From: Protoeuglena noctilucae
Taxonomy: Eukaryota
Assembly (NCBI GenBank): GCA_958009085.1
Contig: OY253675.1
Span: forward strand, 434,001-498,000
Reading direction: 5' to 3'
Length of the DNA: 64,000 nt
The stretch's first letter is position 1, and the number at the start of each line of letters is the position of its first letter. Positions 1 to 64,000 of the stretch are shown here, piece after piece. Made by a program: the position numbers and the translations under genes. Below the pieces are notes generated by a model that saw only the letters and a list, made by a program, of their open reading frames with translations, was not told where the DNA came from and ran no database searches.

Positions 1-50
1 CACACCGCGACCCCTACCCACACGCACCCACCCCCACTCACCCCCCGCAG

Positions 51-3000
51 TTCCTACCTCCGTTGCCGCGCCATCCACGACCGCCTGCTCCGCACCTCCG
101 CCCTCGCCCACTGGGCCGCCCTGGCCACCTCCCAGAGACTGGCGCGGCTGAGTCAGGCCGCCGGGATCTCGTTTCACGCCAAGTCCTGCCAGCTGCGGTG
201 CTTTGCGGCCTGGAAGCATCTTCTGCTAAAGCGCAAGATGCTCGACGATCGGATGCGCGCGCCTGCGACTGTGACCATCGCAAACGCCACTATCCCCACC
301 ACCGCCACTGCCGGAGTTACACGGGGTGTGGCGCGTGGCACCACCACCACCACCACCACCGCTGTCATTGCACGCGGCAGGGCAGGGACTGTGGTTGATA
401 AGGGTGCGACGATCGCGGATCCCAGTGGGGGTCCGCTGCCCCGGCTGGGCGACGCCATTGGACGGGGGCTGGGGCGCGTGGCGGGGCGGTTCGAGGCGGC
501 GAGGGTGCAGGTGAGGGGTCACAGCTGTGGTGGTGAGCGTGCGGGGGTGCAGGTGAGGGGTCACAGCTGTGGTGGTGAGCGTGCGGGGGTGCAGGTGAGG
601 GGTTGCTGCCGTGGCGGCTGGGAGCATACTCGCATTTTACGTGGGTCGCTACATGTGTACACATCTGCCCACATCGTAGCTCCACTCATCAACCCCACCC
701 CATGTTAACATCCACCCCCCTCTACCACAACTCAGATCCATCAGTGCAAGTCCCTGCTGCGCCGCCTGGCCCCTCACCTGCGCTTCACCGCAAGCGGTGA
801 CGATGTGCAGTGGGCCGCCTCCGTCCACGCCGTCCGCACCGCCCGGGCAACCGCCGAGCGACAGCAAGCATCGACACAGTTACCACAGTTACCGCGTGAC
901 AGTGATGGTCGCAGTGGGGGTGGTAATGCAAGGGGAGTGGGGGCTACGAGAGCGGTAGAGCTGGGGCCTGTGCCGGAGGCGCAGCGGCTGGGGCTGGGGG
1001 AGGCGGGGCAGCGAAAGGCGATGATGAGGGCGATGGGAGTGGCGCAAGGAATGGGTGGGGGAGGCAGTGGGGTGGCTGGGGGGGGTAGCGATGCGGGTGC
1101 GGGTGGGGGTGCGGGTGCAGGTGTGGGTATAGGTATGGGGACAGAGGTGGAGGTCAGTTTGGGGTCTGCGTTGGGTGCGGCGGAGGGTCGCGATGCGCCG
1201 GCGACGGTCAGTGGGACGTTCGGGGGGGTGTCGACGGTGGATGGGGTGCATGCTGCGCAAGTGCATGGGTCATTGCCCGGCATCCCCGCTGGCTTGGCGA
1301 TACCTGAGATGTTCCAGGTGAGACCTGAATGCTGCACTGAGTCAGGTTAAGTGCCCGGCAGTCAGTGCGACACTGCAGCTATCGAGAGAGCACTCGCAGC
1401 ATTCATAGTTAATTAGATAGTGTTGCCAGTAAGTCTCACTGACTTGCAAACCAATCAATCCCCTTATCTGCCACCACCGCCGCAGGTGGACACGGAGCCC
1501 GGCTGGGCCCACCTGGCCCGCATCCTGCAAAGCGTGCTAGACACCATGATAGCAGCTGGCGGTGCCTCATCCGCCACCCACATCGTCCGGGGAATGCGGG
1601 ACGTGGCTACAAGCAGCCAAATTGGCGACTCGCTTGCCCTGCGTTTTCTGGCGGAGGCGGCGGTGTTAGCAGCCAGGACGGCGGGGGCGGGAAGGCCCAG
1701 GCACGCCCCCTTCCGCCCCACCCTCGACCGCATCGCAAATGCGCTGCGCGCGGAGCTTGCGGCCGCGACGCCAATCGCGGGAGCAGACGCGGTGTACACA
1801 GCTGCCACCGACACCGCACTCACCGCCACTCGCGTGGCTGCCGCCCTCGCCGCCACCGCCGCCGCCCGTCTGGCCGAGGGCGTACCCGGCCGCGATCCCC
1901 AGAACGTGCTGCGCCGTCCCCTGTCGCTTTCGGTGGAGGAGGTCGCCCGGCTGGAGTCCGGACTGACACGGGTGTCTGACGCGCTGTCTGGCGTTTCGCC
2001 CCCGCGTGACCCGGGGGCCATCCCGGGCGCCCTGCGGACCGCCGCTTCGGCGCTGCGGGGCTTTGCGCTGGAATTGGCGGAATGCGCCGACCGGGCGCGG
2101 GGCTGCGAGGTCGCGATGCGGCACGAGGTGGGGGCGTTGGGGGAGGTGGGGGCGGCAATGGCGGCGGCGGCAGATGGGGCGTTGACTGCGGTGCGGGCGC
2201 GCGCGGGGACGCTGCGATCGCTCGCGGGAGCAGGGGCGGGGGCGGATGGGGATGGGGAGCTGGTGCGGAGGCTGCGGGAGGAAGAGGGCGTGCATGCGGG
2301 GCGGGCAGAGCGGTTGCAAGCGCAAGCGAGGGAGCTGGACGAGATTGCTTCCGATGCTGTGGATCTTTCCATGGCTGCGTTCGAGGCCAAAGTGGAGGGG
2401 CAGGCGCGGGTGAGGAGTGTTGGGTGCTGGGTGCTTGGGTGTGGTAGCAATGTGGGTGTGGTGGCAGTGTGGGTCATTGTGTTATGACTCGGTTAGTGTT
2501 ACGAGTGTTACCATCGCTAGCACTCTCAACCGTGATAACAATAATAACCTTGCGCTTTTTAACAACACCCCCCCTCTCCCCCCCCCCACACACACAGGTA
2601 GCAGACATGGTGCGCAACCGCCCGCGCCCCTCCCCGCCCCTCGCCCCGCCCCCGCCGACCCTCCCAGAGGCAACGGCAGCGGTGCAGAGTGCACAAAACG
2701 AGGAAACGGAGGCTTTCCGAATGGTGGAGGAGCTAGTAGAGCGCAGGGCGGGGCTGCTGGCTGAGGCTGAGGTGGCGTTGGGAAAGGCGAGGGCGGCGGG
2801 GGCGGCGGCAGAGGTGGCGGGGCAGATGGGGGAGTGGCTGGGGGCGGTCAGCACGCGCCGGGAGGCGTTAGCGGGAGAGCTGTCCGCCCGCGCGGCATTG
2901 GCGCAGCAAGGGCTGGCAACAGCGGTGGAGGCGGCCGAAAGGGCGGGGCGGGAGGCTGGGGCGTTGGCAGCGGCTGCGGGGGTGGCGGCTGACGCAGCGG

Positions 3001-6000
3001 CTTGCGCGGCGCTTCCCTGGGGCGACTTGGATGCGTGGCGCTCTGCAGCTGCGGAGTTGCCGGAGGAGGGGCCAAGGATGGGGGCGTCGCGATTGCGCGT
3101 GTTAGAGCTGAGCGCGGCAGCTGAGGGGACTGCCAGGCGGGCCTGGGGCGACAAGCGGGGGTGGCGGCATGCGGGATCTGACGATGAGGATGAGGATGAG
3201 GGGGATAGTAATGGGGTGCGTGGGGTGGGCTGGCGTGTGGTGGCGGACTGCGATTGGACGGCGTTGATGGAAGTGGGGTTCGCGTGGGGGGACAACGCTT
3301 CGTGGGGGGAGGGGTCGAGGTTCCACCCGGAGGTGACTGACTGATTGATTGGTTTGTTGATTGGTTGACTGATTGATTGGTTGATTGGTTGAGGCTGATT
3401 GACTGATTAATCGGATCGACGTACACAATGCAATCGACCCAACCTTCTATTCAATCCCATCCCCATACCCCACCACCATCGCAGGTCAACCGCAGCCACG
3501 TCTTCGGCATCGACGCATCGGAGCTCCTCATCTACCCCCCCATCGTGCATTTCTACAATCGCTTCGGCCGATCGTGCTCTGCGGAGGAGGCGGGGTACGA
3601 GCCCTACAAGTGGTGGGAGGAGGGGATGAGGGGGGGGGATGGGGTGCTGGACTTTGGTGAGCGGTGTTGGGGGGGGGTGGTAGGGGTAGTGTGGTATGGA
3701 GATGGGGTAGTGTGAGAGGGGTGGTGGGAGGAGGGGATGAAGGGGCACTACTTCACCTCACAACTCACCCACCCCTCGTCTACTATTCCAATTCACTACC
3801 CATTTCCAAACCCCACCCCACCCATCCCTCCCACCCCTCACCCCCAGCCCTCGACCATTCACCGCCCACCATCTACCCACTCACCACCCACTCACCCACC
3901 CATCTCCCATCTCCCCACCCCCCCAGCCCCCCCCGGCACTCGCGGCGCCTCCGTGCGTGGCGGCGCCCATCTCCTCGACAGCCCCGACGACAGCGACTCT
4001 GATAACGAAGATAATAATGATAATGATGATAACGATTATTGCATCATGCCAGTCGGGTCGCGCGGTGGCATCCTGCACGACCTGTGGAGGGTGCGGCTGG
4101 ACTGCGCGCCGAGGACGGCCACGGGGCAGGCGCGGCTGTACTATCTGAGAAAGGTGAGAGGGAGAATGGGTGATAGTTTGATGAATGATAATGTCAGGGG
4201 TGATGGTGTGGTAGTAAGACAGGCGCAGCTATGGGGCAGGCGCGGCTGTACTATCTGTGGAGGGTGAGGGGGGGTGATGGGGTGATGTTTATGGTAGGGT
4301 GTAATTTTGCTTCTTGCGATTGTGAGGCAGTATCTATGGCACATACCAACCACCTTCAACCACCCTCACCCAAACCCACCCATCCCCTTCTCCCCCCTCC
4401 TCCCCCCCAGCTCGCCCGCCGGGCCCTACAAGCCATCGCCCTGTGGCGCGTGCACTGCCACCGCGCGTCGGACATCGCAGGCTCCCTCGGCCGCCGCGCG
4501 CTGATGCGTCGAGCGTTCGACAGATGGCAGGAGTGGCCGGGGGTGGCGAGCGATGCGGCTCTTGCGTTCCGGGATCGCAACCTGGCCGCCAGTGCGATGC
4601 TGGGGTGGGCCCTGTGGATGCACTACAGGCGAGTCACTGTCTATGTGTGATTGGAGATGTGCAATAACTGGCAGCGAGTGCGATGCTGGGGTGGGCGCTG
4701 TGGATGGCGAGGGTGCAGAGGAGGGTGCAGTGACTGGGATCGTGCTGTGCAAATTACTGTCACTGATACCCATACTGGTATCCGTATTGGTGTCGGTATC
4801 GTATCGGTAATGGTATTGGTATTGTTACTAATACCAATACTGATATTGATCACTCCCCCCATCCCCCCAGGGCCGCCAAGCTCTCCGCAATCCTCGAGGC
4901 CCAGTCCTTCTACCACCGTCACCTGCAATCCACCGCATTACTATCGTGGCAACTATGGCTGGAGCGGCGCAGGGAGCTGCGGGAGAGCTACGAGCGGGTC
5001 GTGGCCGCCAGACACCGAGGGCGGATGCGAGAGGCATTCGGTCACTGGCACGCGATGGCGGCACAGCGCGCGCTGCTCACGCGCGTGTTCACGCGAATGC
5101 AGGAGGCGTGGGAGGGCGTGGGGTGGCACCCGGAACACCACTACGAGTTCGATCTCATGCAAAGGGTGATGGGTGCGTGGCGGGAGAGAGCGGGCGAGGT
5201 GGTAGCGAAGCGGACCGGGGCAGCGCGGGAGGCGGCGGCGGAGGCGTACCGATCCGCGTCGCTCGCGCACCGGGCGATGAGCGCGCTGCGGGCAGCGGGC
5301 GGGGAGGCGCGGGCGCGGGGGCGGCTGAAGTCCCGGGTCTTCCGTGCGTGGTGGGCGGTGGCGGCGGTGGAGGCGCTGGAGGGCGGCGGGGCCGGGAGGA
5401 GCCAGCTGCGCGCGGCGGGGTACGCCAATGAGGGGCAGTACGATCGCATACGGTGCGTGTGGGGTGTGGGGTGGGATTGTTGGGTGGTTTATGGGGATGG
5501 AACTGTGGTGGTTGGCTGTGGGTAGTTTATCTATCAAATAGATATACGTTGTCGATCTGGTAACGCAATGTACCTCTCCCATTCCCGCAGTCGGCTGCAT
5601 GGGGCGTTTGGCGCATGGCGGCTGCTGTCGCAGGTCCGGTCCCGGCCGCTGCAGCTGGCGGCTCTGCTGTGGAAGCAAAAGGTCATGTCTGCCTTCGCAT
5701 TGGGGTGCCGAGCGTCGCGGGAGGAGGACGATTCGCGATTGCGGCCCTTTTTGGAGAAGTGGGGCGGACGGCGGCCGTTGAAGCGGGCATTCCGGGTATG
5801 GCGTGCCGTTGCCAGGAAACTCGCCAGGCTCAGGTGAGGGGATGCGGTCGTATTGCTAAGCGATGATGAGACGATGAGACGGTGAGGATGGGGCGGCGCA
5901 TTTGCAGCTTGGCTGTGGTGGTGGTGGTGGTTCCGATGCAGCAATGGCGACTCACGCAATGTGGATGACAACAATTATCGTTATCATCGCTTAGAGCATC

Positions 6001-6841
6001 GCTCAGCATTGCCCGGTTCCCTTCCGCAGGCGCCGCGAGTTCCTGGCGGCGAGTCTTGGGAATGAGGCGGCCAAGCGCCGGGTGCTGAGGGCGTGGAGGG
6101 GCGCAGTGGACATGGATGCGGCTGACGTGGCGCGCGCGAGGGCCGCGGCGAGGCTCTGCGATCGACTGAGGAAGCGCAGGGTGCTGCGCGCACTGGCGGA
6201 GGTGAGAGCTGGCGTGTGTTGCTGCATCGTGCTTTGCGCAGGGTGCTGACTCGATGACCGCACCGTTGCAATTGCGATCGCCGGCCCTGCAGCGAGTGTG
6301 TAGATACGAGCTGATAGCAATTGTCAATCGAGAACGGGTGCAGGGCGATTTGATTTCAATTTCCATGCCGTTGTTGCTGCCGTTGCTACCCCCGCAGTGG
6401 TCCATCACGTCTGCGAAGGCGCGCCTGGACACGCTGCTGCACGGGCGCGCGCCGCGGGGCAATGCAGACGCGGATTTGCAACAAGAATGGGCGGGGTCGG
6501 GGCCGGGATGGGAGCCGAGGAGTCCGCCAAGGACAGGGGAGACCATCGCGTACAAGGACGCCCTCGCTGCGCTCGCTGCGGTGCGCGGGGGCGGGATCGA
6601 GGGTCTGCGGAAAATCGGGTACGATCTGGGATGGGAGACGGAGGGCGCGGAGCCCGGGCGGACGCTCTGGCGGGGCGTGCTGCCCCGGCCGCCCTCCGCG
6701 GAGCTGGACGCGACGGACGTGCGGCTGTTGGTGCGGGCCATGGCCGCGTGGAAACTTTGGGCTCGGAACTGGAGGTTCGGGGCGGAGGCGCCGGCCGCGG
6801 GGGCCGCGGTCGCCGCCACTGCACCCTATATCGCATGCTGA
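51..6841 (+). CDS. SFI1-repeat-like (centrin-binding-like) large helical protein, 5' end outside the window
   Basis: In-phase exons ~51-510, 736-1317, 1486-2409, 2598-3332, 3485-3656, 3927-4153, 4411-4628, 4871-5452, 5591-5833, 6030-6201 and 6398-6841 (TGA). Recurrent L/M-x3-F/L-x2-W-[RK] motifs (QLRCFAAWK, LMRRAFDRWQ, MREAFGHWH, LKSRVFRAWW, LHGAFGAWR, LKRAFRVWR, LLVRAMAAWK) resemble SFI1 centrin-binding repeats. The family call rests on motif recognition only. Confidence 0.65.
499..602 (+). repeat. 42-bp tandem repeat (about 2.5 copies) spanning a splice donor
   Basis: Unit GCG(A/G)GGGTGCAG|GTGAGGGGTCACAGCTGTGGTGGTGAGCGT at 499-540, 541-582 and partially at 583-602. Confidence 0.95.
3333..3410 (+). 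repeat. degenerate (TGAT/TGAC/TGGT)n intronic microsatellite beginning at the donor
   Basis: GTGACTGACTGATTGATTGGTTTGTTGATTGGTTGACTGATTGATTGG... read directly. Confidence 0.85.
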
Positions 6842-7139
6842 GGGTTGCGATTGGTAGCTGGGAACGGTTCCGCGGACGGATGAACTGTCGCTGTGTTATG
6901 CTTGAAGTCTTGTTGAAATCGTGACGAGTGCGAAAGTGCGGCGCGCGGCCTCGGCGAGTCAACTGGCGCTGCGTTCACTTGCGACGATGCGGGAGGGCAG
7001 AACTCCTTTCGCGCGCATCCCCGTCCCGCAGTGGCGGTAAAATTGCATTCCTAATACCTTACTCGGCCTTTTTCTCCACCCGGCACCGTGTGCGGATTCG
7101 ACGCGGCCGGGTGCAGCTGCATGAGACGCGCTTGAGAGG

Positions 7140-7232
7140 GTGATTGGCCCGAAGAGCGAGCCGCGCGACCCCCTCCCCGTGCATGAGAGGATGATTGGTC
7201 TGAAAAGCGAGCCGCGCGACCCCCTCCCCGTG
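7140..7232 (+). repeat. 51-bp-period tandem duplication covering the start codon of the GT31 gene
   Basis: GTGATTGGCCCGAAGAGCGAGCCGCGCGACCCCCTCCCCGTG (7140) versus ATGATTGGTCTGAAAAGCGAGCCGCGCGACCCCCTCCCCGTG (7191). Confidence 0.9.
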
Positions 7233-8895
7233 TCGACGAAACCTTTCGCGGAGCAGGGGAGGTGGAGGCGAGGCTGGTGCTCCTGGGAGGCCGCCCTCGC
7301 CGCGCTGGTCGCCGTGCTTGGCGCAATCCTGACGCTGCGCCTCGTCCTCGTCGCTCCGCCTCCAAGACCGGCCCTCGTCGAGCTCACGCCGGCGTATTTC
7401 GACATGTCGGACCTGCAGCGCCACGCAATGACCAAGCCCGGGCAGCGTTTCCTCACGCTCACGGACTTCCTAACCGAATGCGCGGCGTTCCCGGGATGCA
7501 TGCTCCCCGGACACCCCTCGCTGGCGGGCGACGAGGTCTGGTATATCGGCATGACGGGGTCCACGAGCAAGGACGAGCGCCTGGGCCCTCTCATGGCCGG
7601 ATGGGGTAACGCCCTGCCCCGGCTGATGTTCTTCGCGGACGTCGCGGATCCGAACCTCCGCGTTTTCACCTTCCCTGCCATCGAGGGCTTACCCACCTGG
7701 CAAGACGCCCAGGTGGGACATCATACCTGGGCGGGTATGTAGATGGTCGCGAGACTGGCAGCAGAATGAATGGAGACAATACCCCTTCTCTATGACGTGT
7801 CCGCAGCACCGACAGCCCCGCGCGCTCCAGTGGCTGTTCGAGGAGCCTCAGTTCACAGCTTATGACGTGGGTCGCGCCAAGTGGTTCGTGTTTGTGGACG
7901 ATGACACGTGGGTCAACGTGGAGGCTCTGCACAAGACGCTGTCCAGGTGAGTGATACGTGTGCACTCATGATGTGTGCATGTATTGCAATGTTGGCATCT
8001 GAGGGTTATGATGTGCTCACCAGGACAGGGCTTTCAATCGGTCGGTCCGCTGGCGTCGTGCTGCGTAACAGTACCATTGGTACTAGTACTGTTTTCCTCG
8101 CAGGCTCAATTGGAACACGCGCCTTGCCATGGGCTACGTCTGGCACGAGGTGTACAGCGACATGGACCACTTCTCGGGGGGTGCAGGCGAGTACTCGAGT
8201 GCCTGCATTGCATATGCGATAGATCATAGCACAAGTGCTAGGTACATACCACGCCATAGCAACTACAATCCCAGCATCGCAACACAGGACGTGCTGTGCT
8301 TTGATGCGCTGCGCTCCCAGGTATCGTGCTGTCGGCGCCGCTGGCACGTGAGGTGGCGAGGCGGCTGTACCGGGAGCCCGGGTGTATGCCGGAGATCATC
8401 AACGGGCACGTGTGGAACGACGGTGAGGATTGTAAGCATGTCGCACTATACATGCATGGCAGTATGCGTTTTATGGAATGCGTGAGTGGCGACTGTGCGT
8501 GCACGAGAGCATATTTGAATCACCCAACCCCCCCAGCACCGACACCGTTTTTTCCCAGATTCAAAAGATGGATCCCCTCACCTCCCCTCTCCTCACCTCA
8601 CCTCCCCTCACCTCTCCCTCCCACCCCAGTGTTCCTGTCGACGTGCATCGCCTCCATCCCCGGCTCCACGGTGGTCCACAGCACGAAGTTCCACGCGTCT
8701 GCTCTCGAGGAGATGCTGGGTTCGAACCACATCGACCCCGGGAAGGTCTTTGACGCCTTTACTTTCCACAAGGTCTTCGGCGACCGGCACGCCATTCTGA
8801 CGTCCGTCCAGCGGGACTGGCAGGGAGGGGGATACCCCGCGTCGCAGGGCATTCCGTTGGAGCACGTCGACATGCTCAGGTCCTTCGTGCCGTGA
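7191..8895 (+). CDS. Fringe-like beta-1,3-glycosyltransferase (GT31), type II membrane protein
   Basis: Exons ~7191-7712, 7807-7947, 8104-8186, 8321-8422 and 8630-8895. N-terminal TM segment (AALAALVAVLGAILTL), WFVFVDDDTWVN (DxD motif), FSGGAGIVLS and NDVFLSTC are typical of Fringe/GT31. Confidence 0.85.
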
Positions 8896-9344
8896 CAAAG
8901 ACTGTTCTATATTGATTGTTTTATATTGACTGTATCAATATGGGTACCCATGCTGTGCGCTACCCTGGGGTGGGGTCCGTCGGTGTACAGATGGGTGGTG
9001 GTGTGGGTGGCGTGCATGATTGGTTGACGCGATACTATTATTGAGTTGAGCTCGTAGAAGAGACTCCATTTCTCATTGGCCACCGATAACGGCTGTTCAT
9101 TATATTGACTTCGCCCCATGTGCGCTTTCAAGCGAGTTGCACCAAAGCAATGGCAATGATAACAAACACATGCAAAGCTGTGACTGCAGCGCAAACTGCC
9201 CGCTTGGGCTGCGCAGCGACTCACTGTGTGCCCCAATGCTGCGCCCACTGCACCCCCATGCCACCCTCACTCCCACACATGCTGCACACGCACCCTCACT
9301 TCATAGCGCATGCGCCCTCCCTGCACAGCACCCTCCCTGCACCC

Positions 9345-12300
9345 TCACTGCATAGCACACGGCATGCGCACGGCAGCCCCCTCCCCCGCCCCCCCCTCAT
9401 CCCCGTCCTCTCGCTCCCTCGCCCGCAACAGCGCTTGCAGTATCGCGGGGTCGAGCAGAGTGCTCAGGCCCAAACGACGGTGGCTGCCCTGCTTAGCGCT
9501 CTCCTGGTTGTGGCTCACCTGGGGGGAAGTGGGGGGGAGTGAGGAGTTATGTATAAAAGACAATTATTTACATCCGCAATAACCAATAAAATTTGCAATC
9601 ATATATAAGTATTATGATATTATTATGAGTTCACCACCACCACCCCTCCTTACTCTTACTTTGTACTTATCATCATCAAATCGTTCTGTTATTTATATCA
9701 ATATAGTAACAACAACACCCACTCACCAGCGTCTCAAGCGCGTTCGCGTCCACCACCGACCCCCCCTCCCCCTCCCCCCCCTCGCCCGCCCTCGGCGCCC
9801 ATATTCTGACGACGCTCTCGATGCCAGAAGTCGCCAGAACGGGGTCCACCGGGTGCGGCTGGCAGCAGTTGGCCACATCCGCGTCCGCAAGCAGCGCCGC
9901 CACCAAGCGACCGGACTGGGGGATAAGGGGGGTTATATAGGGAAAGGTATGATTGAATTATGGATAAGGGTTACTCGCGAGCAGGGCTGCCACCAGGCGA
10001 CCGGACTGGGGGATTGGGGGAGAGAGGGGATAAGGTGTGGGTGGATGATGGTGTATGACATGTGTGGGTGTAAGGGTGCTCAGGCATGTCAAATATCAAC
10101 CCTTCACACTATACACCCTCACGCTCACTGCCACCCCCACTGCCACCGCCACTGCCACCCCCACTGCTACCCTCACTCCCCCGCTCCCCACACCCCCACT
10201 GCTACCCTCACCCAATTGTATATACCACCCCTCCAACCACCCCCTCACCTCCGCCTCATGCAGGAACACAAACACAAACACCACCCCCACCACTCTCATC
10301 CCCACTGCCACCCCCACTGCAACCTCAACCCCACCACTCCACACACCCACACCCACAATCCCCTCCCCCCCCCCTCACCTCCGCCTCATGCAAGAAGACG
10401 TGCCCGCAGTCGGAGCAGCACGCGACCAATCGGTCGTCTCTCCCCACAAAGCACGCCTCCTTGATGTCCGTGTGCACGTTGCAGTGACCCACGTAGCGGC
10501 GGGTGAGGCGGGAACCGCCCTGGCTCAAGTCGCGGAGCCAGCGCTGGGGGGGTTACGAGAGACAGTAATAGATAGATTAGTTAATAACTGATTATGACCA
10601 GCTGATGTTGCCAGCGCTGGGAAGGGGGGAGAGGATAGATAGTAATGGAATAGTTGTTGATGAATACATTAATGATGAACACTTTCCAACTCACTAGCAC
10701 CCGCGACACCCATTTCAATACAACCAACCCCCACCTCCCTATCTCAATACAGCCACCCCACTCACCCACGACAGCCTCCTATCCGGCAACACCACCCCCG
10801 TCCCCCCCACCCCCTCCCCCCCAACGCTGATTGCCTCTCTGTCCGGCCCAGGGCCCCACCGCTGCCCAGACTCGTCCACCAGGCACTCCTCCACCCTGCG
10901 AGGGCGAATGGGGGATGAGACGCGGGTTTGAATCCCGGGGGAGGCAAGGGACTGTGCAAGAAAGCGACACACGGGGAACGGCAGAGCCCCCTTGCATGCC
11001 CGTCACCACAGCCGCGCTCACTGCCAACATGCCAGGCCCTCACACCTCCCTCACCCACACCCTCACACACCCACCCCTCCTACTCCCACACCACCCCCTC
11101 CCCCCTCACCCCGCACTCCCACCCCCTCCCCGCCCCTCCTGCCCCCTTCCCCCACCGCTCCCACCCCCCTCCTCATCATCACTTGAAATCCCCAGCAGCT
11201 CCCGCAACCGCCTCCGCCCCCGCTCCCCCGCACCCTCACTGTTACTCTCACCCCCATCACCACTCTCAATGCCACCCTCATCACCACCACCACCCTCACC
11301 CTCACTGCCATCCTCACCACCCCTGCCACTGCCACCCCCACTGCCACCCCTATCACCATCCTCACTGCCCCCCTCACTGCCGCCCCCCACAAACCTCGCC
11401 ACCACCCCCACGCTCCCCACAACGCGCTCCTCGTCCCCACTCCCCTCCTCCACCCTCTCCTCCACTTGCACTTGCACATCCAAACTCACGTAACTGCCAC
11501 TGCGACGATGCATGCCCCGGCTGCCCCTCCTATCACCTGCACCCGCACCCGTACCCTCACCGCCACCCTCACCCCCACTGCCACTGCCACCCTCACCCTC
11601 CCCCCTCCTCCTCACCACCCCCTCTGCTGCACCCCCACCGCCACTCCCACGGCCACCACCACCCGCACCCCCACCACCCCCACCCCTCCTGCGCTTTCGG
11701 TTCTCCCATCCCTGACTCAGCCGCTGGTCCAATTCCGCAATCTCCCCAATCATCGATGGGAATCGAACCTTGAAGTCATCGACCGCCTGACGGGCACTGC
11801 GGGTGGGTGGTTGGGAAGAGGGGAAGGGGTGGCAGTGGGGGTGGCAGTGGGGGTGGTGGGTGTGATGGTAGCAGTAAGGGTGGCAGTGAGGTCGTGGGTG
11901 GGCAAGGGTATGCTGATACACACTACTCACCCTCTCCCACACCTGATGGCCAGCCCCTAGGCATTACCCAGTCATCATCCTCAGTCATGCACTCCCTCGC
12001 CTGACCACCATCCCCAATGCAACCCGCATGCCTGCAACTGCTTTACCACCATTATCACCACCACTCATCATCCCCCTCACCTCGCCACCATCCCCAGCCC
12101 CCTCAGCGCCTGTGCCCGTTTAATATAAGGGCGGAAATACCCAGGCGCAGCGTCGATCGCATCCTCGGCATCCATCAGCGCAGAGAAGGCGTCGCCCGCG
12201 TAGTTGCGGTGGAGGTAGGCCGCGGCTCTGTGTGTGGGGGTGGGGGGGGTTGGTGGTGTGTGGTGGTCGTGGTGGTCGTGGTGGTGGGGATAAAGGGGGT

Positions 12301-14868
12301 GGTTGTGGTGGTTGTTGAGTGCGTGAGGGGGCTGAGGGGAGGGAGGTGCGGTGTGGGAAGCGTGCAACTGAGGGAAACACGGTAGGCAACCCCACACACA
12401 TACCCAGATGCACCCCCACACCCTCCCACACCCCCACCTGTTGTTGAGCAGCATGGGGTGCCCCGGTATCCCCTCCAAACACGCAGAGTACATTCCCACG
12501 GCCGCGTGTGGCTGCCGGCGGTGCATGGCCGCATTGCCATGGTCCTTGAATGGGAGATATCGAGAATCGCAGCCCTGCCACTGCGGGGGTCGAAGGGTGC
12601 ATAACAGATGAGTTGTCATGCGAGAGAGCGGGGGTCGCAGCCTGCCACTGCAAGTGTTGAGGTGGCATATCACAGCACATCACGATGCTTTCTTAAGGTG
12701 TGTACATGTCAACTATCACAGCCCAGCCATTGTCCCACACACACCCCTCACAACAACCCCTCACCGCTTGCTCGGCGTTTGAAAAGTCCCTCCCGTCATC
12801 CCACTGCACGCCTCCCTTCACACCCAACGCAGATGTAGATGCACCCAGCACAGATGCCGGCGATTGCTCGTGATGCCCATTTCCCTCCCCCCACGTCCTC
12901 ACAGCAGCTCCCCTCTCCATCCCCACCGCCCCATCCCCACCCCCGTCGCCAGTCACATCAAACGCATAAGCATGGTCGCCGTGATAGGTGGCCACCAATT
13001 GCGATCCTTTATTGGAAAAGGAGACGTAGGTGCAGTGGACGCGGGGGCCATCGCGACTCGACAGGTGGAGGTGGGTGGGGGCAAGGGCGAGGGTGGGGCC
13101 GGGGGCGGTGCGGGCGGCAGAGAGGGTGGTCTGCGGGGGGTTAAGGGAGGGATAGTGATGGTGATGTTAACGGTGATGGTGATAGTGATACTGATGGTGA
13201 TAGTGGGGTGGAAGTAATAGTAATAGTAATAGTAATAGTAATAGTAATAGTAATAGTAATAGTAATAGTAATAGTAATAATAAGCTGCAATCCCTCGCCG
13301 GCGACAGCTTCCTGCGATCGTAAACGCGCACGAACGCGTCCTCGCACCCCAGCGCCATCATGTGCGGTCGGGAGGGGTTGATGGCCAGGGATTTGATGCC
13401 GGTGACGAAGCGTGACCCGCGGCACTCGATCAGCACGTTGGGGGAGTGGGCGGGGTCGGACCTGTGAAGGGGGGGTTAAGTGGGGGTGGGGTGGCGATGA
13501 GGTAGGGGGTGAGGGAGGGCGTAAGTTGCTTAGCCTAGCCGTACGTTTACGTTTAGTATTCTCTCATTCACCCCAATCGCACATGCCCTTTCATAGCCCC
13601 TCGCCTGCCCATTGGCGTTCTCAGGTCGTACTGCCTCACGGTGCCGTCCTCGCTGGCACTCCAGAACAGGTGGGGCTCCATGGGCTCCACCTCCACCTGA
13701 GAGGGAGTGAGAGAGAGAGTGAGGGTCATTGTGAGTGATAGAGGGAGGGAGGGAGGGAGGGATGGTGAGCAAGTGACGGTGCATGCGAGTGACGGGGTGA
13801 AGGAGTGATGGCAGAGATACAACCCATGCACTGCCCATCCCCTCACCTGCTTGACGCGGTCGGCGTGGCAGCGGAAGGTGGTGGTGCGCCTTGACACGCG
13901 ATCGTGCATTGCAGCCGGGTCCTCGTGAGGCGCGGGCGCGGAGCGCGACAGGAGGCGCCAGGGGGCGTCGCGGGGGACCACGTCCAGCGTGTGGTGCGCC
14001 GCGGTGTTGTCCATGGCCCTGGGGAAAGCGGGAGGGTGGGTACTAAAGGGTGGGTGTTGGGGGATGGTACCGGTGGGTGCAGGTGATGGAGGTGAGTCGA
14101 ACGAGAACGCGGGGGACGAGTACAAATAGAGGCCTGCCTTGGGATGTCACGACACGTTCGTAGCTTCGATCGCGCTGCCTTAGAGTTGCTCCATCGAGCT
14201 GCCGAGGTCTGAAAAGCAGCGACTCACCCGGTGACGATCTGCGCGTTGCCCGTGCACGGCAGGAACTTGACGCCGAAGATGTTCATCGTATGGTCCGTGG
14301 CCATAATAATCCCCGAAGTGCCGTTGGTCGGGTAGCGCCTGCGGCGGACGCGGCGGGCGCGAGCTGCGCCCTGCGACCCGGCAACCAGCCCTCCCCGGCG
14401 CCCAGAGGCAGTCTGACCCGCTGCAGCGATGACCGATGCACAAACCTAACTGTACCTGATCATTACGCAGGTATCGTCGGAGCCGGACGCGAGGAACTGG
14501 CCGTCGGGGCTCCACGCGAGACGGTTGACGCACCCGTGGTGGCCGTACAGCACATCCTCCACGCACAGGCTCCGCGCGATGCCTGCGCGCGAGAAGAGTC
14601 GCTGTATAAGGTCATAGACGAGCTGCGCCGACGCGCGGGTCCAGGATTGCGACGGACGGGGCACGCGATAGGGTACGAGGGGCCAAGGGACCGGGGAACG
14701 TGGTTGAAGCCCAGCGCGGCACCCGTCTCCGACAATTGTTGCCCTGCAGGGCTCGAATCGATCGGGTCGAGACGGAGCCATCGCGCCTAGCGGGCACCCA
14801 CCCGGCGTGAAGTCCCCTCGGCCGCCCCAGCCGTCCGCCCGCAGGGAAGCCATCGCGTACTTGTGCAT
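9345..14868 (-). CDS. WDTC1: WD40 plus TPR DDB1-CUL4-associated factor, WDTC1/ASG2-like, with C-terminal CaaX
   Basis: LYGHHGCVNRLAWSPDGQFLASGSDD, NIFGVKFLP, CHADRVK, FWSASEDGTVRQYDLR, TPR-like RAAAYLHRNYAGDAFSALMD, RRYVGHCNVHTDIKEACFVG and VANCCQPHPVDPVLATSGIE. The last exon ends in CAMQ-stop at 9345. The exact start codon is uncertain (14868 or 14853). Confidence 0.88.
13213..13281. repeat. (TAGTAA)n hexanucleotide microsatellite in a WDTC1 intron
   Basis: About 11 near-perfect AGTAAT units, starting about 17 nt into the intron after the GC donor at 13298 (minus strand). Confidence 0.95.
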
Positions 14869-15245
14869 GGCTGACTTTAACAGGACACCTGGCCTGACAG
14901 GATGGCACACATGCGACGCGACCACGCAGCAATTGAAAAGTGGGCCGTGCACAAGGAGCCCCGAGGACTGCGGGAGCTGCAGGATGGTGTCTAGCTCCTT
15001 TGCTTCGCCGAGGCCGCACTGTCGCGCGATGGCAGCCTGACTGGCGCGATGTTGGCTTGGGCGCTTCGCTGACACGCCGACACCGTCTGGCGCCAGACCA
15101 CCTCGCGAGCGCCCGCGGCCCGTCTTGCGACGCTCATAAGTTTAACTTACGCAGCTCAGCCACCCAGCGCGCTGCTTAGGCAATCCCGTCCGGCGCGGCC
15201 GGCCTCACCAGCATCGCACCTGAACGCCCCGTCTTCGCGAGCCGC

Positions 15246-16401
15246 ATGGGGGGAGAGGGCCCGGACGCCCGCGAACGATTGCGGGATGCCCTTGCGATGG
15301 CCGCGGCGTGCGCGGTTGCGGAAACCGGGCTCCTCGCGCAGCTGAGGGAAGTGCGGGAGCGGCAGGCGCTGCTGGAGCGCGCGGCCGCGTGGGCGGGCGA
15401 CGATGCGCGGCCCGAGGATCATCCCGTGACTATCGATTCCGAGGCCGAGAACGTAAGGCAGGCGTTCGCGCTGCTGCGCTTCATCCGCGGCGGGGGCATG
15501 CGGCGGGACGCCGCATGGGATGAGCACCGGGCGCTGTGCTGGGCCGCGCGAAGGCTTTTGAGCTCCAATGAGGCTGAAGTGGGAGACGCAGCCATCGCGG
15601 GAGCGATACGGTGAGGACAGCGCGGGACGCGCACCGATACGTGCGGCAACGTTTGGGATTGAAGTTGCCGACGTGCTTTCACCCTCTCCGCAGCTGCGTT
15701 GCGCCCCGCTGGGACGTCCAGGTCGTGTCCCGATTGCTGGAAGACCTGGTGGAGGACCTACGCAGCCACCCCGGGCCCCGGGCCGAGCGAGTGGGGGGGC
15801 TTATCACCGCACTGGCAGAGTGCGCGACGTCGCAATGGGTGCGTGGCGCTGCAGATGCAGATGCTTTGCCAGTCGAGGAAATTGGGCGTACATGCAGCGA
15901 TGTCTGCAAGGATATCTGGTTTATATACCTCGCAGGGCCTGGTGTTCCTCCGCTCCCTGTCCCTGCTGCTCCACGTGGCCGCAACACTGGAGGGTGGCAC
16001 ACCCATCCATGCACAGGCGACGGAGCTGGCCCAGTGCGGCCACGCGGCATGTCTCGTGCTGCGAGTCGCGCGGACGTATCGCAAGGACCAGTCCGTGGTA
16101 ACCAAACAGCAGGCGAGAGCGCTGGCAAGGGCGGCAGCAACGAAGCGTGCCACCCGGCTGTCCATTCGTACCTCGATTGATACAAAGCTTCTGCATCTAC
16201 TTACTCTCATGAATCCAATGTGTAGTATCCGACCATCGCCCGCAGTGCAGCGCGGCGCTCGACTGCTTGTCCGCCCTCAAAGAGCGAGGAGCAGAGCTGC
16301 CACCCTCGCTGGGCCTGTGCTCCCGTGCCATCGACATCATCTTCGCGGCGGCGGGAGACGTGCTGAGCCGGGCGTTTCCGGGCATGCCCGGCCTCAGTTA
16401 G
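15246..16401 (+). CDS. hypothetical alpha-helical protein
   Basis: Exons ~15246-15610, 15693-15838, 15935-16097 and 16246-16401 (TAG) join in phase with GT-AG ends. Leu/Ala-rich, no motif recognised. Confidence 0.6.
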
Positions 16402-16528
16402 GCCGAGACGACCTGCCTCGCTCTGACTGCGGCATTCAAGCCACCCTGCACGGCGCACCGCAGCTGCACCTCTAGTCGCGCTGCGGCCCCGTTGTGAAGC
16501 GCAGGAGAGAAAAGGAAACTAATTACGA

Positions 16529-19500
16529 TCAAAACGGACTGTCCGAACTCTCCCGGTCGTCGTCCGCGAGCAGGTCTGGAGCGAACCCTGGGTCCGCTGC
16601 GCCCGCTGCGATCTCCCCGATGTCTTCCGTTTCCAGAAGCGGCGCCTCCTCCACGAGCGTGACGTCCAGATCGTCCTCGTCGCTGCCCTCCAGAATCTCC
16701 GATCCCTCGCTTCCGGAGACGTCCAGGTCGTGCGCCAGCCGGGAGGGCGCCGTCGACCGTGGCCCCGACCTCCGCATCGCCAGAAGCTGCGACCGCCCCG
16801 ACCCGGCCAGCGATGCGGGCTGCGATCGAACCGGCGACTCCTCCTGGAGACGCGCGAGCTCCTCCCGCTGCTCCCGCACGATCGCCTGCACGAAAACGAG
16901 CGATGTAGTTACCATCCATCAGCCGCGTGACTCATCGCCGCGTTGCCAAACAGCGCGTTGTAATTGCGCAGGTGATATGTCACGAGGTCGCAAACGCATC
17001 CGGACCGCCGCGGCCGCACGCCGCGGCCACCTGCACCTCGCTGCACCTCGCTAGACCACCTCACCTCGGCCTGCATGGTCATGGCCTGGCTCCTCAGCAC
17101 CTGCTCCCGCAGCCGCGCGACCTCCGACGACGGCCCCGCGCCCGCCGCGGACTGCGCGTAGAACCCGCCCCGCGCAGCCGCGTAGCTCCCCCCGACGCTG
17201 GCCGCATAGCTGCTCCTGGCCCGCCCACCCACGCTCGCCCGCCCCGCCACGCTCGCCGCCCCGCTGAACCTGCCCCTGGGCTGCGCCGCGAACGCCGGGT
17301 CCACGAACACCGGATTCCTCTCGTAGTATCTCCGCATGTCTTCCTCAGACTGTGATTAGGGGCGGGGGTGAAGGCAGGTGGGGTCGCATGAGTGTGAGCA
17401 GAGCAGCGCAAGTGTAAATGGTGCTGTTTCGCACTCCCCTCAACCCTAACATCTCTCCGTGAGTGCCGCTTAGCCCCTGCATCTTACCCTGTCATCCCTC
17501 ACCTCCCGGTAGATGCAGCTCTGATGCTATATCACATTCCCTCTCTCATCCCTCACCTCCCGGTAGATGCGGCTGAGTTCGACCCTCACCTCTCTTTATA
17601 GCAGCTGCACCTTACCCTCTGCATCTTAACCCCTCATCCCTCACCTCCCGGTAGATGCGGCTGAGCTCGGCGTCCGTGAGCTCCCGGAACTTGGCCAGCC
17701 CCATGGGCAGCCTCCCCATGATGTCCTTGACGAGCGCGGCCGCCAGTTTCTGCGCCTCCTGTTGCTCCAGCACCTCCGCGGGCGGCCTGGCGCGCTGGAG
17801 CAGCAGCACGAACACGCTCGACACCGCCACCGCGAACGACACCGCCAGAGCACGATCGGTCAGGAAGGGGCCCAGGTACGCGACTCCCATCAGCACGCGG
17901 TTGACTGTGTTGGCCTCGTGGGTGAGCAACTCCACCCGGCTCACGCCCATGCCGAACCAGCAGAGCGCGGCGACCGCCATGCACAGCACGAACCGGTGGA
18001 AACGTGCTTCGTCCAGGACGAGCCCCACCACGAGGGAGTAGGAGTAGAGGCTGACCACGAACGAGGAGCCGTGGTACATGGACACCCAGTCCTTGAAAAG
18101 GATATGGGCGCCACCCACCACGACCTCGGCACTCAGGATGCGGTACTGCTTGTCCTCGTCCATCAGCGTCAGGGCGGTCGCGACGAAGCACATGGCCGCG
18201 GAGAACGCCAGGGAGAGTGCACGGAGGAAGAAACGGTCCAGTCGGAATCGCCTTGCGTACCAGAAGACCTGGAGGGGGGCGGTGGCGAGGAAGTAGGCGC
18301 CACTGAGGGTCGACCAAAGGACATCTGGGGGGGGCAAGGGGAGGTAAAAGGGTTTGTGTGTGGGGGTTTTTATTCGGAAGGGGAGCGGTGGGGGTGGGTG
18401 TGTTGTTGTCAGGTGCGGTGCTTGCGTGTGTGAGCATCAGTTGGTGGTTGTGGATATGCTAATAAAACACTCCCACACCACTTGCCTGGGAGGAACTTGG
18501 CCCATCGTGGCTTGGCGTCGACCCATGCGGGCCGCACGGACAGCCACGTGAGGAGCGGCCCTGCGAGCTGGTAGGCTGCCATGGCCATGATGGCGCAGTA
18601 GAGGGTGAAGAGGGCGCTGGAGGGGAAGGGGAGGTGGGGGGCGAAGATGGCGGAGAACGCCACCACTGCGGGGGTGGGGGGTGGGGAGGGGTGGGTGGGG
18701 AGGGTCAGAGTGGGTGAGGGGCGAGCTGAGCGGAGAGCAGCATGGATGAGGATGTTATCAAAAGCGAGCACGGTGGACTGTGCGACTCCATACCGACACC
18801 CATACATGCCTGTCACTGAGTCCCGCACTCTGTCGCTACCCCTCACTGACATCTCCCTGTCGCTAACCCTATCGCTACCCCTCACCGACGTCTCCTGCCT
18901 GTCGGTGCTGCATCGACTCTACGCGGTAGTACCCGTCCTTCTCCCTCGCCTTGGCCTCCCGCTTGCCCCGCCAGACCTGGAGTGTGGGGCGGTCTGCGAC
19001 GGGGCGAGCGGTGGCTGAGAGCGTGAGGTTGGATCACAGGATGCACATGCATGGATAGTTGGGATAGGTGAGGTGTATCGAGCTTGGTTTGCGTAATGGG
19101 CATGCATGGGTGGGATGTACACGCCACCAAACACAAACAGAAACTAAGCCAGTCCCATTCATAGGTCTCACCTATGAGGTTCCACACGATGCCGACCCCC
19201 GCTGCCATGGCGAGTGCCCCCTTCCACCACGACGCGAGTGGCATGTTGGCCGTCTGCCACACCCACAGGTAGAGCCACGCGGCAGCGCAGTACTTGTACA
19301 CGTCGCGGTACGTGCGGGAGTTGTTGTGGCAGGGGTCCTGGGAGACATCGGGGGAGAGAGTAGAGAGAAATGAGTGTGGCGGATAAGAGTTGGCAGTCCG
19401 ATGCGCGTGTTGCAACTCTTGAGTTGCGCCGGCAGGGGCAACTGTCACGTGACCACAGGCAAAGCGAGCGCTGCATTCGACCCCCAACACAAAGAGGCAT

Positions 19501-21198
19501 ATGCCACCGCCATGATTCGATCCCAGATCCCTCAGGTCACCTGGGAGGAGAAGGAGGTGACCCAGGGCCCGACGGCCTCATGCCAGAAGATGAGGGCGCA
19601 GAGGGCGAGGCTGGCGACGCGGAATCTCAAATCGATGGGGGCAAACCCGGAGGCGGTGACCCAGAGACCCGTGGCCCAGTCGATGAAATGGTCGGGGCAG
19701 AGGAGGGAGAGGGGGCCGTTGAAGATGGCACGGTCCCTGCATGGTGCACAGGGGAGCCGAGCACAGCTGAGCAACAGCCAACATGGCATGGCCCCTCTGT
19801 TAACCACCTCATGGCACTACGCATGGCATGCAACTCCATATCACAATGCACACCACGCCAGTTCATCATATGTGACCTCGCACCTGGCCCCCGGCGCGAC
19901 CATGTCGGCCTCGACCTGGAACTTCCAGAAGGCGAGCCAGATGAGCAGCGTCACGGACTGGGCCAACGAGGAGAGCACGCCGCTCGAGTAGGCTCTCGCG
20001 GAGGACACGGCCAGGCCGACCAGCAGGACGTTGTGCTGGAAGGTCCGGTGAGTGCCTTTCAGAGCCAAAGAGAGGCCGCCCAGCCACGCCTTCGTGGTCA
20101 CCATGGACAGCAACGGGACCATGAGCAGCGGAAGGATCGAAGTGAGCGCCGAGAGCCAGCCGGGGACTGCAAGGGACGCGCAGCAGGGGAGTCGCAGCGG
20201 CGCTAGGTGCGACCATCGCTGCGCCGCGCGGAGGGCCGGGAGCGCGCGAGAGCCGACCAGATGGCGAGCTAATGCTGTGTCCTACATAGTGCACGCACCG
20301 AGGGAGAAGAAGACCGCGTGGATTTGGCCGGAGACCTGAGTGCTCCAGGCCCCCAGCTGCACCAAATCCGTCAGGCGCCATCCCGCGGCCAGCGCGATCA
20401 GGAGACATATACTCGCAGGCAGAACAAAGTACTTGAAGATCGCGGCGAGCCATCGCAGGACCAGGTCCACCAAAGGGTTCACGAGGACCCTCCGGCGCAC
20501 TCGGTTGCCCAATCCGTCCTGCGGCCGGGCGGGTCCGGGTTAGATGTTCCCAAAGAACAGCTTATCACGTGACATACCCGAAGTTGCCCGCCCGGACGCA
20601 TGCTGCGGCGGCTCTGCGCCCGGATGGACGCATGAGGTGAGCGCGTCCAGTCACTCGCCTCAAACACAATTTGGTCATCCTTTTGCACCATCCGGTATGC
20701 ATCATCGTCACTCCCGTCGGACGCCGTGTCGATGAGGCGGCAATCGGTCTGCGGGGCGCGGGGAGGGCCGTGCAGATGCGCGCTGCGTGTGCCGCGCCGC
20801 GATGGTGGGTATATCCGCCTGCGCCACGCACCACTTTGACCAGATGCCCGCAGTCGCTGCAGTAGGTCCTGTCCCCCGCCTTCCGCTGCTTCCCCCAGCA
20901 CTCCTCGCAGCGCACGTGGTCGTAGGCGCAGACCATCGGCTTCCGATCTCGCCGCTTCGAGTACCTCCGCCTGCGCAAAGAAACAGACATTCGCAATTGA
21001 AGCGCATCATAGAAGGTCCTCCGCCCCTTCCGCCGCGGCCCGCACGGATAGACCACGAAAACGCGACGGTCCTCGCCTGCACGAAGGGCAGCTCTCCTCC
21101 TCCCGCAGCATGTCTTGCGCGCGGCCGCGGCTCCCATTCTTGCTCGCGCGACCGGTCGGCGTGTGCAGATCCTCGCCCGGATCCTCCCTCCGCGCCAT
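16529..21198 (-). CDS. N-terminal RING-HC zinc finger plus polytopic membrane region plus acidic/coiled-coil tail (putative membrane E3 ligase)
   Basis: About 13 in-phase exons from the ATG at 21198. The spliced N-terminus reads CPSC-x14-CAYDH-VR-CEEC-x11-CSDC (C3HC4 spacing). It is followed by many hydrophobic segments (ORF pieces 20282-20512, 19841-20122, 19532-19807, 18882-19490, 18409-18885, 17612-18337), then SEEDMRRYYERNP... and ...ESSDSPF-stop at 16529. Confidence 0.7.
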
Positions 21199-21832
21199 CA
21201 GAGCTGCTCCGCTGATGGGCGCCACCCACTAAGCCGCCCGCGCTCCCGGGAGCCCCTCGCTCGATCCAGGCCACGCGGCTGCACCCCAGCTCGCTGATGT
21301 CGCTCGCGCAGCACTCCTTTTTGAAACCCTCTTCACGCGTCATTCAAGTTGATCACGGATCGTCCCTTTAAGGCCCCGGAAGTCGCGGTTTCATGACAAG
21401 AGGGGGATGAACAGGCTACAACAAGCTCCACAGCGACGCGATTACGGTATCACGGCCCTTCTGACTCGGCAATGCGATCACTGACGGCGTCAGTGGCGCG
21501 CCCACCCTGCCTGCACGACCACTTCCTGGGCCATGCGCTCCATGTCGCCCAGCGAGGACACCGCAGTGCCCTGGGGCACCGGGAAGCTCGACTCGCTTGG
21601 CATGAGGCGAAGGCCCTTGAGCTGCGGGCAGCAAAGCGCGTTGCACGTTCGCTCGCATCCCTCAGCCCCAGCGCTGGGCGTGCATTGTGACGTTCCGCAA
21701 ATACCATGCATCCCGTCTCCCGCTCGCCTGCATCACGTGCTCCCTTCTCCTCAGCTCGCATCGGAGAGGGTCCTTGGCCAGCAGCACCGTCACCCGGCTC
21801 GTCTGCAGCAAGCCAAGCGGGTGTGTGCATAG

Positions 21833-23903
21833 TTAATCAACCTGTGCAGCTATGATCGACATGACACCTAACAACGTGTCCATGTATTTGTCATGCACAA
21901 ATGCCGACGTGTGCTCATTACACCTTCTTGCATCCACCACATCTCGCGCCCCGTCATCACGCCTCACCTCGACAATCTGCCAGGCCTGCGGGGATATCCC
22001 ATCCGCCCAATCCTCCGCGGCCGGCCGCCTCCGCGTGGCGACGGGCGCGGCCGGCGCCGCCACCTCCGTCGTCGCTGCCGCGTCCGACGGCCTCCCTCGC
22101 CCCGTCACCACCCCTTTGCCCTGCGCGCTCGCCGGCCTCCGCGTCGCGCTGCCCGCCCTCCGCTCCCTCACGCCCTTCCCCGCCGCATCTGCTTCCGCTC
22201 CCTCCGGCACCGTCGCTGGTGTGGCGGGCACGGCCGCTGGAACAGGCGCAGGTGCAGGGACCTCGTATGTGGGCTTGACGATAAACAAATCGTCTGGGAC
22301 GACCAGGAAGTCCACGGCGTAGTCCAGGGACCTCTGCGCGAGGACCTCGACGACCTCAGACGTGCTGGGGTCGGCCGCTTGGGCGGGGTCATCGGGGAAG
22401 GGCACGCGGAAGAGGCGTGCTGTGGGGCGCAAGTGCCCTGACGCGCGCAGGGGCTCCATGACGGCGAGGTAAGGGTGTAGGGGCTCCGCGGGGTCGTCTT
22501 CCTTGACAGCAGGGGCCTCCGCTGCGGCGTTGATCATGATGGAGGCTCCCTTGGCGGGACGCACCTTGCGCTGGCTGCCCTTGGGCTGCGGAGGAGGCAG
22601 GCGTGGATGGCGTGAGTACATCGCGCAGCGATGCGCGCGGAACCTGTAACAGCGAGAAGCAAGCGCTATTAGCTGACACCGACAAGCGCAGGTGTAGGTG
22701 CATAGCCACCCCCTTCACCTCAGGGCTTGATGGCTGGGGCGGGGCGGGCGGGGCAGGCCCATCAAACGCCACGTGCCACGCCTCCGCGCAGTCTCCCTTG
22801 CGGACCATGTACGTCAGCATGGACGCGAAGGCGACCTGCGAGCCGGCGGTGCCATCCACAGGGCACACCCACTTGGGCCGCTCCTCGAGTGCCAGCCCAG
22901 TCGGGCGCACCAGGCACACCGAGCACGAGGCGCTCCTGCGGGAGCTAGGCATAGCGCGTTGGCAATATACATGAATGAAGAACACAGAGAAAGGACGACT
23001 GCAGCGCAGCGAGCGGTGCAGCGCACCGGAGGAGCGTCCGTGCTAGGGTGGACATGCAGGTCGGCACGGGCTGGCCGGACGGGGACTGCCGGCCGTCGCG
23101 GGACTTGCCCTGGGCGCCCACGACGAGGATGTCCAAATGAAGGTCCTCGGCGAGGCGCATTAAGCACTCGGCGACGCCGCAATTGGGCGGTTTCTGCGAC
23201 GTGATGATCGACAGTCGGGAGATGACAGCGCCGGAACGGCACATCGCTGCGGGCTGCAAACCAGCCGATGGCCGTCTCATACCTCGAGGTACACAAATCG
23301 GTACGTCCCCTGGGCTTTCAGCCTCTTGCCGAGCGTCTCGACGTGGTTGGTAATCTTCAGGGCCTCTTTCATGCCTTCGTTGTACACATGAAGAACTGCG
23401 GGTAGCATGTGAAAGGACGTCATTGACACTTGCCATCGGGAGCGTCCAAATCGGCTGATACCTCCTCCCGCGAGGCATGCAGGAGATGCGAAGGCCCTCT
23501 GCGCGCAAGCTCTCGCCGTGGAGGAATTCTCGCTGGCTGCCCGCTGGACGCACGAACTTGAGAGCGACCTCGAAAGCCCTCTCCGACATCTTGCTGCCGT
23601 CGAAGCACACCGCCACGCGCGGCCCTGCCTCGCCGGCATGTCGCATGGAAAAGTCCCGCTGGGCATGCTCGACCGTGTCGAATGGCTTCATCTGGTCCGT
23701 GTATTTGATCTCATGCGGGTCGACGACATCTGCGGGGCCAAAGACGGCCGAGGCGCGCGATTCAGAGGCGCATTGCCGCACGGGGCCTTTGTGCCCTTTC
23801 GTGGCGTCCGCGCCTCCTCACCCCTCTCACCCTTCGCCGCGTCGCCATTCTGAGCCGATTGCTGCGACGCGCCCGACAATCTTCGGGAAATCCTTACCGT
23901 CAT
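21833..23903 (-). CDS. universal stress protein (USP) domain protein, probably two USP-like domains
   Basis: RVAVCFDGSKMSERAFEVAL, VLHVY, LAEDLHLDILVVGAQG and CSVCLVRP, then a second WVCPVDGTAGSQVAF...VDFLVV segment. Some internal junctions were not resolved. Confidence 0.7.
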
Positions 23904-24458
23904 GGCGCTGTGTTGTGGCGGCCTATCGCGTCATCGACATTTCCCAACAACGCAGCCCCTCTGCTGGCCGCGACGGGCCTTTACGTGGCAAGAGTTGCGA
24001 CTGATGTTCTGAGGGCAAGGTCCACAGCGAGTCGCAGCTGTCGGAGACGAGCGCACGCACGGCACTTGCGCCGCCAGAGCTTGCAGCACGACCTGTGTCG
24101 TCGCATTTCACAACGCCCGACGACAACAAGGGCTGAGCTACACTGTGGGGCAACGCCTGATACTTCAAGCCGCTGTTAGGCATGCGTGCCACTCGCTGCC
24201 ACCCTTCACATGCGCGATGATGCTGTTTGCGCCATGGTGCAACCGACTGGCGTGAGGCCGAAGCACAAAACCAAGGGCAGGTACGTAAGGTGTACCTATG
24301 ACAGGTAGTTTACTGAGAGACACAACCCCGCCACTCCACTTCGCTCAACTCAGCCATGCCGCCCCATGCCACCTCTCACCAACCCCTCTCTCGTGCACTA
24401 ACCACTGACCCTACTCCCCTCAGCCCAGTCATGCACTGTGCCCCCTCTCCCTCCCTCA

Positions 24459-27400
24459 TCAGTCCTCTCCGTCAGACTCACTGCCCAGCAGGCTCAGCAG
24501 ACGCGTCACCACCTCCGCCGCCCCCGCCCTGCTATCAGCATTGCGATCCACCACGCACACACCCGCCGCTGCCCCTCCATCACCACAAGCCACCACCCTG
24601 CTGTTGCTGTTCTCATCATCCCCGCACACACCCGCCACTGCATCCCCTTCACCATCGCCCCCACGCAAACCCCCTGCAGGCAACCCACCGCCCACCACTC
24701 GCGGCGCAACGCTATCAGTGCCCGTGCGGCCGTCTAACCCATCCATCCCGACATCCAGGTTAGATACAGCCATGACCATCTTATCCACATCACCCTCCCG
24801 ATTCATCGAGGCCACCTTATCCACCCCATCAACACCATCCAAGGCACCCACCGCTCCCTCCTCCCACCCCACCCCTCCCTCGTCCTCTGGCAACTCCTGA
24901 GTCAGTGGCAGCTCCTGAGTCAGTGGCAGGTCATCGTCATCAGCCACCGCCAGTATCTCTGCGCCCACCCCGACCTCACAAGGACCCTCCCTCACCACCA
25001 CACCACCCTCCGCCACCTCCAGCCCGTCACCCTCCCTTCCCACCACCCCATTATCACCCCCCCTCACCATCACCCCTCGCTCCGCCACCACGCTGCCTGG
25101 CGCATCGACCAACCCAGCGCAGCCCTCTACCGCCCCCTCGTGTACACCCTCTGCCACATCCACATGTACTGGGGTGCTCACTAACACCTCTGCAGTGCCC
25201 AAGTCATGGGGGCTGCAGGGGGGCGCAGGAGGGCAGAGCTGGCTGGCCCCAGTTTCAGCACGCAACGCCCCACCTGCCGCATCAGCCAACACTGCCCCCT
25301 CGCCACAGCCCAGCTCAGTAAGGCTAGCGGCAGTGGGTGCGACTGCACTAGTGACCTGTGCTGCACGCGGAGTGGCATCGGAGCCCGAAGCAGCGAGAGG
25401 GTCAGCGGCACATGCTGTGGTGTCATGCCCCGCCCTGCTGAGGGTGGCAGTCATATGCGAGGCGTGATCGGTATGAGATGAGATACTTAGCAATGCGAGG
25501 CGATCAGCCTCAACCTCAGCCTCTGCTGCACCTGCAACCGCATCCTCAACACCACCCGCACCCGCACCCTCACAGCCACCCGCACCACCACCCTCGCTGA
25601 CACCTGCACCACCCTCGACCTGGCAACCCCAGCCCCGGCCCTCCAGCAACGACAGACTCTCAGGCCCGTCCACTGGGCCGTCAACCATCGCATCATCTCC
25701 CACTGCCACTGACACTGCCCCAAACGCACCCACTGTCCCATCACATTCCATATCGTCTGCAGATGTCACCGCCTCGCACGCACCCATTGCACCACCAGCT
25801 ATCCAAGTCCCCACCCCACACGACCCACCCCACCCATCCACGCACGCCCCATCGCCACCCACCGCACCCTCATCCCCACCCTGCCCCACCGTCGCAGCAA
25901 CCCCACCCCACACCCCCATCGCACCCTCGCCCCCACCCTTCACCACCGTCGCAGCCACCGACACACAGCCCGGCCCCTCCAGACCCGAAGCCGCAGATAA
26001 AGAGTAAGGATCGATCGCTAACCCCACGCCCGGCACTCGCACCACTTGCACCCACCGGTTGCGGGGTACTATACCCCTCGTGCCAGAATGGGGTGGGTCA
26101 TCAATGGGGACCAGTGATGATATGCACGGGGTAGTAGGTGCTGCCATAGATGATGATGGATTGACCGTGGCTATCAGTGATGGGGCGAGCTTGGTTACTA
26201 ATGCGGTGCCACCCGCACCCACTATCGCATCGACATCCCCACGCACCCCTGACCCCACCTCGCGGCACATGGCCGCTGCGTCGACGTCGAAACGCCACTC
26301 CAGCGCCCCCTCGGTTTCTGGCAAGTCGCCCCCGCACACCACCACCGCGTCTGCCCACGCCCCTGCCACTGAGAGGGACACCGTTGCACCGCCCACCCAC
26401 CGCATCGCAAAGCCCAGCCGGCGCTGGCTCACAGCAACGCACGGGTCTATCACGGCATCGGCATTGGTCACGATCGGTCCCATGTGCTGAGTTGTGATGA
26501 CCGGGCCCATTTGCAGAGCGCCTGGGGTGTCGAACAGTGAAGCAGCAATGGTCGGGCAGCGAGTGTACCAGGGTGCAAGCCAGCAGCGCAGGGGAGTGGG
26601 GGACTGGTTACAAGGGTGCTCGGCGATGACAGCGGATGGGCTGCGGTGTGTGGTAATTGGCACGGCTGTCGCTGACGCGGCGATGCCAGAGTGCGTGTCA
26701 GAGACGTGCATGTTCGGCGCAACCCCACTTGCCGCCTCGTGCATGCGAGCGGGTGCGTGGATGTCAGTTGGTTGCTCCTGGCAACACACGGTGTCCACCC
26801 CATCCCTTCCCGCTCTCGCTCCCATACAGGCGGGCGCATTGGGCTGCTCCTGGCAACACCCCTCGTCACTCCCCACTCCCCCCCACACCCCGCCCATCAC
26901 CTCCCACACATCGGCTCTCCACACCAATCCACACAATGCCACGTCTGCCACCCCATCCACACCCAGCGCATGCAACAGCCCTGCCTCCTCCAGGCAAGTG
27001 ACACCGGGACCATGGGATGACTCGCCGAATGAGAGAGCAGTGTTGTTGATGTTGTTGTTGTGATCGGCATGCTTAGTGTTGTCGCATGCATCTTCAGCTG
27101 TTGGTAAGCTCGGCAGGGGCGGCACGAGGGTCGGTGTAAAGTCTGCGGGTGGGGAGGATGCGGCAAGGGTTCGACCATGGGAGTACGTATATGCTTACAT
27201 TTACTAGAACATGGACGTAATTCGCGTATGTGTTTGCTACTACATATATGTCGTGTTTGGTCATCTATCCCACTAACATGCCCACCCATCACTGCCATAA
27301 CACCCCCCATCTCACCTGGCACGCCCCCCCATATCGACGGCCTGCCGAGCAGCACTCTTGGCAAAGCAGCGACCGCACTGCGACCCCAGGCGAGTCCCTG

Positions 27401-30400
27401 GGTCACCGCAGCCACTGCCACCGCCGCACCCCGCACCGTCACTGTGGCACCCGGCGCAATGCCAGCGATGCTCAGTGGCGTGGTGATGTCTGTTGCAACA
27501 CCGGCTGCGGCCATGCCAGCACTGCACCGCGGCATGGTGCACTCTGTTGCCATTCCAGCTGTCGCCTTGCCAGCACCGTCAGCACTGCATGGTGTTGTGC
27601 TCGTGTTTGCCTCGTGACCGGCACTGCACTGTGCGCCACAAGCACAAGACTCTGCCCCACGTCCCTCTCCCACTGCCACGCCACCACCGGCCACCCAAGC
27701 ATTGCCGCAACGACCGCCCCCCACCGCCACCCCAGTCCCTTGCCCCATATCCCCCCCCACCCCACCATCACCACCACCCCGCCCCTCTACCAGCATCAAC
27801 AGCACTCGCCATGTCGCCTCTGCCACCTCATCCCCCGTCACAGGCGCCAATGCAGGCGACAACCACCCACTCCTCAACGCACCCATCGCTGCACTGTTAT
27901 CGCCACTGTTGCCATGCACCACCCCAGCGCTACCACCATTCCCATCCCCACCCACCATCGCACCCGCTGCCACCCTTCCCACCGTTGCCCCATTCACACC
28001 CTCACTCACTCCCCCACTCGCCGCCCCACCCACCACCCCGCTCGCCGCCCCCCTGCCCCTCACCCTCCCCCCCTCCCCCTCTTCATCCCCCACCAGCGGC
28101 AATGTGAGCAGCAGCGTCCCCTCAGGGTGCACCACCATCTCCCCCAGTATCTTGGCCTGCCGTGGGGTAGCCCTCTGGAATTTGAATTTCTGCTCCCACA
28201 TCGCATAGACCTTCTTGGCGGCGGGCACCACCAGTCGCTGCACGTGTAGGGACTTGAGGATGTCGCACAATGCGCGCATCAGGGCTGTCAGGTGGCCCTC
28301 GCGGCTGCGGAGGGTGGGGAAGGGGGGGTGAGTGGGGGTGTGGGTGTGGCAGTGTGGGTAGCAGTGTGGGTGTGGATGCGCAGTTAACCCTCTCCTTATC
28401 ACATCGATCCTCACCAGTACCCCTCCTTGGTGGCCACGCAACAAGCACTACAATTCCCCATAATCCCCATACATACAATATCAATATCAACTCTCACCGG
28501 TACCCCATCTTGGTGGCCACGAACGGCATGTCACACACAACCCCACAGTACTATACTATCCTATACTATACTACATACAGCACCGACCCTCACCGGTACC
28601 CCTCCTTGGTGGCCACGAAGGGCATTTCCGCAAACCTCCCCCCGTGCACCCTCACCACCCCCGCACACAGCGCGCACCCCCCCCTCCGCAACACCACCAC
28701 CCGAAACTCCCCCAAATCCAACTGACCCAACTCCGTGGGCTCCCGCGCGAACAGCACCGCCTCGGCCAGACTGACGCCGCCGACGCCGCCAGAATGGTCG
28801 TTGTCAGAAACGGGGGCGGCGATCAGGTCGAAGGACTCGCGGAAGATGGACAGCGCAGCGGCGACGGTGCTGCGGGAGGCGCGGCGGCTGGGGTCGTGGC
28901 GCTGCGGGGGGGGGGGGTTGGGGGGGTGAGGAGGTGAGACAGGGGTGAGTGGGTGGTGTGTGAGTGATACAGTCATATACTGGCCTGGTTAGAATCATTA
29001 AACTAGTTATATAGTATCTGTAGTTGCTATGATATACACAGATCTTATCCCCGCTCACCACGATCTCGATGGTGAGTTCCTCGCTCCATTCGATGTCCTG
29101 GCGCACGCCGTCCATCTGTGATGGAAGGAGGAAAGGGTGACAGTGATAGCATTGGGTGATAGAATATCATTACCACCATTTAGCCACACTGACATTACTA
29201 CCCTACCCTAACCCTAACCCATACTATATCAGTACTATGAACTCGCCATGTTCAGTCAGTCGTCGATCTATAACATTGCCACCATTCAGCAATTATCAAC
29301 ACTGGTCATATTCCCATATATTAACCACTCGCCTTGTCCAGGTAGTCGTCGATCTCCTCGCACCTCTCCCCGCACAGCCACTTGTCGCCACTGCCAATCC
29401 ACTCCTCTCCCCACCGCTCCCCCGTCTCCTCCTCCCAGCAACGCACGTGCACGCAGGCGCTGGGGGGGGGGTGGGGGGGACGTAAGAAGTGGTATTGTAC
29501 CTATACTTCAAAGTGTACCTATACTTCAAAGTGTCATTATCAGTATTAATATTAATGAAAAATGTGTTATTTTATCCCCATCTCCCCACCCGTCAGTCAC
29601 CTCTGGCAGCAGTCGCACACGATGAGGGCGTGGGGGTGCCACGGGTCGTCGCTAACGTGCTCCTCCCCGCACCGACCGCACGATAGCTCGCGGGTGCACC
29701 AGTCCTCGCGCTCAGCACGTTCCAGGAAGCCGGGGGGGTCGGGGGCGGGCCACAGCACTGGGGGAGAGTGGGGTGAGGGTGTGTGTCATTTATAGTGCTG
29801 TGGCTCATGGCTATGTCTGTCATGATATCGAATGTCTAGAATCAGATATGGAGATGGATGCTATGGATGCTATATCGTATGCCATTGAACTGGTATGCAC
29901 CCTCTTGCTCCCTCCCTCACCCGTCGCTTTCTCCTTCTGCCCTCCCCCTTGTCCCCTCCCACCCCCCCCCCCCCCCCCCCTGCCACCCCTCGCCCTCGGT
30001 GTCTTGCGATTCGCCGCCCTCTCCGCTGCCCTCTCTGCCGCGATCCTCTTGCGCTCCGCCACCATCGCCTGGTAACCAGGGCGGGGGCGGGGGGGCTGCG
30101 GATGGAAGGAGACGTGTCATTATTGTTGAGTTATAGTACAGTTATAAGTAACATTCATGGATATATTATAACTGCAAGCGTGAAAGGTGATTATCCAGCA
30201 CAGCATAAGTAGTACTGGCAACTCTTCAAGTAAACAGCACTACGGCCATCACCCAGGCATCACAATTCCAAGCCCCCCCCCAATCAATCACCTGCCCCTG
30301 CCCCCTGGCATGGTCCTCCCTGATCTCCTCATCCACCATGTGCACCGCAAACTCGTGGGGCGTCAGGTTGCGAATAATGGCAGCCAGTGCGTCCTTCTGA

Positions 30401-33400
30401 GCCTCGGTCATCCCACTCAGGTCCGCCTCTTGCATGATAGCTGGCCTGCCGTCGGGGCCTATCTGACTCAGGTCTTCCCTCATCTTTCGCAAGGGGTTGT
30501 TGACGGTGCCGTCGGGATTGACGCCCGCGTCGGCCCACATGCCGCGGCTGCCGGGGCGGGGGGGCTTGGCGGGGGTGGGGGTGGAGGTGGTGGTAGCGGG
30601 GGGGGGTGGTAGCTGAAGCACTGTTGGTAGATGAAGCATTGGTGGTGGCAGCGGCGGTAGCGGTGGTGGTAGATGTGGCGGGTGGGGCAGTGGTCGCTGG
30701 GGCGCCTGTGAGGGAGGCGAGGGTGGTGGTGGCGGTTTGTTAGATACTGCTGCAGTAGGTGCAATTATATTACAAAACAAGCAAGTTACGCCCATCTCTA
30801 TCACCATCGAGCACCCGTGGCACACGACACGGCCCTCGCACCCCACCGTCCGCACCCGCACCCTTGCCTTTGCCACTCGCATCAGTCGCTCCACCACCCC
30901 CACTGCCGGTCGCGTTCAAGGCAGCGCCGCCTGTTGCTCGGAGTGCACCGAGCTTGGCACCTGGCTTGGCCTTCCGTGGCACAGGGAAGGGAATGGCGAA
31001 GCCGTCGCGGTCTGCGAGGGAAAGGCGACAGCAGAGAGAGTCAGATGAGGAGATGCATTGAGAGAATTGCAAGCACATGGGACGATGAGAAGCAAAGCAA
31101 CTGCAATTGCGTTCCCTCTCAACGCCACCAATCGCATCACCAACGGTAGCATCAAAGCCCTACCCCACATGACCACCACAACCCCCGCCACCACCAGCAC
31201 ACAACCCCTCTCAATAACAACTCACCCCGCGTCGGGCTGCCCCGCCCCTCCCCATCCGCACCCATGCGCCCCATGCTTCCCCCACGACCGTCACCGCCGC
31301 TCCCCTCATCCTCCACAGCGTCGGGAATCGCATCATGCAACGCAGCCGACGCAGCCAGTAAGCTATCGGATCTGCTATTCGCCAAGCGACCAGTTACTGC
31401 CTCGGATCCCTGACGCCTTCCCTGTGCCGCACCACCGCAGGAGCCCCTGTCACCGCTGCCCAGAGTAACACCCACCCGATTGCCATCCCCACTACCATCC
31501 CTCTCCTCCTCAATCCCCTCAAACAGCAAGCTCGTGATCTCATCCACCGCCAGCTCACTCAAATCCACTTTGGACGCATCTCTAAGAATCCCAGAGCCAC
31601 GAGCATTCAGCACAGCACGTTTGGGACCCGAGTCACGTTCACGGGCATCCAGCGTAGCACGTTTGGCATCGGACGCAGGCCCGCGTGGGGTGAGCGAGGT
31701 GTTGCTCGTGGGTTGGGTGGGCACAGGGCGCTTGGCAGTGGTGGGTTTGGTGCGATTGGCGGATACAGCAGCGCCGGGGGGCTTGGTGGCTTGCGGCAGG
31801 GCGGGTGCAGCGGGTGTGGGTGCGGGTGCGGGTGTGGGTGCGGGTGCGGGTGCGGGTGCGGGTGCGGGTGGGGTCACCACAGCCGTTGCCGGCTTGGCTG
31901 CCGTGGGTGCCGCTGAGCTCTGTGCCGCTGCCCTGCCCTTCTGCATGGATAGCTGGGCAGCTGAGGGCCCTCGCAAAGCAACGCTCGCCCCTCCAGCTAC
32001 GGACTTGCGTGCCTTGTGTACCCCACCAGCCCCACCAGACACGCTCTTAGCCACACTCCCCTGCTTGCCAGCCCCCACAACACGCACATTGCTCTTCGCC
32101 ACAGCTCCAGACCCCTTACCCACACCACCCCTCTCTCCGGACCCAGCATGCACCCTGCCCCCCACCCCACCTCTCCCACCTCTCCCACTCCTCCCACCTC
32201 CCTTGCTACCCCCCCCAGCCCCACCAGCGCCACCCCTAGCCGCACCACCTCGCCTCTTCTCTCCCAGCCTCTCTGGCACCGACCCCTCGCCAGAAACACC
32301 GCCATTGTCACTGTCACTGTCACAATCGCTAGCACCCTCCCTCTCACTCTCCCCCCCACTGCCACCCACACCCTCCCAGCCCTCGCCAGCCCCGTCACCA
32401 CAGCCACCACCCGCACCCCCACTATCCTCACTCTCACTCTCACTCTCCGATGATGACTCACTTTCTTCATCTCCTGACCCCCACCCGTCCCGCGCCCTCG
32501 CCCCAGCCTCCCCCAGCCCCGCCCCCCGCCTCCGCTTCCGCCCCTTCGCCGCCAGCGCCGCCACCGCCTCCCCAGCCGCCACCCTGCGGCCCCGCCCCTC
32601 CTCCACCAGTCCCCCGATCCCCGCCTCCTCGACCAGTATCGCGTCTGTGCCACGCTTCCTCCTACGCTTGCGCTTATGCACGGGGCCCATGGGCTCATCC
32701 CCCATCTCATCCCCCACCTCAGGCATCACCCCCGCATGCACCCCACGCCTCTCCCTCCGCCTGGGCACGTCCACGACACCCAACAGCCCCGCCTCTTCTA
32801 CCAAGATAGCGTCCGTGCCACGTTTCTTTCTACGAGCACGCTTGGGCACATCATCCCCAGTACCATCCCCAGTAGCAACAGCACTCATCGACCCACCCAC
32901 CTCCCTCCTCTTTGGCACACCATCCCCAGCGCCCATGGACCCACCCACCCTCCCACGCTTAGGCCTATCATCCCCACTGCTCATCGACCCACCCAGCCTC
33001 CTGCGCTTGGGCACATCTATAGCAGCACCCATCAGCCCCGCCTCCTCAATTAGAATAGCGTCTGTGCCTCGCTTCTTCCTTCGCTTCTTCACCACACCGC
33101 CCCTGACGCCCCCAATGCCACCGCCACTGCCACCCCCACTGCCACCCACACCACCACCCCCACTGCCTTGCCCACTGCCGTCCTTACTGCCACGCCCACT
33201 GCCACCCCCACTGCCACCCCCACCGCCACCGCCATGCACCGATCGCTGTGGCACAGGCGTCGACCCATGCCCCCCAGACCTCCCAGCCACTCCAGCCTGC
33301 GGAATGCCCTTTGCACCCTTCTTGATCCCCATCGCACCCTGCACTGTGACGCGCCTCGCAGATGACTCCCCACAGCTAGATGCCTTGCTGCCCCGCCCCT

Positions 33401-34309
33401 TACTCAGCTTGGCACCTCCGTCCAGCACCCGCACCGCCGCACTGCCCGAGGGGCCCTTGGGCCCGCGAGCACGCGGCTGCTCGGCGTCACCGGCGCACTC
33501 CTCCGATGTTCTCCTCGACTTGCTGCCCTGCGTGCCACACGGCACCAGGTAACGGATCGAATCCTGCCAAAGGCCCCCATGCAGGGTTGGTGACATTTGT
33601 GCAGCTTAATGACGATCAGATGGAAACCAGTCAGCCCCGCATTACTGTCAAGGTATCATTACCAACCACTTAGGCAGGCCCGCCATCTGCAGACCCCAAA
33701 CAAACCCAAAGCCCTTGCGCTCTCACCGACCCTTCCGTCCGGGCTTGCGGCTGCGAGCCCCCTGGGCCGTCCGAGCCCGGCAGCGACCCGCAGATCGTCT
33801 TGGTCAGCTTGCGCCGGATGTACTTTGTGTTGTGGGAGGCCGGGTCCGCACCAAAGCAGCCACGCCACAGCGCCACCAGCTGCGGTGCGGGCGGGGATGC
33901 AGCGAGTCGCGATGCCGGTCGGACTACGCTCCTGTTTACAAAAGTATCCTGTTATTAGCAATAGTAAGCGTTCTCAACACTCGCCTTTGACCAGGAGGCG
34001 GACGCGATGTCTTCTGCAGACACTTCGCCGGCTGCAGGGACGCTCGGGCTGCGCTCCTGCGACGACCCGCCTTTCCCCGACGCACCATCCTCGTCCTGTG
34101 CATGCAAGATGCCGTGATGGAGGTAGGAAGAGCGAGAGGCGCTGCCGCGCGGGCCGTTTCCCGGCCTGCGCTTCCATCGATGCAGCACGCAGCTGTGGCA
34201 GCCGGCCTCTCGCCTCAACGCTCCCGGCGGGCTTCTTCGCATGTTGCTTTGGCTTCGTTGCGACCGATGCGCGGGGCGCCTTGGCCTCAGCGGATTTCTT
34301 CCGCGGCAT
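24459..34309 (-). CDS. PHD finger plus GNAT acetyltransferase (IDM1/ROS4-like) with long low-complexity extensions
   Basis: Spliced PHD: CGRC...LIVCDCCQSACVHVRC...WLCGERC (29760-29333). GNAT: AAALSIFRESFD...AGVVRVHGGRFAEMPFVATKEGYRREGHLTALMRAL...LVVPAAKKVYAMWEQKFKF (28900-28170), matching the plant IDM1-type module. The 5' and 3' exon limits are less certain. Confidence 0.8.
32620..33090 (-). repeat. coding repeats in the PHD-GNAT protein: 3x (K/R)KRGTDAIL(I/V)EEAG and 3x PKRxxxGGSM
   Basis: Visible in the translation of ORF 31152-33596 and as DNA repeats. Confidence 0.85.
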
Positions 34310-35004
34310 GGCTGGGCCCCGCACCCTGGCTGACAACCGCCCTCCTCGCCCTGCGGGGCAGCGATGACGCCACCCCGATGATTTCTAGTATACAATTATC
34401 ATATTGCAAGTATTGCAGCGTGGCCCGTTGCGGCGCAAAAGTGCCAGCGGCGTGCAGAGGGCGAAGGCCGTTCAAACGCAGCGAGCGCCCTCCGTCTCGC
34501 CTGCGACGATCCGAAACCGTTTCCACTCTCCCCCTGGACTTTTCTTGATCAATCACGAACGCCTCGAGTCGATCGCGGCCCCTCAAGGCCACCTGAGGAG
34601 CAGCGACGCCCTGCCGCAGCACAGCAAGCACCAGCACCTGCGTCTAATCCCCAGCCGGCCGAGCGACTCCGCGGCGCTCGCCGCTCTGCACAGCCACACT
34701 ATCGTTCGCTTCGCTGTGCGCGCACTTTCGACCCTCTCTTCGCTCGCATGCTTCTGGCACGCACGTTCAAACCTGGCAAGAGCGCCTAGTCAGCCGCACT
34801 CACGGCTGGAGACCGTCACGCGTTGCTCTCCGCCGGCGTCTCGCTCATCCACCTCACTTCCTCCCTCCTCCCAGGCACCCGCAGCCGGCCTTGGCGTCGC
34901 CCGCCTCCGCGCCCTCGTCCGCCTTCGGCCACCAATCACTAAGGGCAGGTCGCGGGACGAAACACCATCGCGCATTCGCACTAAAACAATAAGCATATTT
35001 CACT

Positions 35005-37972
35005 TCACGCATTCGCGCGCCCGCTCACCACGGCCTTGGCCTTGGTCTGCCCACTGGCGCCCGCACCCGAAGCGTCCAGCAGCGACGGCTTCATGTGCCC
35101 GGGGGCCTGGAAGCCCAGGAGCTCGATCGTCGTGGCCGTCACGTTCGCGAGGCCCGCATCCGGCAGGTCCTGGCGGAAGCGGAGGTGCTCGGGGAGGCCC
35201 TTGCCTCCGATGGCCACCGGCACTGGCGCCAGCGTGTGGGAGGTCAGCGGAATGGGCCCGTTCTCGTCCGTGAGCGCCTGCTGCGTCTTCTTGTCCCTCT
35301 GCACCATATCGTCGGCGTTCCCGTGGTCCGCAGTGACCAGCCACCTCCCATTGACGTCGTCGCAGCAGTCGAGCAGCTCTTTGAGGCACTTATCCACGAA
35401 CGCGCACGCCTCCACGGTCGCCTTGAGGTCCCCCGTGTGGCCCACCATGTCCGGGTTGGCATAGTTGATGCGGATCATGTTGTAGCGGCCCGACCGCAGC
35501 GCCGCGATGCCCGCGTCGGTAATCTCACGGGCCTTCATCAGAGGGGCCTCGTTGAAGGGGCACGTGTCGGATGGGATCTCGACGTAAGTCTCCAGCTTCT
35601 CGTCGAAGTAGCCGGAGCGGTTGCCGTTCCAGAAGAACGTCACGTGGCCGAACTTCTGGGGGAGGTGGGTGCGAGGGGAGGGGGGGTAAGGGGAGGTGGG
35701 TGTGATGGGGTGGTGTGTTGGGGGGTCGCGGGGGATGAGGGTTGTGTGTTAAGCCCCTATGATGCCCTGCGAGTCTCATGCATATTGTCACTGTATTTGA
35801 CCATTCATGTATGTCACATGTACATGAACCCCTCACCTGCGTCTCGGAGCACGCGAAGGTGGCGATGCCGTTCTTGACCAGGTACTGCCCCGACACGTTG
35901 GCGATGAGGGGGGGAGCCACCAGGAACTTGGAGGGGAGCTTCAGGTCACCGTCGTACTGCACAGGAAGAGACCAGGTGGAGTGAGGTGAGGTGAGGTGAG
36001 GGAAAGGGCTGGGTCAGGAGGGATGGGGAAGTGTAGAAGCGCGGCTATGCTTGAGGCTCGCCCGCACTGCACTCGCCATCACTCCCATGCCAACTTGCCT
36101 GCCCCACACTCCCTCGCTTCCCATCGCTCCCACCCCACCCCACTCCCACTCGCCTGCATCATCCCCGCGAACCGGATGTTGGGGAACCGCTTGCGGTCGA
36201 AGTGCTTGAAGTCCGTGTACTCCAGGGCCTTGGACATCTCCACCATGCGGTCGGCACGGAAGTTGAACGTCACCACCGCGTCGCCGTCCTGCACCGCGCC
36301 CACGGGGGTGCCTGACTCGTCCACTGGGGGAAGGGGGGGAGGAGGGGGGATGTGGGGCGGGGTTGGTGGTGCGGATGGGGCGCATCGGTGCAGGAAGTGG
36401 GGTACTGGTCACACACCCACGCCCATCACTCTGCCACGCTGTCTCTCGGCCACTCACCGATGACGAAGGGGTCGGGAGGTACTGATCCCACTACCACACT
36501 CACACCGACAATAGCACCCACACCCATCCCCACCACCACTCCTATACTCACCGATGACGATGGGGTCCAGGGTCCAGGTACTGGTCAGCCACCACACCAC
36601 AGTAACACTTACACCCATCCCCACCACCACATGGCCCCTCACCGATGACGAAGGGGTCCAGGTACTGGTCCGACACGGGCTTGTCGTGGCCGGGCTTGGG
36701 CTTCCGCAGCGTCGTGACGGCGTCCAGCGCCGAGGTGAACTTGTGCGGGGCCTCCCCCAGCACGTGCGCCTCCCAGCCGCGCTGCACGATGGCCCAGTCG
36801 GCCTCGTACCGATCCATCGTGACGTTCATGCGGCCGCCGCCCGAGGCGATGCGCGCGTCGCAGCCGTCGAGCTTCTTCAGGTCCTCCTCCAGAGCCTTGA
36901 CGAACTTGACCGAGGAGCCGTCCTCGACGTCGCGGCCGTCGGTGAGGACGTGGACGCGGATGCGCTTGGCGCCGTGCCGCACCGCGCCCTGGATCGTCTT
37001 GACCAGCTGGTCGTAGCGCGAGTGCACGCCGCCGTCGGACAGGAGGCCGATCAGGTGCAGCGTGTGCTCCGCAAAGCTCGGCTGGATGTGCTTCCACCCC
37101 TCGCCCTCGAACATGCTCCCGGTCTCGAGCGCAATGTCCACCAGGCGCGCGCCCTGGTCCACCACCTGACCGGAACCCAGCGCGTTGTGGCCGACCTCCG
37201 AGTTGCCCATGTCTGCGCGCGGGAGGAGGCCGCGCGTCGCGGGGAGCGGATGGCAAGCGCACGTCCAGCTACGCCGCCCTTGTTCCTCTCGCCTGCGTCT
37301 GAAGGGAGGCCCACGGCGGTCCCGTGCGCCTGGATCGTCCTCCAGCGGTCGGGCGCCGACTCCCGCAGCGCGTCCATCGTCGGCGTCTGGAGGCAAGGGA
37401 GCGCATCGAGCGGGTGACCCATGGGACACGCGTCCGCCGGAGATGCGGGCTCGGCGGCGCGCCCGTCGACGCTGATGCTCACCTCAGCGACGTGGATCGC
37501 GTTCCACTGGTCCTTGTTCACGTTCTCGCCCCACCCGTCCAGGATGACCACCTGCGCACGGGGCCGCCACCCAACCCGATCGCTCGCGGCGTCCCGATCC
37601 ACGCGGCCATCTCCACGAGGACCGAAACGAAGTCTAGCAAGCGGAGATGATTAAGGGAAGGCACAATACTGCGAGATGGGGCAGCCTGAGCGCCCCCAGT
37701 CGAAGGTCGGTCCCAGCCGAGCTCGTCTCGCGGGATGCGGTGATGGCGGAGTGTGACAAAACGTCATCGCATCGTAGGACACGAAGTTAACCCCGATGGA
37801 CCACGCAGAGCGCCGATGCTCGCCCAACATCCGAGTTCCTCGAGGAGACGGAGATGTTGCCATCGACAGCAGCGCCGAGCTGAAAGAAGATACATCGATG
37901 ACGCCGCCTCACCATCACGGGCCCATCCGGCCGCGAGATCGCAGGGTGCGCCTGCAGCTTCATGTCCGCCAT
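35005..37972 (-). CDS. gpmI: 2,3-bisphosphoglycerate-independent phosphoglycerate mutase (iPGM)
   Basis: MADMKLQAHPAISRPDGPVM|VVILDGWGE, GLPSDADMGNSEVGHNALG, GLLSDGGVHSR, ASGGGRMNVTMDRYE, FNFRADRM, MQYDGD, SETQKFGHVTFFWNGNRSG, NYANPDMVGHTGD, TADHGNADDM and TSHTLAPVP. Seven exons. Confidence 0.97.
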
Positions 37973-38182
37973 GGTGCCTCCGTTTCGAACCGTTTCCACG
38001 ATATACAGAGACCGATGGGTACAAACGACTCGATTTCATCCGCCAGCGGGGTCGGGGGGCCGCAAGGAGGCCTGCTGGCCCACCCTGGCGCGCTTTTCGC
38101 AGGATCGCTGTTTCGACGCAAATGAGGAGATGCCTGACCCTAGCTGTCGAGATGAATGACCATGGCGAATCTTGGTGCGCTA

Positions 38183-39487
38183 CTACTGCATCCAGGCGGT
38201 AAGCGCGACGCGGTGCGCGTGGGAGGGCAGCACGGCGTGGTCGACAGCCCCGCTCAGGAAGATGACGACCCTTCCTGCGATCGGTGCGACCTCCACCACT
38301 TGCTTCCCGTCGAGCACCATCTCGCGCACCGTGCCCTCCTCCGCCCCGTCCACCACGTCCTGCGTTCGCCGCGTCACGCTTCCCATCGCACGCTCGCGCT
38401 CCCAGGTAAACACACGTACGCCTCACCTCTCATGCCAATCCCGTCCTCGCCTGAGGCTTGGGCCGCCACATGCGCAGCTGCCCTCCGTGGCTCGGCTCCC
38501 ACGCGCTGCTCGTGTAGACGATTGCCGTCACGCGCCGCTGCTCCTCCTCTGTTCCGTCGTCCGGCAGCGCATCCCGGTGCTTCTCGTAGCGGGCACGCTC
38601 GGGAGAGTAATAACCCAACTGCGGATGGGTGAGGCGAACTAGTATAAGTGACCGGGACTGTCTATATGGCCCTGCAACCGCCAAGCACAACAGCAGCACT
38701 GTGAATCACCTGGTACTCTGCGTCCATTTTTCGGAATCGCATCACTTGATGCAAGTCGTCGTGCACGTCCCTGCGTAGGACGCACCGCTGGTTGACGTTG
38801 CAGCAGGGTCGCCGACCGGTACTCAGCGCACCGCACCACAAGCATGCCCTGTTGCACCTACCTGAAAAAGTCTAACGCCGCTGCGACCGCCCCGGTGCTG
38901 TCCTCTCTGTTCACAAAGACGATGCGGTCGCTGCGCGCCCCAAAGTCGGTGAAGGGCACCCCTGAATCGTCCGTGTTGCCCGGCAGCTCGGCAGCCAGCC
39001 GCTGCAGTTGGCAAAGAAAGACGCCGTCTCACGGAGCGCAACGCATGCACATTCTTCTTCGTCGTCGATGCCGACTATAAGGGCGCGGGAAACGATCGCA
39101 GCTGCCACGCACCAGCACGCCGTCCCGTGCCAGCTGCAGCCCCTGCTCGTACAAGCCCGCAGCCAGGTCCAGCGGGAAGACGCCGTCCAGGATCGTAAAG
39201 CCCTGGTCCCGGAGCTCAGCGACGGCGCGGCCCGTGAGCACTCGGAAGCCGTCGTGACGCTCCGGGGCCTCGCTGGTGAAGAGACGCCCGCACACGTCCA
39301 AAGGATTCTCCTGCGCGTCCAGATATTCCAACAGCTGCTCTTCCGTAACCTCGACGACCTCTTCCACTTCCTCGTCCTCTACTTCCTCTTCTTCGGAGCC
39401 CGCTCCCGAGTCTGCACGCTCCGCCGCCGGCGAGAGCCCCGCAGCGAAGCGCGCGATGCGGGCCGAAAGTGATGTATCGTCCTCCAT
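38183..39487 (-). CDS. 2OG-Fe(II) oxygenase, EGLN/PHD prolyl-hydroxylase-like
   Basis: ELRDQGFTILDGV, YEKHRDA (HxD), RRVTAIVY...WEPSHGGQLRMW and VAPIAGRVVIFLSGAVDHAVLPSHAHRVALTAW (distal His and 2OG-binding Arg). Confidence 0.85.
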
Positions 39488-39654
39488 GACCGCGATTGAT
39501 CTGTCAGGTCAGGTCAGAGGCAGTGATAAAGCGGCAGGCAGGAAGGGTGGGGCAAAGAGGGGCGCCAGCAGAGCCCGTTTTCCCTCCCCATCCACAGCCT
39601 GCCCCCATGAAGTGGCAGTTCGGTGCTGCATCGGGCCCTCCCTGAGGTGGTAAG

Positions 39655-40632
39655 ATGCTCAGGCTGTCGCGCCTGGTGACGGGTGCCTGTCGGAGCCTGC
39701 AGGGCGGCACCGATGCAGGGTTGAGCACAGGACAATGCGCAGCGCTGGCGGACCGGGGCGTGTCCACAGCGGCTGCAGCGAGCCAGTCGGTGGGGGGCGC
39801 CTGGCAGCTCGCGCGTGCCCCTCCGCTCTGCCGCTTGATGCAGAGGCCGCCCAAACTCGTGCGGCCGCAGTGGAATGGTCTGGGCAGCGGCATCAGCGGG
39901 AACGCGAGCCGAATGGCCGACTTCCTGTACGAGAAGGAGGAGTTTCAGGAGAAGGAGAAGGAGCTCTCGGAGGAGGAGAAGAGCGCCAAGGCGGCGAGGT
40001 AAGCCGTTCGCAAGCGAACGCTCCCAGCCGCGCGCGCTCTGCGTTGTGTGCGCTCGTCACCCTTTCATCGCATCGCACGCAGTGACGCGGCGCTGGTGAT
40101 TCGCGCCTTCGCGTACGGGACCATCGGGGCGCTCGTGATTGCGGGCGGCACCATCTACGCGGTGCTGCACGTCACGCTGCTGATTGCGCAGGAGACGGGC
40201 GGCAGATTCCGAACGGGGCGGCCGGAGGCTGTCGACGGGCGATTCGGGAAGCTCAGCAAGTGGATCAGAGCCGAGGCGGAGCAAGCGGGGGTGGCGGAGC
40301 AAGCGGGGGTGGCAGAGCAAGCAGAGGTAGCGCGACCTGGGGCGGCACCAGCGTGGGTGGCGCGCGTGAGAGGCTCTGCGGGCGCTAGTGACCGGCCGAC
40401 TGGGCGTGGCGCGGGCCCCGTGTGGCGCTTGGGCAAGCGTCCGGACGTCGATGCCGGCGGCGGTGCTGGGGCGGTCGCAGCAGCACCGCCGCCACAGTCG
40501 CCAGCAGGGTCGCTGTCAGAGCAGCGGCGTCGTTTGTTGGATGAGTTGGACGCCAGTCACATCGGGGAGTGGAGCCGGGCCAAGTGGGCGAGGCGGAAAG
40601 AGCTGAGACGAGCGCTGGCGGAGATGGCATGA
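39655..40632 (+). CDS. hypothetical single-pass membrane protein with a mitochondrial-presequence-like N-terminus
   Basis: Exons ~39655-39998 and 40083-40632. N-terminus MLRLSRLVTGACRSL is Arg-rich. TM segment AFAYGTIGALVIAGGTIYAVL. Internal GVAEQA repeat. Confidence 0.6.
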
Positions 40633-41270
40633 GCACAGCTGGGGTCGGGTGGTGTTTATAGTACTACGCACGGTCGTGGCAACAGGGTCCCATCAAATCG
40701 AGGCCGGTTGGCATCGCATGGCGACATCGGGTGAGTGCTGCGGGTTAAGCTCGGTGTGGTGCGTGGCGTTGAGGGCAAGTTGGCGGGGTGTATGCAATAT
40801 GTGGGAGGGAAACCGTGGCACGGTCGAGTGGCGGGGGCATGAGACGTTGCCCTGTCTTAAGGTTAAGTGCCACACATCAGCGGGCGCCTGTCATGCCCGG
40901 GCTAGCCTCCACCAGCGCGCTTCGGGTCGAGCCTCACCCCGGAGCGCTAGGGAGCAGCCACATGTGCCACATGCGCACGCAACTCGCTTGGATGGACACA
41001 TGCGCATGCGTCGATGAACACGTGCGTTGTAGCATGTGCAATGCATTGCTCATCTGACGAGCTTCGTTGCTGCTTCAAGCGGCGCATGTCTTTGCATGTG
41101 CCGCAGGCAAGGGCCCAAGCGCACCATCGGCGTGGGCACGTCCGTGCATGCAAGGTCTACAAGAGAGACTGTCAATATGGCGGCAGCCACAGCACGTCGT
41201 GAGTGCCACTAGATAGATAGCTGGTACTAGCGAGGCTCCATGCTATCTACAAGGCCGTGACACTGCCCTC

Positions 41271-44200
41271 TCACAAGTACGTCAGGCTGCGGTTCCCCAT
41301 CTTGAGATTGGTCTTCTTCTTGGCGCCCCTCTTCGACGCAGCCTCCAACGCGACACCCATGTCACGGGTCGGGTTGAAGCCCTGGCCCCTGCGCCCACCG
41401 CCACCGCCACCGCCACCGCCACCCCCACCCCCACCCCCACGCCCACGCCCGCGATTCGAGCCCCCCTCTCGCCCCGCCCCGCGCCCACGCCCGCCACGCC
41501 CCCGCCCGCCGCCTCTGGCTGCCTCCGCCCCCAGGGCCCTGGGCCTCCCTGCAACGAAACCGAGCGCACGATTCGTACTAAGCAAAAGTCGCTATGCAAG
41601 GGGTTTGGTGTTGGACGTTTGTCCAACTGATACACACAGAGCAGTCGCTAAACAATGCAGCTAAGGCAACTCTGCTTTGCAGAATTGCGTTACTGCCAAC
41701 AGCGCCCGCCGCCCACTCCCCCATGCCACTCACCTTGCTGCGACGCGCCCCCCTCGTCGTCGCCCTTCCCTCTCGGGAACGGCCGGCCCTCGTTGTCATC
41801 AATCACCGTTCCGATCTGTATCCCGAAGTCGAACGGCGTCACCTCCGCCGCACGGGCGCGCTTCCGGGCCGCACGCTCGCTCGCACCCCGTTGCTCTGCG
41901 GGTGGTACGAGGCGGGTGGGGTGGGGTGATGGACCACTACCTGTGGACGTACCAAGGGAGTTACCCTGACAGCCACCATGCACATCCCACATGCACCCCT
42001 TCTGCAGCATTCACCCCACGCGCACGCACCCCCTGCCGCTCTCAACCCACCCATATCCACCCATTCACCACATAGCATCATGCACCCCACATCCACCCAT
42101 CCACCCCACCCGCACGCACGCACCCCCTTCGGCCCTCAACGCCACCTCCACAAACTTCCTCTTGTCCTTCCCCCGCTCTGACCCCCCCGTTGAGTATCGG
42201 TGCTTCAGTGGAACGGGGAGGTAGTCCTCTCCCGCAAGCACCTCGGCCCCTGGACTGCCCGCACCCTCCGCCTGCATGGGGATGAGGCAAACACACATGA
42301 ATGAATTGTTACTATCAAATAGTGTATACCAAAAAGCAATGGTTGACCCACTTGGCGCATTGATGGGCGTCACTGCGCCACTGCAGTTGGGCTAGCGATG
42401 ACCTGGTTGCTGGCGCTGCCACCCACGCACCTCTGCCTGCCTCCGCATCCCCTCCACAAACGCCGCCACTGCCTCTCGCTGCCCCTCCGCCAGCTCCGTC
42501 GGCGCAGCAGCCACTGCTTCATCATCCCCCATCTCCTCGCCACCCCCATCCCCACCTCCCCCGTCGCCCTCGCCAGTCACGCCTCCTGACTCAGGAGTAA
42601 CTGAGTCAGCATCTGCAGCTAAGACCAGCGCAAAGGGCATGGCCATCGCCCCTTTCACCGCCGCCACCCTCGCGGCCACCCCCGCACTGCCAGGTGACAC
42701 AGACACAGGCACAGGTACTGCCCCAGAGCCACCCGCTATGGCACCCAGTACCGCCATGGCAGGCCGCGCAGTGCGGGTGGGTGGGGCACCAAACAGAGCC
42801 CCCATCGCACTGGGCTGCGCTGGACGCGTCACCACAGCCGCAGCCATGCTGGATGGTGCAGCGGCAGTGGATTGGGCCACACCAGCCGCCGCCCTACACC
42901 CGTTGTCGTCACCCCCACCGCCCCGCTCAGCATCAGCCCCACCGACTGCCTCTGTGACGCCGCGGTTAACGTCCGGCTGCGATGCGACATCCAATGACCC
43001 ACCCTTTGTATGGCTAGACACCCCCAGCCCTGTCCCAGTGACCCCAGACAGCGCCGCTGCCATCCGCGATGCAACCGGTGCAGGCCCTGTGATGGGCACC
43101 ACTACACTTGCACTCCCGGCACTGTCTGCATGTGCACCGCGACCCATCAGCCCCGCCATCGCACTCCCCGTATGTGCTGCCACCCCCACCGCCACTGCCA
43201 CCCCGCTCGCACCCCCACCCCTGACCCCTCCGCCCACAGTGCTGCTACCACTCGCACCAACACCCGCAGGTGCCGCCACGCCCGCTACCTCCCCCCCTGC
43301 GCCAACCCGCTGCCTTCCAGCCACCCCAGCCCCACCCTCCCGGTCCGCCCCCACCGCCACTCCCACCCCATCCCCTTCCTCTCCCTCCCCCTCCCCCTGC
43401 GCACCCCCCTCATCCTCATCGCCCCGCTCCTTGTCCCCCGCAGCGCCACCCTCGTCTCTGACGCCGTCTCTGGCACCCTCTCTGGCACTGACAGCTGTCG
43501 GAAGCAGCCCTGTGGTCGGGTCAGCCCCCAGGGGAGGCTCAGCCCCATTCACAGCCGCCCTCACTGCCGCTGCGATGTGCTCTGCGTGGCGCCGCGCGAC
43601 TGCGTTGCGGATCTTGGAGCCGGCAGAATCCAGGGCTTTGAGTAGCGACGGCACTGTGCAGAGGGAGGGGGGTGGGTGGTTGGGTGTAGGTCAGGTGCAT
43701 GGGGCAGTGGCGGGGGTGGAGGATGCATGGCACGCTACTTCATACAGCAGGATGCACAGTTAAAGAACTGTGGGTTCCGCACAGCCACTGCCACAGCACA
43801 CGCATGCGTCCACACCCCCCTACCACTACGCCCATCCTCACCGTCTGTCGGCACCGCCTTCGCCAGAGCCAGCAGCACCGCGCGGGGCATGATATAACCC
43901 AGTGAGTCATCCCCCTGCCGCCCAGTGGCGTCTCTCCAGGCAAAGAGAGCGGAGAAGGCCGCGATTTGGCGTCGGTCCAATGACCTCGCTGCAGACTCCC
44001 GACGCAGAGCGGCGACCCACGAGGTGGGCGTGAAGAGGGGCTTCTGCGGAAAGGGGGCGTGCGAGCGAATGAGGGGACTTGCAAGGGAGGGCAGGGGCAC
44101 CCTGCGTGCAACTGGTGGCGGTGCATGGGCTGGGAGCTTTGCAACAGAGACGCGCTTGCGTGTGACATGAGCCAGTGCTTCCACAACCAATCATCTCCAT

Positions 44201-46505
44201 GCACGTTCTAGGTAGGTCCAATCTAGCCTCACCTCGTACTTGAGGCTGCAGACACGACGCGACCGCTCGATCACGCACGCCAGGGCCGGGCTCGCTGCAC
44301 CCCGGTCGGCGACGGCCTGGACCGCAGGGGAGAGGGGCACCCTGCGGAGACGAGCAGAAGGGTGGGGCGGTTGCGTCAAGCATGCTACGTACCTGGGTCG
44401 GTGCAGCTTGGGTGAAGTGTGCTGCCAGGCTAGATAGCAGAGCCCAGAGAATCCAGAGCACTACAAAGCAAGTTGCTACGATTGCTAATCGCAAGAGTAT
44501 GACGAATGCTAATGTTCATCATGGCAATGCAGTGCTGCCACTCACCGCAGCTCCTCTGGGACCTCGTCCTGTCTCTCGGCCAGCTCCCTCCGCAGCGCGT
44601 CGTACACGTGGAGCAGGTAGTGGGTGTCCTCGCGCGCGTAGTGGGCCATCTCGTGCGTCAGCGGGCGGCAGCGCCAGTCGGCGAGCTGCAGAGCCTTGTT
44701 GGCGCGGACGCCGCAGTGGCGCTGCAGCAGGTGCGCCAGGCCGTGCGAGGGCAGGCCGAGGACGCGGGCGGCCTGGCCGGTGTCGAAGAGAGACACGACG
44801 TAGATTCCAAAGTCGCGCTGCAGCCACTGCACGTCCCCGTCGGCCCCGTGCAGCACCTTAACGATGCTGCCATCTGCAAACACGGGGCCCAGCGCCGCGG
44901 GGATCTGCCCGCGGAGGGCCAGCGCGTCAACCAAAAAATCTCGCTCCCACGTAGATATCTGCGGGCGCGAGAACGCGGGCGGCGGTCGAGCGAAGCAGCG
45001 CAGCGATGCAAATTGAGTTGCGGGGCCCTGCGAGCAAACACGACGAGATGCGACCGATTCTCACCTGGATGAGGCACGTGAATCCCTGGAACGAGCGATA
45101 CGAGTGCGCCTCCAGGTCCACCGCGATCTCCCGCTGCTGCGCGAGGTGCTGCGCCATCTCCGCCAGCGCGCTGTCGTTGTCCACCGTGACGAGGGGCGTT
45201 GATTCCAACGGAGCGTACGCCCGGGGAACCTGCGGGAGGGGGCGGCAATACCATTCGTTTGGTATGCACAAGACAATCGACCATCCTGTACGTGTAATTA
45301 AGGCAGGGCTGCGGGGCTGCCGGCGGCCCATTCGCGCCCAATCCTGGTAAAGGATGAGCCATCTAGTGCAGACTACTGAAACGAAACAGCTACAAATACG
45401 CAGCGTTTCTGTGCATCACGCCTCTCGCCTCGGGGATGGCGAGGAGGGACGCGGGCACGGCAGAGTCGTGGATGGCAGCGGCATATGGGTGAGGGTACCT
45501 CCCCTCGGCATCCGGTGCCAGGACGCGGCCACCGGGGGGCACCAGCGCCTCGTGCGCCGCGGACACGTCACCGCGGAGATACCAGGGGCGGGGCACTGCA
45601 TGGACAACAAAGCGTATCATAGCACGTTCTGGCCCCACCTCAGCTGCCATCGTTCCGCAGCAGTCACAGCGGGCGACAGAGCGATGCATGGGCTGACGCG
45701 GGTATGGCTAGTCAACGTGCAGCGGCGTTCGCCGGAACCCAGTCATAGATAGCACACGCACGCACCAAAGGGTTCCCGCGCGTTGTCGACCGGGTCTGGG
45801 AACGACTCCTGCGGCCGCGGTCCCGCTCCCAGCGCATCGAACTGCGATCCGCGAGGGGACTGCGGGCGCGGACCGACCGCCAGCAGCGACGCTGGCAGGG
45901 GGCTGCGCTTGGCAGTCGGCGAGTCCGCTGCTGCCGCTGCCGTGGGGCTCTCCGCGTCCCGCTTGCGCTTCGCGTTCTCAGCCCTGAGCTGCGCGAGCTC
46001 CTTCGCGTGCTCGTCGAGGCTGACGGAGGCCCTGTCGATGAGCCCGTCCATCAGAGGCAAGAAAACGTCGCTGTAGCTCGCGTCGCAGTCGCAGTCCTCC
46101 GCGTCCGCCTCCCCCGCTGCGCCGAGGAAATCACAAAAGTATAAAGTACTTCGTCATCGCTAGCTGACACGATGCAAGCGGCTCTCCAAGGTTGCCCGCG
46201 CGCGCAAGGGCCTGGCTCGACGTAGCTGCCCCTTCGTGCAGGACGCAGGCGCGATGAACGCGCTCACCGGCCTGGACGTTCTGCGATGTTATCCTCCCGG
46301 TGCTCAAGGACGGAGCGGCGCGCTCCGCCACGTTCAGGGCAGACGCGCGTAGGCGCTGCACAGCGTCCCGGAACGACGTGGCATTGTAGAGCAAATGGAA
46401 CCGCGAGCCGCCGGGGAGAGCCGCTTCCCGCGCCTTTGACACGGCCGCATTGGCGTCCAGCAGAGCCGCAGTCACGGCGTCCACCGGGGCCGCCTCGGCG
46501 GGCAT
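41271..46505 (-). CDS. RRP6: exosome 3'-5' exonuclease RRP6 (EXOSC10)
   Basis: DEDDy motifs IAVDLEAHSYRSFQGFTCLIQIST, KVLHGADGDVQWLQRDFG, LFDTGQAA and QLADWRCRPL...YAREDTHYLL. HRDC segment LFAWRDATGRQGDDSLGYIMP. RGG tract and C-terminal GNRSLTYL-stop. Ten exons. Confidence 0.95.
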
Positions 46506-46911
46506 CCCGGGCGGCCGCTGTGCCGCAGCTCGGGCGTCGCCCGCGTGCTGCGGCTCCGGATGCCTCGTGTGGGTGCGGCGATTGCTAGGGCAGCTTTGCG
46601 CGCGAATGACATCGACGTGTCCTGCCGGCGCGTCTCGGGGCCGTCCCCCTCTGGCGTATCGTCCCTGACAGCCCCAGCGCTCCAAGTCACGCCAGCCAAG
46701 GCCTTCCCTTGTATAGATTGCTGCCAGTGATGACTACTCGGCGACTTGGTTTCAGCTCTGACGTCGCCCTTAGCTCACCAGGCTGCTCCCCACCGACGCA
46801 CTTGTGTTGAGGCGCCCCCCGCGCCCGCCCATCGCGCCGTTCCCCTCTCCCCCCGGGGCCACAGCTTGATTGCGTTTCCCGCGAAACGCTGGCGCGAGCG
46901 TCGCTTCCACC

Positions 46912-48223
46912 ATGCAGTCCACGCTACGGGCGTGGGGCGTGGGCCCGTCGGTTAGCAGCCACGGCGCCTCCCCGGGGCCATCGCGGCCGCCCTCCTCCCT
47001 CCGGACGCCGTTGCAAATGCGTCGAATGGCGTACGGTGCGCAGCGCGGATGGACGCGCCGGCGAGCTCCGCGCGGGCGCAGACCTACGACGGTCACCTCC
47101 ATCGAAGGATTGCCGCGCCGCACCGCGTCTGCCCATCCGTCGCCCGCAGATCCCGAAGTGCTTCCACCAGAGCAACCCAAATCCAGTCGCAGGGCGCCCC
47201 CACCGCCCAGGCGCGTGAGCCACCAGCCCTACCCTTCCACAGTTACCAGTCTCCCCACTCCTCCCCATCGCCCCGCGTTGCCTAACCCTGTCGCTCTCGC
47301 TCTCGACTGCAGGCCTCCAGCGCCGCCCCCGCCCCCTCCGCGCCTGGTGGACCGCCGCGCTGCCCTGGCCATCGCCGCGGGGGTCTTGGGCCTCTCTGGC
47401 CTACTCATGCTGGAGAACAGCGACTTCGACGCGCCTGGCCAGGCCCCGGCGAACCGCGTGTTCGGCATCGACGCGAACGGCACCAGGATCGAGAGGAACC
47501 GGCAGGGGACGTGAGTGGTGGGACATGGGTGGGGTGGGGAGGGGCGGGGCGTGCGTGTAGGCGTGCTTGACCTGGACTGGGTGACAGGCGCAGAGAGTCT
47601 ATGCAAGCGGAGCATGCATAAAACAGCGCTGGACTCTCGAGCAAGCTCATCTGTCTCTTTTGCTAAGAAACGTATTTGTGTGCGAGAGACCACTTGGATC
47701 GCACGTGCAGGGTCCGTGTCAAGTACTCTGCCAACGGCATCGAGTCCCTCGTTCACGAGGTGTACTACGACCCGTACCACGAGGGCGTCCTCATCCTCAA
47801 GCCCCAGGTGAGTTTTGTGGCTGCAGGTAGTCGGGCTGTCGAGGTCACACCTAAGCTTACGCTGCGGCTTGTGGTGCAAGCCCAGCGACCGCCCGCGCTT
47901 GTGCCTGACGTGCAGATGGACTTAGACGAGGGCGTGTTCATGTACATCGACACGGGAATCGTGGACATCGACCTCAACTCTCCGGACGACCTGCGCAAGG
48001 TGTTTGCCGGTAAGAGCCCAGCCGTCTGTGCGCCATCCTTCAGCAAATGTGGGCCTACGCTCGAGAAAGCATTGCGTAATACACTAACGTTGATGCGGGC
48101 GCAGGGGACCTGTGGCTGAGGAGGGCGCGGCCGATGCGTGCGTACGTGGACAGCATCAACGTGGACCCCAACCTCATTGGCACCGACAACGAGCCTCCGG
48201 AATGGCGAACGGGAGGCTGGTGA
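46912..48223 (+). CDS. hypothetical plastid (possibly thylakoid) protein
   Basis: Ser/Arg/Pro-rich transit-peptide-like N-terminus, then DRRAALAIAAGVLGL (twin-arginine-like plus hydrophobic stretch). The exons join in phase to ...PEWRTGGW-TGA at 48223. Confidence 0.55.
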
Positions 48224-48580
48224 GCGGTATATGAGCGAATAGGCGGTCCCCGCGTCGAGAGCGCGGCTTTCCTGCGCCGACGCCGTCGGTCTCGCAGCGC
48301 CAGCGTCGACCGTTGCGCTGCGGTCGTGAAACAGCAAGCGCGTGACGCCGATGATTAGTTCAATGCGGTTAGGCGATCGAGGTCATGTCGAGCTGCCCCT
48401 GGGAGTGAAGAGTCAGCAACGACGCGCTGAGGCGGTGCTGCGCCCGTCCTGCGCGTTATCCTCGCGCAGCTGGCCCACTGTCGTCGCCGACGCATCGAGC
48501 TTACAGAGTTGTGTCGCGCGAGTGCGAGAGCGCACTGCATCGCGCGCCGGTCGCGGCCAGCTGTCCGTGCGTCCGTTGCG

Positions 48581-51500
48581 ATGGAGGCGATCGGCCAGAC
48601 GTACGTCAACCCCGATCTTGAGGGCGAGGATGAGATTGAGGAGGAGGAGGAGGCGGCCAAGCTCGCCACCGTCTTCCTGGCGAGCGGCGGGGCGAGCGGC
48701 GGGGCACAGGGGACGCCGTTGGTAGGTTGCACCTGCGAACTGGCCCGGATTCTCCCGCACCCGCAGGTGGACATGGCACCGAGCATGCTCCAGCCACGCG
48801 TGGAGAACTTCTCGTGGGCCGACATGGCGCTCCTGAACATCAGCCACCACATCACGCACGACGCCCTCCAGGCCCCCGAGAACATGCACGCCGTCGTCTT
48901 CTTCGGCGCCCAGGCGAGTTGTCGAGTTTATGAGTAACAATCGCGCATATCCGGGATTCCCGGAAGCACCCGGATGCCTCCGCCGGGACGGGCGAAGTAG
49001 TAAAGCATTTGCGCGAGTGTGCGTCCTCACGGCCCTCCGCCGCGCAGGTCCAGGAGCCCAAAGATGCGGACGAGGGCATTCACGTCATGTTGCCGCTGTC
49101 CCGGCCGAGCGTGGCGGGTCTCCGCAAAGTGGATCCCACCAACTTCGACTCCGACGACCATTTGCAAACCGCGATTGGCTCCGCGCCCACGCCGCCCCAC
49201 GGGTCGCGGATCCACTTCCTATCCGCGGCCGTCACCAAGGCCAGGCGAGCGCAATGCGGGTTTTTGTTTGGAGCACACACGCTGCTCCCTGCGCTTCGTG
49301 CTTTGCACCATGATAGCTACAGCACGTCTCGCTCTCCCCTCGCAGGCAGATGCTGGAGAAGCTAATTCGTTCCAAGGGCAAGACCGGCCCGCGCGTGGAC
49401 ATGAGCGTGTACGTCTACACGGACGACGACAACGTGATGGGCAGCGGGAGTGGTGCATTGGCGTATGCCAACAAAGCCAAGGGGGTTACCAAAACGCTCG
49501 CAGAGATGGCCGCGCAGGGCGTGCAGGTGAGTGGTGCGGTGTGGTGGTGTGTCTGTGGCATGGTGTGGTGGAGTGACGGTGCTGCTGGTCATACGGTCGC
49601 ATGGCATGTACTCCAATATACTACTAATAATTTAATACTATATGTAGATACTTGCGACACCATGTGTTCCCTGTTTACCCAGGTGGACGTGGCTCTCTTT
49701 TACGACGGCCCCTCCCTGCCCTCCACCGATGCATGGGACGACCTGCTGCCCGACGTTTCTGGCGTTTCTGGCAGCGCGGGGGGGTTAGGGCAAACGTCGC
49801 AGGCGACGGAGGGGTTAGGGACGCAGGCGACGCAGGCGATGGGAGTGCAGGGGGCGGGACATGGGGTGGACAGAGGGGCGGGGGCGATGGGGATAAAGGT
49901 GGCAGTGGATGGGCAGATGGATGGTCCATCCATGGACATGCCGACGGTCACGCCTTGGTCGAAGGAGCAGGTGCAGGCGCATATACAGGTGACTGCAGGG
50001 AGGGGTGGGGTTTGGGAGTGGTGGGGCGGCAGGGTGGCAGCGCAGAGATGAGGGCTGAACAAGCTTATTGACACCCCCACCGCTACTGCATGGCTTTGCA
50101 CAAATGCCACCCATATCTCTACCTCCACCACCGCAGGGCTTTGAGTGTGGTAACATCCGCGTGGCCCGCCGCAAGCGCGCCTACCGCACCCTTCCCCTCT
50201 GCATTGGGCCTGATGGGCCGCCCTTCATGGTGCGAGCCTACTACACGGTCAAGAAGACGCCGCTGCCGTCACCGGGTGAGTGATTGGTGAAGTGAACATG
50301 GTGATGGTAGTGGTGGTGATGTTGTGGTGCGTGCGTACTACAGGGTCCTGTCAAGAAGACCGCACTGCCGTCACCGGGTGAGTGGCTGGTCGATGATGGG
50401 GAGGAGTGGTGATAACGATAGCGATAATGATTATAAGTAATAGCATTTGATAATAATATGACTCCCTTCTCCCCTCACACTCAGTGTGGATCGACCCTGA
50501 GAACCGTGAGACCAGGCCGCTGACGAAGTTCGTGGTCAAGAGCACCACGCAAGTGATGGACAGGGAACAAGTGACGGGGAGGCAGATACGGTACGGCAGG
50601 GGAGAGACGGTCACGCTGCAGGTGAGGGGTGGGGAAGGGGGGCATGGAAAGCGATGGGGTGGCATACGTAAACAGCTAAAGCGGCTAGATTGTCAGTAAC
50701 AACCCACCCACCCCTACCCCTGATCTTCCCTCATCCACTCACCTCATCCTCACCCCTCACCCCCATCCCCACCCCCCTTACCCAAACGCAGGCATCTGAC
50801 ATGGCGCGTGCCAGAAACCCCGCCAAGGACGCGGGCGTCTCTGGCATCCGCGTGGTGGGGTTTATCCCCAGAGATGACCTGACAGCGTTGGATGAGATGG
50901 GGGCGGGGATGTTCCTGTACCCAGACACCAGCCTGGCCTCAGGTGAGGGGGGGTGGCTGTATATATATTGGTGATATAATGGTTATATTGGATTTGGTTA
51001 TCTATTGGAACCAATATAAAAACTAATTGGATATATATTGACTTGAGAAGTGGCTTGATGCCTAACGGCCACCCTCACCCCTGTTAACACCCTCACAGCC
51101 ACCCTCACTACCCCCGGTATCTATGACCCCCGCCTCTCACCCCGACCCGTTAACCCCCTCCTTCCTGCAGTGCGCAAGAAGCACGTCAGGCAGTTTCTGA
51201 CGCTCCACCAGGCGATGCTTGCGAGGGGGGTGGTGGCCGTGGCACTCATGGCCAGCCCAGCGGGGGGGTGAGTTGTTGTTATGTGTTTTGATGAGTTGTT
51301 GCATGTTGTGTGTTGTCGTTGTGTCGCTGTGCGTTACTGTATGTTGTTGTGTGGATGGTGAGGGGTGAGTGTGTAATTACCAACCACTACCACCCCCACT
51401 GCCACCCACCTTCACACCCCCCCCCCCAGTCTCTCCCCCATTGCCCTCATCCCCACTCGCGAGTCTTGGCTGGGCGATCCCGGCATGGGACTGCAGTTAG

Positions 51501-52608
51501 TGGGGGATGGCTTCTGGGAAATGACCACCCCCACGGCCAATCAACTGAGGGCGCTGAGGGAGATGCTGCTCAAAGCGGGGTACGTGCCGGATACGCACGA
51601 GGTGAGAGACTGTTGTTTTCTAATGAGTTATGTATAAGTATAATTATATTGGAAAGTATACTGTTGTGTGAGATGGTATGGGGCAGGCAGACACGAGGCC
51701 CTTAAATATCACCATATATTCAATCATTCAAACACAATCATTCTTATACTTTCTATTTGTAATCTTCGCAGCCATCCCCTTACTCGGTTCGTGCTGCGGA
51801 GGGACTGGTGGATCGATTGCGTCTGGGCAGAGAAGAGGACTGGCACACGGTGCAGCACGTGTTCAACCCGGTATTGCAGAGGCACTTCCAGGTAAGTCAG
51901 AAAGCGAGTAGAGTTATTTAATAGCTACAAGGTTGATTGCAAGGTTGCTTACTGGTTGTGTTGATACGCAGCTGTGGTTGTCGTCACAGTAATAGTTATA
52001 GTGACGGTCATATTACTATAATGAGTAATAATAATATCACTGGTATGATCATCCATACTTTAACCACTCCACCCTCCCAACCCCCCCAGGTGGTGCGCCA
52101 CGCGGCGCAGGGCACTCTGGCAGACTACGTGCCAGACAACCGCCAGGATCACACTCTGCCGGATCCGAGAATGGACGTGGCATGCGAGGACGTCATCGGT
52201 CAGTTCGCCAGGGCTTGTCAGTTGGGGGTGTCGGGTGGCAGGGGTGGTGGGGAGGGGGGCAGGGGGCGGGGGAGTGGGGGGGCGGGGGTGAAGAGGAAAG
52301 CGGAGGGGGAGGGGGAGGAGGTGGGGGAGGGGGAGGTGATGAGGTGAGGGGTGGGGTGGGGAGTGGTCATGGTGTCACTATGTAGCGGATGCAAGGAATT
52401 TGATGCTTTCTCACCCCACCCCACCCACTTCTTTCAACGCTTACACCTCCCCACCCCTACCCCCACCCCCCCCAGGCTCCACGCCGAGGGCCGTCTGTCC
52501 ACCCTGACCGTCCCATCTCTCAAGTCCTTCCTAGCGAGCAAGGGGCTGCACGTGACGGGGAAGAAGGCCGATTTGATCGAGAGGATCGGGAACTATCTGG
52601 CGAAATAA
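48581..52608 (+). CDS. KU70: Ku70-like DNA end-binding protein (divergent)
   Basis: vWA-like N-terminus (HAVVFFG, VYVYTDDD), RKRAYRTLPLCIG, GIRVVGFIP...FLYPD, FLTLHQAMLARGVVAVA, FNPVLQRHF, DHTLPD and a C-terminal SAP domain LTVPSLKSFLASKGLHVTGKKADLIERI. Stop TAA at 52608. Confidence 0.85.
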
Positions 52609-53027
52609 CGATTGCGATGAATGGGGGGGTGATCATTGTGCGAGGGGATTGGGAACTACGTGGCGAAATAGTGAGCCAATTACTGTGGTTAATACTGTGG
52701 TCATTTCCATTCCTTCGTGTCTGCTTTAATGAGGCTTCTTCCCCTCGGGCGCGAGCATCGATGTCAGCAGCGGGCCTGGTCATGATGTCAAATCTTTCGA
52801 CACCCTTTCAAGCGACCCGCACTGCACCACATCCATGCCGACACGCAAACGAGCATCCAACAGCCATGTCTCCACATCAGACATGTCTGCAAGACAGTCA
52901 TAGATTTGTTTGACAAAAACACATGCCAGTACTGACACCATGGCAGAGCCTACTTTACAGAAAATCCTTTTCTGTGTAACTCACAGGTGTCCAATTCAAA
53001 CCGTGACTGAATCAAAGCGCCGTCCCG

Positions 53028-56000
53028 TCAAGCCTCGCCGTGCAGCTCCCCCAGAAACCCCGCCAGGCACCCCACCTCGTGCAAAAGCCCCCCCACGCGG
53101 CCCCAGCCCCGCCCCAGCTCGCCGCGCACCACCCGCGCCCGCCGCCGCAGCGCCCCGTGCGCCTGGATCAGCCCCGCGTGCGCGTCCAGCACCACGCGCA
53201 GCACGGCGTTGACCGCGTCAAAGTTGCGCTTTGCCCGCAGCTCGGCTTCCGCGAACGACAGCAGCGCTGCCACGCGCCCCACCTCCTCCGCCGTCGCAGC
53301 CGCCTCGTCCGGGACCTCCAGCGCGCGGATCTCCGCATCCAGGGCGCTCGGCTTCATCGACCGCACCGCAGCCACGGCGCTCGTGAAGTCCCCGGACCTC
53401 TCGCACCTCCGCAAAAGCGCGATGAAGTCCGAGTCGCCCCCACGTGCGTTCGTGCGCAGGATGCGCGACCCGGGCCCGCCGGCCGCGTCCTCGTCGCCGC
53501 TCTCGCTCCCGCTCTCCCCCTCGCGCTCCCCGCCCCCCTCCAGGTCAAACACAGGGTTGCGCCCCATCGCCGCGCCCGAGGCGGTCGGAAGGAAGAACGG
53601 CGCCTGGGCTGGCTTGCGGGGTGGCTGCACGGGCTTGCTGCGCTCCCGGATCGCGGCGAGGTCCGCGAGGGACGCCCACTGGGCTCGCGGCAGGAGGGAC
53701 GTGGTGACGAGCTCGGGCGCCACCGGCAGCGGCGTCCCTGCGTGCGTGAAAGGGCAGCGTTCTCGAGTGTTTGACGATGGCACACTGTGCAAACAATGCT
53801 CGCAAGCGTGCCACCCCGCCTGCTCGCCTGTCGCGGGGTCGACCCGCTGCCCCGCCTCCGCCTCCGCACCCATCTCGGTGTCCTCCTCCTCATCGCTCCT
53901 ATCCGTCTCATCACTCTCATCTCCCGCATCACTGGATGACTCCGCAACCTCCACGTCCGCCCCCGGTGCTGGCAGCCCGCACCGCACGGGCCGCTCGCTG
54001 CCCGCGCGCAGGTTGGCGGGGTTGCCGAACAGCGCCTGGTTGGACCAAAGATAGATGCCTCGTCGGTTGGCGTGCGTGGTGGCCAGGAGGTCCATGGTGG
54101 GGCTCAGCGACAGCGACGTCACTGCGAGAGGGGAGAGAGGAGGTGGCGGGTTCAGCGGGTGAGCAAGTGAGGGGAATGAGAGCGAGCGAGTGGGGGTGTG
54201 AGGGAGCGTGCCTTACCGGGTGCGCCCAGGACCATGACTTGCAGGCAGCGTGAGTTAGGCACGTCCCACGCCCTGACGTGGCCGTCCATGGCCGCTGACA
54301 GGAGCCACCGTGCGTCAGAGCTGAAGGCCATGTCGGTCACGCGGTCGGTGTGGCCTCGGAAGCGCCTCACAATCCTGCGGGTTAAAGAAAGCGCAAGGAT
54401 TGGTGCCGTGGTCGGGGAAAGCATTGGCAGCTACTGTTGTCGAGGCATGGGGGCCTAACAATACGCCATGCATTCATGGCGGAGGTCATGCCACCGCATG
54501 CACCGGCAAGCCACGGCGTCCCAGACCGTGATCCCATGGTCCTCCCCAGCCAGTGCCACCAGGGCGCTGTGGCGGTGATGGGCCATGCGCAGGACACTGC
54601 GGGGGCATGAAGAGACCAAGGATGGTGAGTAACTTGCCCAGCCCCAGCCCTGCTCTGTCCCACCTACTCCACACAGCCCAGGCCCAGCCCCTCGCCAGCC
54701 CCTCCTCTCACCGTACACCCACGTGAGCCTCGGCGATGAGCCGGCGTGACTTGAACCCCCACACCCGCAGGTAGCCGTCGGTGGAGCACGAAACGGCGTA
54801 CTGGTTGCACGCATCCGACGACACGCCCGTCACGGCCCCGCTGTGCGCGTTAGTCTCTGGCGTTTCGCCAGAATCCACGAACGATTTCAGCCCCGCGTCT
54901 TTCCCGTACAGACCCTGTGGGTGGTAAGGGAGCAGGAGGGTCGGCGCTGAGTGGCACAGCCGCGGTCGTCCCTGGCAATGCTAAGGTCTCCTTGTGTCAC
55001 AAACACGATAACAGGCAAACACAGCCCTGCGCCCTCGCCTTGCCGCGCTGGTACGCGCCCCGGTGCAGCCCCGACTGCATGTTGTAGCGGTCCACGCGAC
55101 CGGCGGCCGAGCCGACGAGCGCGAAGTTGCCGCAGGACGAAAGGCAGACAGCCGTCACAGGTGCGTTGGGCACAGGGTCGTCTCGGTCTCTCGGAGGCAC
55201 GAGCACCCAGTCACCCAGGCACCCGTCCCGCAGGCGCCACGTGTAAGCACGAGAGTCGCCCTCGTGAGCCGTCACGACGTTGGCCCAGTCGCGCTCCCGC
55301 ACCTGTGCCGCGTCCAACGCCACCACTGCGATGCGAAGATACAAGCAGTCTGGTTCATAACAACTGTAGTCACCGAGAAGCCCCAGCCATGGGCATTGTC
55401 ACTCAGCCAACCCCGGCCACCACCGCACGCACCTCGCGGCAGCTTGAGCTCCTCCTCCTTGACCCGCAGCCGCTTGGCACGCCTCCCCACGTGACCCTGA
55501 CTCAGCTCCCGGCTCTGCTGGTCCTGCAAAAGTGGCGCCGGGTTGACACTTGACCGCCCCACCTCAACCCCGCTCCCCACTGTAACAGCACGCCGAGCAG
55601 CTCGGCAAAACAGATAAACAAACAAGCCAGCAACCTTGCCTGGATAGCGCTGAAGAGTCGGAAGGAGCGGTCGTGTCCGGCAGAAAGCAGGCGCGTACCG
55701 TCGCCGTAGTGTCGCACCACGGACGGAGGGGCTGAGTGACCCGCACGGAAGCGCAGCAGGCGATGGGAGCCGTCCGCGTTGTCGAAGATCCAGTGCTTTA
55801 CTGCGAGGGGCGCATGCGCAGCAGTTGGAGATCCCGTGCTGCCCTGCTGCCTGGCTCTCGTGCGCGTCCTCCTGTGATGCCCCTGTCCCACAGGGTGGCC
55901 TGAGGGGCGCCTGGCCGGGCCAAGCGCTGCCCCGCGACTCACGTGCGTTGTCGGTGGCGGCGGACATGAGGACGGGCTCCCCAGGGAAGAAGTGGAGGCA

Positions 56001-57256
56001 GAGGAGAGTCCCGTCGTGGGCCTCCCGAATGACCCCACGAAGCCGGCGCTCGTCCAGGTCCCACAAAGTCACCACGCCCGCACCGCCGCCGGCCGCCAGG
56101 AGCGCCGGGCCGGGGCCGGTGCGGAAGCTCAGCGCCGTGACGGCACGGCCGGCGGCCGCCGCACCCGGGCCGAACCCCCGTGCCCCGACTCCCTTGTGCC
56201 CCAGCAGCCGGTCGGCCTCAGCCCCGCCGCCCGCCGCGTTCTCCAGTGTCATAATCACTTCGTCGAAGCGGAGGTTGACCACCACGCACCGCCCGTCTGC
56301 CAAGCCGACGCCGACCGTGTCGAGGGCGGGGGAGGGGGCGATGCAGCGAACCGCGGACCCCAACGACGCGAACTGCGTGAAAAGAGGCTAAACGACCGTG
56401 TGTTAAGTCCCCAAGCTGCGGCACTATGTCTGCGCTGGCGCCACCCATTACGCTCTCTTCAAGAAAAAGCCCCATCCCACGCACCTCGTACACTCGCTTG
56501 CCCGAGACGAAGTTCCACAGCTGCATGCGGCCGTCCCGCGCGCCCAGGACAACCTTGTTGACATACGTGTCCGGGTGCGCCATGCACGACGGCTCGAACC
56601 CCTCCTCCAGCAGCACCTCCACATCCGGTCCGCCCGCACCGGGCTCCTTCCCGGACACGTCCCAAGCGAGGAGGCGTCGATCGGAGCCGAGGGTGAGGAG
56701 GTAGTCCCCGATGACCATCATGTGCACGATGCGAGCGCCCGGGTGGGCCGGCAGGACCGGCAGGGCCTGGACGCGGCGGCAAACGCTCACGCTACCGTCG
56801 CGCAGTGCCGCGAAAGTCAGGTCGCCGCGCACGGCGAGGCCGTTGACTTCAGCGGGGAGCTGCGGCGGGGGCAGGAGCGAAGGGTTTGCGTGCCTCGCCA
56901 CGGAGGTGCAGCGAGCAGCGGTCGCGTGTCGGTGCAGGCAGGGAGAAACACCTGTGGCCCGATGAGCTTCAGCAGCATGCGACCCGCATCGTATATGTGC
57001 CACGCGCGGCCCACCGAGACGGTCACGTAGGTCTCCTGCGCAGGGGGGCCGTCACGCGGGGTCTCCATGATGTAACAGTCCTGACTTGGCATCTTTAGAC
57101 GACAAGCTACGTGCGACTGCAGCAAGCCGCCGGGTTTGACGCCCGCGCGCGACCCCGCGCGGTCACCTTGCCACGCCGCTGGACGGCAAAGGGTACGTCG
57201 TCGCTGACGTACCCCAGCGCCCGGAAGGGCCGGAACAGAGGAGCGGTCTCATTCAT
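53028..57256 (-). CDS. UTP21: U3 snoRNP WD40 protein UTP21/WDR36
   Basis: LFRPFRALGYVSDDVPF, HPDTYVNKVVLG, DNALKHWIFD, LLRFRAGHSAPP, SRELSQG, RERDWANVVTAH, CGNFALVG, VRRFRGHTDRVTD and PKPAQAPFFLPT-like C-terminal Utp21 segment. Confidence 0.95.
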
Positions 57257-57700
57257 GATGGCCCTGGACTGGCTCGGGGCAGCGTATAATCGGTCTCGAC
57301 GGCGCGCCCGCAAGGGGAGCAGCCGCCCTGGGGGCGGGACGACGGGAGGCCGCCCAGGACTCCGATGCCCCGCAAAGTGCGAGCGCCCACAACCTGGAGC
57401 AAAGATAGGATAGGTGGCTTACACGAAGACAGCACAGAGCGACGGTTTGCAAAGCTGCTGAGTCTTACGGACCTGGCGTGTGGTTTGGCGACGCCAGGAC
57501 AACCTATGCGCGCCCGCCGGTAGCATCAGCGGGTTGATGAAGCCTAGGAAAGCATTGCGTCGAGGAACGGCTTCTGGCGGGCTTCGTCTGGCGCTGTCAC
57601 AGCCAGAGCCTGCTCCTTTGTGCACCAGCCTCGCCAATCTCTCCCATTAGACCCAAGCATCCATCACATTGGCTGAGTACGTGAGATAGGGGAAGGACTC

Positions 57701-59779
57701 ATGACCCCCGGGCCACCATCCCCTGCGGGGGGACGCACGCTGTGCGAGCAAAGTGGGACGATAATCGAGCGTCAGGCGAGGGATGCTAGTCCATGGCGAC
57801 AAGCGCTGCCGCCGCATTCCAATGGACAGAACCATCCGAGTTCCACGCTGTCGCCGCCGGAGATTGAGGCGCGGCGGAGGGAGGCGCGAAGAAATGCGGC
57901 GGGCTTTCTTGCTCCCTGCAGATCGGCGATTCCTCGGTCCCTTCCCTCCCTGATATTCTGCCGCTGGAGTACGTTTTGAGAACGGACGAGCTGCGGAGGG
58001 ACAGCGGTGAGCCTGGCAGGCGTCTGCAGCGACATGAGTTTCGCAGAGCCGGCAAGTGTTGGATTCGTCCTGATTCATCCTGCTTGTGGCTTGCGTCCCA
58101 CAGGTGCGCTGGCAGGGACACCGCACATTGGTGCCGGGGTCGAGAGGGAGCAGGCCGAGGATGGAGAGGCCACGGACGACGATGGGATGATCGCGGACGT
58201 CCATGCCGTACCCAAGGCTTCTGGGATTTGGGGGATCTGGGGCGGCGTCCGGGACTTTGCAGTGGACGGTGACGTGCTAGGAATCGCTCTGGCCACTGGG
58301 AGAGCTCACTGTCGTGCCCATCACGCATCACAGTCGATGCTCGCTTATGCGCTGCCTTAATCTCCGCCCCCGCAGCCGCCGGCGCGGTGGGTGTCGCCTG
58401 GGACACCGCTCAAGTCATGCTCGCCTCGCTGGGGATCTCGGACCCGCCGTGCCAGTCGGGGCCGGAGCACGCAGCACGTCTCGAAGACACGGTCGCCATC
58501 ACGGGGCACGGTGACCGAATCCCGTCGCCTGCAGCTGACAGCCAGTCCATTAGCCCGTGTAGCTGCAGATTTTTACAATTGCTAGGACTAGTCCACGGCT
58601 CACACCCAGTCCCTTTGCATGCAGATACCACCACGGAGGTTGCGGTCGTGGTGCGCTCGGGGCCCGAGTCGTCCCCGCGCGTGCGCGTCTTCCAGGTCAC
58701 CCTCGGCAAGTCCAATAGGGACCAAGAGCCCCCGCCGCCGGTAGCCGAGCTCTCCGATCCGGCCATGTGCGGCGCGACGTGCTGCCGGTGGCGCCCCCAC
58801 GGGGGCCGTGCGCTGGCCATCGGGTGCGAGGGCGGGGTGTGTTTGGCTGCTCTCTGCGGTCCCGACCTCGCGGGGAGCGGCGCGCAGAGCCAAGCCATCC
58901 CGCTGGGGGGCGCCGCTGTCGCTGGGGAGTCTGCGGCTGGGAGCTCCATTCGCTTTCTGCCCTCGGGCGCCGGATCGGGGGTGCCCGTGGTGTGTTTGGC
59001 CTGGTCGCCGTGCGGGCGGCTGCTGGCCGGGGCGCTCGCCAGCCGGCGGGGGCTGCGGGTGTGGGACGTCGCGAGGGGCTCGTGTGCGGCGCTGGGGACG
59101 GGGCGGCGGGCGGTGCGCCTGCTGCGGTGGTCGCCCGGGGGAGGGCGGCTCTTGGCGGGCCTGGAGGGCGGCACGCTGGCTGTCTTTGACACGGCGCGGT
59201 GGGGGCGGGAGGAGTGGCAGAGGGGCGCGGCGTCGGCGGGAGAGGTGGGCGGGGCGGCCTGGTCCCCCGACGGCGCCGCCGCCATCTTTTGCTTCGAGGG
59301 TACGCGGCACCTCGCGCAGCTGGCCTTCCTGGGCCCGCCGCCCTCGCTGGCGGCCCAGCTGGCGCCCCTGACTCCGCACGAGCTCAGTTACACGCTGCCC
59401 GAGTGGGGGGGCGACGGTGCCGCCGATTGCATCGGTGAGTCGCGCGCGTGCTTGCGAGGGCAGGTCGTGGCATTGGACGGAGCGCGAGTGCTGTAGCGGT
59501 GTCGCACCCGCAGTGGCCAGCTTGGCCTGGGACCCGTCCGGCAGGCGACTGGCGGTGGCGGTGCGGGGCAACCATCCGGCGGCGGGGCAGGTCGCGCTCT
59601 TCTCCGTGACGACCGGGGCCCTGATCCAGTCCCTGACGTTCGTGGGATGGGTCGTGCCGCCGCACCACGCCGAGGACCCTGCGGTAGCCGTGCAGTTCCA
59701 GGAAGGCGGGCAGAAACACGCCGTGCTCGGCGCGCTGCACGCGTCGGGCAGGATCAGTCTCTACCCGCTCTTCATTTGA
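57701..59779 (+). CDS. Aladin (AAAS)-like WD40 nucleoporin
   Basis: N-terminal PPSPAGGRTLCE, CCRWRPHGGRALAIGCEGGVCL, LAWSPCGRLLA, VWDVARG, LLRWSPGG and VASLAWDPSGRRLAV. This resembles the Aladin layout. Confidence 0.72.
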
Positions 59780-60114
59780 AAGGAGAGCGAGCGACAACGT
59801 GCTGCACTTGAAACTCGCCAGAAGCTGCTTCTTTCAACGCAATGTGGCCATTGCGACAGTGTCAACAATTTCATTGTTAAGCGAGGCACATGTCGTCAGC
59901 TTTTGCGAGTGAGCAGGGGCCCCAGGTCCAGCGAAGCAAGCATTCACGGGCCGAGGTGTGAAGATGCTCACGCGCCATGCGCAAAAACGCTTCTCAGTTG
60001 GATCTATATCAGTCTTCAAGTTCCCCTGCTCACTCCGCAAGCTCTCCTGTAGCGCAGCGGCGTCGACTGCAGGAGAAACAGCGGCTGGAGAGGTCGCGGC
60101 GCGCAGCGGCGTTG

Positions 60115-61032
60115 ATGGCGGACGCTGCCGAGCTTTACCTCGTTCGCCACGGTGCGACGGACTGGAACGTGGAGGGGCGCATCCAGGGGCAGATGGAACC
60201 GGGCCCCGGCCTCAACCAAGAGGGCCAAGCGCAGGTGCGGGGCATCGCGTGACTCACAAAGGGTGGACCTGTCGTGACCCCTGCAATCGTCCAGCAAGAT
60301 GCTTCCCTCCCGTGCAGGCCTCGCAACTCGCCGAGCACCTGGTTGGCGCTGGTCCCTTCCACGCGGTCTACAGCAGCGACCTGCTGAGGTGCCGACAGAC
60401 CGCCACTGCGATATCGACCCAACTGGGCGACGCGGCGCCCCTGCACTTCCGCCCGGACCTGAGGGAGCGCGCATTAGGCGTCTTGGAGGGCCTGACGTGG
60501 TCTGAAGCGCGCGCAAGGCGAGTCTTCTGGGTCCATATGCGGTAGCGACCACTTGGCAAGCGAGAGATGACGACCTTACGCCATCGCGATCACACTGCCA
60601 CTGCAACCCACAGGGAGCCGGATGCATGCGTGGCTGCGGTGCGGGGTTCGGAGGACGAGGAGGTGCCTGGAGGAGGGGAGTCGCTTTGGCAAGTGCGGTC
60701 GCGCATCGTGGGGGCGGTGCATTCGATCGCGGCGCGGCATCGGGGGCAGCGCGTCGTGGTGGTGACGCACGGAGGTTGTTTACAACAGCTCTACTGCAGC
60801 TGCATGGGTGAGTGCGCGCGGGTGCCCGGGGGCCGCTCACATGCGCAAGCAGACCGGTGAATGACGGTGCACGTGCGCTGCAGGGAACTTGTACAAGGGC
60901 ACAGTGGGCAACTGCTCGCTGAGTGTGGCGGTGGCGGATGGTCGCGAGGTGCGGTTGACGCGGTGGTGCGAGGAGGGCTTCCTGTCGACGCCCAGCACAG
61001 CTGCGCACGGCGGGGGAGCGCGGGCCGGCTGA
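60115..61032 (+). CDS. histidine phosphatase superfamily (PGAM-like) protein
   Basis: LYLVRHGATDWN (RHG motif), VYSSDLLRCRQTA, LRERALGVLEG, GGGESL, VVVVTHGG and GNCSLS. Four exons ending at TGA 61032. Confidence 0.92.
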
Positions 61033-61565
61033 GGACTTTGCTTTGTTTTGCCAATGAAGCTTCGTTGAAAAGCCCGAGCTGGTAAAACGAGGGCTGCTGA
61101 CGGAGCTGCACCGACTCGCATGCCCCGTCAGCGTGCTGCAGCTGTATGCCAGCCCTTCGTTGCACGCTTGAGCCTGGAAAGCGCCTCCTCGCCCTCCACG
61201 GTGGGTGAAAGTATCGGAGATCTGAAGACTCCTATCTCGGAGAACCCATTGCTTGGTCGCTAGGGCAAGCAGCTCCTCTGTCGTGCTCCTGCGCGCGCGT
61301 GCGCCAGCCTTGCGCATCCGTGGACCTTCTAGCAAAACCTCGCTGTTCGAGATCCCTTTCGGGACGCTGCGAGGCTGAACAAGGGCGGGGCCGGTGAGTT
61401 CGAGGACGTGGAGGGCGTGGGAGGTCGAAACGGCACGTTCAAATTCGAAATTCGATAAATTCGATCGACTGCGATGTCTCGACTCGGTTTCCGTCCCGTG
61501 GATTGCCGCGTAGACGTCCCTAGGGTGACGCTGGCAACCCCACCTCTCAGTCGCTTGCCCCGCAG

Positions 61566-62833
61566 ATGTGCGAGCTCTCACACGTTCGCGGCGTCACAGC
61601 TGCTCCCATTCGAGAGCGGCCGGCGCTGAGGGGGTGGCAGGCGCGGCCCGGGCGCCTGGTGACGTGCGCGCCTCGTCACAGGCGAGGGTTGCAGGCCCGC
61701 GCGCGTCAAGCCAGTGGGTCTTCGCCGCAGCAACCCCCTCAGATCCCACTTCATGTTTGTATGCATCTCATCCGCCCGTGGACCAGCCCTTTGGCCTTCG
61801 CTATGACGCAGGTTCACTTGCCCGCGCGGCCCCTCGCCGTGCTCGTACAAGGGCAACAAGACGAGGGAGGCGCGCGCGGTCTCTGACGCGCCCGCGGAGG
61901 ACCGCGAGCCCAGGTCACCCCACCGCGATGTGCCGGTCCCCGGCATGGCGTCGCTGGACGGCCAGGAACGACCCATGCAGGGCATGGTGGCTGGCGGTCT
62001 CTATTTCTCCCTCTACCAGTGCCCCGGCGTCCGTAGCTTCGCTTCCAGCTACGACCGTCTCCCCGCGGATCCCTATCGCGCCAACCAGTACCGCCGCTTC
62101 AACCGCCTGATATACCGTCCGGCGACGGGGGAGCTCCGAGCGGACCCTGACCCGCACTTCTACCAGAGCGCCGTGCTCAACGCGTACAACCGCGGCGACA
62201 TCCGCAAGTACCCGCCCATCGAACGAGAGACCCTCGAGCACCCCGGCTTCCGTGCGGCCATCGGGGCCTTCGTGGACCAGGCGAGTGATGGTGGGGCAGG
62301 GCGTGTGTAGTGCTAGTGGGGCTTGGTACGTGGAGTGCTGGTGGGTCCTGCCCTGCACCCCACGTGTGTGACGAAGCGTGCGCCGGCATTGCGACGGTGA
62401 TCCCTGCGCCTGGTTGCAGGTCCTAAAGCACGACCCCCAGCGTCGCGAGGTGGCGGAGGCGGGAGAGGAGCTCGACCCCATCTACGCCTTCATGATCCGC
62501 ACCGAGTGCGCCCCATCGGCGCCGGGGGTGTACCAGAAGGCCGTGGTGCCGACGCCCGAGGGAGTGCACCAAGACGGAATGGACTACGTCTCTATTACGT
62601 GCGTGGCGAGGCGGGACGTGACGGGCGGGGTGTCGTCGCTCTACTACGCCCGGGACGACCCCGCGCCTTTCGTCCAAATGGAGCTGCCGCCCGGCTTCAC
62701 CATGCTCCTGAACGACAGGATCATCTACCACCACGTCAGCAAGATCGAGGCGGTCGGGGGCGGCGAGGGCGGCTCGCGTGACGTCCTCGTGCTCACGCTC
62801 AACCGCCTCGACGGAGAGCGGCACGTGTGGTGA
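61566..62833 (+). CDS. bacterial-type 2OG-Fe dioxygenase (2OG-Fe_Oxy_2-like) with a putative transit peptide
   Basis: Exons ~61566-61681, 61812-62280 and 62420-62833. Motifs YDRLPADPY...YRRF, FYQSAVLNAYNRGDIRKY, PTPEGVHQDG (HxD), LLNDRIIYHHVS and RDVLVLT. Confidence 0.8.
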
Positions 62834-63216
62834 GCGCGGTGGGTCGGCCGAGAGGGGCCAGCATGCAGTTAGGGTAGCAGCAGCGTGAAAGCGAGGTCAG
62901 CAGCAGTAGTCCTTTGGTACATAGCGGCGGTAGGATAGAACGGCGGGGCGGCATCGCACGCCCGCCCACCTATTTCCTCTTTCCGCAGGCAGTAACTCTC
63001 ACCCTCCCCTTGTTGTGTCATTCCCCTGGCCAGCCGACCATTGCCACGCTCGTTGTCGTTCGAATGCGTCATCACTTTTGAATGCTACTCTATGTACGCT
63101 AGGTCCGCTTGCTCGCTCTCAGATGGCGTCGTCGCGCCTCTGGCTGCCCCGTGCCGATCGGTCGGCCATAACAGCACCGACCGGCCCACGCATTCGCATC
63201 GGCCCCACAAGACCCG

Positions 63217-64000
63217 TCAGTCCTCGTGCGCATGCGCCTCGCTCGCGCGGACGATGAGGGCGCCCGGGACGACCCGGATGGGCGGCGGGGCCTGGAGACC
63301 GTTGGGTGGCTGACCGAAGAGCACCCGAAGCACGTTGGGAGTCCGCATGAGGCGCATGGCCCCCGGGAACATCAGCGGGACGACGTCCTCGAAGTACCAG
63401 TAAATGTGCCTGCGGGCAGATGGTCGATGTGGGGGAGTTAGGAGCCATCGCTCCCCCGTCCATTGTGCCGTGCAGGGCGCAGGCCATCGCAGCGCGCCCG
63501 CACCCCGCAGCGATGCCGAGGAGGTTGGTGTAGACCGACACTCCGAGGAGGTAGTGGAACCCAGTCATGACCCATGGGAGCCACGGCGCTTGGAAGCTGA
63601 GGAGCCCCATCGCGTTGATCATGACGTACTTGTTGCGACGCGCCCACACTGCGGAAGGAAGGCAATTGCATGTGTCGGTCATCCAAGCGATCCAGTGACG
63701 CATATACCACCTAATCAAGCAGCTGGCGCGGCGGGAGGCGGTCGCGCGGCGCCGTGCGAGGGCCCTCACCGTACATGACCATGTACGCCAGCGCGTTGGA
63801 GAGGAAGAGCATGGGCTCGGGCACCAGGTGCGCAGCCGGGAGCATCATGGCGGCACCGACGAGGAGCATCCACAGGAAATCGGCGGGGCGGTTGCGGAAA
63901 TGGGTCTCTTCAAGGGACTTGAAGTACTTGAGGTCGAAGAACACGCGGAGGCCGAGGTGAATCACGTCCTGAATCTGCCGAATGTGGCCAAAATACAGGA
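63217..64000 (-). CDS. Derlin (Der1-like ERAD protein), 5' end outside the window
   Basis: [53 protein letters not shown] and [19 protein letters not shown]. Stop at 63217. Confidence 0.93.

Follow-up and report, generated by a model that had tools for sequence, protein, structure and literature searches.

The end of the exon, together with its donor, is repeated inside the following intron in 11 of the 71 predicted introns (about 15%) of a 64,000-nt stretch of Protoeuglena noctilucae DNA (contig OY253675.1), which was analysed as a whole and is called the window below. These donor echoes are distributed over seven genes of unrelated function, in line with the "at least six unrelated genes" of a preliminary description of the sequence. 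The repeats probably result from a frequent, short tandem duplication of the minisatellite type, which is tolerated where the upstream-most donor stays in use.

Repeats at splice junctions and coding ends

The gene models were generated with a predictor of our own, the splice matrices of which were retrained after a first pass. In that first pass, separate genes had been fused and numerous exons had been called on the antisense strand, and it was superseded after the retraining. Only models with a score of at least 40 were kept, and introns longer than 700 nt in these models may conceal exons. The exon ends were compared with their own introns, a check that had been proposed for the whole genome and was run here within one 64-kb window. 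For all 11 donor-echo introns, the exon end scored higher in its own intron than in any of 70 others, and scores across introns did not exceed 18.0. A strong acceptor echo was found in one of the 71 predicted introns. The first copy lies on a predicted exon end at positions 510, 4153, 4628, 10379, 17645, 18886, 28594, 29333, 36643 and 50275, and an additional locus, exon end 42124, was missing from the preliminary list. The junction was defined by an RNA contig for 36643, by Pfam continuity for 28594, and by the exon ends of the gene models for the other nine loci. Pfam matches were obtained for 11 of 30 exon translations, and the 28.5k junction was the sole echo junction that was checked in this way. 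Homologues of the exon ending at 17645 were not found at E <= 1e-5. The features are listed in Table 1.

Table 1. Junction, stop and start echoes in the window (exon ends are predicted; offsets are counted from the real site)
Position	Strand	Feature	Details	Evidence
499..603	+	42-bp unit x 2.5	First unit crosses predicted exon end 510 (GTGCAG/GTGAGG), which is taken solely from the gene model (exon 51-510, partial and unverified); decoy donors at +42 and +84	TRF 98%; intron part 51/51 identical
4123..4293	+	Exon end 4153 and donor, echo 110 nt downstream in 257-nt intron	Exon part 28/31, intron part 25/32 identical; decoy GTGAGG	Donor probe, 29.0 versus <= 12.0 in 70 other introns
4582..4714	+	Exon end 4628 (GC donor GCGAG), echo 86 nt downstream	Echo lacks 8 nt of the exon and retains GCGAG	Alignment, intron probe
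7127..7232	+	51-bp unit x 2 with ATGATTGG	May be a duplicated start region	TRF 7133-7232, 51 bp x 2.0, 91%
9291..9368	-	Coding end with stop TGA (9345-9347), echo about 49 nt downstream		Alignment
9886..10020	-	Acceptor-side duplication, 90-bp unit, exon 9915	Intron end, CAG and first ~34 nt of the exon duplicated upstream	Probe 29.0 versus 10.5
10228..10396	-	Exon end 10379 and donor, echo 130 nt into the intron	Exon part 19/21, intron part 18/21 identical; core score of decoy equals that of real site	Alignment
10537..10653	-	Weak, older acceptor-side echo, offset ~73		Probe 12.0 versus 11.0 elsewhere
12550..12651	-	Exon start 12580, weak and older acceptor-side echo, offset ~67		Probe 15.0 versus 12.5
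17469..17669	-	Exon end 17645 and GTGAGGGATGA, present three times (real, +88, +142)	Copies within 295-nt intron	Alignment; probe 32.5 versus <= 11.5 elsewhere
18826..18900	-	Exon end 18886 and donor, echo 39 nt downstream		Tile test 20.0 versus 11.0
28402..28628	-	Exon end 28594 and donor, present three times (real, +96, +179)	289-nt intron of an IDM1-like gene	Pfam IDM1_C, alignment
29241..29355	-	Exon end 29333 with GC donor (GCGAGT), echo 86 nt downstream	GC donor retained in echo	Alignment, intron probe
36401..36675	-	~92-bp unit x 3.2, real junction 36643/36642, decoys at +91 and +185, partial fourth copy	Decoys and partial fourth copy all inside intron 36324-36642 (319 nt) of the phosphoglycerate mutase gene	RNA contig
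41981..42147	-	Exon end 42124 and donor (GTGCGT), echo 94 nt downstream	Exon part 19/23, intron part 41/55 identical	Probe 20.5 versus 12.0
50240..50411	+	Exon end 50275 and donor, echo 102 nt downstream in 209-nt intron	Exon part 25/28, intron part 30/41 identical	Probe 27.5 versus 11.5
52578..52671	+	Coding end with stop TAA (52606-52608), echo 63 nt downstream with TAG		22/26 identical

Read along the gene strand, whole units of 39-130 bp have been duplicated in tandem, which gives 2 to 3.2 copies. A unit comprises the terminal 15-46 nt of the exon, the donor and the beginning of the intron, and the intron parts are homologous between the copies (71-100% identity where they can be aligned). 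The duplications have lengthened the introns by 39-185 nt, and after their subtraction the echo introns have roughly 107-243 nt, which is the ordinary range in the window. The whole-unit homology and the added length thus support the earlier claim that a tandem duplication of 40-130 bp lengthens introns. All 15 downstream donor-like sites (decoys) retain the 5-nt core of the real site, and most of the cores match the real sites in score. The copies differ at 31/298 positions in the exon part and at 66/367 positions in the intron part, which is close to the ratio of 1:2 expected when the true exon is held constant and all other sequence drifts. The array that had been described as 499-602, with a period of 42 and 2.5 copies, was returned by TRF with the same unit and copy number, and three copies were present at each of the loci described as threefold (17.6k, 28.5k and 36.6k). 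The echo at 4591/4677 had been described as lacking the donor; the echo is present, but so is the donor, because GCGAG follows after an 8-nt gap, like the GC donor at the real site.

Nine of the claimed repeat pairs were aligned, and all nine match. The identities in the pairwise alignments were 34/38, 29/30, 25/26, 21/24, 25/29, 31/34 and 22/26, as well as 38/43 and 23/24 with one 5-nt gap each. An ungapped diagonal scan of the window revealed 54 direct-repeat segments at offsets of 20-400, versus none at control offsets of 3020-3400, so that direct repeats at short distance greatly exceed the chance level. A blastn comparison of the window with itself yielded 14 non-self matches, all of which were direct and within 417 bp; inverted or dispersed matches were not detected in this self-comparison of 64 kb. 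DNA contigs from run X1 (another study) and from X6 (another sample) showed zero differences to the window at the 18.8k, 28.5k, 29.3k and 36.6k loci. At the 17.6k locus the unitigs of X1 are interrupted within the repeat, with consistent overlaps, and an exact 25-mer of the unit had no match in the metagenome contig collection. Across four runs no differences were seen at the echo loci, as far as assembled contigs, which drop rare variants, can reveal them. An assembly artefact or a chance similarity within low-complexity DNA is hardly credible as an explanation. The window was indeed taken from a metagenome assembly and its introns are of low complexity, but the echoes are the high-complexity repeats, the control offsets were empty, and the independent contigs are identical to the window across four repeat loci.

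Repeats were also found at other gene boundaries. The strong acceptor echo that had been described for 9891-9924 and 9981-10014 (offset 90) was recovered; its upstream copy contains the first 27 nt past the CAG, followed by GCGAGT. The second acceptor echo of the preliminary description (10537/10610) is present, but weak, and comprises about 32 nt of the intron end, the CAG and only 7 nt of the exon. Both described stop echoes were seen, i.e., 52583-52608 versus 52646-52671, and 9340-9368 versus 9291-9314, which align with a 5-nt gap in a G-rich context. They concern two of the 12 model ends, a rate per boundary similar to that of the donors. In the case of the start echo (7191 versus 7140) the repeat itself is present, but the assignment of 7191 as a start codon depends on a weak gene model (7191-7742), which scores only 22. 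Small TRF arrays numbered 15, 7, 5, 14 and 16 in the five successive quintiles of the introns (n=57), and both ends are therefore enriched. In-frame coding repeats are located at 32600-33117. Repeats with a short period (10-34 nt) across donors were not present in the introns of the window.

Use of the upstream-most donor

The upstream-most donor is used at the 36.6k and the 28.5k loci. At 36.6k the exon ends at 36643 in an RNA contig (X10 record 13), and both decoys are located inside the intron; this is the one locus with an RNA basis, and assembled contigs are blind to rare alternative use. The joined phosphoglycerate mutase coding sequence is open across the junction (...DPFVI/VDESG...). 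At 28.5k, positions 11-68 of the Pfam domain IDM1_C stop at the exon end 28594, and positions 71-125 begin at the next exon. The reading frame suggests that the first donor is used also at the other nine loci, and for 13 of the 15 decoys usage would break the reading frame or introduce a stop. The preliminary description had proposed that the duplications seed decoy or alternative splice sites. The decoys are borne out by the 15 retained cores, but not the alternative usage, as the RNA contig joins the first donor. RNA coverage is thin elsewhere in the region 17300-37200. A second RNA contig (X9 record 22) covers 17300-17507, showing that part of the 17.6k intron is retained in it, which has no bearing on decoy use. 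Relatives of the phosphoglycerate mutase exon were considered for a comparison and discarded: the nearest (77% identity, GC 69%) is intronless at this site and has no echo, and most of the other 79 related loci are distant (50-71% identity).

Origin of the donor echoes

The starting material would come from short tandem duplication at an overall high rate, and such a background is also visible as the arrays at low-complexity intron ends, the in-frame coding repeats and the stop-region copies. Where the first unit straddles the exon-to-intron junction, each added unit would carry the final 15-46 nt of the exon, the donor and some tens of nucleotides from the intron start into the same intron, which would become longer by one unit per event. 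The spliceosome would keep to the upstream-most donor, the one continuous with the exon, so that the message would remain unchanged and the copies would persist as silent decoys. Duplications at the acceptor would be harmful because of the same 5'-to-3' polarity, as here the upstream copy would be the wrong one, and this would account for the scarcity of acceptor echoes. The ratio of 11 donor echoes to 1 strong acceptor echo (p = 0.0035) fits such a selection. We infer the selective filter as well as the mechanism at the DNA level, for which staggered-break fill-in or slippage is plausible.

Two results are unexplained by neutral survival. In introns of up to 700 nt, events at the donor junction outnumbered intron-internal events of similar unit size by 10 to 1, whereas uniform breakpoints predict about 1:1 (p = 0.0008-0.03 after correction for detection power). 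In addition, the exon part is always short (mean normalised position 0.22, KS p = 2e-4 versus uniform), which simple survival does not predict and which, thus, counts against the explanation favoured here. Together they hint at something beyond uniform duplication plus survival. Therefore, a mutational hot spot anchored at the junction was kept as a candidate, albeit a rather doubtful one. The transition from coding sequence to a G-rich intron (or 3' UTR) start would be fragile on the sense strand, possibly due to an R-loop, a G-quadruplex or polymerase pausing at the donor, and the filling in of staggered breaks would produce tandem duplications with the left end 15-46 nt inside the exon. Besides the donor excess and the narrow range of the exon part, it is favoured by the G-rich sequence that follows also both stop-codon echoes, by a slightly higher G+T content at +7..+56 in echo introns (0.72 versus 0.64, p = 0.046), and by the fill-in of breaks with 3' overhangs, which is described as a source of small tandem duplications (PMC8355091). 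However, the C-rich 3' ends of the introns hold as many small tandem arrays as do their 5' ends, G-run counts are alike in echo introns and other introns (p = 0.34), and 11 loci in one window are small numbers. An extended version, which we regard as unlikely, links such a hot spot to transcription at the boundary between coding sequence and the G-rich starts of introns and 3' UTRs: repeated duplications of 40-130 bp, anchored 15-46 nt inside the exon, would let introns grow from the 5' side by a stuttering of the junction, and the decoy cores would be selected as extra landing sites for U1.

Selection on the decoys could also account for the absence of changes in their donor cores (0/75, versus 31/298 in the flanking exon-derived part; Fisher p = 0.0015). 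The decoys would then be maintained either as extra U1 sites, which aid the true donor or suppress premature termination, or as regulated unproductive sites, and the high core scores would agree with this. We consider it improbable nevertheless, because the detection is biased towards copies with an intact core, GTGAG is not enriched in the 52 echo-free introns (11 occurrences versus 5-19 in permutations of the same composition), usage would mostly disrupt the frame, and the RNA contig at 36.6k does not join a decoy. It is very improbable that the echoes mark the birth of introns from a tandemly duplicated exonic AGGT segment, or that they are recursive splice sites. Intron gain by tandem duplication is an established model (PMC3443670), and 5 of the 15 decoys have the configuration AG/GT, so that recursive splicing would be possible in principle, but the other ten are not preceded by AG and the decoys have no upstream pyrimidine tract. 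Furthermore, the introns far exceed the units (209-975 nt versus 39-130 nt, at 36.6k 319 nt versus 91 nt), they have ordinary acceptors (a C-rich tract and CAG), and the echo is absent from the acceptor. The least probable of the biological alternatives, with next to no weight, is the insertion of a mobile element of the introner type, by which the exon end would have been copied as a long target-site duplication. In some algae introners make introns and duplicate target sites, but the self-comparison of the window yielded neither dispersed copies nor inverted repeats, and the spacer between the copies itself belongs to the repeated unit.

Comparison with known systems and significance

To our knowledge, junction-straddling repeats with identical silent donors are known mainly from single human loci, where they have served as a model of true-donor choice. 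The closest known case is the minisatellite in intron 7 of human F7. It is described as a 37-bp VNTR, the first unit of which crosses the exon 7/intron 7 boundary, so that the true donor is followed by identical silent pseudo-donors, and a mutagenesis study reported that the most upstream site is chosen (PMC1557585). As far as described for F7, both systems have a tandem repeat straddling the junction and downstream copies that bear donors; head-to-tail units, a first unit across the junction and donor-like downstream sites were all found here. In contrast, F7 is one mammalian locus, whereas in the green alga 11 such loci lie within 64 kb, and their units of 39-130 bp are repeated 2 to 3.2 times. 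The F7 repeat is a VNTR, whereas variation in copy number was not seen in the assembled contigs of the alga, and its donor rule is deduced from RNA at one locus.

Introners, which occur in Micromonas and other algae, form dispersed families, and their target duplications are short. They share with the repeats described here the occurrence in algal genes, the effect on introns and the duplication of intron-border sequence, but they are dispersed, whereas the copies described here are purely local and form no family in the window. The tandem genomic duplication model of intron gain has reportedly been addressed by Gao and Lynch in 2009 and Hellsten et al. in 2011, and duplications at paired nicks in plants are said to have been described by Schiml et al. 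in 2016. As in the alga, in the intron-gain model a small intragenic tandem duplication copies splice signals, and the coding sequence can survive intact; as described, however, the model yields a new intron with the length of the unit, (PMC3443670), whereas in the alga an intron already present becomes longer and its duplicated donor would stay unused. The fill-in of staggered breaks by CST-guided Pol alpha-primase, which generates small tandem duplications, has in common with the alga a size of tens to about 100 bp, the head-to-tail arrangement and no need for a mobile element, but it is described as a repair mechanism without a tie to splice junctions (PMC8355091).

A limited full-text literature search found no report of a genome-scale pattern of this kind in green algae. 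About 15% of the introns of the window (11/71), in unrelated genes and with repeats of different ages, represent natural repetitions of the experiment on donor choice. If the pattern extends over the genome, it would be a direct and quantifiable route of intron lengthening, it would offer many natural tests of the first-donor rule and of the intolerance of acceptor events, and it would give a means to find out whether the DNA at exon-intron junctions is itself fragile.

Distribution of echoes over junctions

The window has a GC content of about 64% and numerous short introns, and its DNA, treated here as that of a marine chlorophyte, is also present in marine metagenomes. The exon 36644-37267 (minus strand), when translated, is a cofactor-independent phosphoglycerate mutase; the top database matches were green algae, with at most 78% identity, and no match was to the same sequence itself. 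A gene finder was purpose-built for the unannotated window, combining dynamic programming with self-trained splice matrices and with codon log-odds trained on the RNA-supported mutase exons. At a score of at least 40 it yielded 12 gene models with 71 introns; all counts refer to the 64-kb window alone. The gene finder is supported by the recovery of three RNA-defined introns inside the mutase coding region and by Pfam domains that are unbroken over two other predicted introns (Utp21, profile 27-145, then 146-259; 3'-5' exonuclease, profile 2-45, then 47-172). The fourth RNA-defined intron (34939-35028), directly 5' of the stop codon, was missed, and the gene model reads through it.

Donor probes (30 nt of exon end plus 10 nt of intron) were aligned to their own intron and to the 70 others. 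The cross-intron maximum was 18.0 (4,970 comparisons), and ten introns scored 19-32.5 with their own probe. Together with one locus from an ungapped tile test, donor echoes, i.e., copies of exon end and donor inside the adjoining intron, were present in 11 of the 71 predicted introns, spread over seven genes. One of them is only probable, because its exon, 51-510, is a partial model. The echo genes that could be named by Pfam (phosphoglycerate mutase, IDM1-like protein, 3'-5' exonuclease) are mutually unrelated; among their neighbours are genes for Utp21/WDR36, an Aladin-like WD protein and a Fringe-like protein. The matching acceptor probe revealed a single strong echo, plus two or three that are weak and older.

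Echoes of splice junctions and stop-codon regions
Position	Feature	Detection	Remark
510	donor echo	donor probe	probable
4153	donor echo	donor probe	
4628	donor echo	donor probe	
10379	donor echo	donor probe	
17645	donor echo	donor probe	triple locus 17.6k
18886	donor echo	tile test	
28594	donor echo	donor probe	triple locus 28.5k
29333	donor echo	donor probe	
36643	donor echo	donor probe	triple locus 36.6k
42124	donor echo	donor probe	absent from the preliminary description
50275	donor echo	donor probe	
9915	acceptor echo	acceptor probe	strong
52608	stop-codon region		echoed downstream
9345	stop-codon region		echoed downstream

Where the acceptor side is duplicated, the upstream copy has GCGAGT directly after the first 27 nt (9979-10005, minus strand) that follow its CAG. 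These 27 nt could therefore be spliced in as a 9-codon micro-exon repeating the first residues of the following exon. Exactly this micro-exon was called in the first pass of the gene finder.

Anatomy of the repeats and choice of donor

All nine aligned pairs of the echoes claimed in the preliminary description matched (80-97%), and TRF returned both claimed repeats, at 499-603 (42 bp x 2.5, 98%) and at 7140/7191 (7133-7232, 51 bp x 2.0, 91%). An ungapped diagonal scan of the window gave 54 segments at offsets 20-400, and the control offsets (3020-3400) yielded none. Comparison of the window with itself by blastn returned 14 non-self matches, every one of them direct and no more than 417 bp apart; inverted or dispersed matches were absent. 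Contigs of two DNA runs (X1 and X6, from another study and another sample) showed no differences at 18.8k, 28.5k, 29.3k and 36.6k; at 17.6k the X1 unitigs were broken at the repeat, yet the overlaps were consistent. No copy-number variants were seen in the assembled contigs, a source that loses rare variants. The echoes are real and not an assembly artefact.

Read in gene orientation, each of the three triple loci is a tandem repeat of a whole unit, made up of an exon end, then GTGAG, then some 50-70 nt from the start of the intron; the 36.6k array has a fourth, partial copy. In gapped alignments the copies were homologous over the intron part of the unit as well. The units are 39-130 bp long, and an intron gains 39-185 nt from its extra copies, which supports the earlier claim that a frequent 40-130 bp tandem duplication lengthens introns.

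The 11 loci contain 15 decoys, i.e., donor sites in downstream copies. An RNA contig (run X10, 1,937 nt) mapped to 34755-34938, 35029-35655, 35837-35956 and 36643-37200, another 170 nt fitted 36154-36323, and the joined mutase sequence translated stop-free (...DQYLDPFVI/VDESG...). This places the exon end at 36643 and shows that splicing uses the first donor, with both decoys inside the 319-nt intron; rare decoy use would escape notice in assembled contigs. At 28594 the IDM1_C domain extends to the exon end (profile 11-68) and resumes with the first residue of the following exon (71-125), and thus the echoes are non-coding. The first donor is presumably used also at the other nine loci. Decoy use would lead to a frameshift or stop in 13 of the 15 cases, the exceptions being the two in-frame decoys at 510. 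Recursive splicing is an improbable reading, conceivable for the five of the 15 decoys that are AG/GT.

Of 298 aligned positions in exon-derived parts of the copies, 31 deviated from the real exon end, and intron parts differed at 66 of 367. This is close to the 1:2 ratio that would result from a frozen real exon and drift everywhere else. The 5-nt core (GTGAG, GCGAG or GTGCG) was identical to the real site in all 15 decoys (0 of 75 changes versus the exon part, Fisher p = 0.0015), which may be due to selection or to ascertainment. Inside 52 echo-free introns of up to 700 nt GTGAG was not enriched (11 occurrences versus 5-19 for same-letter permutations).

Further features of introns and coding regions were observed. 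GC-AG introns are unusually common, with GC donors in 16 of 71 predicted introns (mostly GCGAG) and in 11 of the 42 most confident ones, all 42 of which end in CAG; the GC donor of intron 35957-36153 is RNA-supported. Introns are polar in sense-strand composition (e.g., 36324-36642, 35957-36153, 35656-35836), the first 30 nt or so being G/T-rich (G 0.31-0.45) and the last 40 or so C-rich (C up to 0.63). The last mutase intron (34939-35028, minus strand) directly precedes the stop codon (…GTG/intron/TGA), so that the final exon contains nothing but the stop and the 3' UTR. Among metagenomic relatives, the one closest to the mutase gene (L001:3130-4240, 77% identity, GC 69%) is intron-free across the region that carries three introns in the window, a sharp difference in intron density between the two lineages. 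At 32600-33117 (minus strand) a coding-like segment (…KRKRRRKRGTDAILVEEAG…) occurs in three diverged copies, and both offsets (168 and 249 nt) are divisible by three. The copies extend from upstream into the exon predicted as the first of the IDM1-like gene. These are probably in-frame protein repeats, and the gene model therefore likely lacks sequence at its 5' end. A 54 bp (18-codon) tandem repeat (27455-27598, x 2.6) lies within the open frame 26897-28447 (minus strand, 516 codons), an intron in the gene model, and may be coding, as part of an exon that the model of the same gene missed. An (AGTAAT)n microsatellite (13213-13283, 11.8 copies, 98%) begins 16 nt past the predicted donor 13299 of a minus-strand gene.

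Survival or targeting of duplications

With uniform breakpoints over introns of up to 700 nt, the expected shares were 0.29 donor-spanning, 0.43 internal and 0.28 acceptor-spanning, and the observed events were 10, 1 and 1, respectively. Detection power was simulated by inserting duplications into echo-free introns, with subsequent decay: when each lineage had diverged by 10%, 38, 29 and 35 of 40 donor, internal and acceptor events were detected, and at 15% 29, 13 and 30. After power correction, donor differed from acceptor events with p = 0.006-0.009 and from internal events with p = 0.0008-0.03.

The preliminary description had left open whether duplications are targeted to junctions or survive there. 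Survival plus polarity is the best explanation and is considered fairly probable. The first competent site transcribed would be the one used, so that an extra donor downstream would be harmless and an extra acceptor upstream would offer the wrong site. The acceptor deficit fits this rule, but the internal deficit is not explained by it, which speaks for the main rival, a hot spot anchored at the junction, rated as rather unlikely. Small tandem arrays crowd both intron ends (15, 7, 5, 14 and 16 by intron quintile, n = 57); this crowding may account for part of the internal deficit, as breakpoints would then be non-uniform. The exon part is short throughout (15-46 nt of 39-130; mean normalised position 0.22, KS p = 2e-4). 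Longer exon copies could activate the decoy and hence be purged, or, as the hot spot would have it, the left breakpoint could be anchored near the junction. Just after the donor, echo introns had a slight excess of G+T (0.72 versus 0.64, p = 0.046); G-run counts did not differ between echo and other introns.

Relation to known systems

Intron birth by AGGT duplication was rejected, because the introns continue far past the unit and their 3' ends are ordinary C-rich tracts with CAG. Introner-type insertion fails as well: within the window there are no dispersed or inverted copies, and the spacers are part of the repeated unit. Tandem genomic duplication is described as an accepted origin of new introns (PMC3443670), and fill-in of breaks with 3' overhangs is described as a possible source of small tandem duplications (PMC8355091). 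The closest known case is the minisatellite in intron 7 of human F7, with 37 bp units, the first of which spans the exon-intron boundary; its pseudo-donors are described as staying silent through selection of the most upstream site (PMC1557585). Among the papers covered by a full-text literature search, none reported a pattern like the present one. The link between repeats and splice sites is established in this window, and what appears to be new, in a green alga, is the density of the echoes (11 of 71 introns), their bias towards donors and the narrow length range of the exon part.

Follow-up and report, generated by a model that had tools for sequence, protein, structure and literature searches.

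A minority of introns in a 64-kb window of Protoeuglena noctilucae carry a G/T-rich 5' arm and a C/A-rich 3' arm, possibly as two separate splice-site-anchored tracts

According to the available part of the report by Lin et al. (2016, PMC4691745), teleost fish possess (AC)m-(GT)n introns, in which AC repeats lie downstream of the donor and GT repeats upstream of the acceptor, and which combine strong co-occurrence of the two tracts with highly stable predicted structures and experimental proof. In the same partial text, a GGG...CCC arrangement was found in human introns at four times chance. A stem-loop in human LCAT intron 4 was tested and found to be unnecessary, as stated in the accessible portion of Murray et al. 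(2008, PMC2481429).

Non-conventional introns of Euglenozoa are characterized by non-canonical borders and an end-joining structure. Introner-like elements form a further class and also occur in fungi. In Micromonas, introner elements constitute sequence families with conserved cores, according to the part of the source at hand (PMC3879977), and the internally symmetrical (stw)introns of Hypoxylaceae were described in the accessible text as copies with similar sequences, bounded by genuine terminal inverted repeats 45-55 nt long (PMC8469720). The Rogers model, as presented in the available part of Hellsten et al. (2011, PMC3265369), has an intron arise when an exon segment containing AGGT is duplicated in tandem.

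The window analysed here is a stretch of 64,000 nt from Protoeuglena noctilucae (GCA_958009085.1 OY253675.1:434001-498000) with a GC content of 0.64 (64%), and all statistics are confined to these 64 kb. Its introns, those of a GC-rich marine eukaryote, are of the ordinary spliceosomal type with GT/GC-AG borders, by which they differ from the non-conventional Euglenozoan ones. The intron set (about 103-104) consists chiefly of gene-finder predictions, made with penalties and four self-training rounds that led to 107 introns; without penalties, the program called 215 and 224 introns per strand, which is heavy over-calling. Merged calls, e.g., 3657-4480 and 51602-52089, were split up manually, and the set is skewed toward pattern introns because these calls were replaced by hand. 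RNA-confirmed introns are the 15 joints listed out of 35 in metatranscriptome contigs; 12 of them have GT-AG and three GC-AG borders, and eight of the 15 were recovered exactly by the gene finder. Arms were taken as the first and last 60 nt of an intron, and keto skew is given as K5 for the 5' arm and K3 for the 3' arm.

Compared with the teleost introns, those of the window are alike in having complementary simple-sequence tracts at opposite ends, with pairing possible between all combinations of tracts, and the fish tracts were likewise proposed, in the text available, to substitute for the U-rich tract and U2AF2 (PMC4691745). However, the first-pass annotation had drawn this analogy with (GT)n at the start and (AC)n at the end, and the orientation in fish, as far as the source goes, is the opposite (PMC4691745). 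The fish tracts are also pure dinucleotide repeats, whereas those of the window are G-run/C-run minisatellites in reversed orientation, whose co-occurrence is weak and whose mean z of minimum free energy (MFE) is just -0.9. Human GGG...CCC introns, which carry G-rich and C-rich intronic enhancers, are the closer precedent. As described in the accessible parts of the sources, they too are short and GC-rich, with G-runs just past the donor, C-runs ahead of the acceptor, a weak U tract and modest extra predicted stability, and in both cases pairing is debated against separate action of the tracts. The window introns differ in that they belong to a marine eukaryote of green-algal affinity, that their tracts are longer (50-110 nt), minisatellite-like and, in the clearest cases, of G/T versus C/A flavour, and that the 5' tracts hold copies of the exon-intron junction. 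The introns concerned are as follows, "example" marking those pointed out in the first-pass annotation.

511-735, plus strand: two-armed intron; 5' arm made of a 42-nt unit, exon end followed by GTGAGG, in three tandem copies (499-540, 541-582 and 583-624, the first two 98% identical); C/A-rich tail; borders from sequence alone
2410-2597, plus strand: two-armed intron, example; K5 0.67, K3 -0.53
3333-3484, plus strand: two-armed intron; (TGAT/TTGG)n 5' arm and C/A tail
3657-3926, plus strand: two-armed intron, example; K5 0.70, K3 -0.70
4154-4410, plus strand: two-armed intron, example; sequence across exon end and 5' splice site (4118-4162) copied internally at 4228-4272 with 87% identity
4629-4870, plus strand: GC-AG intron; internal copy of exon end plus GCGAG; AT-rich, low-complexity core with a 20-nt hairpin; short C tail; 3' end picked by eye
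12228-12437, minus strand: predicted two-armed intron; K5 0.80, K3 -0.88
17350-17644, minus strand: intron; two internal copies of exon end plus GGTGAGGGATGA; C-rich tail
28305-28593, minus strand: two-armed intron, example; two internal copies of exon end plus 5' splice site; missing in the closest relative (L046)
35656-35836, minus strand: RNA-confirmed intron, example, in the gene for phosphoglycerate mutase; C/A 3' arm only; K5 0.07, K3 -0.70
35957-36153, minus strand: RNA-confirmed GC-AG intron; G/A-rich 5' arm and C/T-rich (CCTCA)n 3' arm
36324-36642, minus strand: RNA-confirmed two-armed intron, example; 2-3 internal copies of exon end, 5' splice site and G/T tract, unit about 100 nt
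37387-37482, minus strand: contrast, ordinary RNA-confirmed GC-rich intron without arms; position at residue 43 common to L046
37552-37912, minus strand: contrast, RNA-confirmed intron that is long (361 nt) but has no arms; position at residue 20 common to L046
41896-42123, minus strand: intron, example; G/T 5' arm, one junction copy, weak 3' arm (K3 -0.27)
43654-43841, minus strand: predicted two-armed intron
50276-50484, plus strand: intron; 48 exonic nt plus GGTGAGTG copied internally (50350-50390); AT-rich core
50622-50791, plus strand: intron, example; 3' arm strongly C/A, 5' arm less marked (K5 0.23)
50943-51170, plus strand: intron; short G-rich start, AT-rich core, C/A tail
51268-51429, plus strand: two-armed intron, example; T/G-rich 5' arm (T 0.50); poor arm pairing predicted, duplex -15.8
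52344-52475, plus strand: two-armed intron, example; 13-nt perfect complement GGGTGGGGTGGGG...CCCCACCCCACCC
54915-55038, minus strand: predicted short GC-AG two-armed intron

The ten stretches given as examples are all introns with GT..AG ends, shifted by 0-24 nt from the ends first assigned to them; the refined borders are 50622-50791, 51268-51429, 52344-52475, 35656-35836, 36324-36642 and 41896-42123, and the remaining four are unchanged. The reading frame is open across the splice in all ten (29-468 flanking open codons), removal of 28305-28593 restores a protein colinear with that of a relative, and at least two of the ten, 35656-35836 and 36324-36642, have exact RNA joints among the metatranscriptome joints listed. 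A G/T-rich 5' arm together with an A/C-rich 3' arm had been claimed for these introns. K5 is at least 0.43 in eight and K3 at most -0.53 in nine, and the two-armed description holds by both thresholds for seven but fails for three, in which one arm is weak (the 5' arm in 50622-50791 and 35656-35836, the 3' arm in 41896-42123). As for the minor bases, eight of the ten 5' arms have more T than A, and all ten 3' arms have more A than T. The AT-rich pivot proposed between the arms is present, as the GC content of the middle (0.46-0.63) lies below that of the window, but the drop is modest. The statement that these introns have little U-rich tract is upheld, because the longest T run in the final 40 nt is just 1-3 in all ten. 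The mirrored pattern pointed out in minus-strand genes is uninformative, because reverse complementation leaves the composition of a G/T stretch followed by a C/A stretch unchanged, and both strands read identically.

Across the whole intron set, the observation of introns with a G/T start and a C/A end was partly confirmed, and the polarity of both tracts is strong. In sense orientation, strict G/T blocks number 14 in 5' halves versus two in 3' halves, and strict C/A blocks 14 in 3' halves versus one in 5' halves. At least three G-runs within the first 40 nt, as in the human type, occur in 23 of 103 introns (C-runs there, 1/103), and at least three C-runs within the last 40 nt, at the site of a U-poor pyrimidine tract (T runs of 1-3 in the ten examples), in 27 of 103 (G-runs there, 1/103). 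The mean skew is +0.215 for 5' arms (p 8e-13) and -0.159 for 3' arms (p 6e-7), with a mean 3' arm composition of C 0.41 and T 0.22. As well, the motif GGTG[AG]G averages 0.31 occurrences per intron close to the 5' end versus 0.08 close to the 3' end, and C[CT]CAC 0.70 times in the final 50 nt versus 0.09 near the 5' end.

Introns with both arms are, nevertheless, a minority of about one in ten (10-11 of about 104). The pattern had been presented as that of long introns, which is not borne out, since just nine of the 55 introns of at least 150 nt have two arms; among the RNA-confirmed introns, the figure is one of 15, and of the six with at least 180 nt only 36324-36642 has both 60-nt arms beyond +/-0.4. 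Among 103 introns, both arms are present in 10 (6.3 expected), the 5' arm alone in 17, the 3' arm alone in 14 and neither in 62. In the set of about 104 introns, partly hand-curated toward the pattern, the co-occurrence of the arms is weak, with odds ratios of 2.6 (p 0.065) and 2.9 (p 0.038), and 2.1 after stratification by length; a run test in the same partly hand-curated set gave eight introns with both versus 6.0 expected (p 0.29). Each arm keeps its flavour when it stands alone (G 0.49, T 0.29 and A 0.12 in 5'-only arms; C 0.58, A 0.19 and T 0.17 in 3'-only arms). A sense G4 motif is present in 12 of 103 introns, a C4 motif in 19 and both in three; a G-quadruplex as the main fold was rejected, as G4-enabled folding altered the MFE in two of ten folded introns, one of them a pattern intron.

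In at least nine introns, the end of the upstream exon is repeated in tandem together with the 5' splice site. A probe of the 5' junction scored 19 or more in eight of 103 introns, against a null maximum of 12, and 511-735 is an extra case beyond these eight; the same test for copies of the 3' junction gave scores of 19 or more in none of the 103. Tandem copies of exon end and donor without 3' copies show, therefore, that 5' arms grow via junction duplication. Among the donor copies of 36324-36642, the first is the one used, according to the RNA. The Rogers model resembles this situation in placing exon-derived sequence inside introns by gene-scale tandem duplication, whereas in the model a duplicate of the upstream exon end terminates the intron, and the copies in the window take in donor and intron start and sit inside the 5' half. 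For this reason, they lengthen an intron that already exists and do not create one. In the literature searched, in which subscription journals were thinly covered, we found no description of 5' junction duplications in algae or of this intron architecture.

The arms had further been described as compositionally complementary, and folding programs do pair the G/T arm with the C/A arm. In 18 pattern introns, 22.8 arm-arm pairs are predicted for the native sequence versus 10.5 after whole-intron shuffling, while shuffling within the arms gave 26.2. However, native arms are not favoured over swapped ones: the duplex energies are -42.2 versus -42.6 kcal/mol in the ten examples (p 0.43), -40.0 native versus -38.4 swapped in the 18 introns, and, in 11 two-armed introns, -43.6 native, -43.1 swapped, -44.6 after mononucleotide shuffling and -40.5 with the 3' arm reversed. 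The best inverted repeat had a mean z of 0.35 over region-preserving shuffles in 104 introns, and in nine of these the native score was reached by at most one of 30 shuffles (about 6.7 expected). Five two-armed or near-two-armed introns contain near-perfect complements of 13-16 nt (z 1.6-5.0 over region-preserving shuffles), which lie 4-28 nt past the donor and 17-50 nt ahead of the acceptor. A specific inverted repeat or terminal inverted repeat (TIR) was rejected, with native, swapped and shuffled arms being equal and a mean z of 0.35. By this lack of a specific inverted repeat beyond composition, the window introns differ from the Hypoxylaceae (stw)introns, to which they are alike in that the intron ends could form double-stranded intron RNA. 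Thus the fold-back interpretation stands as to complementarity and predicted pairing, but not as to specific pairing, and the pairing is a consequence of composition alone; any G-rich and C-rich pair would give the same.

Because each arm pairs equally well with the ends of other introns, the arms look like two separate splice-signal tracts. Our main reading, which we hold at roughly even odds (probability about 0.5), is that two separate low-complexity tracts, anchored at the splice sites, work side by side, and that their complementarity is a by-product. The tracts are polar and nearly, not strictly, independent, and each is present with its own minor base when the partner is absent. The weak co-occurrence of the arms, the complementary minor bases of the clearest examples and the 13-16-nt complements in five introns speak against this reading. 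On the 5' side, a G-run/GGTG-type tract would extend inward from the splice site; on the 3' side, a tract rich in C (CCCCC, CACCC, CCACC, CTCAC) would occupy the usual site of the U-rich polypyrimidine tract. The 5' arms are growing as exon end and donor are duplicated together in tandem, with the 3' junction never duplicated. By comparison with vertebrate GC-rich introns, the G-runs might serve as intronic enhancers or extra U1-type donor sites, and the C tract as a pyrimidine tract of the C type in which CNCAC motifs resembling branch sites recur, both acting side by side in intron definition. On the same comparison, the arm complementarity would be a by-product, because GGTGAG and CTCACC chance to be reverse complements.

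It is possible, though on the unlikely side, that the tracts bridge the intron generically, as the fish tracts do: a G/U tract would pair with a C/A tract in any register, draw the donor to the branch site or acceptor and offset the missing U-rich tract. As any arm could then partner any other, equal native and swapped energies are just what such bridging leads one to expect. The gain on cofolding is -31 to -34 kcal/mol in pattern introns versus -8.7 in 12 ordinary introns, and ensemble folding gave about 22 expected arm-arm pairs, with 86% of 5' splice-site pairing directed to the 3' arm. Yet this predicted fold buries the donor (paired probability of the 5' splice site, 0.73), and whole-intron stability is hardly above that of shuffles, with a mean MFE z of -0.90 for dinucleotide whole-intron shuffles and -0.65 for within-arm shuffles, close to the -0.42 and -0.55 of ordinary introns. 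The weakly positive co-occurrence (odds ratios 2.1-2.9), the examples without a U-rich tract and their complementary minor bases agree with bridging, but 31 of the 41-42 arm-bearing introns have a single arm, A is about equal to T in the average profile of the 3' region, and 51268-51429 has two arms and yet poor predicted pairing, with zero arm-arm pairs and a duplex of -15.8. From outside the window, the fourfold excess of the human GGG...CCC arrangement, as given in the available text (PMC4691745), speaks for a bridge, and the sole published experimental test of the G/C version, in which the stem was unnecessary according to the accessible portion (PMC2481429), speaks against it.

Alternatively, and rather unlikely in our judgement, the tracts have no splicing role and are neutral by-products of duplication or slippage that copies whatever neighbours the splice sites, i.e., G-rich exon ends plus GGTGAGGG on the 5' side and a C-rich tract on the 3' side, with selection merely purging harmful arrangements such as duplicated acceptors. 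The junction copies in at least nine introns, one set of which is 98% identical, their asymmetry of eight to zero between the 5' and 3' junctions, the numerous short-period repeats in both arms and the upstream exon ends that are already G-rich (G 0.38-0.44) are all consistent with such an origin, as is the fact that 62 of about 104 introns, long RNA-confirmed ones included, splice tract-free. However, the near absence of reverse polarity (1/103 at each end) is equally expected from selection on signals, and the G/T tracts of most two-armed introns reach past any recognisable junction copies.

A narrower proposal, in which about a tenth of the introns lack a U-rich tract, are defined by a register-free G/U-C/A bridge between donor and branch site and are lengthened via 5' junction duplication, as a mirror-oriented counterpart of the teleost introns, seems quite improbable. 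Remnants of mobile introner-like or TIR insertions, with the arms as decayed inverted repeats, are highly improbable, for although the architecture is symmetric under reverse complement and all four comparable pattern introns are missing from the closest relative, five of seven ordinary introns are likewise missing there, so that this absence does not single out pattern introns, swapping or shuffling the arms does not weaken their pairing, and all-against-all blastn of the 103 introns gave 20 short low-complexity matches (best 42.8 bits) with no common core. Accordingly, an introner family was rejected for the window, no shared non-low-complexity core being present among its 103 introns by blastn; the introns resemble introners in their green-algal setting and perhaps in positions not common to relatives, and differ in sharing low-complexity composition alone. 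The idea that pattern introns are young and ordinary ones old was also given up, as the contrast in presence in the relative (four of four versus five of seven missing) is not significant.

If the tracts are separate signals, the GC-rich way of marking short introns, with G-runs past the donor and C-runs ahead of the acceptor, hitherto described for mammals, would also exist in a marine eukaryote of green-algal affinity, and this arrangement would be a usable feature for gene finders in such genomes. The junction duplications show that introns are being lengthened now by tandem duplication, with a clear asymmetry in which donors can be copied and acceptors cannot, and with each junction copy a decoy donor stays behind in the intron. 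Should the arms pair in vivo, structure-assisted pairing of splice sites would have arisen a second time, independently, among spliceosomal introns.

Searches of the introns and AT-rich cores for known RNA families, such as snoRNAs, gave no Rfam match at the gathering score. For the gene at 48.6-52.6 kb, an identity as Ku70 was confirmed no further than the C-terminal SAP domain (E 2.2e-11), seven other exons being without a Pfam match. The phosphoglycerate mutase of the window organism has its nearest match among green-algal enzymes.

The window (G+C 64.1%) carries numerous introns, and sampled words of 44000-53999 were found at 18-43% in four marine metatranscriptome runs. Metatranscriptome contigs aligned to 34000-53999 gave 35 joints, and the 15 listed all delimit canonical introns (12 GT-AG and 3 GC-AG) in three spliced genes, one of which encodes 2,3-bisphosphoglycerate-independent phosphoglycerate mutase, with green algae as its best named relatives (72-76% identity over one exon). 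The GC-AG share among these 15 is high, the donors being at 35957, 37213 and 47211 (GCGAG or GCGCG). In the mutase gene, an RNA-confirmed 90-nt intron at 34939-35028 (-) lies exactly 3' of CDS nt 1710, where the last sense codon ends, and the stop codon is therefore in the following exon. One contig of run X2 (37273-37710) is unspliced across intron 37387-37482 and reaches into 37552-37912, which could reflect intron retention, DNA carried into the RNA library, or a strain related to this one. Only the RNA-confirmed introns form a set independent of our own choices. The sample was widened with a simple Viterbi gene finder that used no composition model for introns; the finder was noisy (8/15 RNA-confirmed introns recovered exactly; some merged neighbours, divided manually) and yielded sets of 103 and 104 introns.

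Ten stretches had been cited in the first-pass annotation as long introns with a G/T-rich 5' arm, an AT-rich pivot and an A/C-rich 3' arm. All ten are introns, since after shifts of 0-24 nt each has GT..AG ends and a frame open across the splice. Two have exact RNA joints (36324-36642 and 35656-35836, both on the minus strand), and removing 28305-28593 restores '...FVATKEGY|R...', colinear with an uninterrupted exon of a relative. With 60-nt arms, the keto skew of the 5' arm (K5) is >=0.43 in eight and that of the 3' arm (K3) <=-0.53 in nine, so that the described composition holds at both ends in seven; T outnumbers A in 8/10 5' arms, and A outnumbers T in 10/10 3' arms. The scarcity of U-rich tracts was borne out (longest T run near the acceptor, 1-3), while the AT-rich pivot shrinks to a mild enrichment (middle GC 0.46-0.63). 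Finding the pattern 'mirrored' on the minus strand is no independent support, because a G/T-then-C/A stretch reads alike on either strand.

We favour, at a probability of about 0.5, two separate polarity-locked tracts that would be low-complexity outgrowths of ordinary splice signals, with local tandem duplication as their source and the complementarity of the arms as a by-product.

The fold-back does not exceed composition. The arms are, as proposed, strongly complementary in composition (cofold gain -31 to -34 kcal/mol vs -8.7 in ordinary introns). When arms were swapped among the ten examples, the native duplex was no better (-42.2 vs -42.6 kcal/mol, p 0.43), and over 18 introns assigned to this pattern (pattern introns) the values were -40.0 and -38.4 kcal/mol. 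For 11 introns with both arms, the duplex reached -43.6 natively, -43.1 swapped, -44.6 after mononucleotide shuffling and -40.5 with the 3' arm reversed. Predicted arm-arm pairs in the 18 pattern introns numbered 22.8 natively, 10.5 after whole-intron dinucleotide shuffles and 26.2 after within-arm shuffles, and the corresponding MFE z was -0.90 and -0.65 for these two shuffles, vs -0.42 and -0.55 in twelve ordinary RNA-confirmed introns. The 5' splice site is mostly paired in the predicted ensemble (0.73), the 3' arm taking 86% of that pairing, as follows from GGTGAG and CTCACC being reverse complements. An inverted-repeat scan of 104 introns against region-preserving shuffles gave a mean z of 0.35, with <=1/30 shuffles reaching the native score in nine introns (~6.7 expected); in five arm-bearing introns, segments of 13-16 nt that closely follow the donor are near-perfect complements of segments 17-50 nt upstream of the acceptor (z 1.6-5.0).

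The arms are only weakly coupled. In the 103-intron set (both arms in 10, 5' only in 17, 3' only in 14, neither in 62), co-occurrence gave OR 2.6 (p 0.065), or 2.9 (p 0.038) with one hand-found pattern intron added; stratified by length, OR was 2.1 with no significant stratum. Without a partner, 5'-only arms retain their flavour (G 0.49, T 0.29, A 0.12), as do 3'-only arms (C 0.58, A 0.19, T 0.17). Under the run criterion of Lin et al. (G-runs and C-runs), 8 introns had both vs 6.0 expected (p 0.29). All these values for coupling are upper estimates, because curation favours pattern introns. In the parts of that paper available (Lin et al. 2016, PMC4691745), teleost introns bear AC repeats 3' of the donor, with GT repeats leading up to the acceptor, the opposite orientation to the G/T-first, C/A-last order here, and human structured introns with >=3 GGG in the first 40 nt and >=3 CCC in the last 40 nt occur at four times chance, with slight extra stability. 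Human LCAT intron 4, in the available part of Murray et al. (PMC2481429), splices intact after its C motifs are changed to G motifs, which argues against a required stem. Register-free bridging between the arms is a less likely reading.

The observation is real but was over-generalised as a rule for long introns. Among six RNA-confirmed introns >=180 nt (60-nt arms), four have a G/T 5' arm (K5 0.47-0.60) and two a C/A 3' arm (K3 -0.63 and -0.70), both passing +/-0.4 in one (36324-36642); 37552-37912 (361 nt) has neither arm, and 40731-41106 (376 nt) has the 5' arm without a C/A 3' arm. Short RNA-confirmed introns (80-114 nt) are plain and GC-rich. Each tract is strictly polar, and two-armed introns are a minority class (9/55 of >=150 nt in the 103-intron set). 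Mean skew in that set is +0.215 at the 5' end (p 8e-13) and -0.159 at the 3' end (p 6e-7), strict sense-oriented G/T blocks number 14 in 5' vs 2 in 3' halves, C/A blocks 14 in 3' vs 1 in 5' halves, and the reverse arrangement occurs in 0/114 introns. In introns >=150 nt, the average profile has A ~ T in the 3' region and T > A at the last 28-14 nt. Short-period repeats are abundant in both arms. Pure neutrality of the tracts is a less likely reading, about on a par with bridging.

In at least 9 of ~104 introns the upstream exon end (18-48 nt), together with the donor and the initial bases of the intron, is repeated in tandem as one or two degenerate copies.

Introns carrying copies of the 5' junction
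4154-4410, 4629-4870, 17350-17644, 28305-28593: junction-copy introns, probe score 19-30.5 (null maximum 12)
29116-29332, 36324-36642, 41896-42123, 50276-50484: junction-copy introns, probe score 19-30.5 (null maximum 12)
4118-4272, 17464-17662, 28407-28628, 36324-36642, 50248-50390 and others: copies of exon end and 5' splice site
511-735 (+): junction-copy intron, 42-nt unit three times at 499-624, first two copies 98% identical

The tandem copies indicate that the 5' part of such introns grows by duplication across the exon-intron junction. Upstream exon ends are G-rich (G 0.38-0.44), and duplication adds them, with GGTGAGGG-type sequence, to the 5' part. G-triplets are reportedly a subject of work by McCullough and Berget. 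Comparable 3' copies were found in 0/103 introns at score >=19, a duplicated acceptor presumably not being tolerated; copies at the 5' junction alone indicate that introns are still being lengthened and gain decoy donors as they grow. The donor used in RNA-confirmed 36324-36642 is the first. The unit at 499-624 (+) consists of exon end GCAG and GTGAGGGG... and comprises 14 codons, stop-free in one plausible exon frame (frame not established), so that use of either later donor might lengthen the protein in frame by 14 or 28 residues.

A mobile-element origin is very improbable: blastn found no shared core among the introns (20 short low-complexity matches, best 42.8 bits). Rfam gave no match in them. 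The introns also lack one defining feature each of introners (PMC3879977), symmetrical fungal introns (PMC8469720) and introns newly formed through AGGT duplication (PMC3265369), as described in the available portions of those papers. In the literature, of which coverage was incomplete, no account was found of the two-armed architecture or of duplicated 5' junctions in algae. The AT-rich core of intron 4629-4870 has a 20-nt inverted repeat at 4801-4844 (+) with a 4-nt loop (TATCGGTAATGGTATTGGTA...TACTAATACCAATACTGATA; z 3.5 vs shuffles).

The closest mutase (80-85% identity) is encoded by the metagenome contig L046 (GC 0.69). Introns at residues 20 and 43, armless in the window, are present in L046 as well; those at 74, 264, 321 and 361, the last three arm-bearing, are absent from it, as is 28305-28593. 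The neighbouring gene (38.2-39.5 kb) has four introns, short and ordinary, and L046 lacks all of them; the contig is therefore simply intron-poor (9/11 compared introns absent), and the contrast between pattern (4/4) and ordinary introns (5/7) says little. Among the 46 loci listed, 40 of which span residues 264, 321 and 361 within one alignment, none has a break there. L046 1126-2034, 2719-4582 and 6362-6922 match window 39400-38183, 37567-35050 and 28901-28067; the three genes are adjacent in L046, and ~6 kb of other genes separates two of them in the window.

Long C-rich 12-nt periodic arrays of CCACTGCCACCC type lie at 10100-11700, 25530-25620, 33076-33260 and 41377-41463, with one repeat family numbering 32 copies. 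Most of the C/A blocks that lie outside introns belong to these arrays, which would encode Gly/Ser-rich repeats (GGTGGCAGTGGG) on the minus strand. An (AGTAAT)n AT-rich hexamer/dodecamer microsatellite, 98% perfect, sits at 13151-13283 amid 64% GC sequence, and runs resembling it, of GATAAT type, are present in intron cores and within a coding exon (3990-4040). Finally, in the gene at 48.6-52.6 kb, which is rich in introns, the last exon, 52477-52605 (+), encodes a SAP domain (PF02037, E 2.2e-11), and seven other exons, each searched alone, had no Pfam match.

What the first reader, a model, noticed from the sequence alone, without database searches (positions are those of the whole stretch)
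4629..62282. Unusually high frequency of GC-AG introns (about 1 in 5)
In-frame models use GC donors at 4629, 8187, 13298, 13604, 18485, 21076, 29332, 33984, 36153, 37292, 38450, 45428, 48914, 49245, 55038, 55639, 57776, 58052, 60518, 61682 and 62281, mostly AG|GCGAG. The best-anchored cases lie inside conserved motifs (iPGM PSDA/DMGNSE and GMMQ/YDGD, GT31 SGGA/GIVLS). This is about 20 of roughly 110-120 hand-modelled introns, against about 1% in most model eukaryotes. High GC-donor use is known in some haptophytes and dinoflagellates. GCGAG contains a CpG, so GT/GC switching could be driven by GC bias versus methyl-C deamination (inference).
Basis: partly seen in the sequence, partly recalled or inferred. 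Interest (0 to 1): 0.7.

Follow-up and report, generated by a model that had tools for sequence, protein, structure and literature searches.

The report
Frequent GC-start introns, green alga
In this stretch of a marine green alga's genome about one intron in four to five starts with GC instead of the usual GT, and the choice seems to drift with local DNA mutation pressure, which offers a testable explanation for a known puzzle of GC-rich algae.

Summary
Confirmed. The window is from an early-branching core chlorophyte, probably a pedinophyte. My 18 gene models give 28 GC-AG introns of 123 (23%; 95% CI 16-31%). RNA contigs show 4 GC-AG among the 15 joints displayed (39 found), plus one more by contig arithmetic. 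They are U2-type. GC occurs almost only in strong donors: 21 of 36 MAG|GYRAG sites against 7 of 87 others. In strong donors the C/T choice follows local G-Y-G composition: 18.9±2.8 GC predicted with no fitted parameter, 21 seen. A CpG-specific decline runs along gene bodies, as methyl-C deamination would give, but intron length predicts equally well and the two are confounded. No introner families, terminal repeats or target-site duplications were found. Similar rates are published for Micromonas pusilla (22%) and Aureococcus (40%), where the cause was called an enigma; the scan has noted high GC-donor rates in other protists and a fungus. What is new: a non-introner case with an apparently neutral +2 position. 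U1/U6 and methylation could not be tested.

The parts
4629..4870 (+). GC-AG intron, gene A (large protein, no Pfam family at threshold in the 2 exons scanned)
   Evidence: cag|GCGAGT; beats best in-frame GT by 6.8 nats; model only
8187..8320 (+). GC-AG intron, Fringe-like glycosyltransferase
   Evidence: cag|GCGAGT; margin 5.3 nats; SGGA/GIVLS motif is recalled, PDB search found nothing
13131..13298 (-). GC-AG intron, DCAF6/8-like WD40 gene
   Evidence: ccg|GCGAGG; GC model beats each of 2 GT alternatives in 30 of 30 homologues
13462..13604 (-). GC-AG intron, DCAF6/8-like WD40 gene
   Evidence: cag|GCGAGG; GC model beats the GT alternatives in 26 of 30 and 29 of 30 homologues
16113..16245 (+). 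GC-AG intron (new), gene D
   Evidence: cag|GCGAGA; margin 7.0; model only
18325..18485 (-). GC-AG intron, membrane-protein gene E; non-CpG donor
   Evidence: cag|GCAAGT; margin 9.6
20519..20658 (-). GC-AG intron (new), gene E
   Evidence: gag|GCGAGT; margin 7.9
20971..21076 (-). GC-AG intron, gene E first intron
   Evidence: cag|GCGAGG; margin 9.2; first exon unanchored
21622..21727 (-). GC-AG intron (new), Usp-like gene F
   Evidence: cag|GCGAGC; margin 7.2; model only
23396..23516 (-). GC-AG intron (new), Usp-like gene F
   Evidence: acg|GCGAGA; margin 16.4; weak Pfam Usp match runs to the exon end (E 0.066)
29116..29332 (-). GC-AG intron, IDM1_C-domain gene G
   Evidence: aag|GCGAGT; margin 17.5
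33880..33984 (-). GC-AG intron, gene G
   Evidence: aag|GCGAGT; margin 12.8
34096..34213 (-). GC-AG intron (new), gene G first intron
   Evidence: gag|GCGAGA; margin 15.7; depends on the chosen start codon
35957..36153 (-). GC-AG intron, iPGM (GMMQ/YDGD)
   Evidence: RNA joint in X1, X3, X4; no GT-AG slide possible; colinear with homologues
37213..37292 (-). GC-AG intron, iPGM (PSDA/DMGNSE)
   Evidence: RNA joint in X1, X3, X4; no GT-AG slide possible; colinear with homologues
38360..38450 (-). GC-AG intron, 2OG-Fe(II) oxygenase
   Evidence: cag|GCGAGG; margin 10.3; an X1 contig piece ends at 38358, next to the acceptor, joint not shown
45230..45428 (-). GC-AG intron, Rrp6-like 3'-5' exonuclease/HRDC gene
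   Evidence: gag|GCGAGA; margin 8.7
47211..47312 (+). GC-AG intron (new), gene L; weak +4C donor
   Evidence: RNA joint in X1, X3, X4 slides only to GC..AG, cag|GCGCGT; no in-frame GT
48680..48766 (+). GC-AG intron (new), Ku70-like/SAP gene
   Evidence: ctg|GCGAGC; margin 17.5; joined VFL/VDM resembles a recalled Ku70 N-terminal motif; homologue search found nothing
48914..49047 (+). GC-AG intron, Ku70-like gene
   Evidence: cag|GCGAGT; margin 16.6
49245..49345 (+). GC-AG intron, Ku70-like gene
   Evidence: cag|GCGAGC; margin 10.5
53738..53827 (-). GC-AG intron (new), Utp21/WDR36
   Evidence: RNA joint in X1, X3, X4 slides only to GC..AG
54915..55038 (-). GC-AG intron, Utp21/WDR36
   Evidence: X4 contig piece starts at 55038 and the exon lengths add up exactly (arithmetic by hand); margin 16.7
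55524..55639 (-). GC-AG intron, Utp21/WDR36; non-CpG donor
   Evidence: cag|GCAAGG; junction colinear with 7 of 7 homologues displayed
57776..57921 (+). GC-AG intron, Aladin-like WD40 gene
   Evidence: cag|GCGAGG; no in-frame GT alternative
58007..58103 (+).
   Evidence: both in frame; the GC option gives a 52-nt intron and scores within 0.7 nats without a prior; no RNA
60518..60613 (+). GC-AG intron, histidine phosphatase
   Evidence: aag|GCGAGT; Pfam His_Phos_1 matches end at profile 94 and resume at 100, with 5 residues between; margin 9.5
61682..61811 (+). GC-AG intron, 2OG-Fe dioxygenase first coding intron
   Evidence: cag|GCGAGG; margin 6.1; first exon unanchored
62281..62419 (+). GC-AG intron, 2OG-Fe dioxygenase
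   Evidence: cag|GCGAGT; margin 13.0; Pfam domain on both sides

Best explanation
These are ordinary U2-type introns in an alga whose spliceosome barely penalises C at intron position +2 when the rest of the donor pairs well with U1 (exon end MAG, +3 to +5 RAG). Shown: the GC donors are spliced (5 RNA-supported sites), and GC is confined to strong donors. Inferred: in strong donors +2 is nearly neutral, so T and C settle at the local mutation balance. In GCGAG the C is part of a CpG. Near gene starts and in short introns CpG is intact and most strong donors are GC; in the bodies of long genes CpG has decayed, probably through gene-body 5mC deamination, and strong donors are mostly GT. The near-invariant G at -1 may be what pays for the +2 mismatch (inference).
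For: GC in 21 of 36 MAG|GYRAG donors against 7 of 87 others, Fisher p 9e-9. With +2 set to U, GC donors pair better with the consensus U1 end than GT donors, -11.2 against -9.0 kcal/mol. Local C/(C+T) at synonymous and intronic G-Y-G sites predicts 18.9±2.8 GC among the 36 with no fitted parameter; 21 seen. It also ranks the sites: permutation p 0.0002-0.010 over all 6 variants tried. CpG-rich half: 12 of 16 strong donors GC, synonymous C 0.84; CpG-poor half: 9 of 20, synonymous C 0.39. The decline along genes is CpG-specific: third-position C before G falls 0.79 to 0.50 from the ATG outwards, before other bases 0.81 to 0.75; the other strand agrees. GC donors: 16 of 50 within 1 kb of the ATG, 1 of 14 beyond 4 kb. 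-1 is G in 121 of 123 donors and in 18 of 19 RNA-supported ones. Compensation by a strong context is published for GC-AG donors (PMC1557818), neutral fixation in strong contexts was proposed for mammals (PMC2490688), and gene-body CG methylation is reported for Chlorella variabilis (PMC9861306).
Against: Intron length predicts GC use at least as well as CpG content (17 of 19 strong donors GC below 150 nt, 4 of 17 above). In a joint model length keeps an effect (p 0.04) and CpG o/e does not (p 0.94); the two correlate at rho -0.75. The split by median CpG o/e alone gives only p 0.096, the split by gene p 0.077. The intron-only predictor underpredicts (15 against 21 seen). The CpG gradient weakens when exons over 600 nt are left out (0.79 to 0.68-0.73). 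Five MAG|GCRAG sites on the sense strand are not modelled as donors. Only 36 strong donors, and model-based calls favour consensus-like GC sites. No methylation data, no U1/U6 sequence, no orthologous introns.
Confidence: 0.6

Rival explanations
1. Selection tied to intron length: short introns are recognised across the intron and tolerate a GC donor, while long, low-complexity introns with decoy donor copies need GT. CpG is a passenger.
For: Length is the stronger single predictor (LRT p 0.002 against 0.021) and survives in the joint model. 17 of 19 short strong donors are GC, more than intron composition predicts. Long introns often hold copies of the donor.
Against: It does not explain why the GC share in each class is close to the neutral G-Y-G fraction. 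GC donors work in long introns: 36153 (197 nt) is RNA-confirmed, and 29332 and 4629 exceed 200 nt.
Confidence: 0.2
2. The GC introns are relics of introner (transposon) invasions that used GC donors, now too decayed to align.
For: Introner families can have up to 50% GC donors (PMC9860276); GT and GC donors occur in Pelagomonas and Micromonas introners. The nearest unnamed iPGM relatives are called as unbroken 489-594 aa ORFs on contigs of up to 21-23 kb, which suggests they lack several of these introns if those contigs are genomic.
Against: No similarity among the 123 introns once low complexity is masked (0 BLAST pairs); best local scores among the 28 GC introns average 21.3 against 20.1 for shuffles, maximum 28; no excess of terminal inverted repeats; boundary repeats equal those of GT donors with the same CAG end (4.4 against 4.2, p 0.24). 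GC introns vary from 80 to 242 nt.
Confidence: 0.1
3. A variant U1 (or U6) snRNA pairs with C at +2, so GC introns form a separate class.
For: The tolerance looks far higher than in model species (0.37-0.86% GC), so some trans-acting difference is likely. Not testable here: no snRNA in the window, no genome.
Against: A dedicated pairing partner would free GC donors from needing a strong context, yet only 7 of 87 weaker donors are GC. U1 5' ends were unchanged in M. pusilla and Aureococcus (PMC3033335).
Confidence: 0.08
4. Artefact: assembly errors or wrong hand models.
For: 23 of the 28 GC sites have no RNA support; the RNA comes from one study; 24 of 39 joints were not shown.
Against: 4 of 15 RNA joints are GC-AG (p 2.5e-5 against 1.2%); no letter differences between RNA and window; four further runs hold 99% of the sampled words; 26-28 GC calls survive a 1.2% prior.
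Confidence: 0.02

Closest known systems
Abundant GC-AG introns of GC-rich picoalgae: Micromonas pusilla 22.2%, Aureococcus anophagefferens 39.6%, Chlorella NC64A 7.7% (Iwata & Gotoh 2011, PMC3033335; passages and supplement 1 rows)
   Same: GC-rich genome (window 64%), same order of GC-AG frequency, same phylum as M. pusilla and Chlorella.
   Different: A different lineage (pedinophyte-like). No repeated intron families here. Here the GC share is resolved into a donor-strength gate and a local CpG/length gradient; that paper called the origin an enigma. Other green algae of similar G+C are at 2.0-2.7% (C. reinhardtii, V. carteri, O. lucimarinus, Micromonas RCC299).
Ordinary U2-type GC-AG introns of animals and plants (Sheth et al. 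2006, PMC1557818; Pucker & Brockington 2018, PMC6310983; Churbanov et al. 2008, PMC2490688)
   Same: AG acceptor, U2-type donor, +2 mismatch offset by a closer match elsewhere; GT/GC switching at strong donors.
   Different: About twenty times more frequent (23% against 0.4-1.2%); GC is the majority state in strong donors. In mammals conversion rates did not depend strongly on local composition; here GC use follows it.
Introner elements with GY donors (Gozashti et al. 2022, PMC9860276; Simmons et al. 2015, PMC4540971; Pelagomonas, 10.1101/2021.10.25.465678)
   Same: Marine alga, many GC donors, short direct repeats at intron boundaries.
   Different: No families, no terminal inverted repeats, no target-site duplication beyond the CAG|G overlap; broad length range.

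Membership tests
U2-type GC-AG introns | Intron begins GC, ends AG and is removed from mRNA | tested here: met
   4 of 15 RNA joints, plus 55038 by contig arithmetic; all 28 end in CAG
U2-type GC-AG introns | Rest of the donor matches the U1-complementary consensus better than GT donors do | tested here: met
   -2A in 25 of 28 against 48 of 95; +4A 27 of 28; +5G 28 of 28; match score 5.5 against 4.4, p 5e-7
U2-type GC-AG introns | Excised by the U1/U2 spliceosome with consensus snRNAs | not testable with these tools
   no snRNA in the window; no genome held
U12-type introns | 5' motif RTATCC/GCATCC | tested here: not met
   0 of 123 donors
U12-type introns | CCTTRAY branch site near the 3' end | tested here: not met
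   2 of 123 introns match, neither with a U12 donor
Introner elements | Families of near-identical introns | tested here: not met
   0 pairs among 123 introns with low complexity masked; unmasked hits shown are simple repeats; only one 64-kb window seen
Introner elements | Terminal inverted repeats and/or target-site duplications | tested here: not met
   TIR score 10.1 against 10.0 for mixed ends; boundary repeat 4.4 against 4.2 for GT donors with CAG and 4.0 by random pairing
Introner elements | Presence/absence against close relatives | tested here: inconclusive
   the metagenome scan returned 80 loci at 30-53% identity, none intron-split algal; only indirect hints from ORF calls of relatives
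Pedinophyceae (host lineage) | Groups with a named pedinophyte in gene trees | tested here: inconclusive
   Utp21: clade with P0131 and Pedinophyceae sp. YPF-701, support 0.925; iPGM: early branch with unnamed P0001/P0014, not sister to YPF-701

The most novel reading that the evidence does not exclude
This lineage has a spliceosome that has effectively stopped reading U at +2 in well-paired donors (G|GYRAG with an almost invariant -1 G). The second base of the intron then behaves as a neutral CpG site, and the GT/GC state of a donor records the methylation history of that part of the gene. GC donors would be a sequence map of unmethylated 5' regions, and the cross-species 'enigma' of GC-AG abundance would be spliceosome tolerance multiplied by the CpG mutation balance, with no introners needed.
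Probability: 0.35. Interest if true: 0.7.

Novelty: new variant of a known kind. Interest (0 to 1): 0.5.

Why it matters
GT at the intron start is the most conserved splice signal, and its frequent replacement by GC in some algae was left as an enigma with U1 unchanged (PMC3033335). This genome has both states at high frequency, no sign of introners, and an internal gradient, so one genome with RNA-seq and a methylome can separate spliceosome tolerance from mutation pressure. It also points to an organism in which to look for the splicing factor that relaxes +2. In practice, GT-only gene prediction would damage most genes here: 16 of the 18 models contain at least one GC intron.

Tried and rejected
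No own genome is held, so no genome-wide count and no U1/U6 search; Rfam found nothing in the window. The one metagenome scan with an iPGM alignment returned 80 loci at 30-53% identity that look prokaryotic, so no orthologous introns. A homologue search with a Ku70-like exon found nothing; a PDB search with the 27-aa GT31 exon found nothing. The automatic gene finder split long low-complexity exons into false introns; these were removed by hand after checking open frames, and one acceptor was corrected later. The donor of the GT intron ending at 30706 is uncertain. A possible 5'UTR intron ending at 61565 and the partial intron at the window start were not counted. Introner, U12, TIR and TSD readings were tested and not met. 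CpG spacing shows no nucleosome-length peak; the autocorrelation follows exon-intron spacing. GC introns show no significant shift in rank within genes (p 0.23). X2 holds unspliced or DNA contigs across both GC and GT introns, so it says nothing on GC-specific retention. Runs X9-X12 held next to none of the words. Huff et al. 2016 could not be opened and is not used as evidence.
Full report
Source. The window is 64% G+C and intron-rich. Its iPGM is 73-78% identical to chlorophyte iPGMs and branches early among core chlorophytes with two unnamed proteins (94 sequences, proteins under 480 aa and 17 land-plant duplicates left out). Its Utp21 has Pedinophyceae sp. YPF-701 as best named hit (70%) and groups with it at support 0.925 (61 sequences of at least 400 aa). 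The organism is a marine early-branching core chlorophyte, probably a pedinophyte; two single-gene trees do not settle the class. No whole genome is held.

Observation. All 21 coordinates carry GC on the gene strand. I built 18 gene models with a small gene finder and hand curation; each reads without internal stops. They hold 123 introns: 28 GC-AG and 95 GT-AG, 22.8% (CI 16-31%). Without the 8 least secure GC sites it is 20 of 123.

RNA. Four metatranscriptome runs of one study hold the sequence. I laid them on 35760-55750, a third of the window. Of 39 joints, 15 were shown; 4 of these can only be read as GC..AG (36153, 37292, 47211, 53827), each in three runs, and 11 are GT..AG. A fifth, 55038, follows from an X4 contig whose piece starts there and whose exon lengths add up to the base (my arithmetic). 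With a loose end that confirms GT intron 35836 and two GT introns implied by the same sum, 5 of 19 RNA-supported donors are GC. The data are contigs, so splicing efficiency cannot be measured.

Independent checks. With a donor matrix trained only on GT donors of other genes and a 1.2% prior, 26-28 of 122 coding introns still pick GC; every GC site beats its best in-frame GT by at least 4.8 nats or has none, and two RNA-confirmed sites had margins of only 5.3 and 7.2. MAG|GCRAG is strand-biased (26 sense, 3 antisense) and 21 of the 26 are modelled donors. Homology anchors 13298 and 13604, 55639, 60518 and both iPGM sites.

What kind of intron. All 28 end in CAG; none has a U12 donor. There are no intron families, no terminal inverted repeats, and no boundary repeat beyond what a CAG|G donor gives, so recent introners are not the source within this window. 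GC donors are the strong ones: -2A in 25 of 28, +4A in 27, +5G in 28, against 48, 70 and 81 of 95 GT donors. GC is found in 21 of 36 MAG|GYRAG donors and 7 of 87 others. G at -1 is nearly invariant, 121 of 123. Such compensation is the published property of U2 GC-AG donors (PMC1557818, passages); what differs is that GC is the majority state in strong donors.

Mechanism. If +2 is free in strong donors, its C share should equal that of neutral G-Y-G sites nearby. It roughly does: pooled synonymous and intronic G-Y-G sites within 400 nt predict 18.9±2.8 GC donors of 36, and 21 are seen. Synonymous sites alone predict 23-25, intronic alone 15. All six variants tried rank the sites better than chance (p 0.0002-0.010). 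The window has CpG-intact stretches (o/e about 1.05 within 1 kb of start codons) and CpG-poor gene bodies (0.73 beyond 2 kb; rho -0.75), and GC donors fall from 16 of 50 to 1 of 14 along that gradient (the two partial genes left out). The loss is CpG-specific on both strands, the usual footprint of 5mC deamination (established knowledge); gene-body CG methylation is reported in Chlorella variabilis (PMC9861306, passages). Against this reading: intron length is tightly coupled to CpG content and is the better predictor (17 of 19 strong donors GC below 150 nt, 4 of 17 above; joint model p 0.04 for length, 0.94 for CpG o/e); simple CpG splits are not significant (p 0.096 and 0.077); and the gradient is weaker without the longest exons. 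So the strength gate is shown, near-neutrality is well supported, and the methylation cause is inferred and not separated from length. The trans-acting cause of the tolerance is unknown: no snRNA lies in the window.

Known context. Iwata & Gotoh 2011 (PMC3033335; passages and rows of supplement 1) report 39.6% in Aureococcus, 22.2% in M. pusilla, 7.7% in Chlorella NC64A and 2.0-2.7% in four other green algae; they found consensus U1 5' ends and called the origin an enigma. Plants average 1.2% (PMC6310983, passages). Introner families can carry up to 50% GC donors (PMC9860276, passages; also PMC4540971 and 10.1101/2021.10.25.465678, passages); how much of the M. pusilla figure they explain I did not check. 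Churbanov et al. (PMC2490688, first 10,000 of 16,335 characters) proposed neutral fixation in strong contexts but saw little dependence on local composition in mammals. The YPF701 genome preprint (10.1101/2021.10.04.463119, five passages) mentions introns once, for chloroplasts; its supplements were not seen and could hold splice-site counts, as could the SI table 6 of PMC9860276. My ten searches (listings) showed no paper on GC-AG frequency in pedinophytes and none linking GC donors to CpG decay; the library lacks most subscription papers. The scan's earlier notes list high GC-donor rates in Telonema-like protists, Neolecta and euglenids, none for this genome.

Verdict. Real, RNA-supported, and at the upper end of what is published for green algae. 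A high GC-AG rate is a known phenomenon; a non-introner case in a new lineage, with a clear strength gate and a +2 base that follows local composition, is a new variant that makes the open question testable. Interest 0.5.

Noticed in passing
introns with donors at 511, 4154, 4629 (+); 10378, 12080, 12764, 17644, 28593, 29332, 36642, 42123 (-); 50276 (+): About 12 long introns (184-463 nt, of 39 introns of 180 nt or more) contain one or two imperfect copies of the upstream exon end plus donor, or of the acceptor plus exon start, roughly 40-180 nt from the real site; 14 of 123 introns passed the score against 6 of 1221 control pairings. RNA shows the outermost donor is used at 36642. Tandem duplications across splice sites seem to lengthen introns here; how identical decoy donors are ignored is unexplained.
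   Followed up: partly
window 12000 (-), inside intron 12080-11797: The intronic copy of a GT donor reads AG|GCGAGG: a T/C switch at +2 between an original and its duplicate.
   Followed up: partly
all donors: G at exon position -1 in 121 of 123 modelled donors and 18 of 19 RNA-supported ones; acceptors are CAG throughout, mostly GCAG; no clear branch-point consensus.
   Followed up: partly
long introns, e.g. 28305-28593, 9916-10378, 51268-51429: Long introns are G-rich in the 5' half and C-rich in the 3' half (skew +0.28/-0.32 in GT introns) and share simple repeats in both orientations, so the halves could pair.
   Followed up: no
24459-27142, 31226-33563 (-), 42431-43653 (-): Very long low-complexity, Gly/Ala/Val-rich, CpG-poor open exons (1.2-2.7 kb) in the IDM1_C-domain and Rrp6-like genes.
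   Followed up: no
whole window: Two compositional regimes along genes: compact CpG-intact 5' parts with short introns, and CpG-poor 3' bodies with long introns.
   Followed up: yes
P0001/P0121 and P0014/P0124/P0126: The nearest unnamed iPGM relatives are called as unbroken ORFs starting at or near the positions of this gene's introns 1 and 3, on contigs of up to 21-23 kb, so they may be far poorer in introns.
   Followed up: partly
40731-41106 (+): RNA-supported 376-nt GT-AG intron in the 3' UTR of the gene at 39655-40632; the transcript runs on over the 3' end of the convergent Rrp6-like gene.
   Followed up: no
13215-13280 (-): A (TAT/TAC)n microsatellite inside the GC intron 13298-13131 keeps a false poly-Leu frame open and misled the gene finder.
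   Followed up: no
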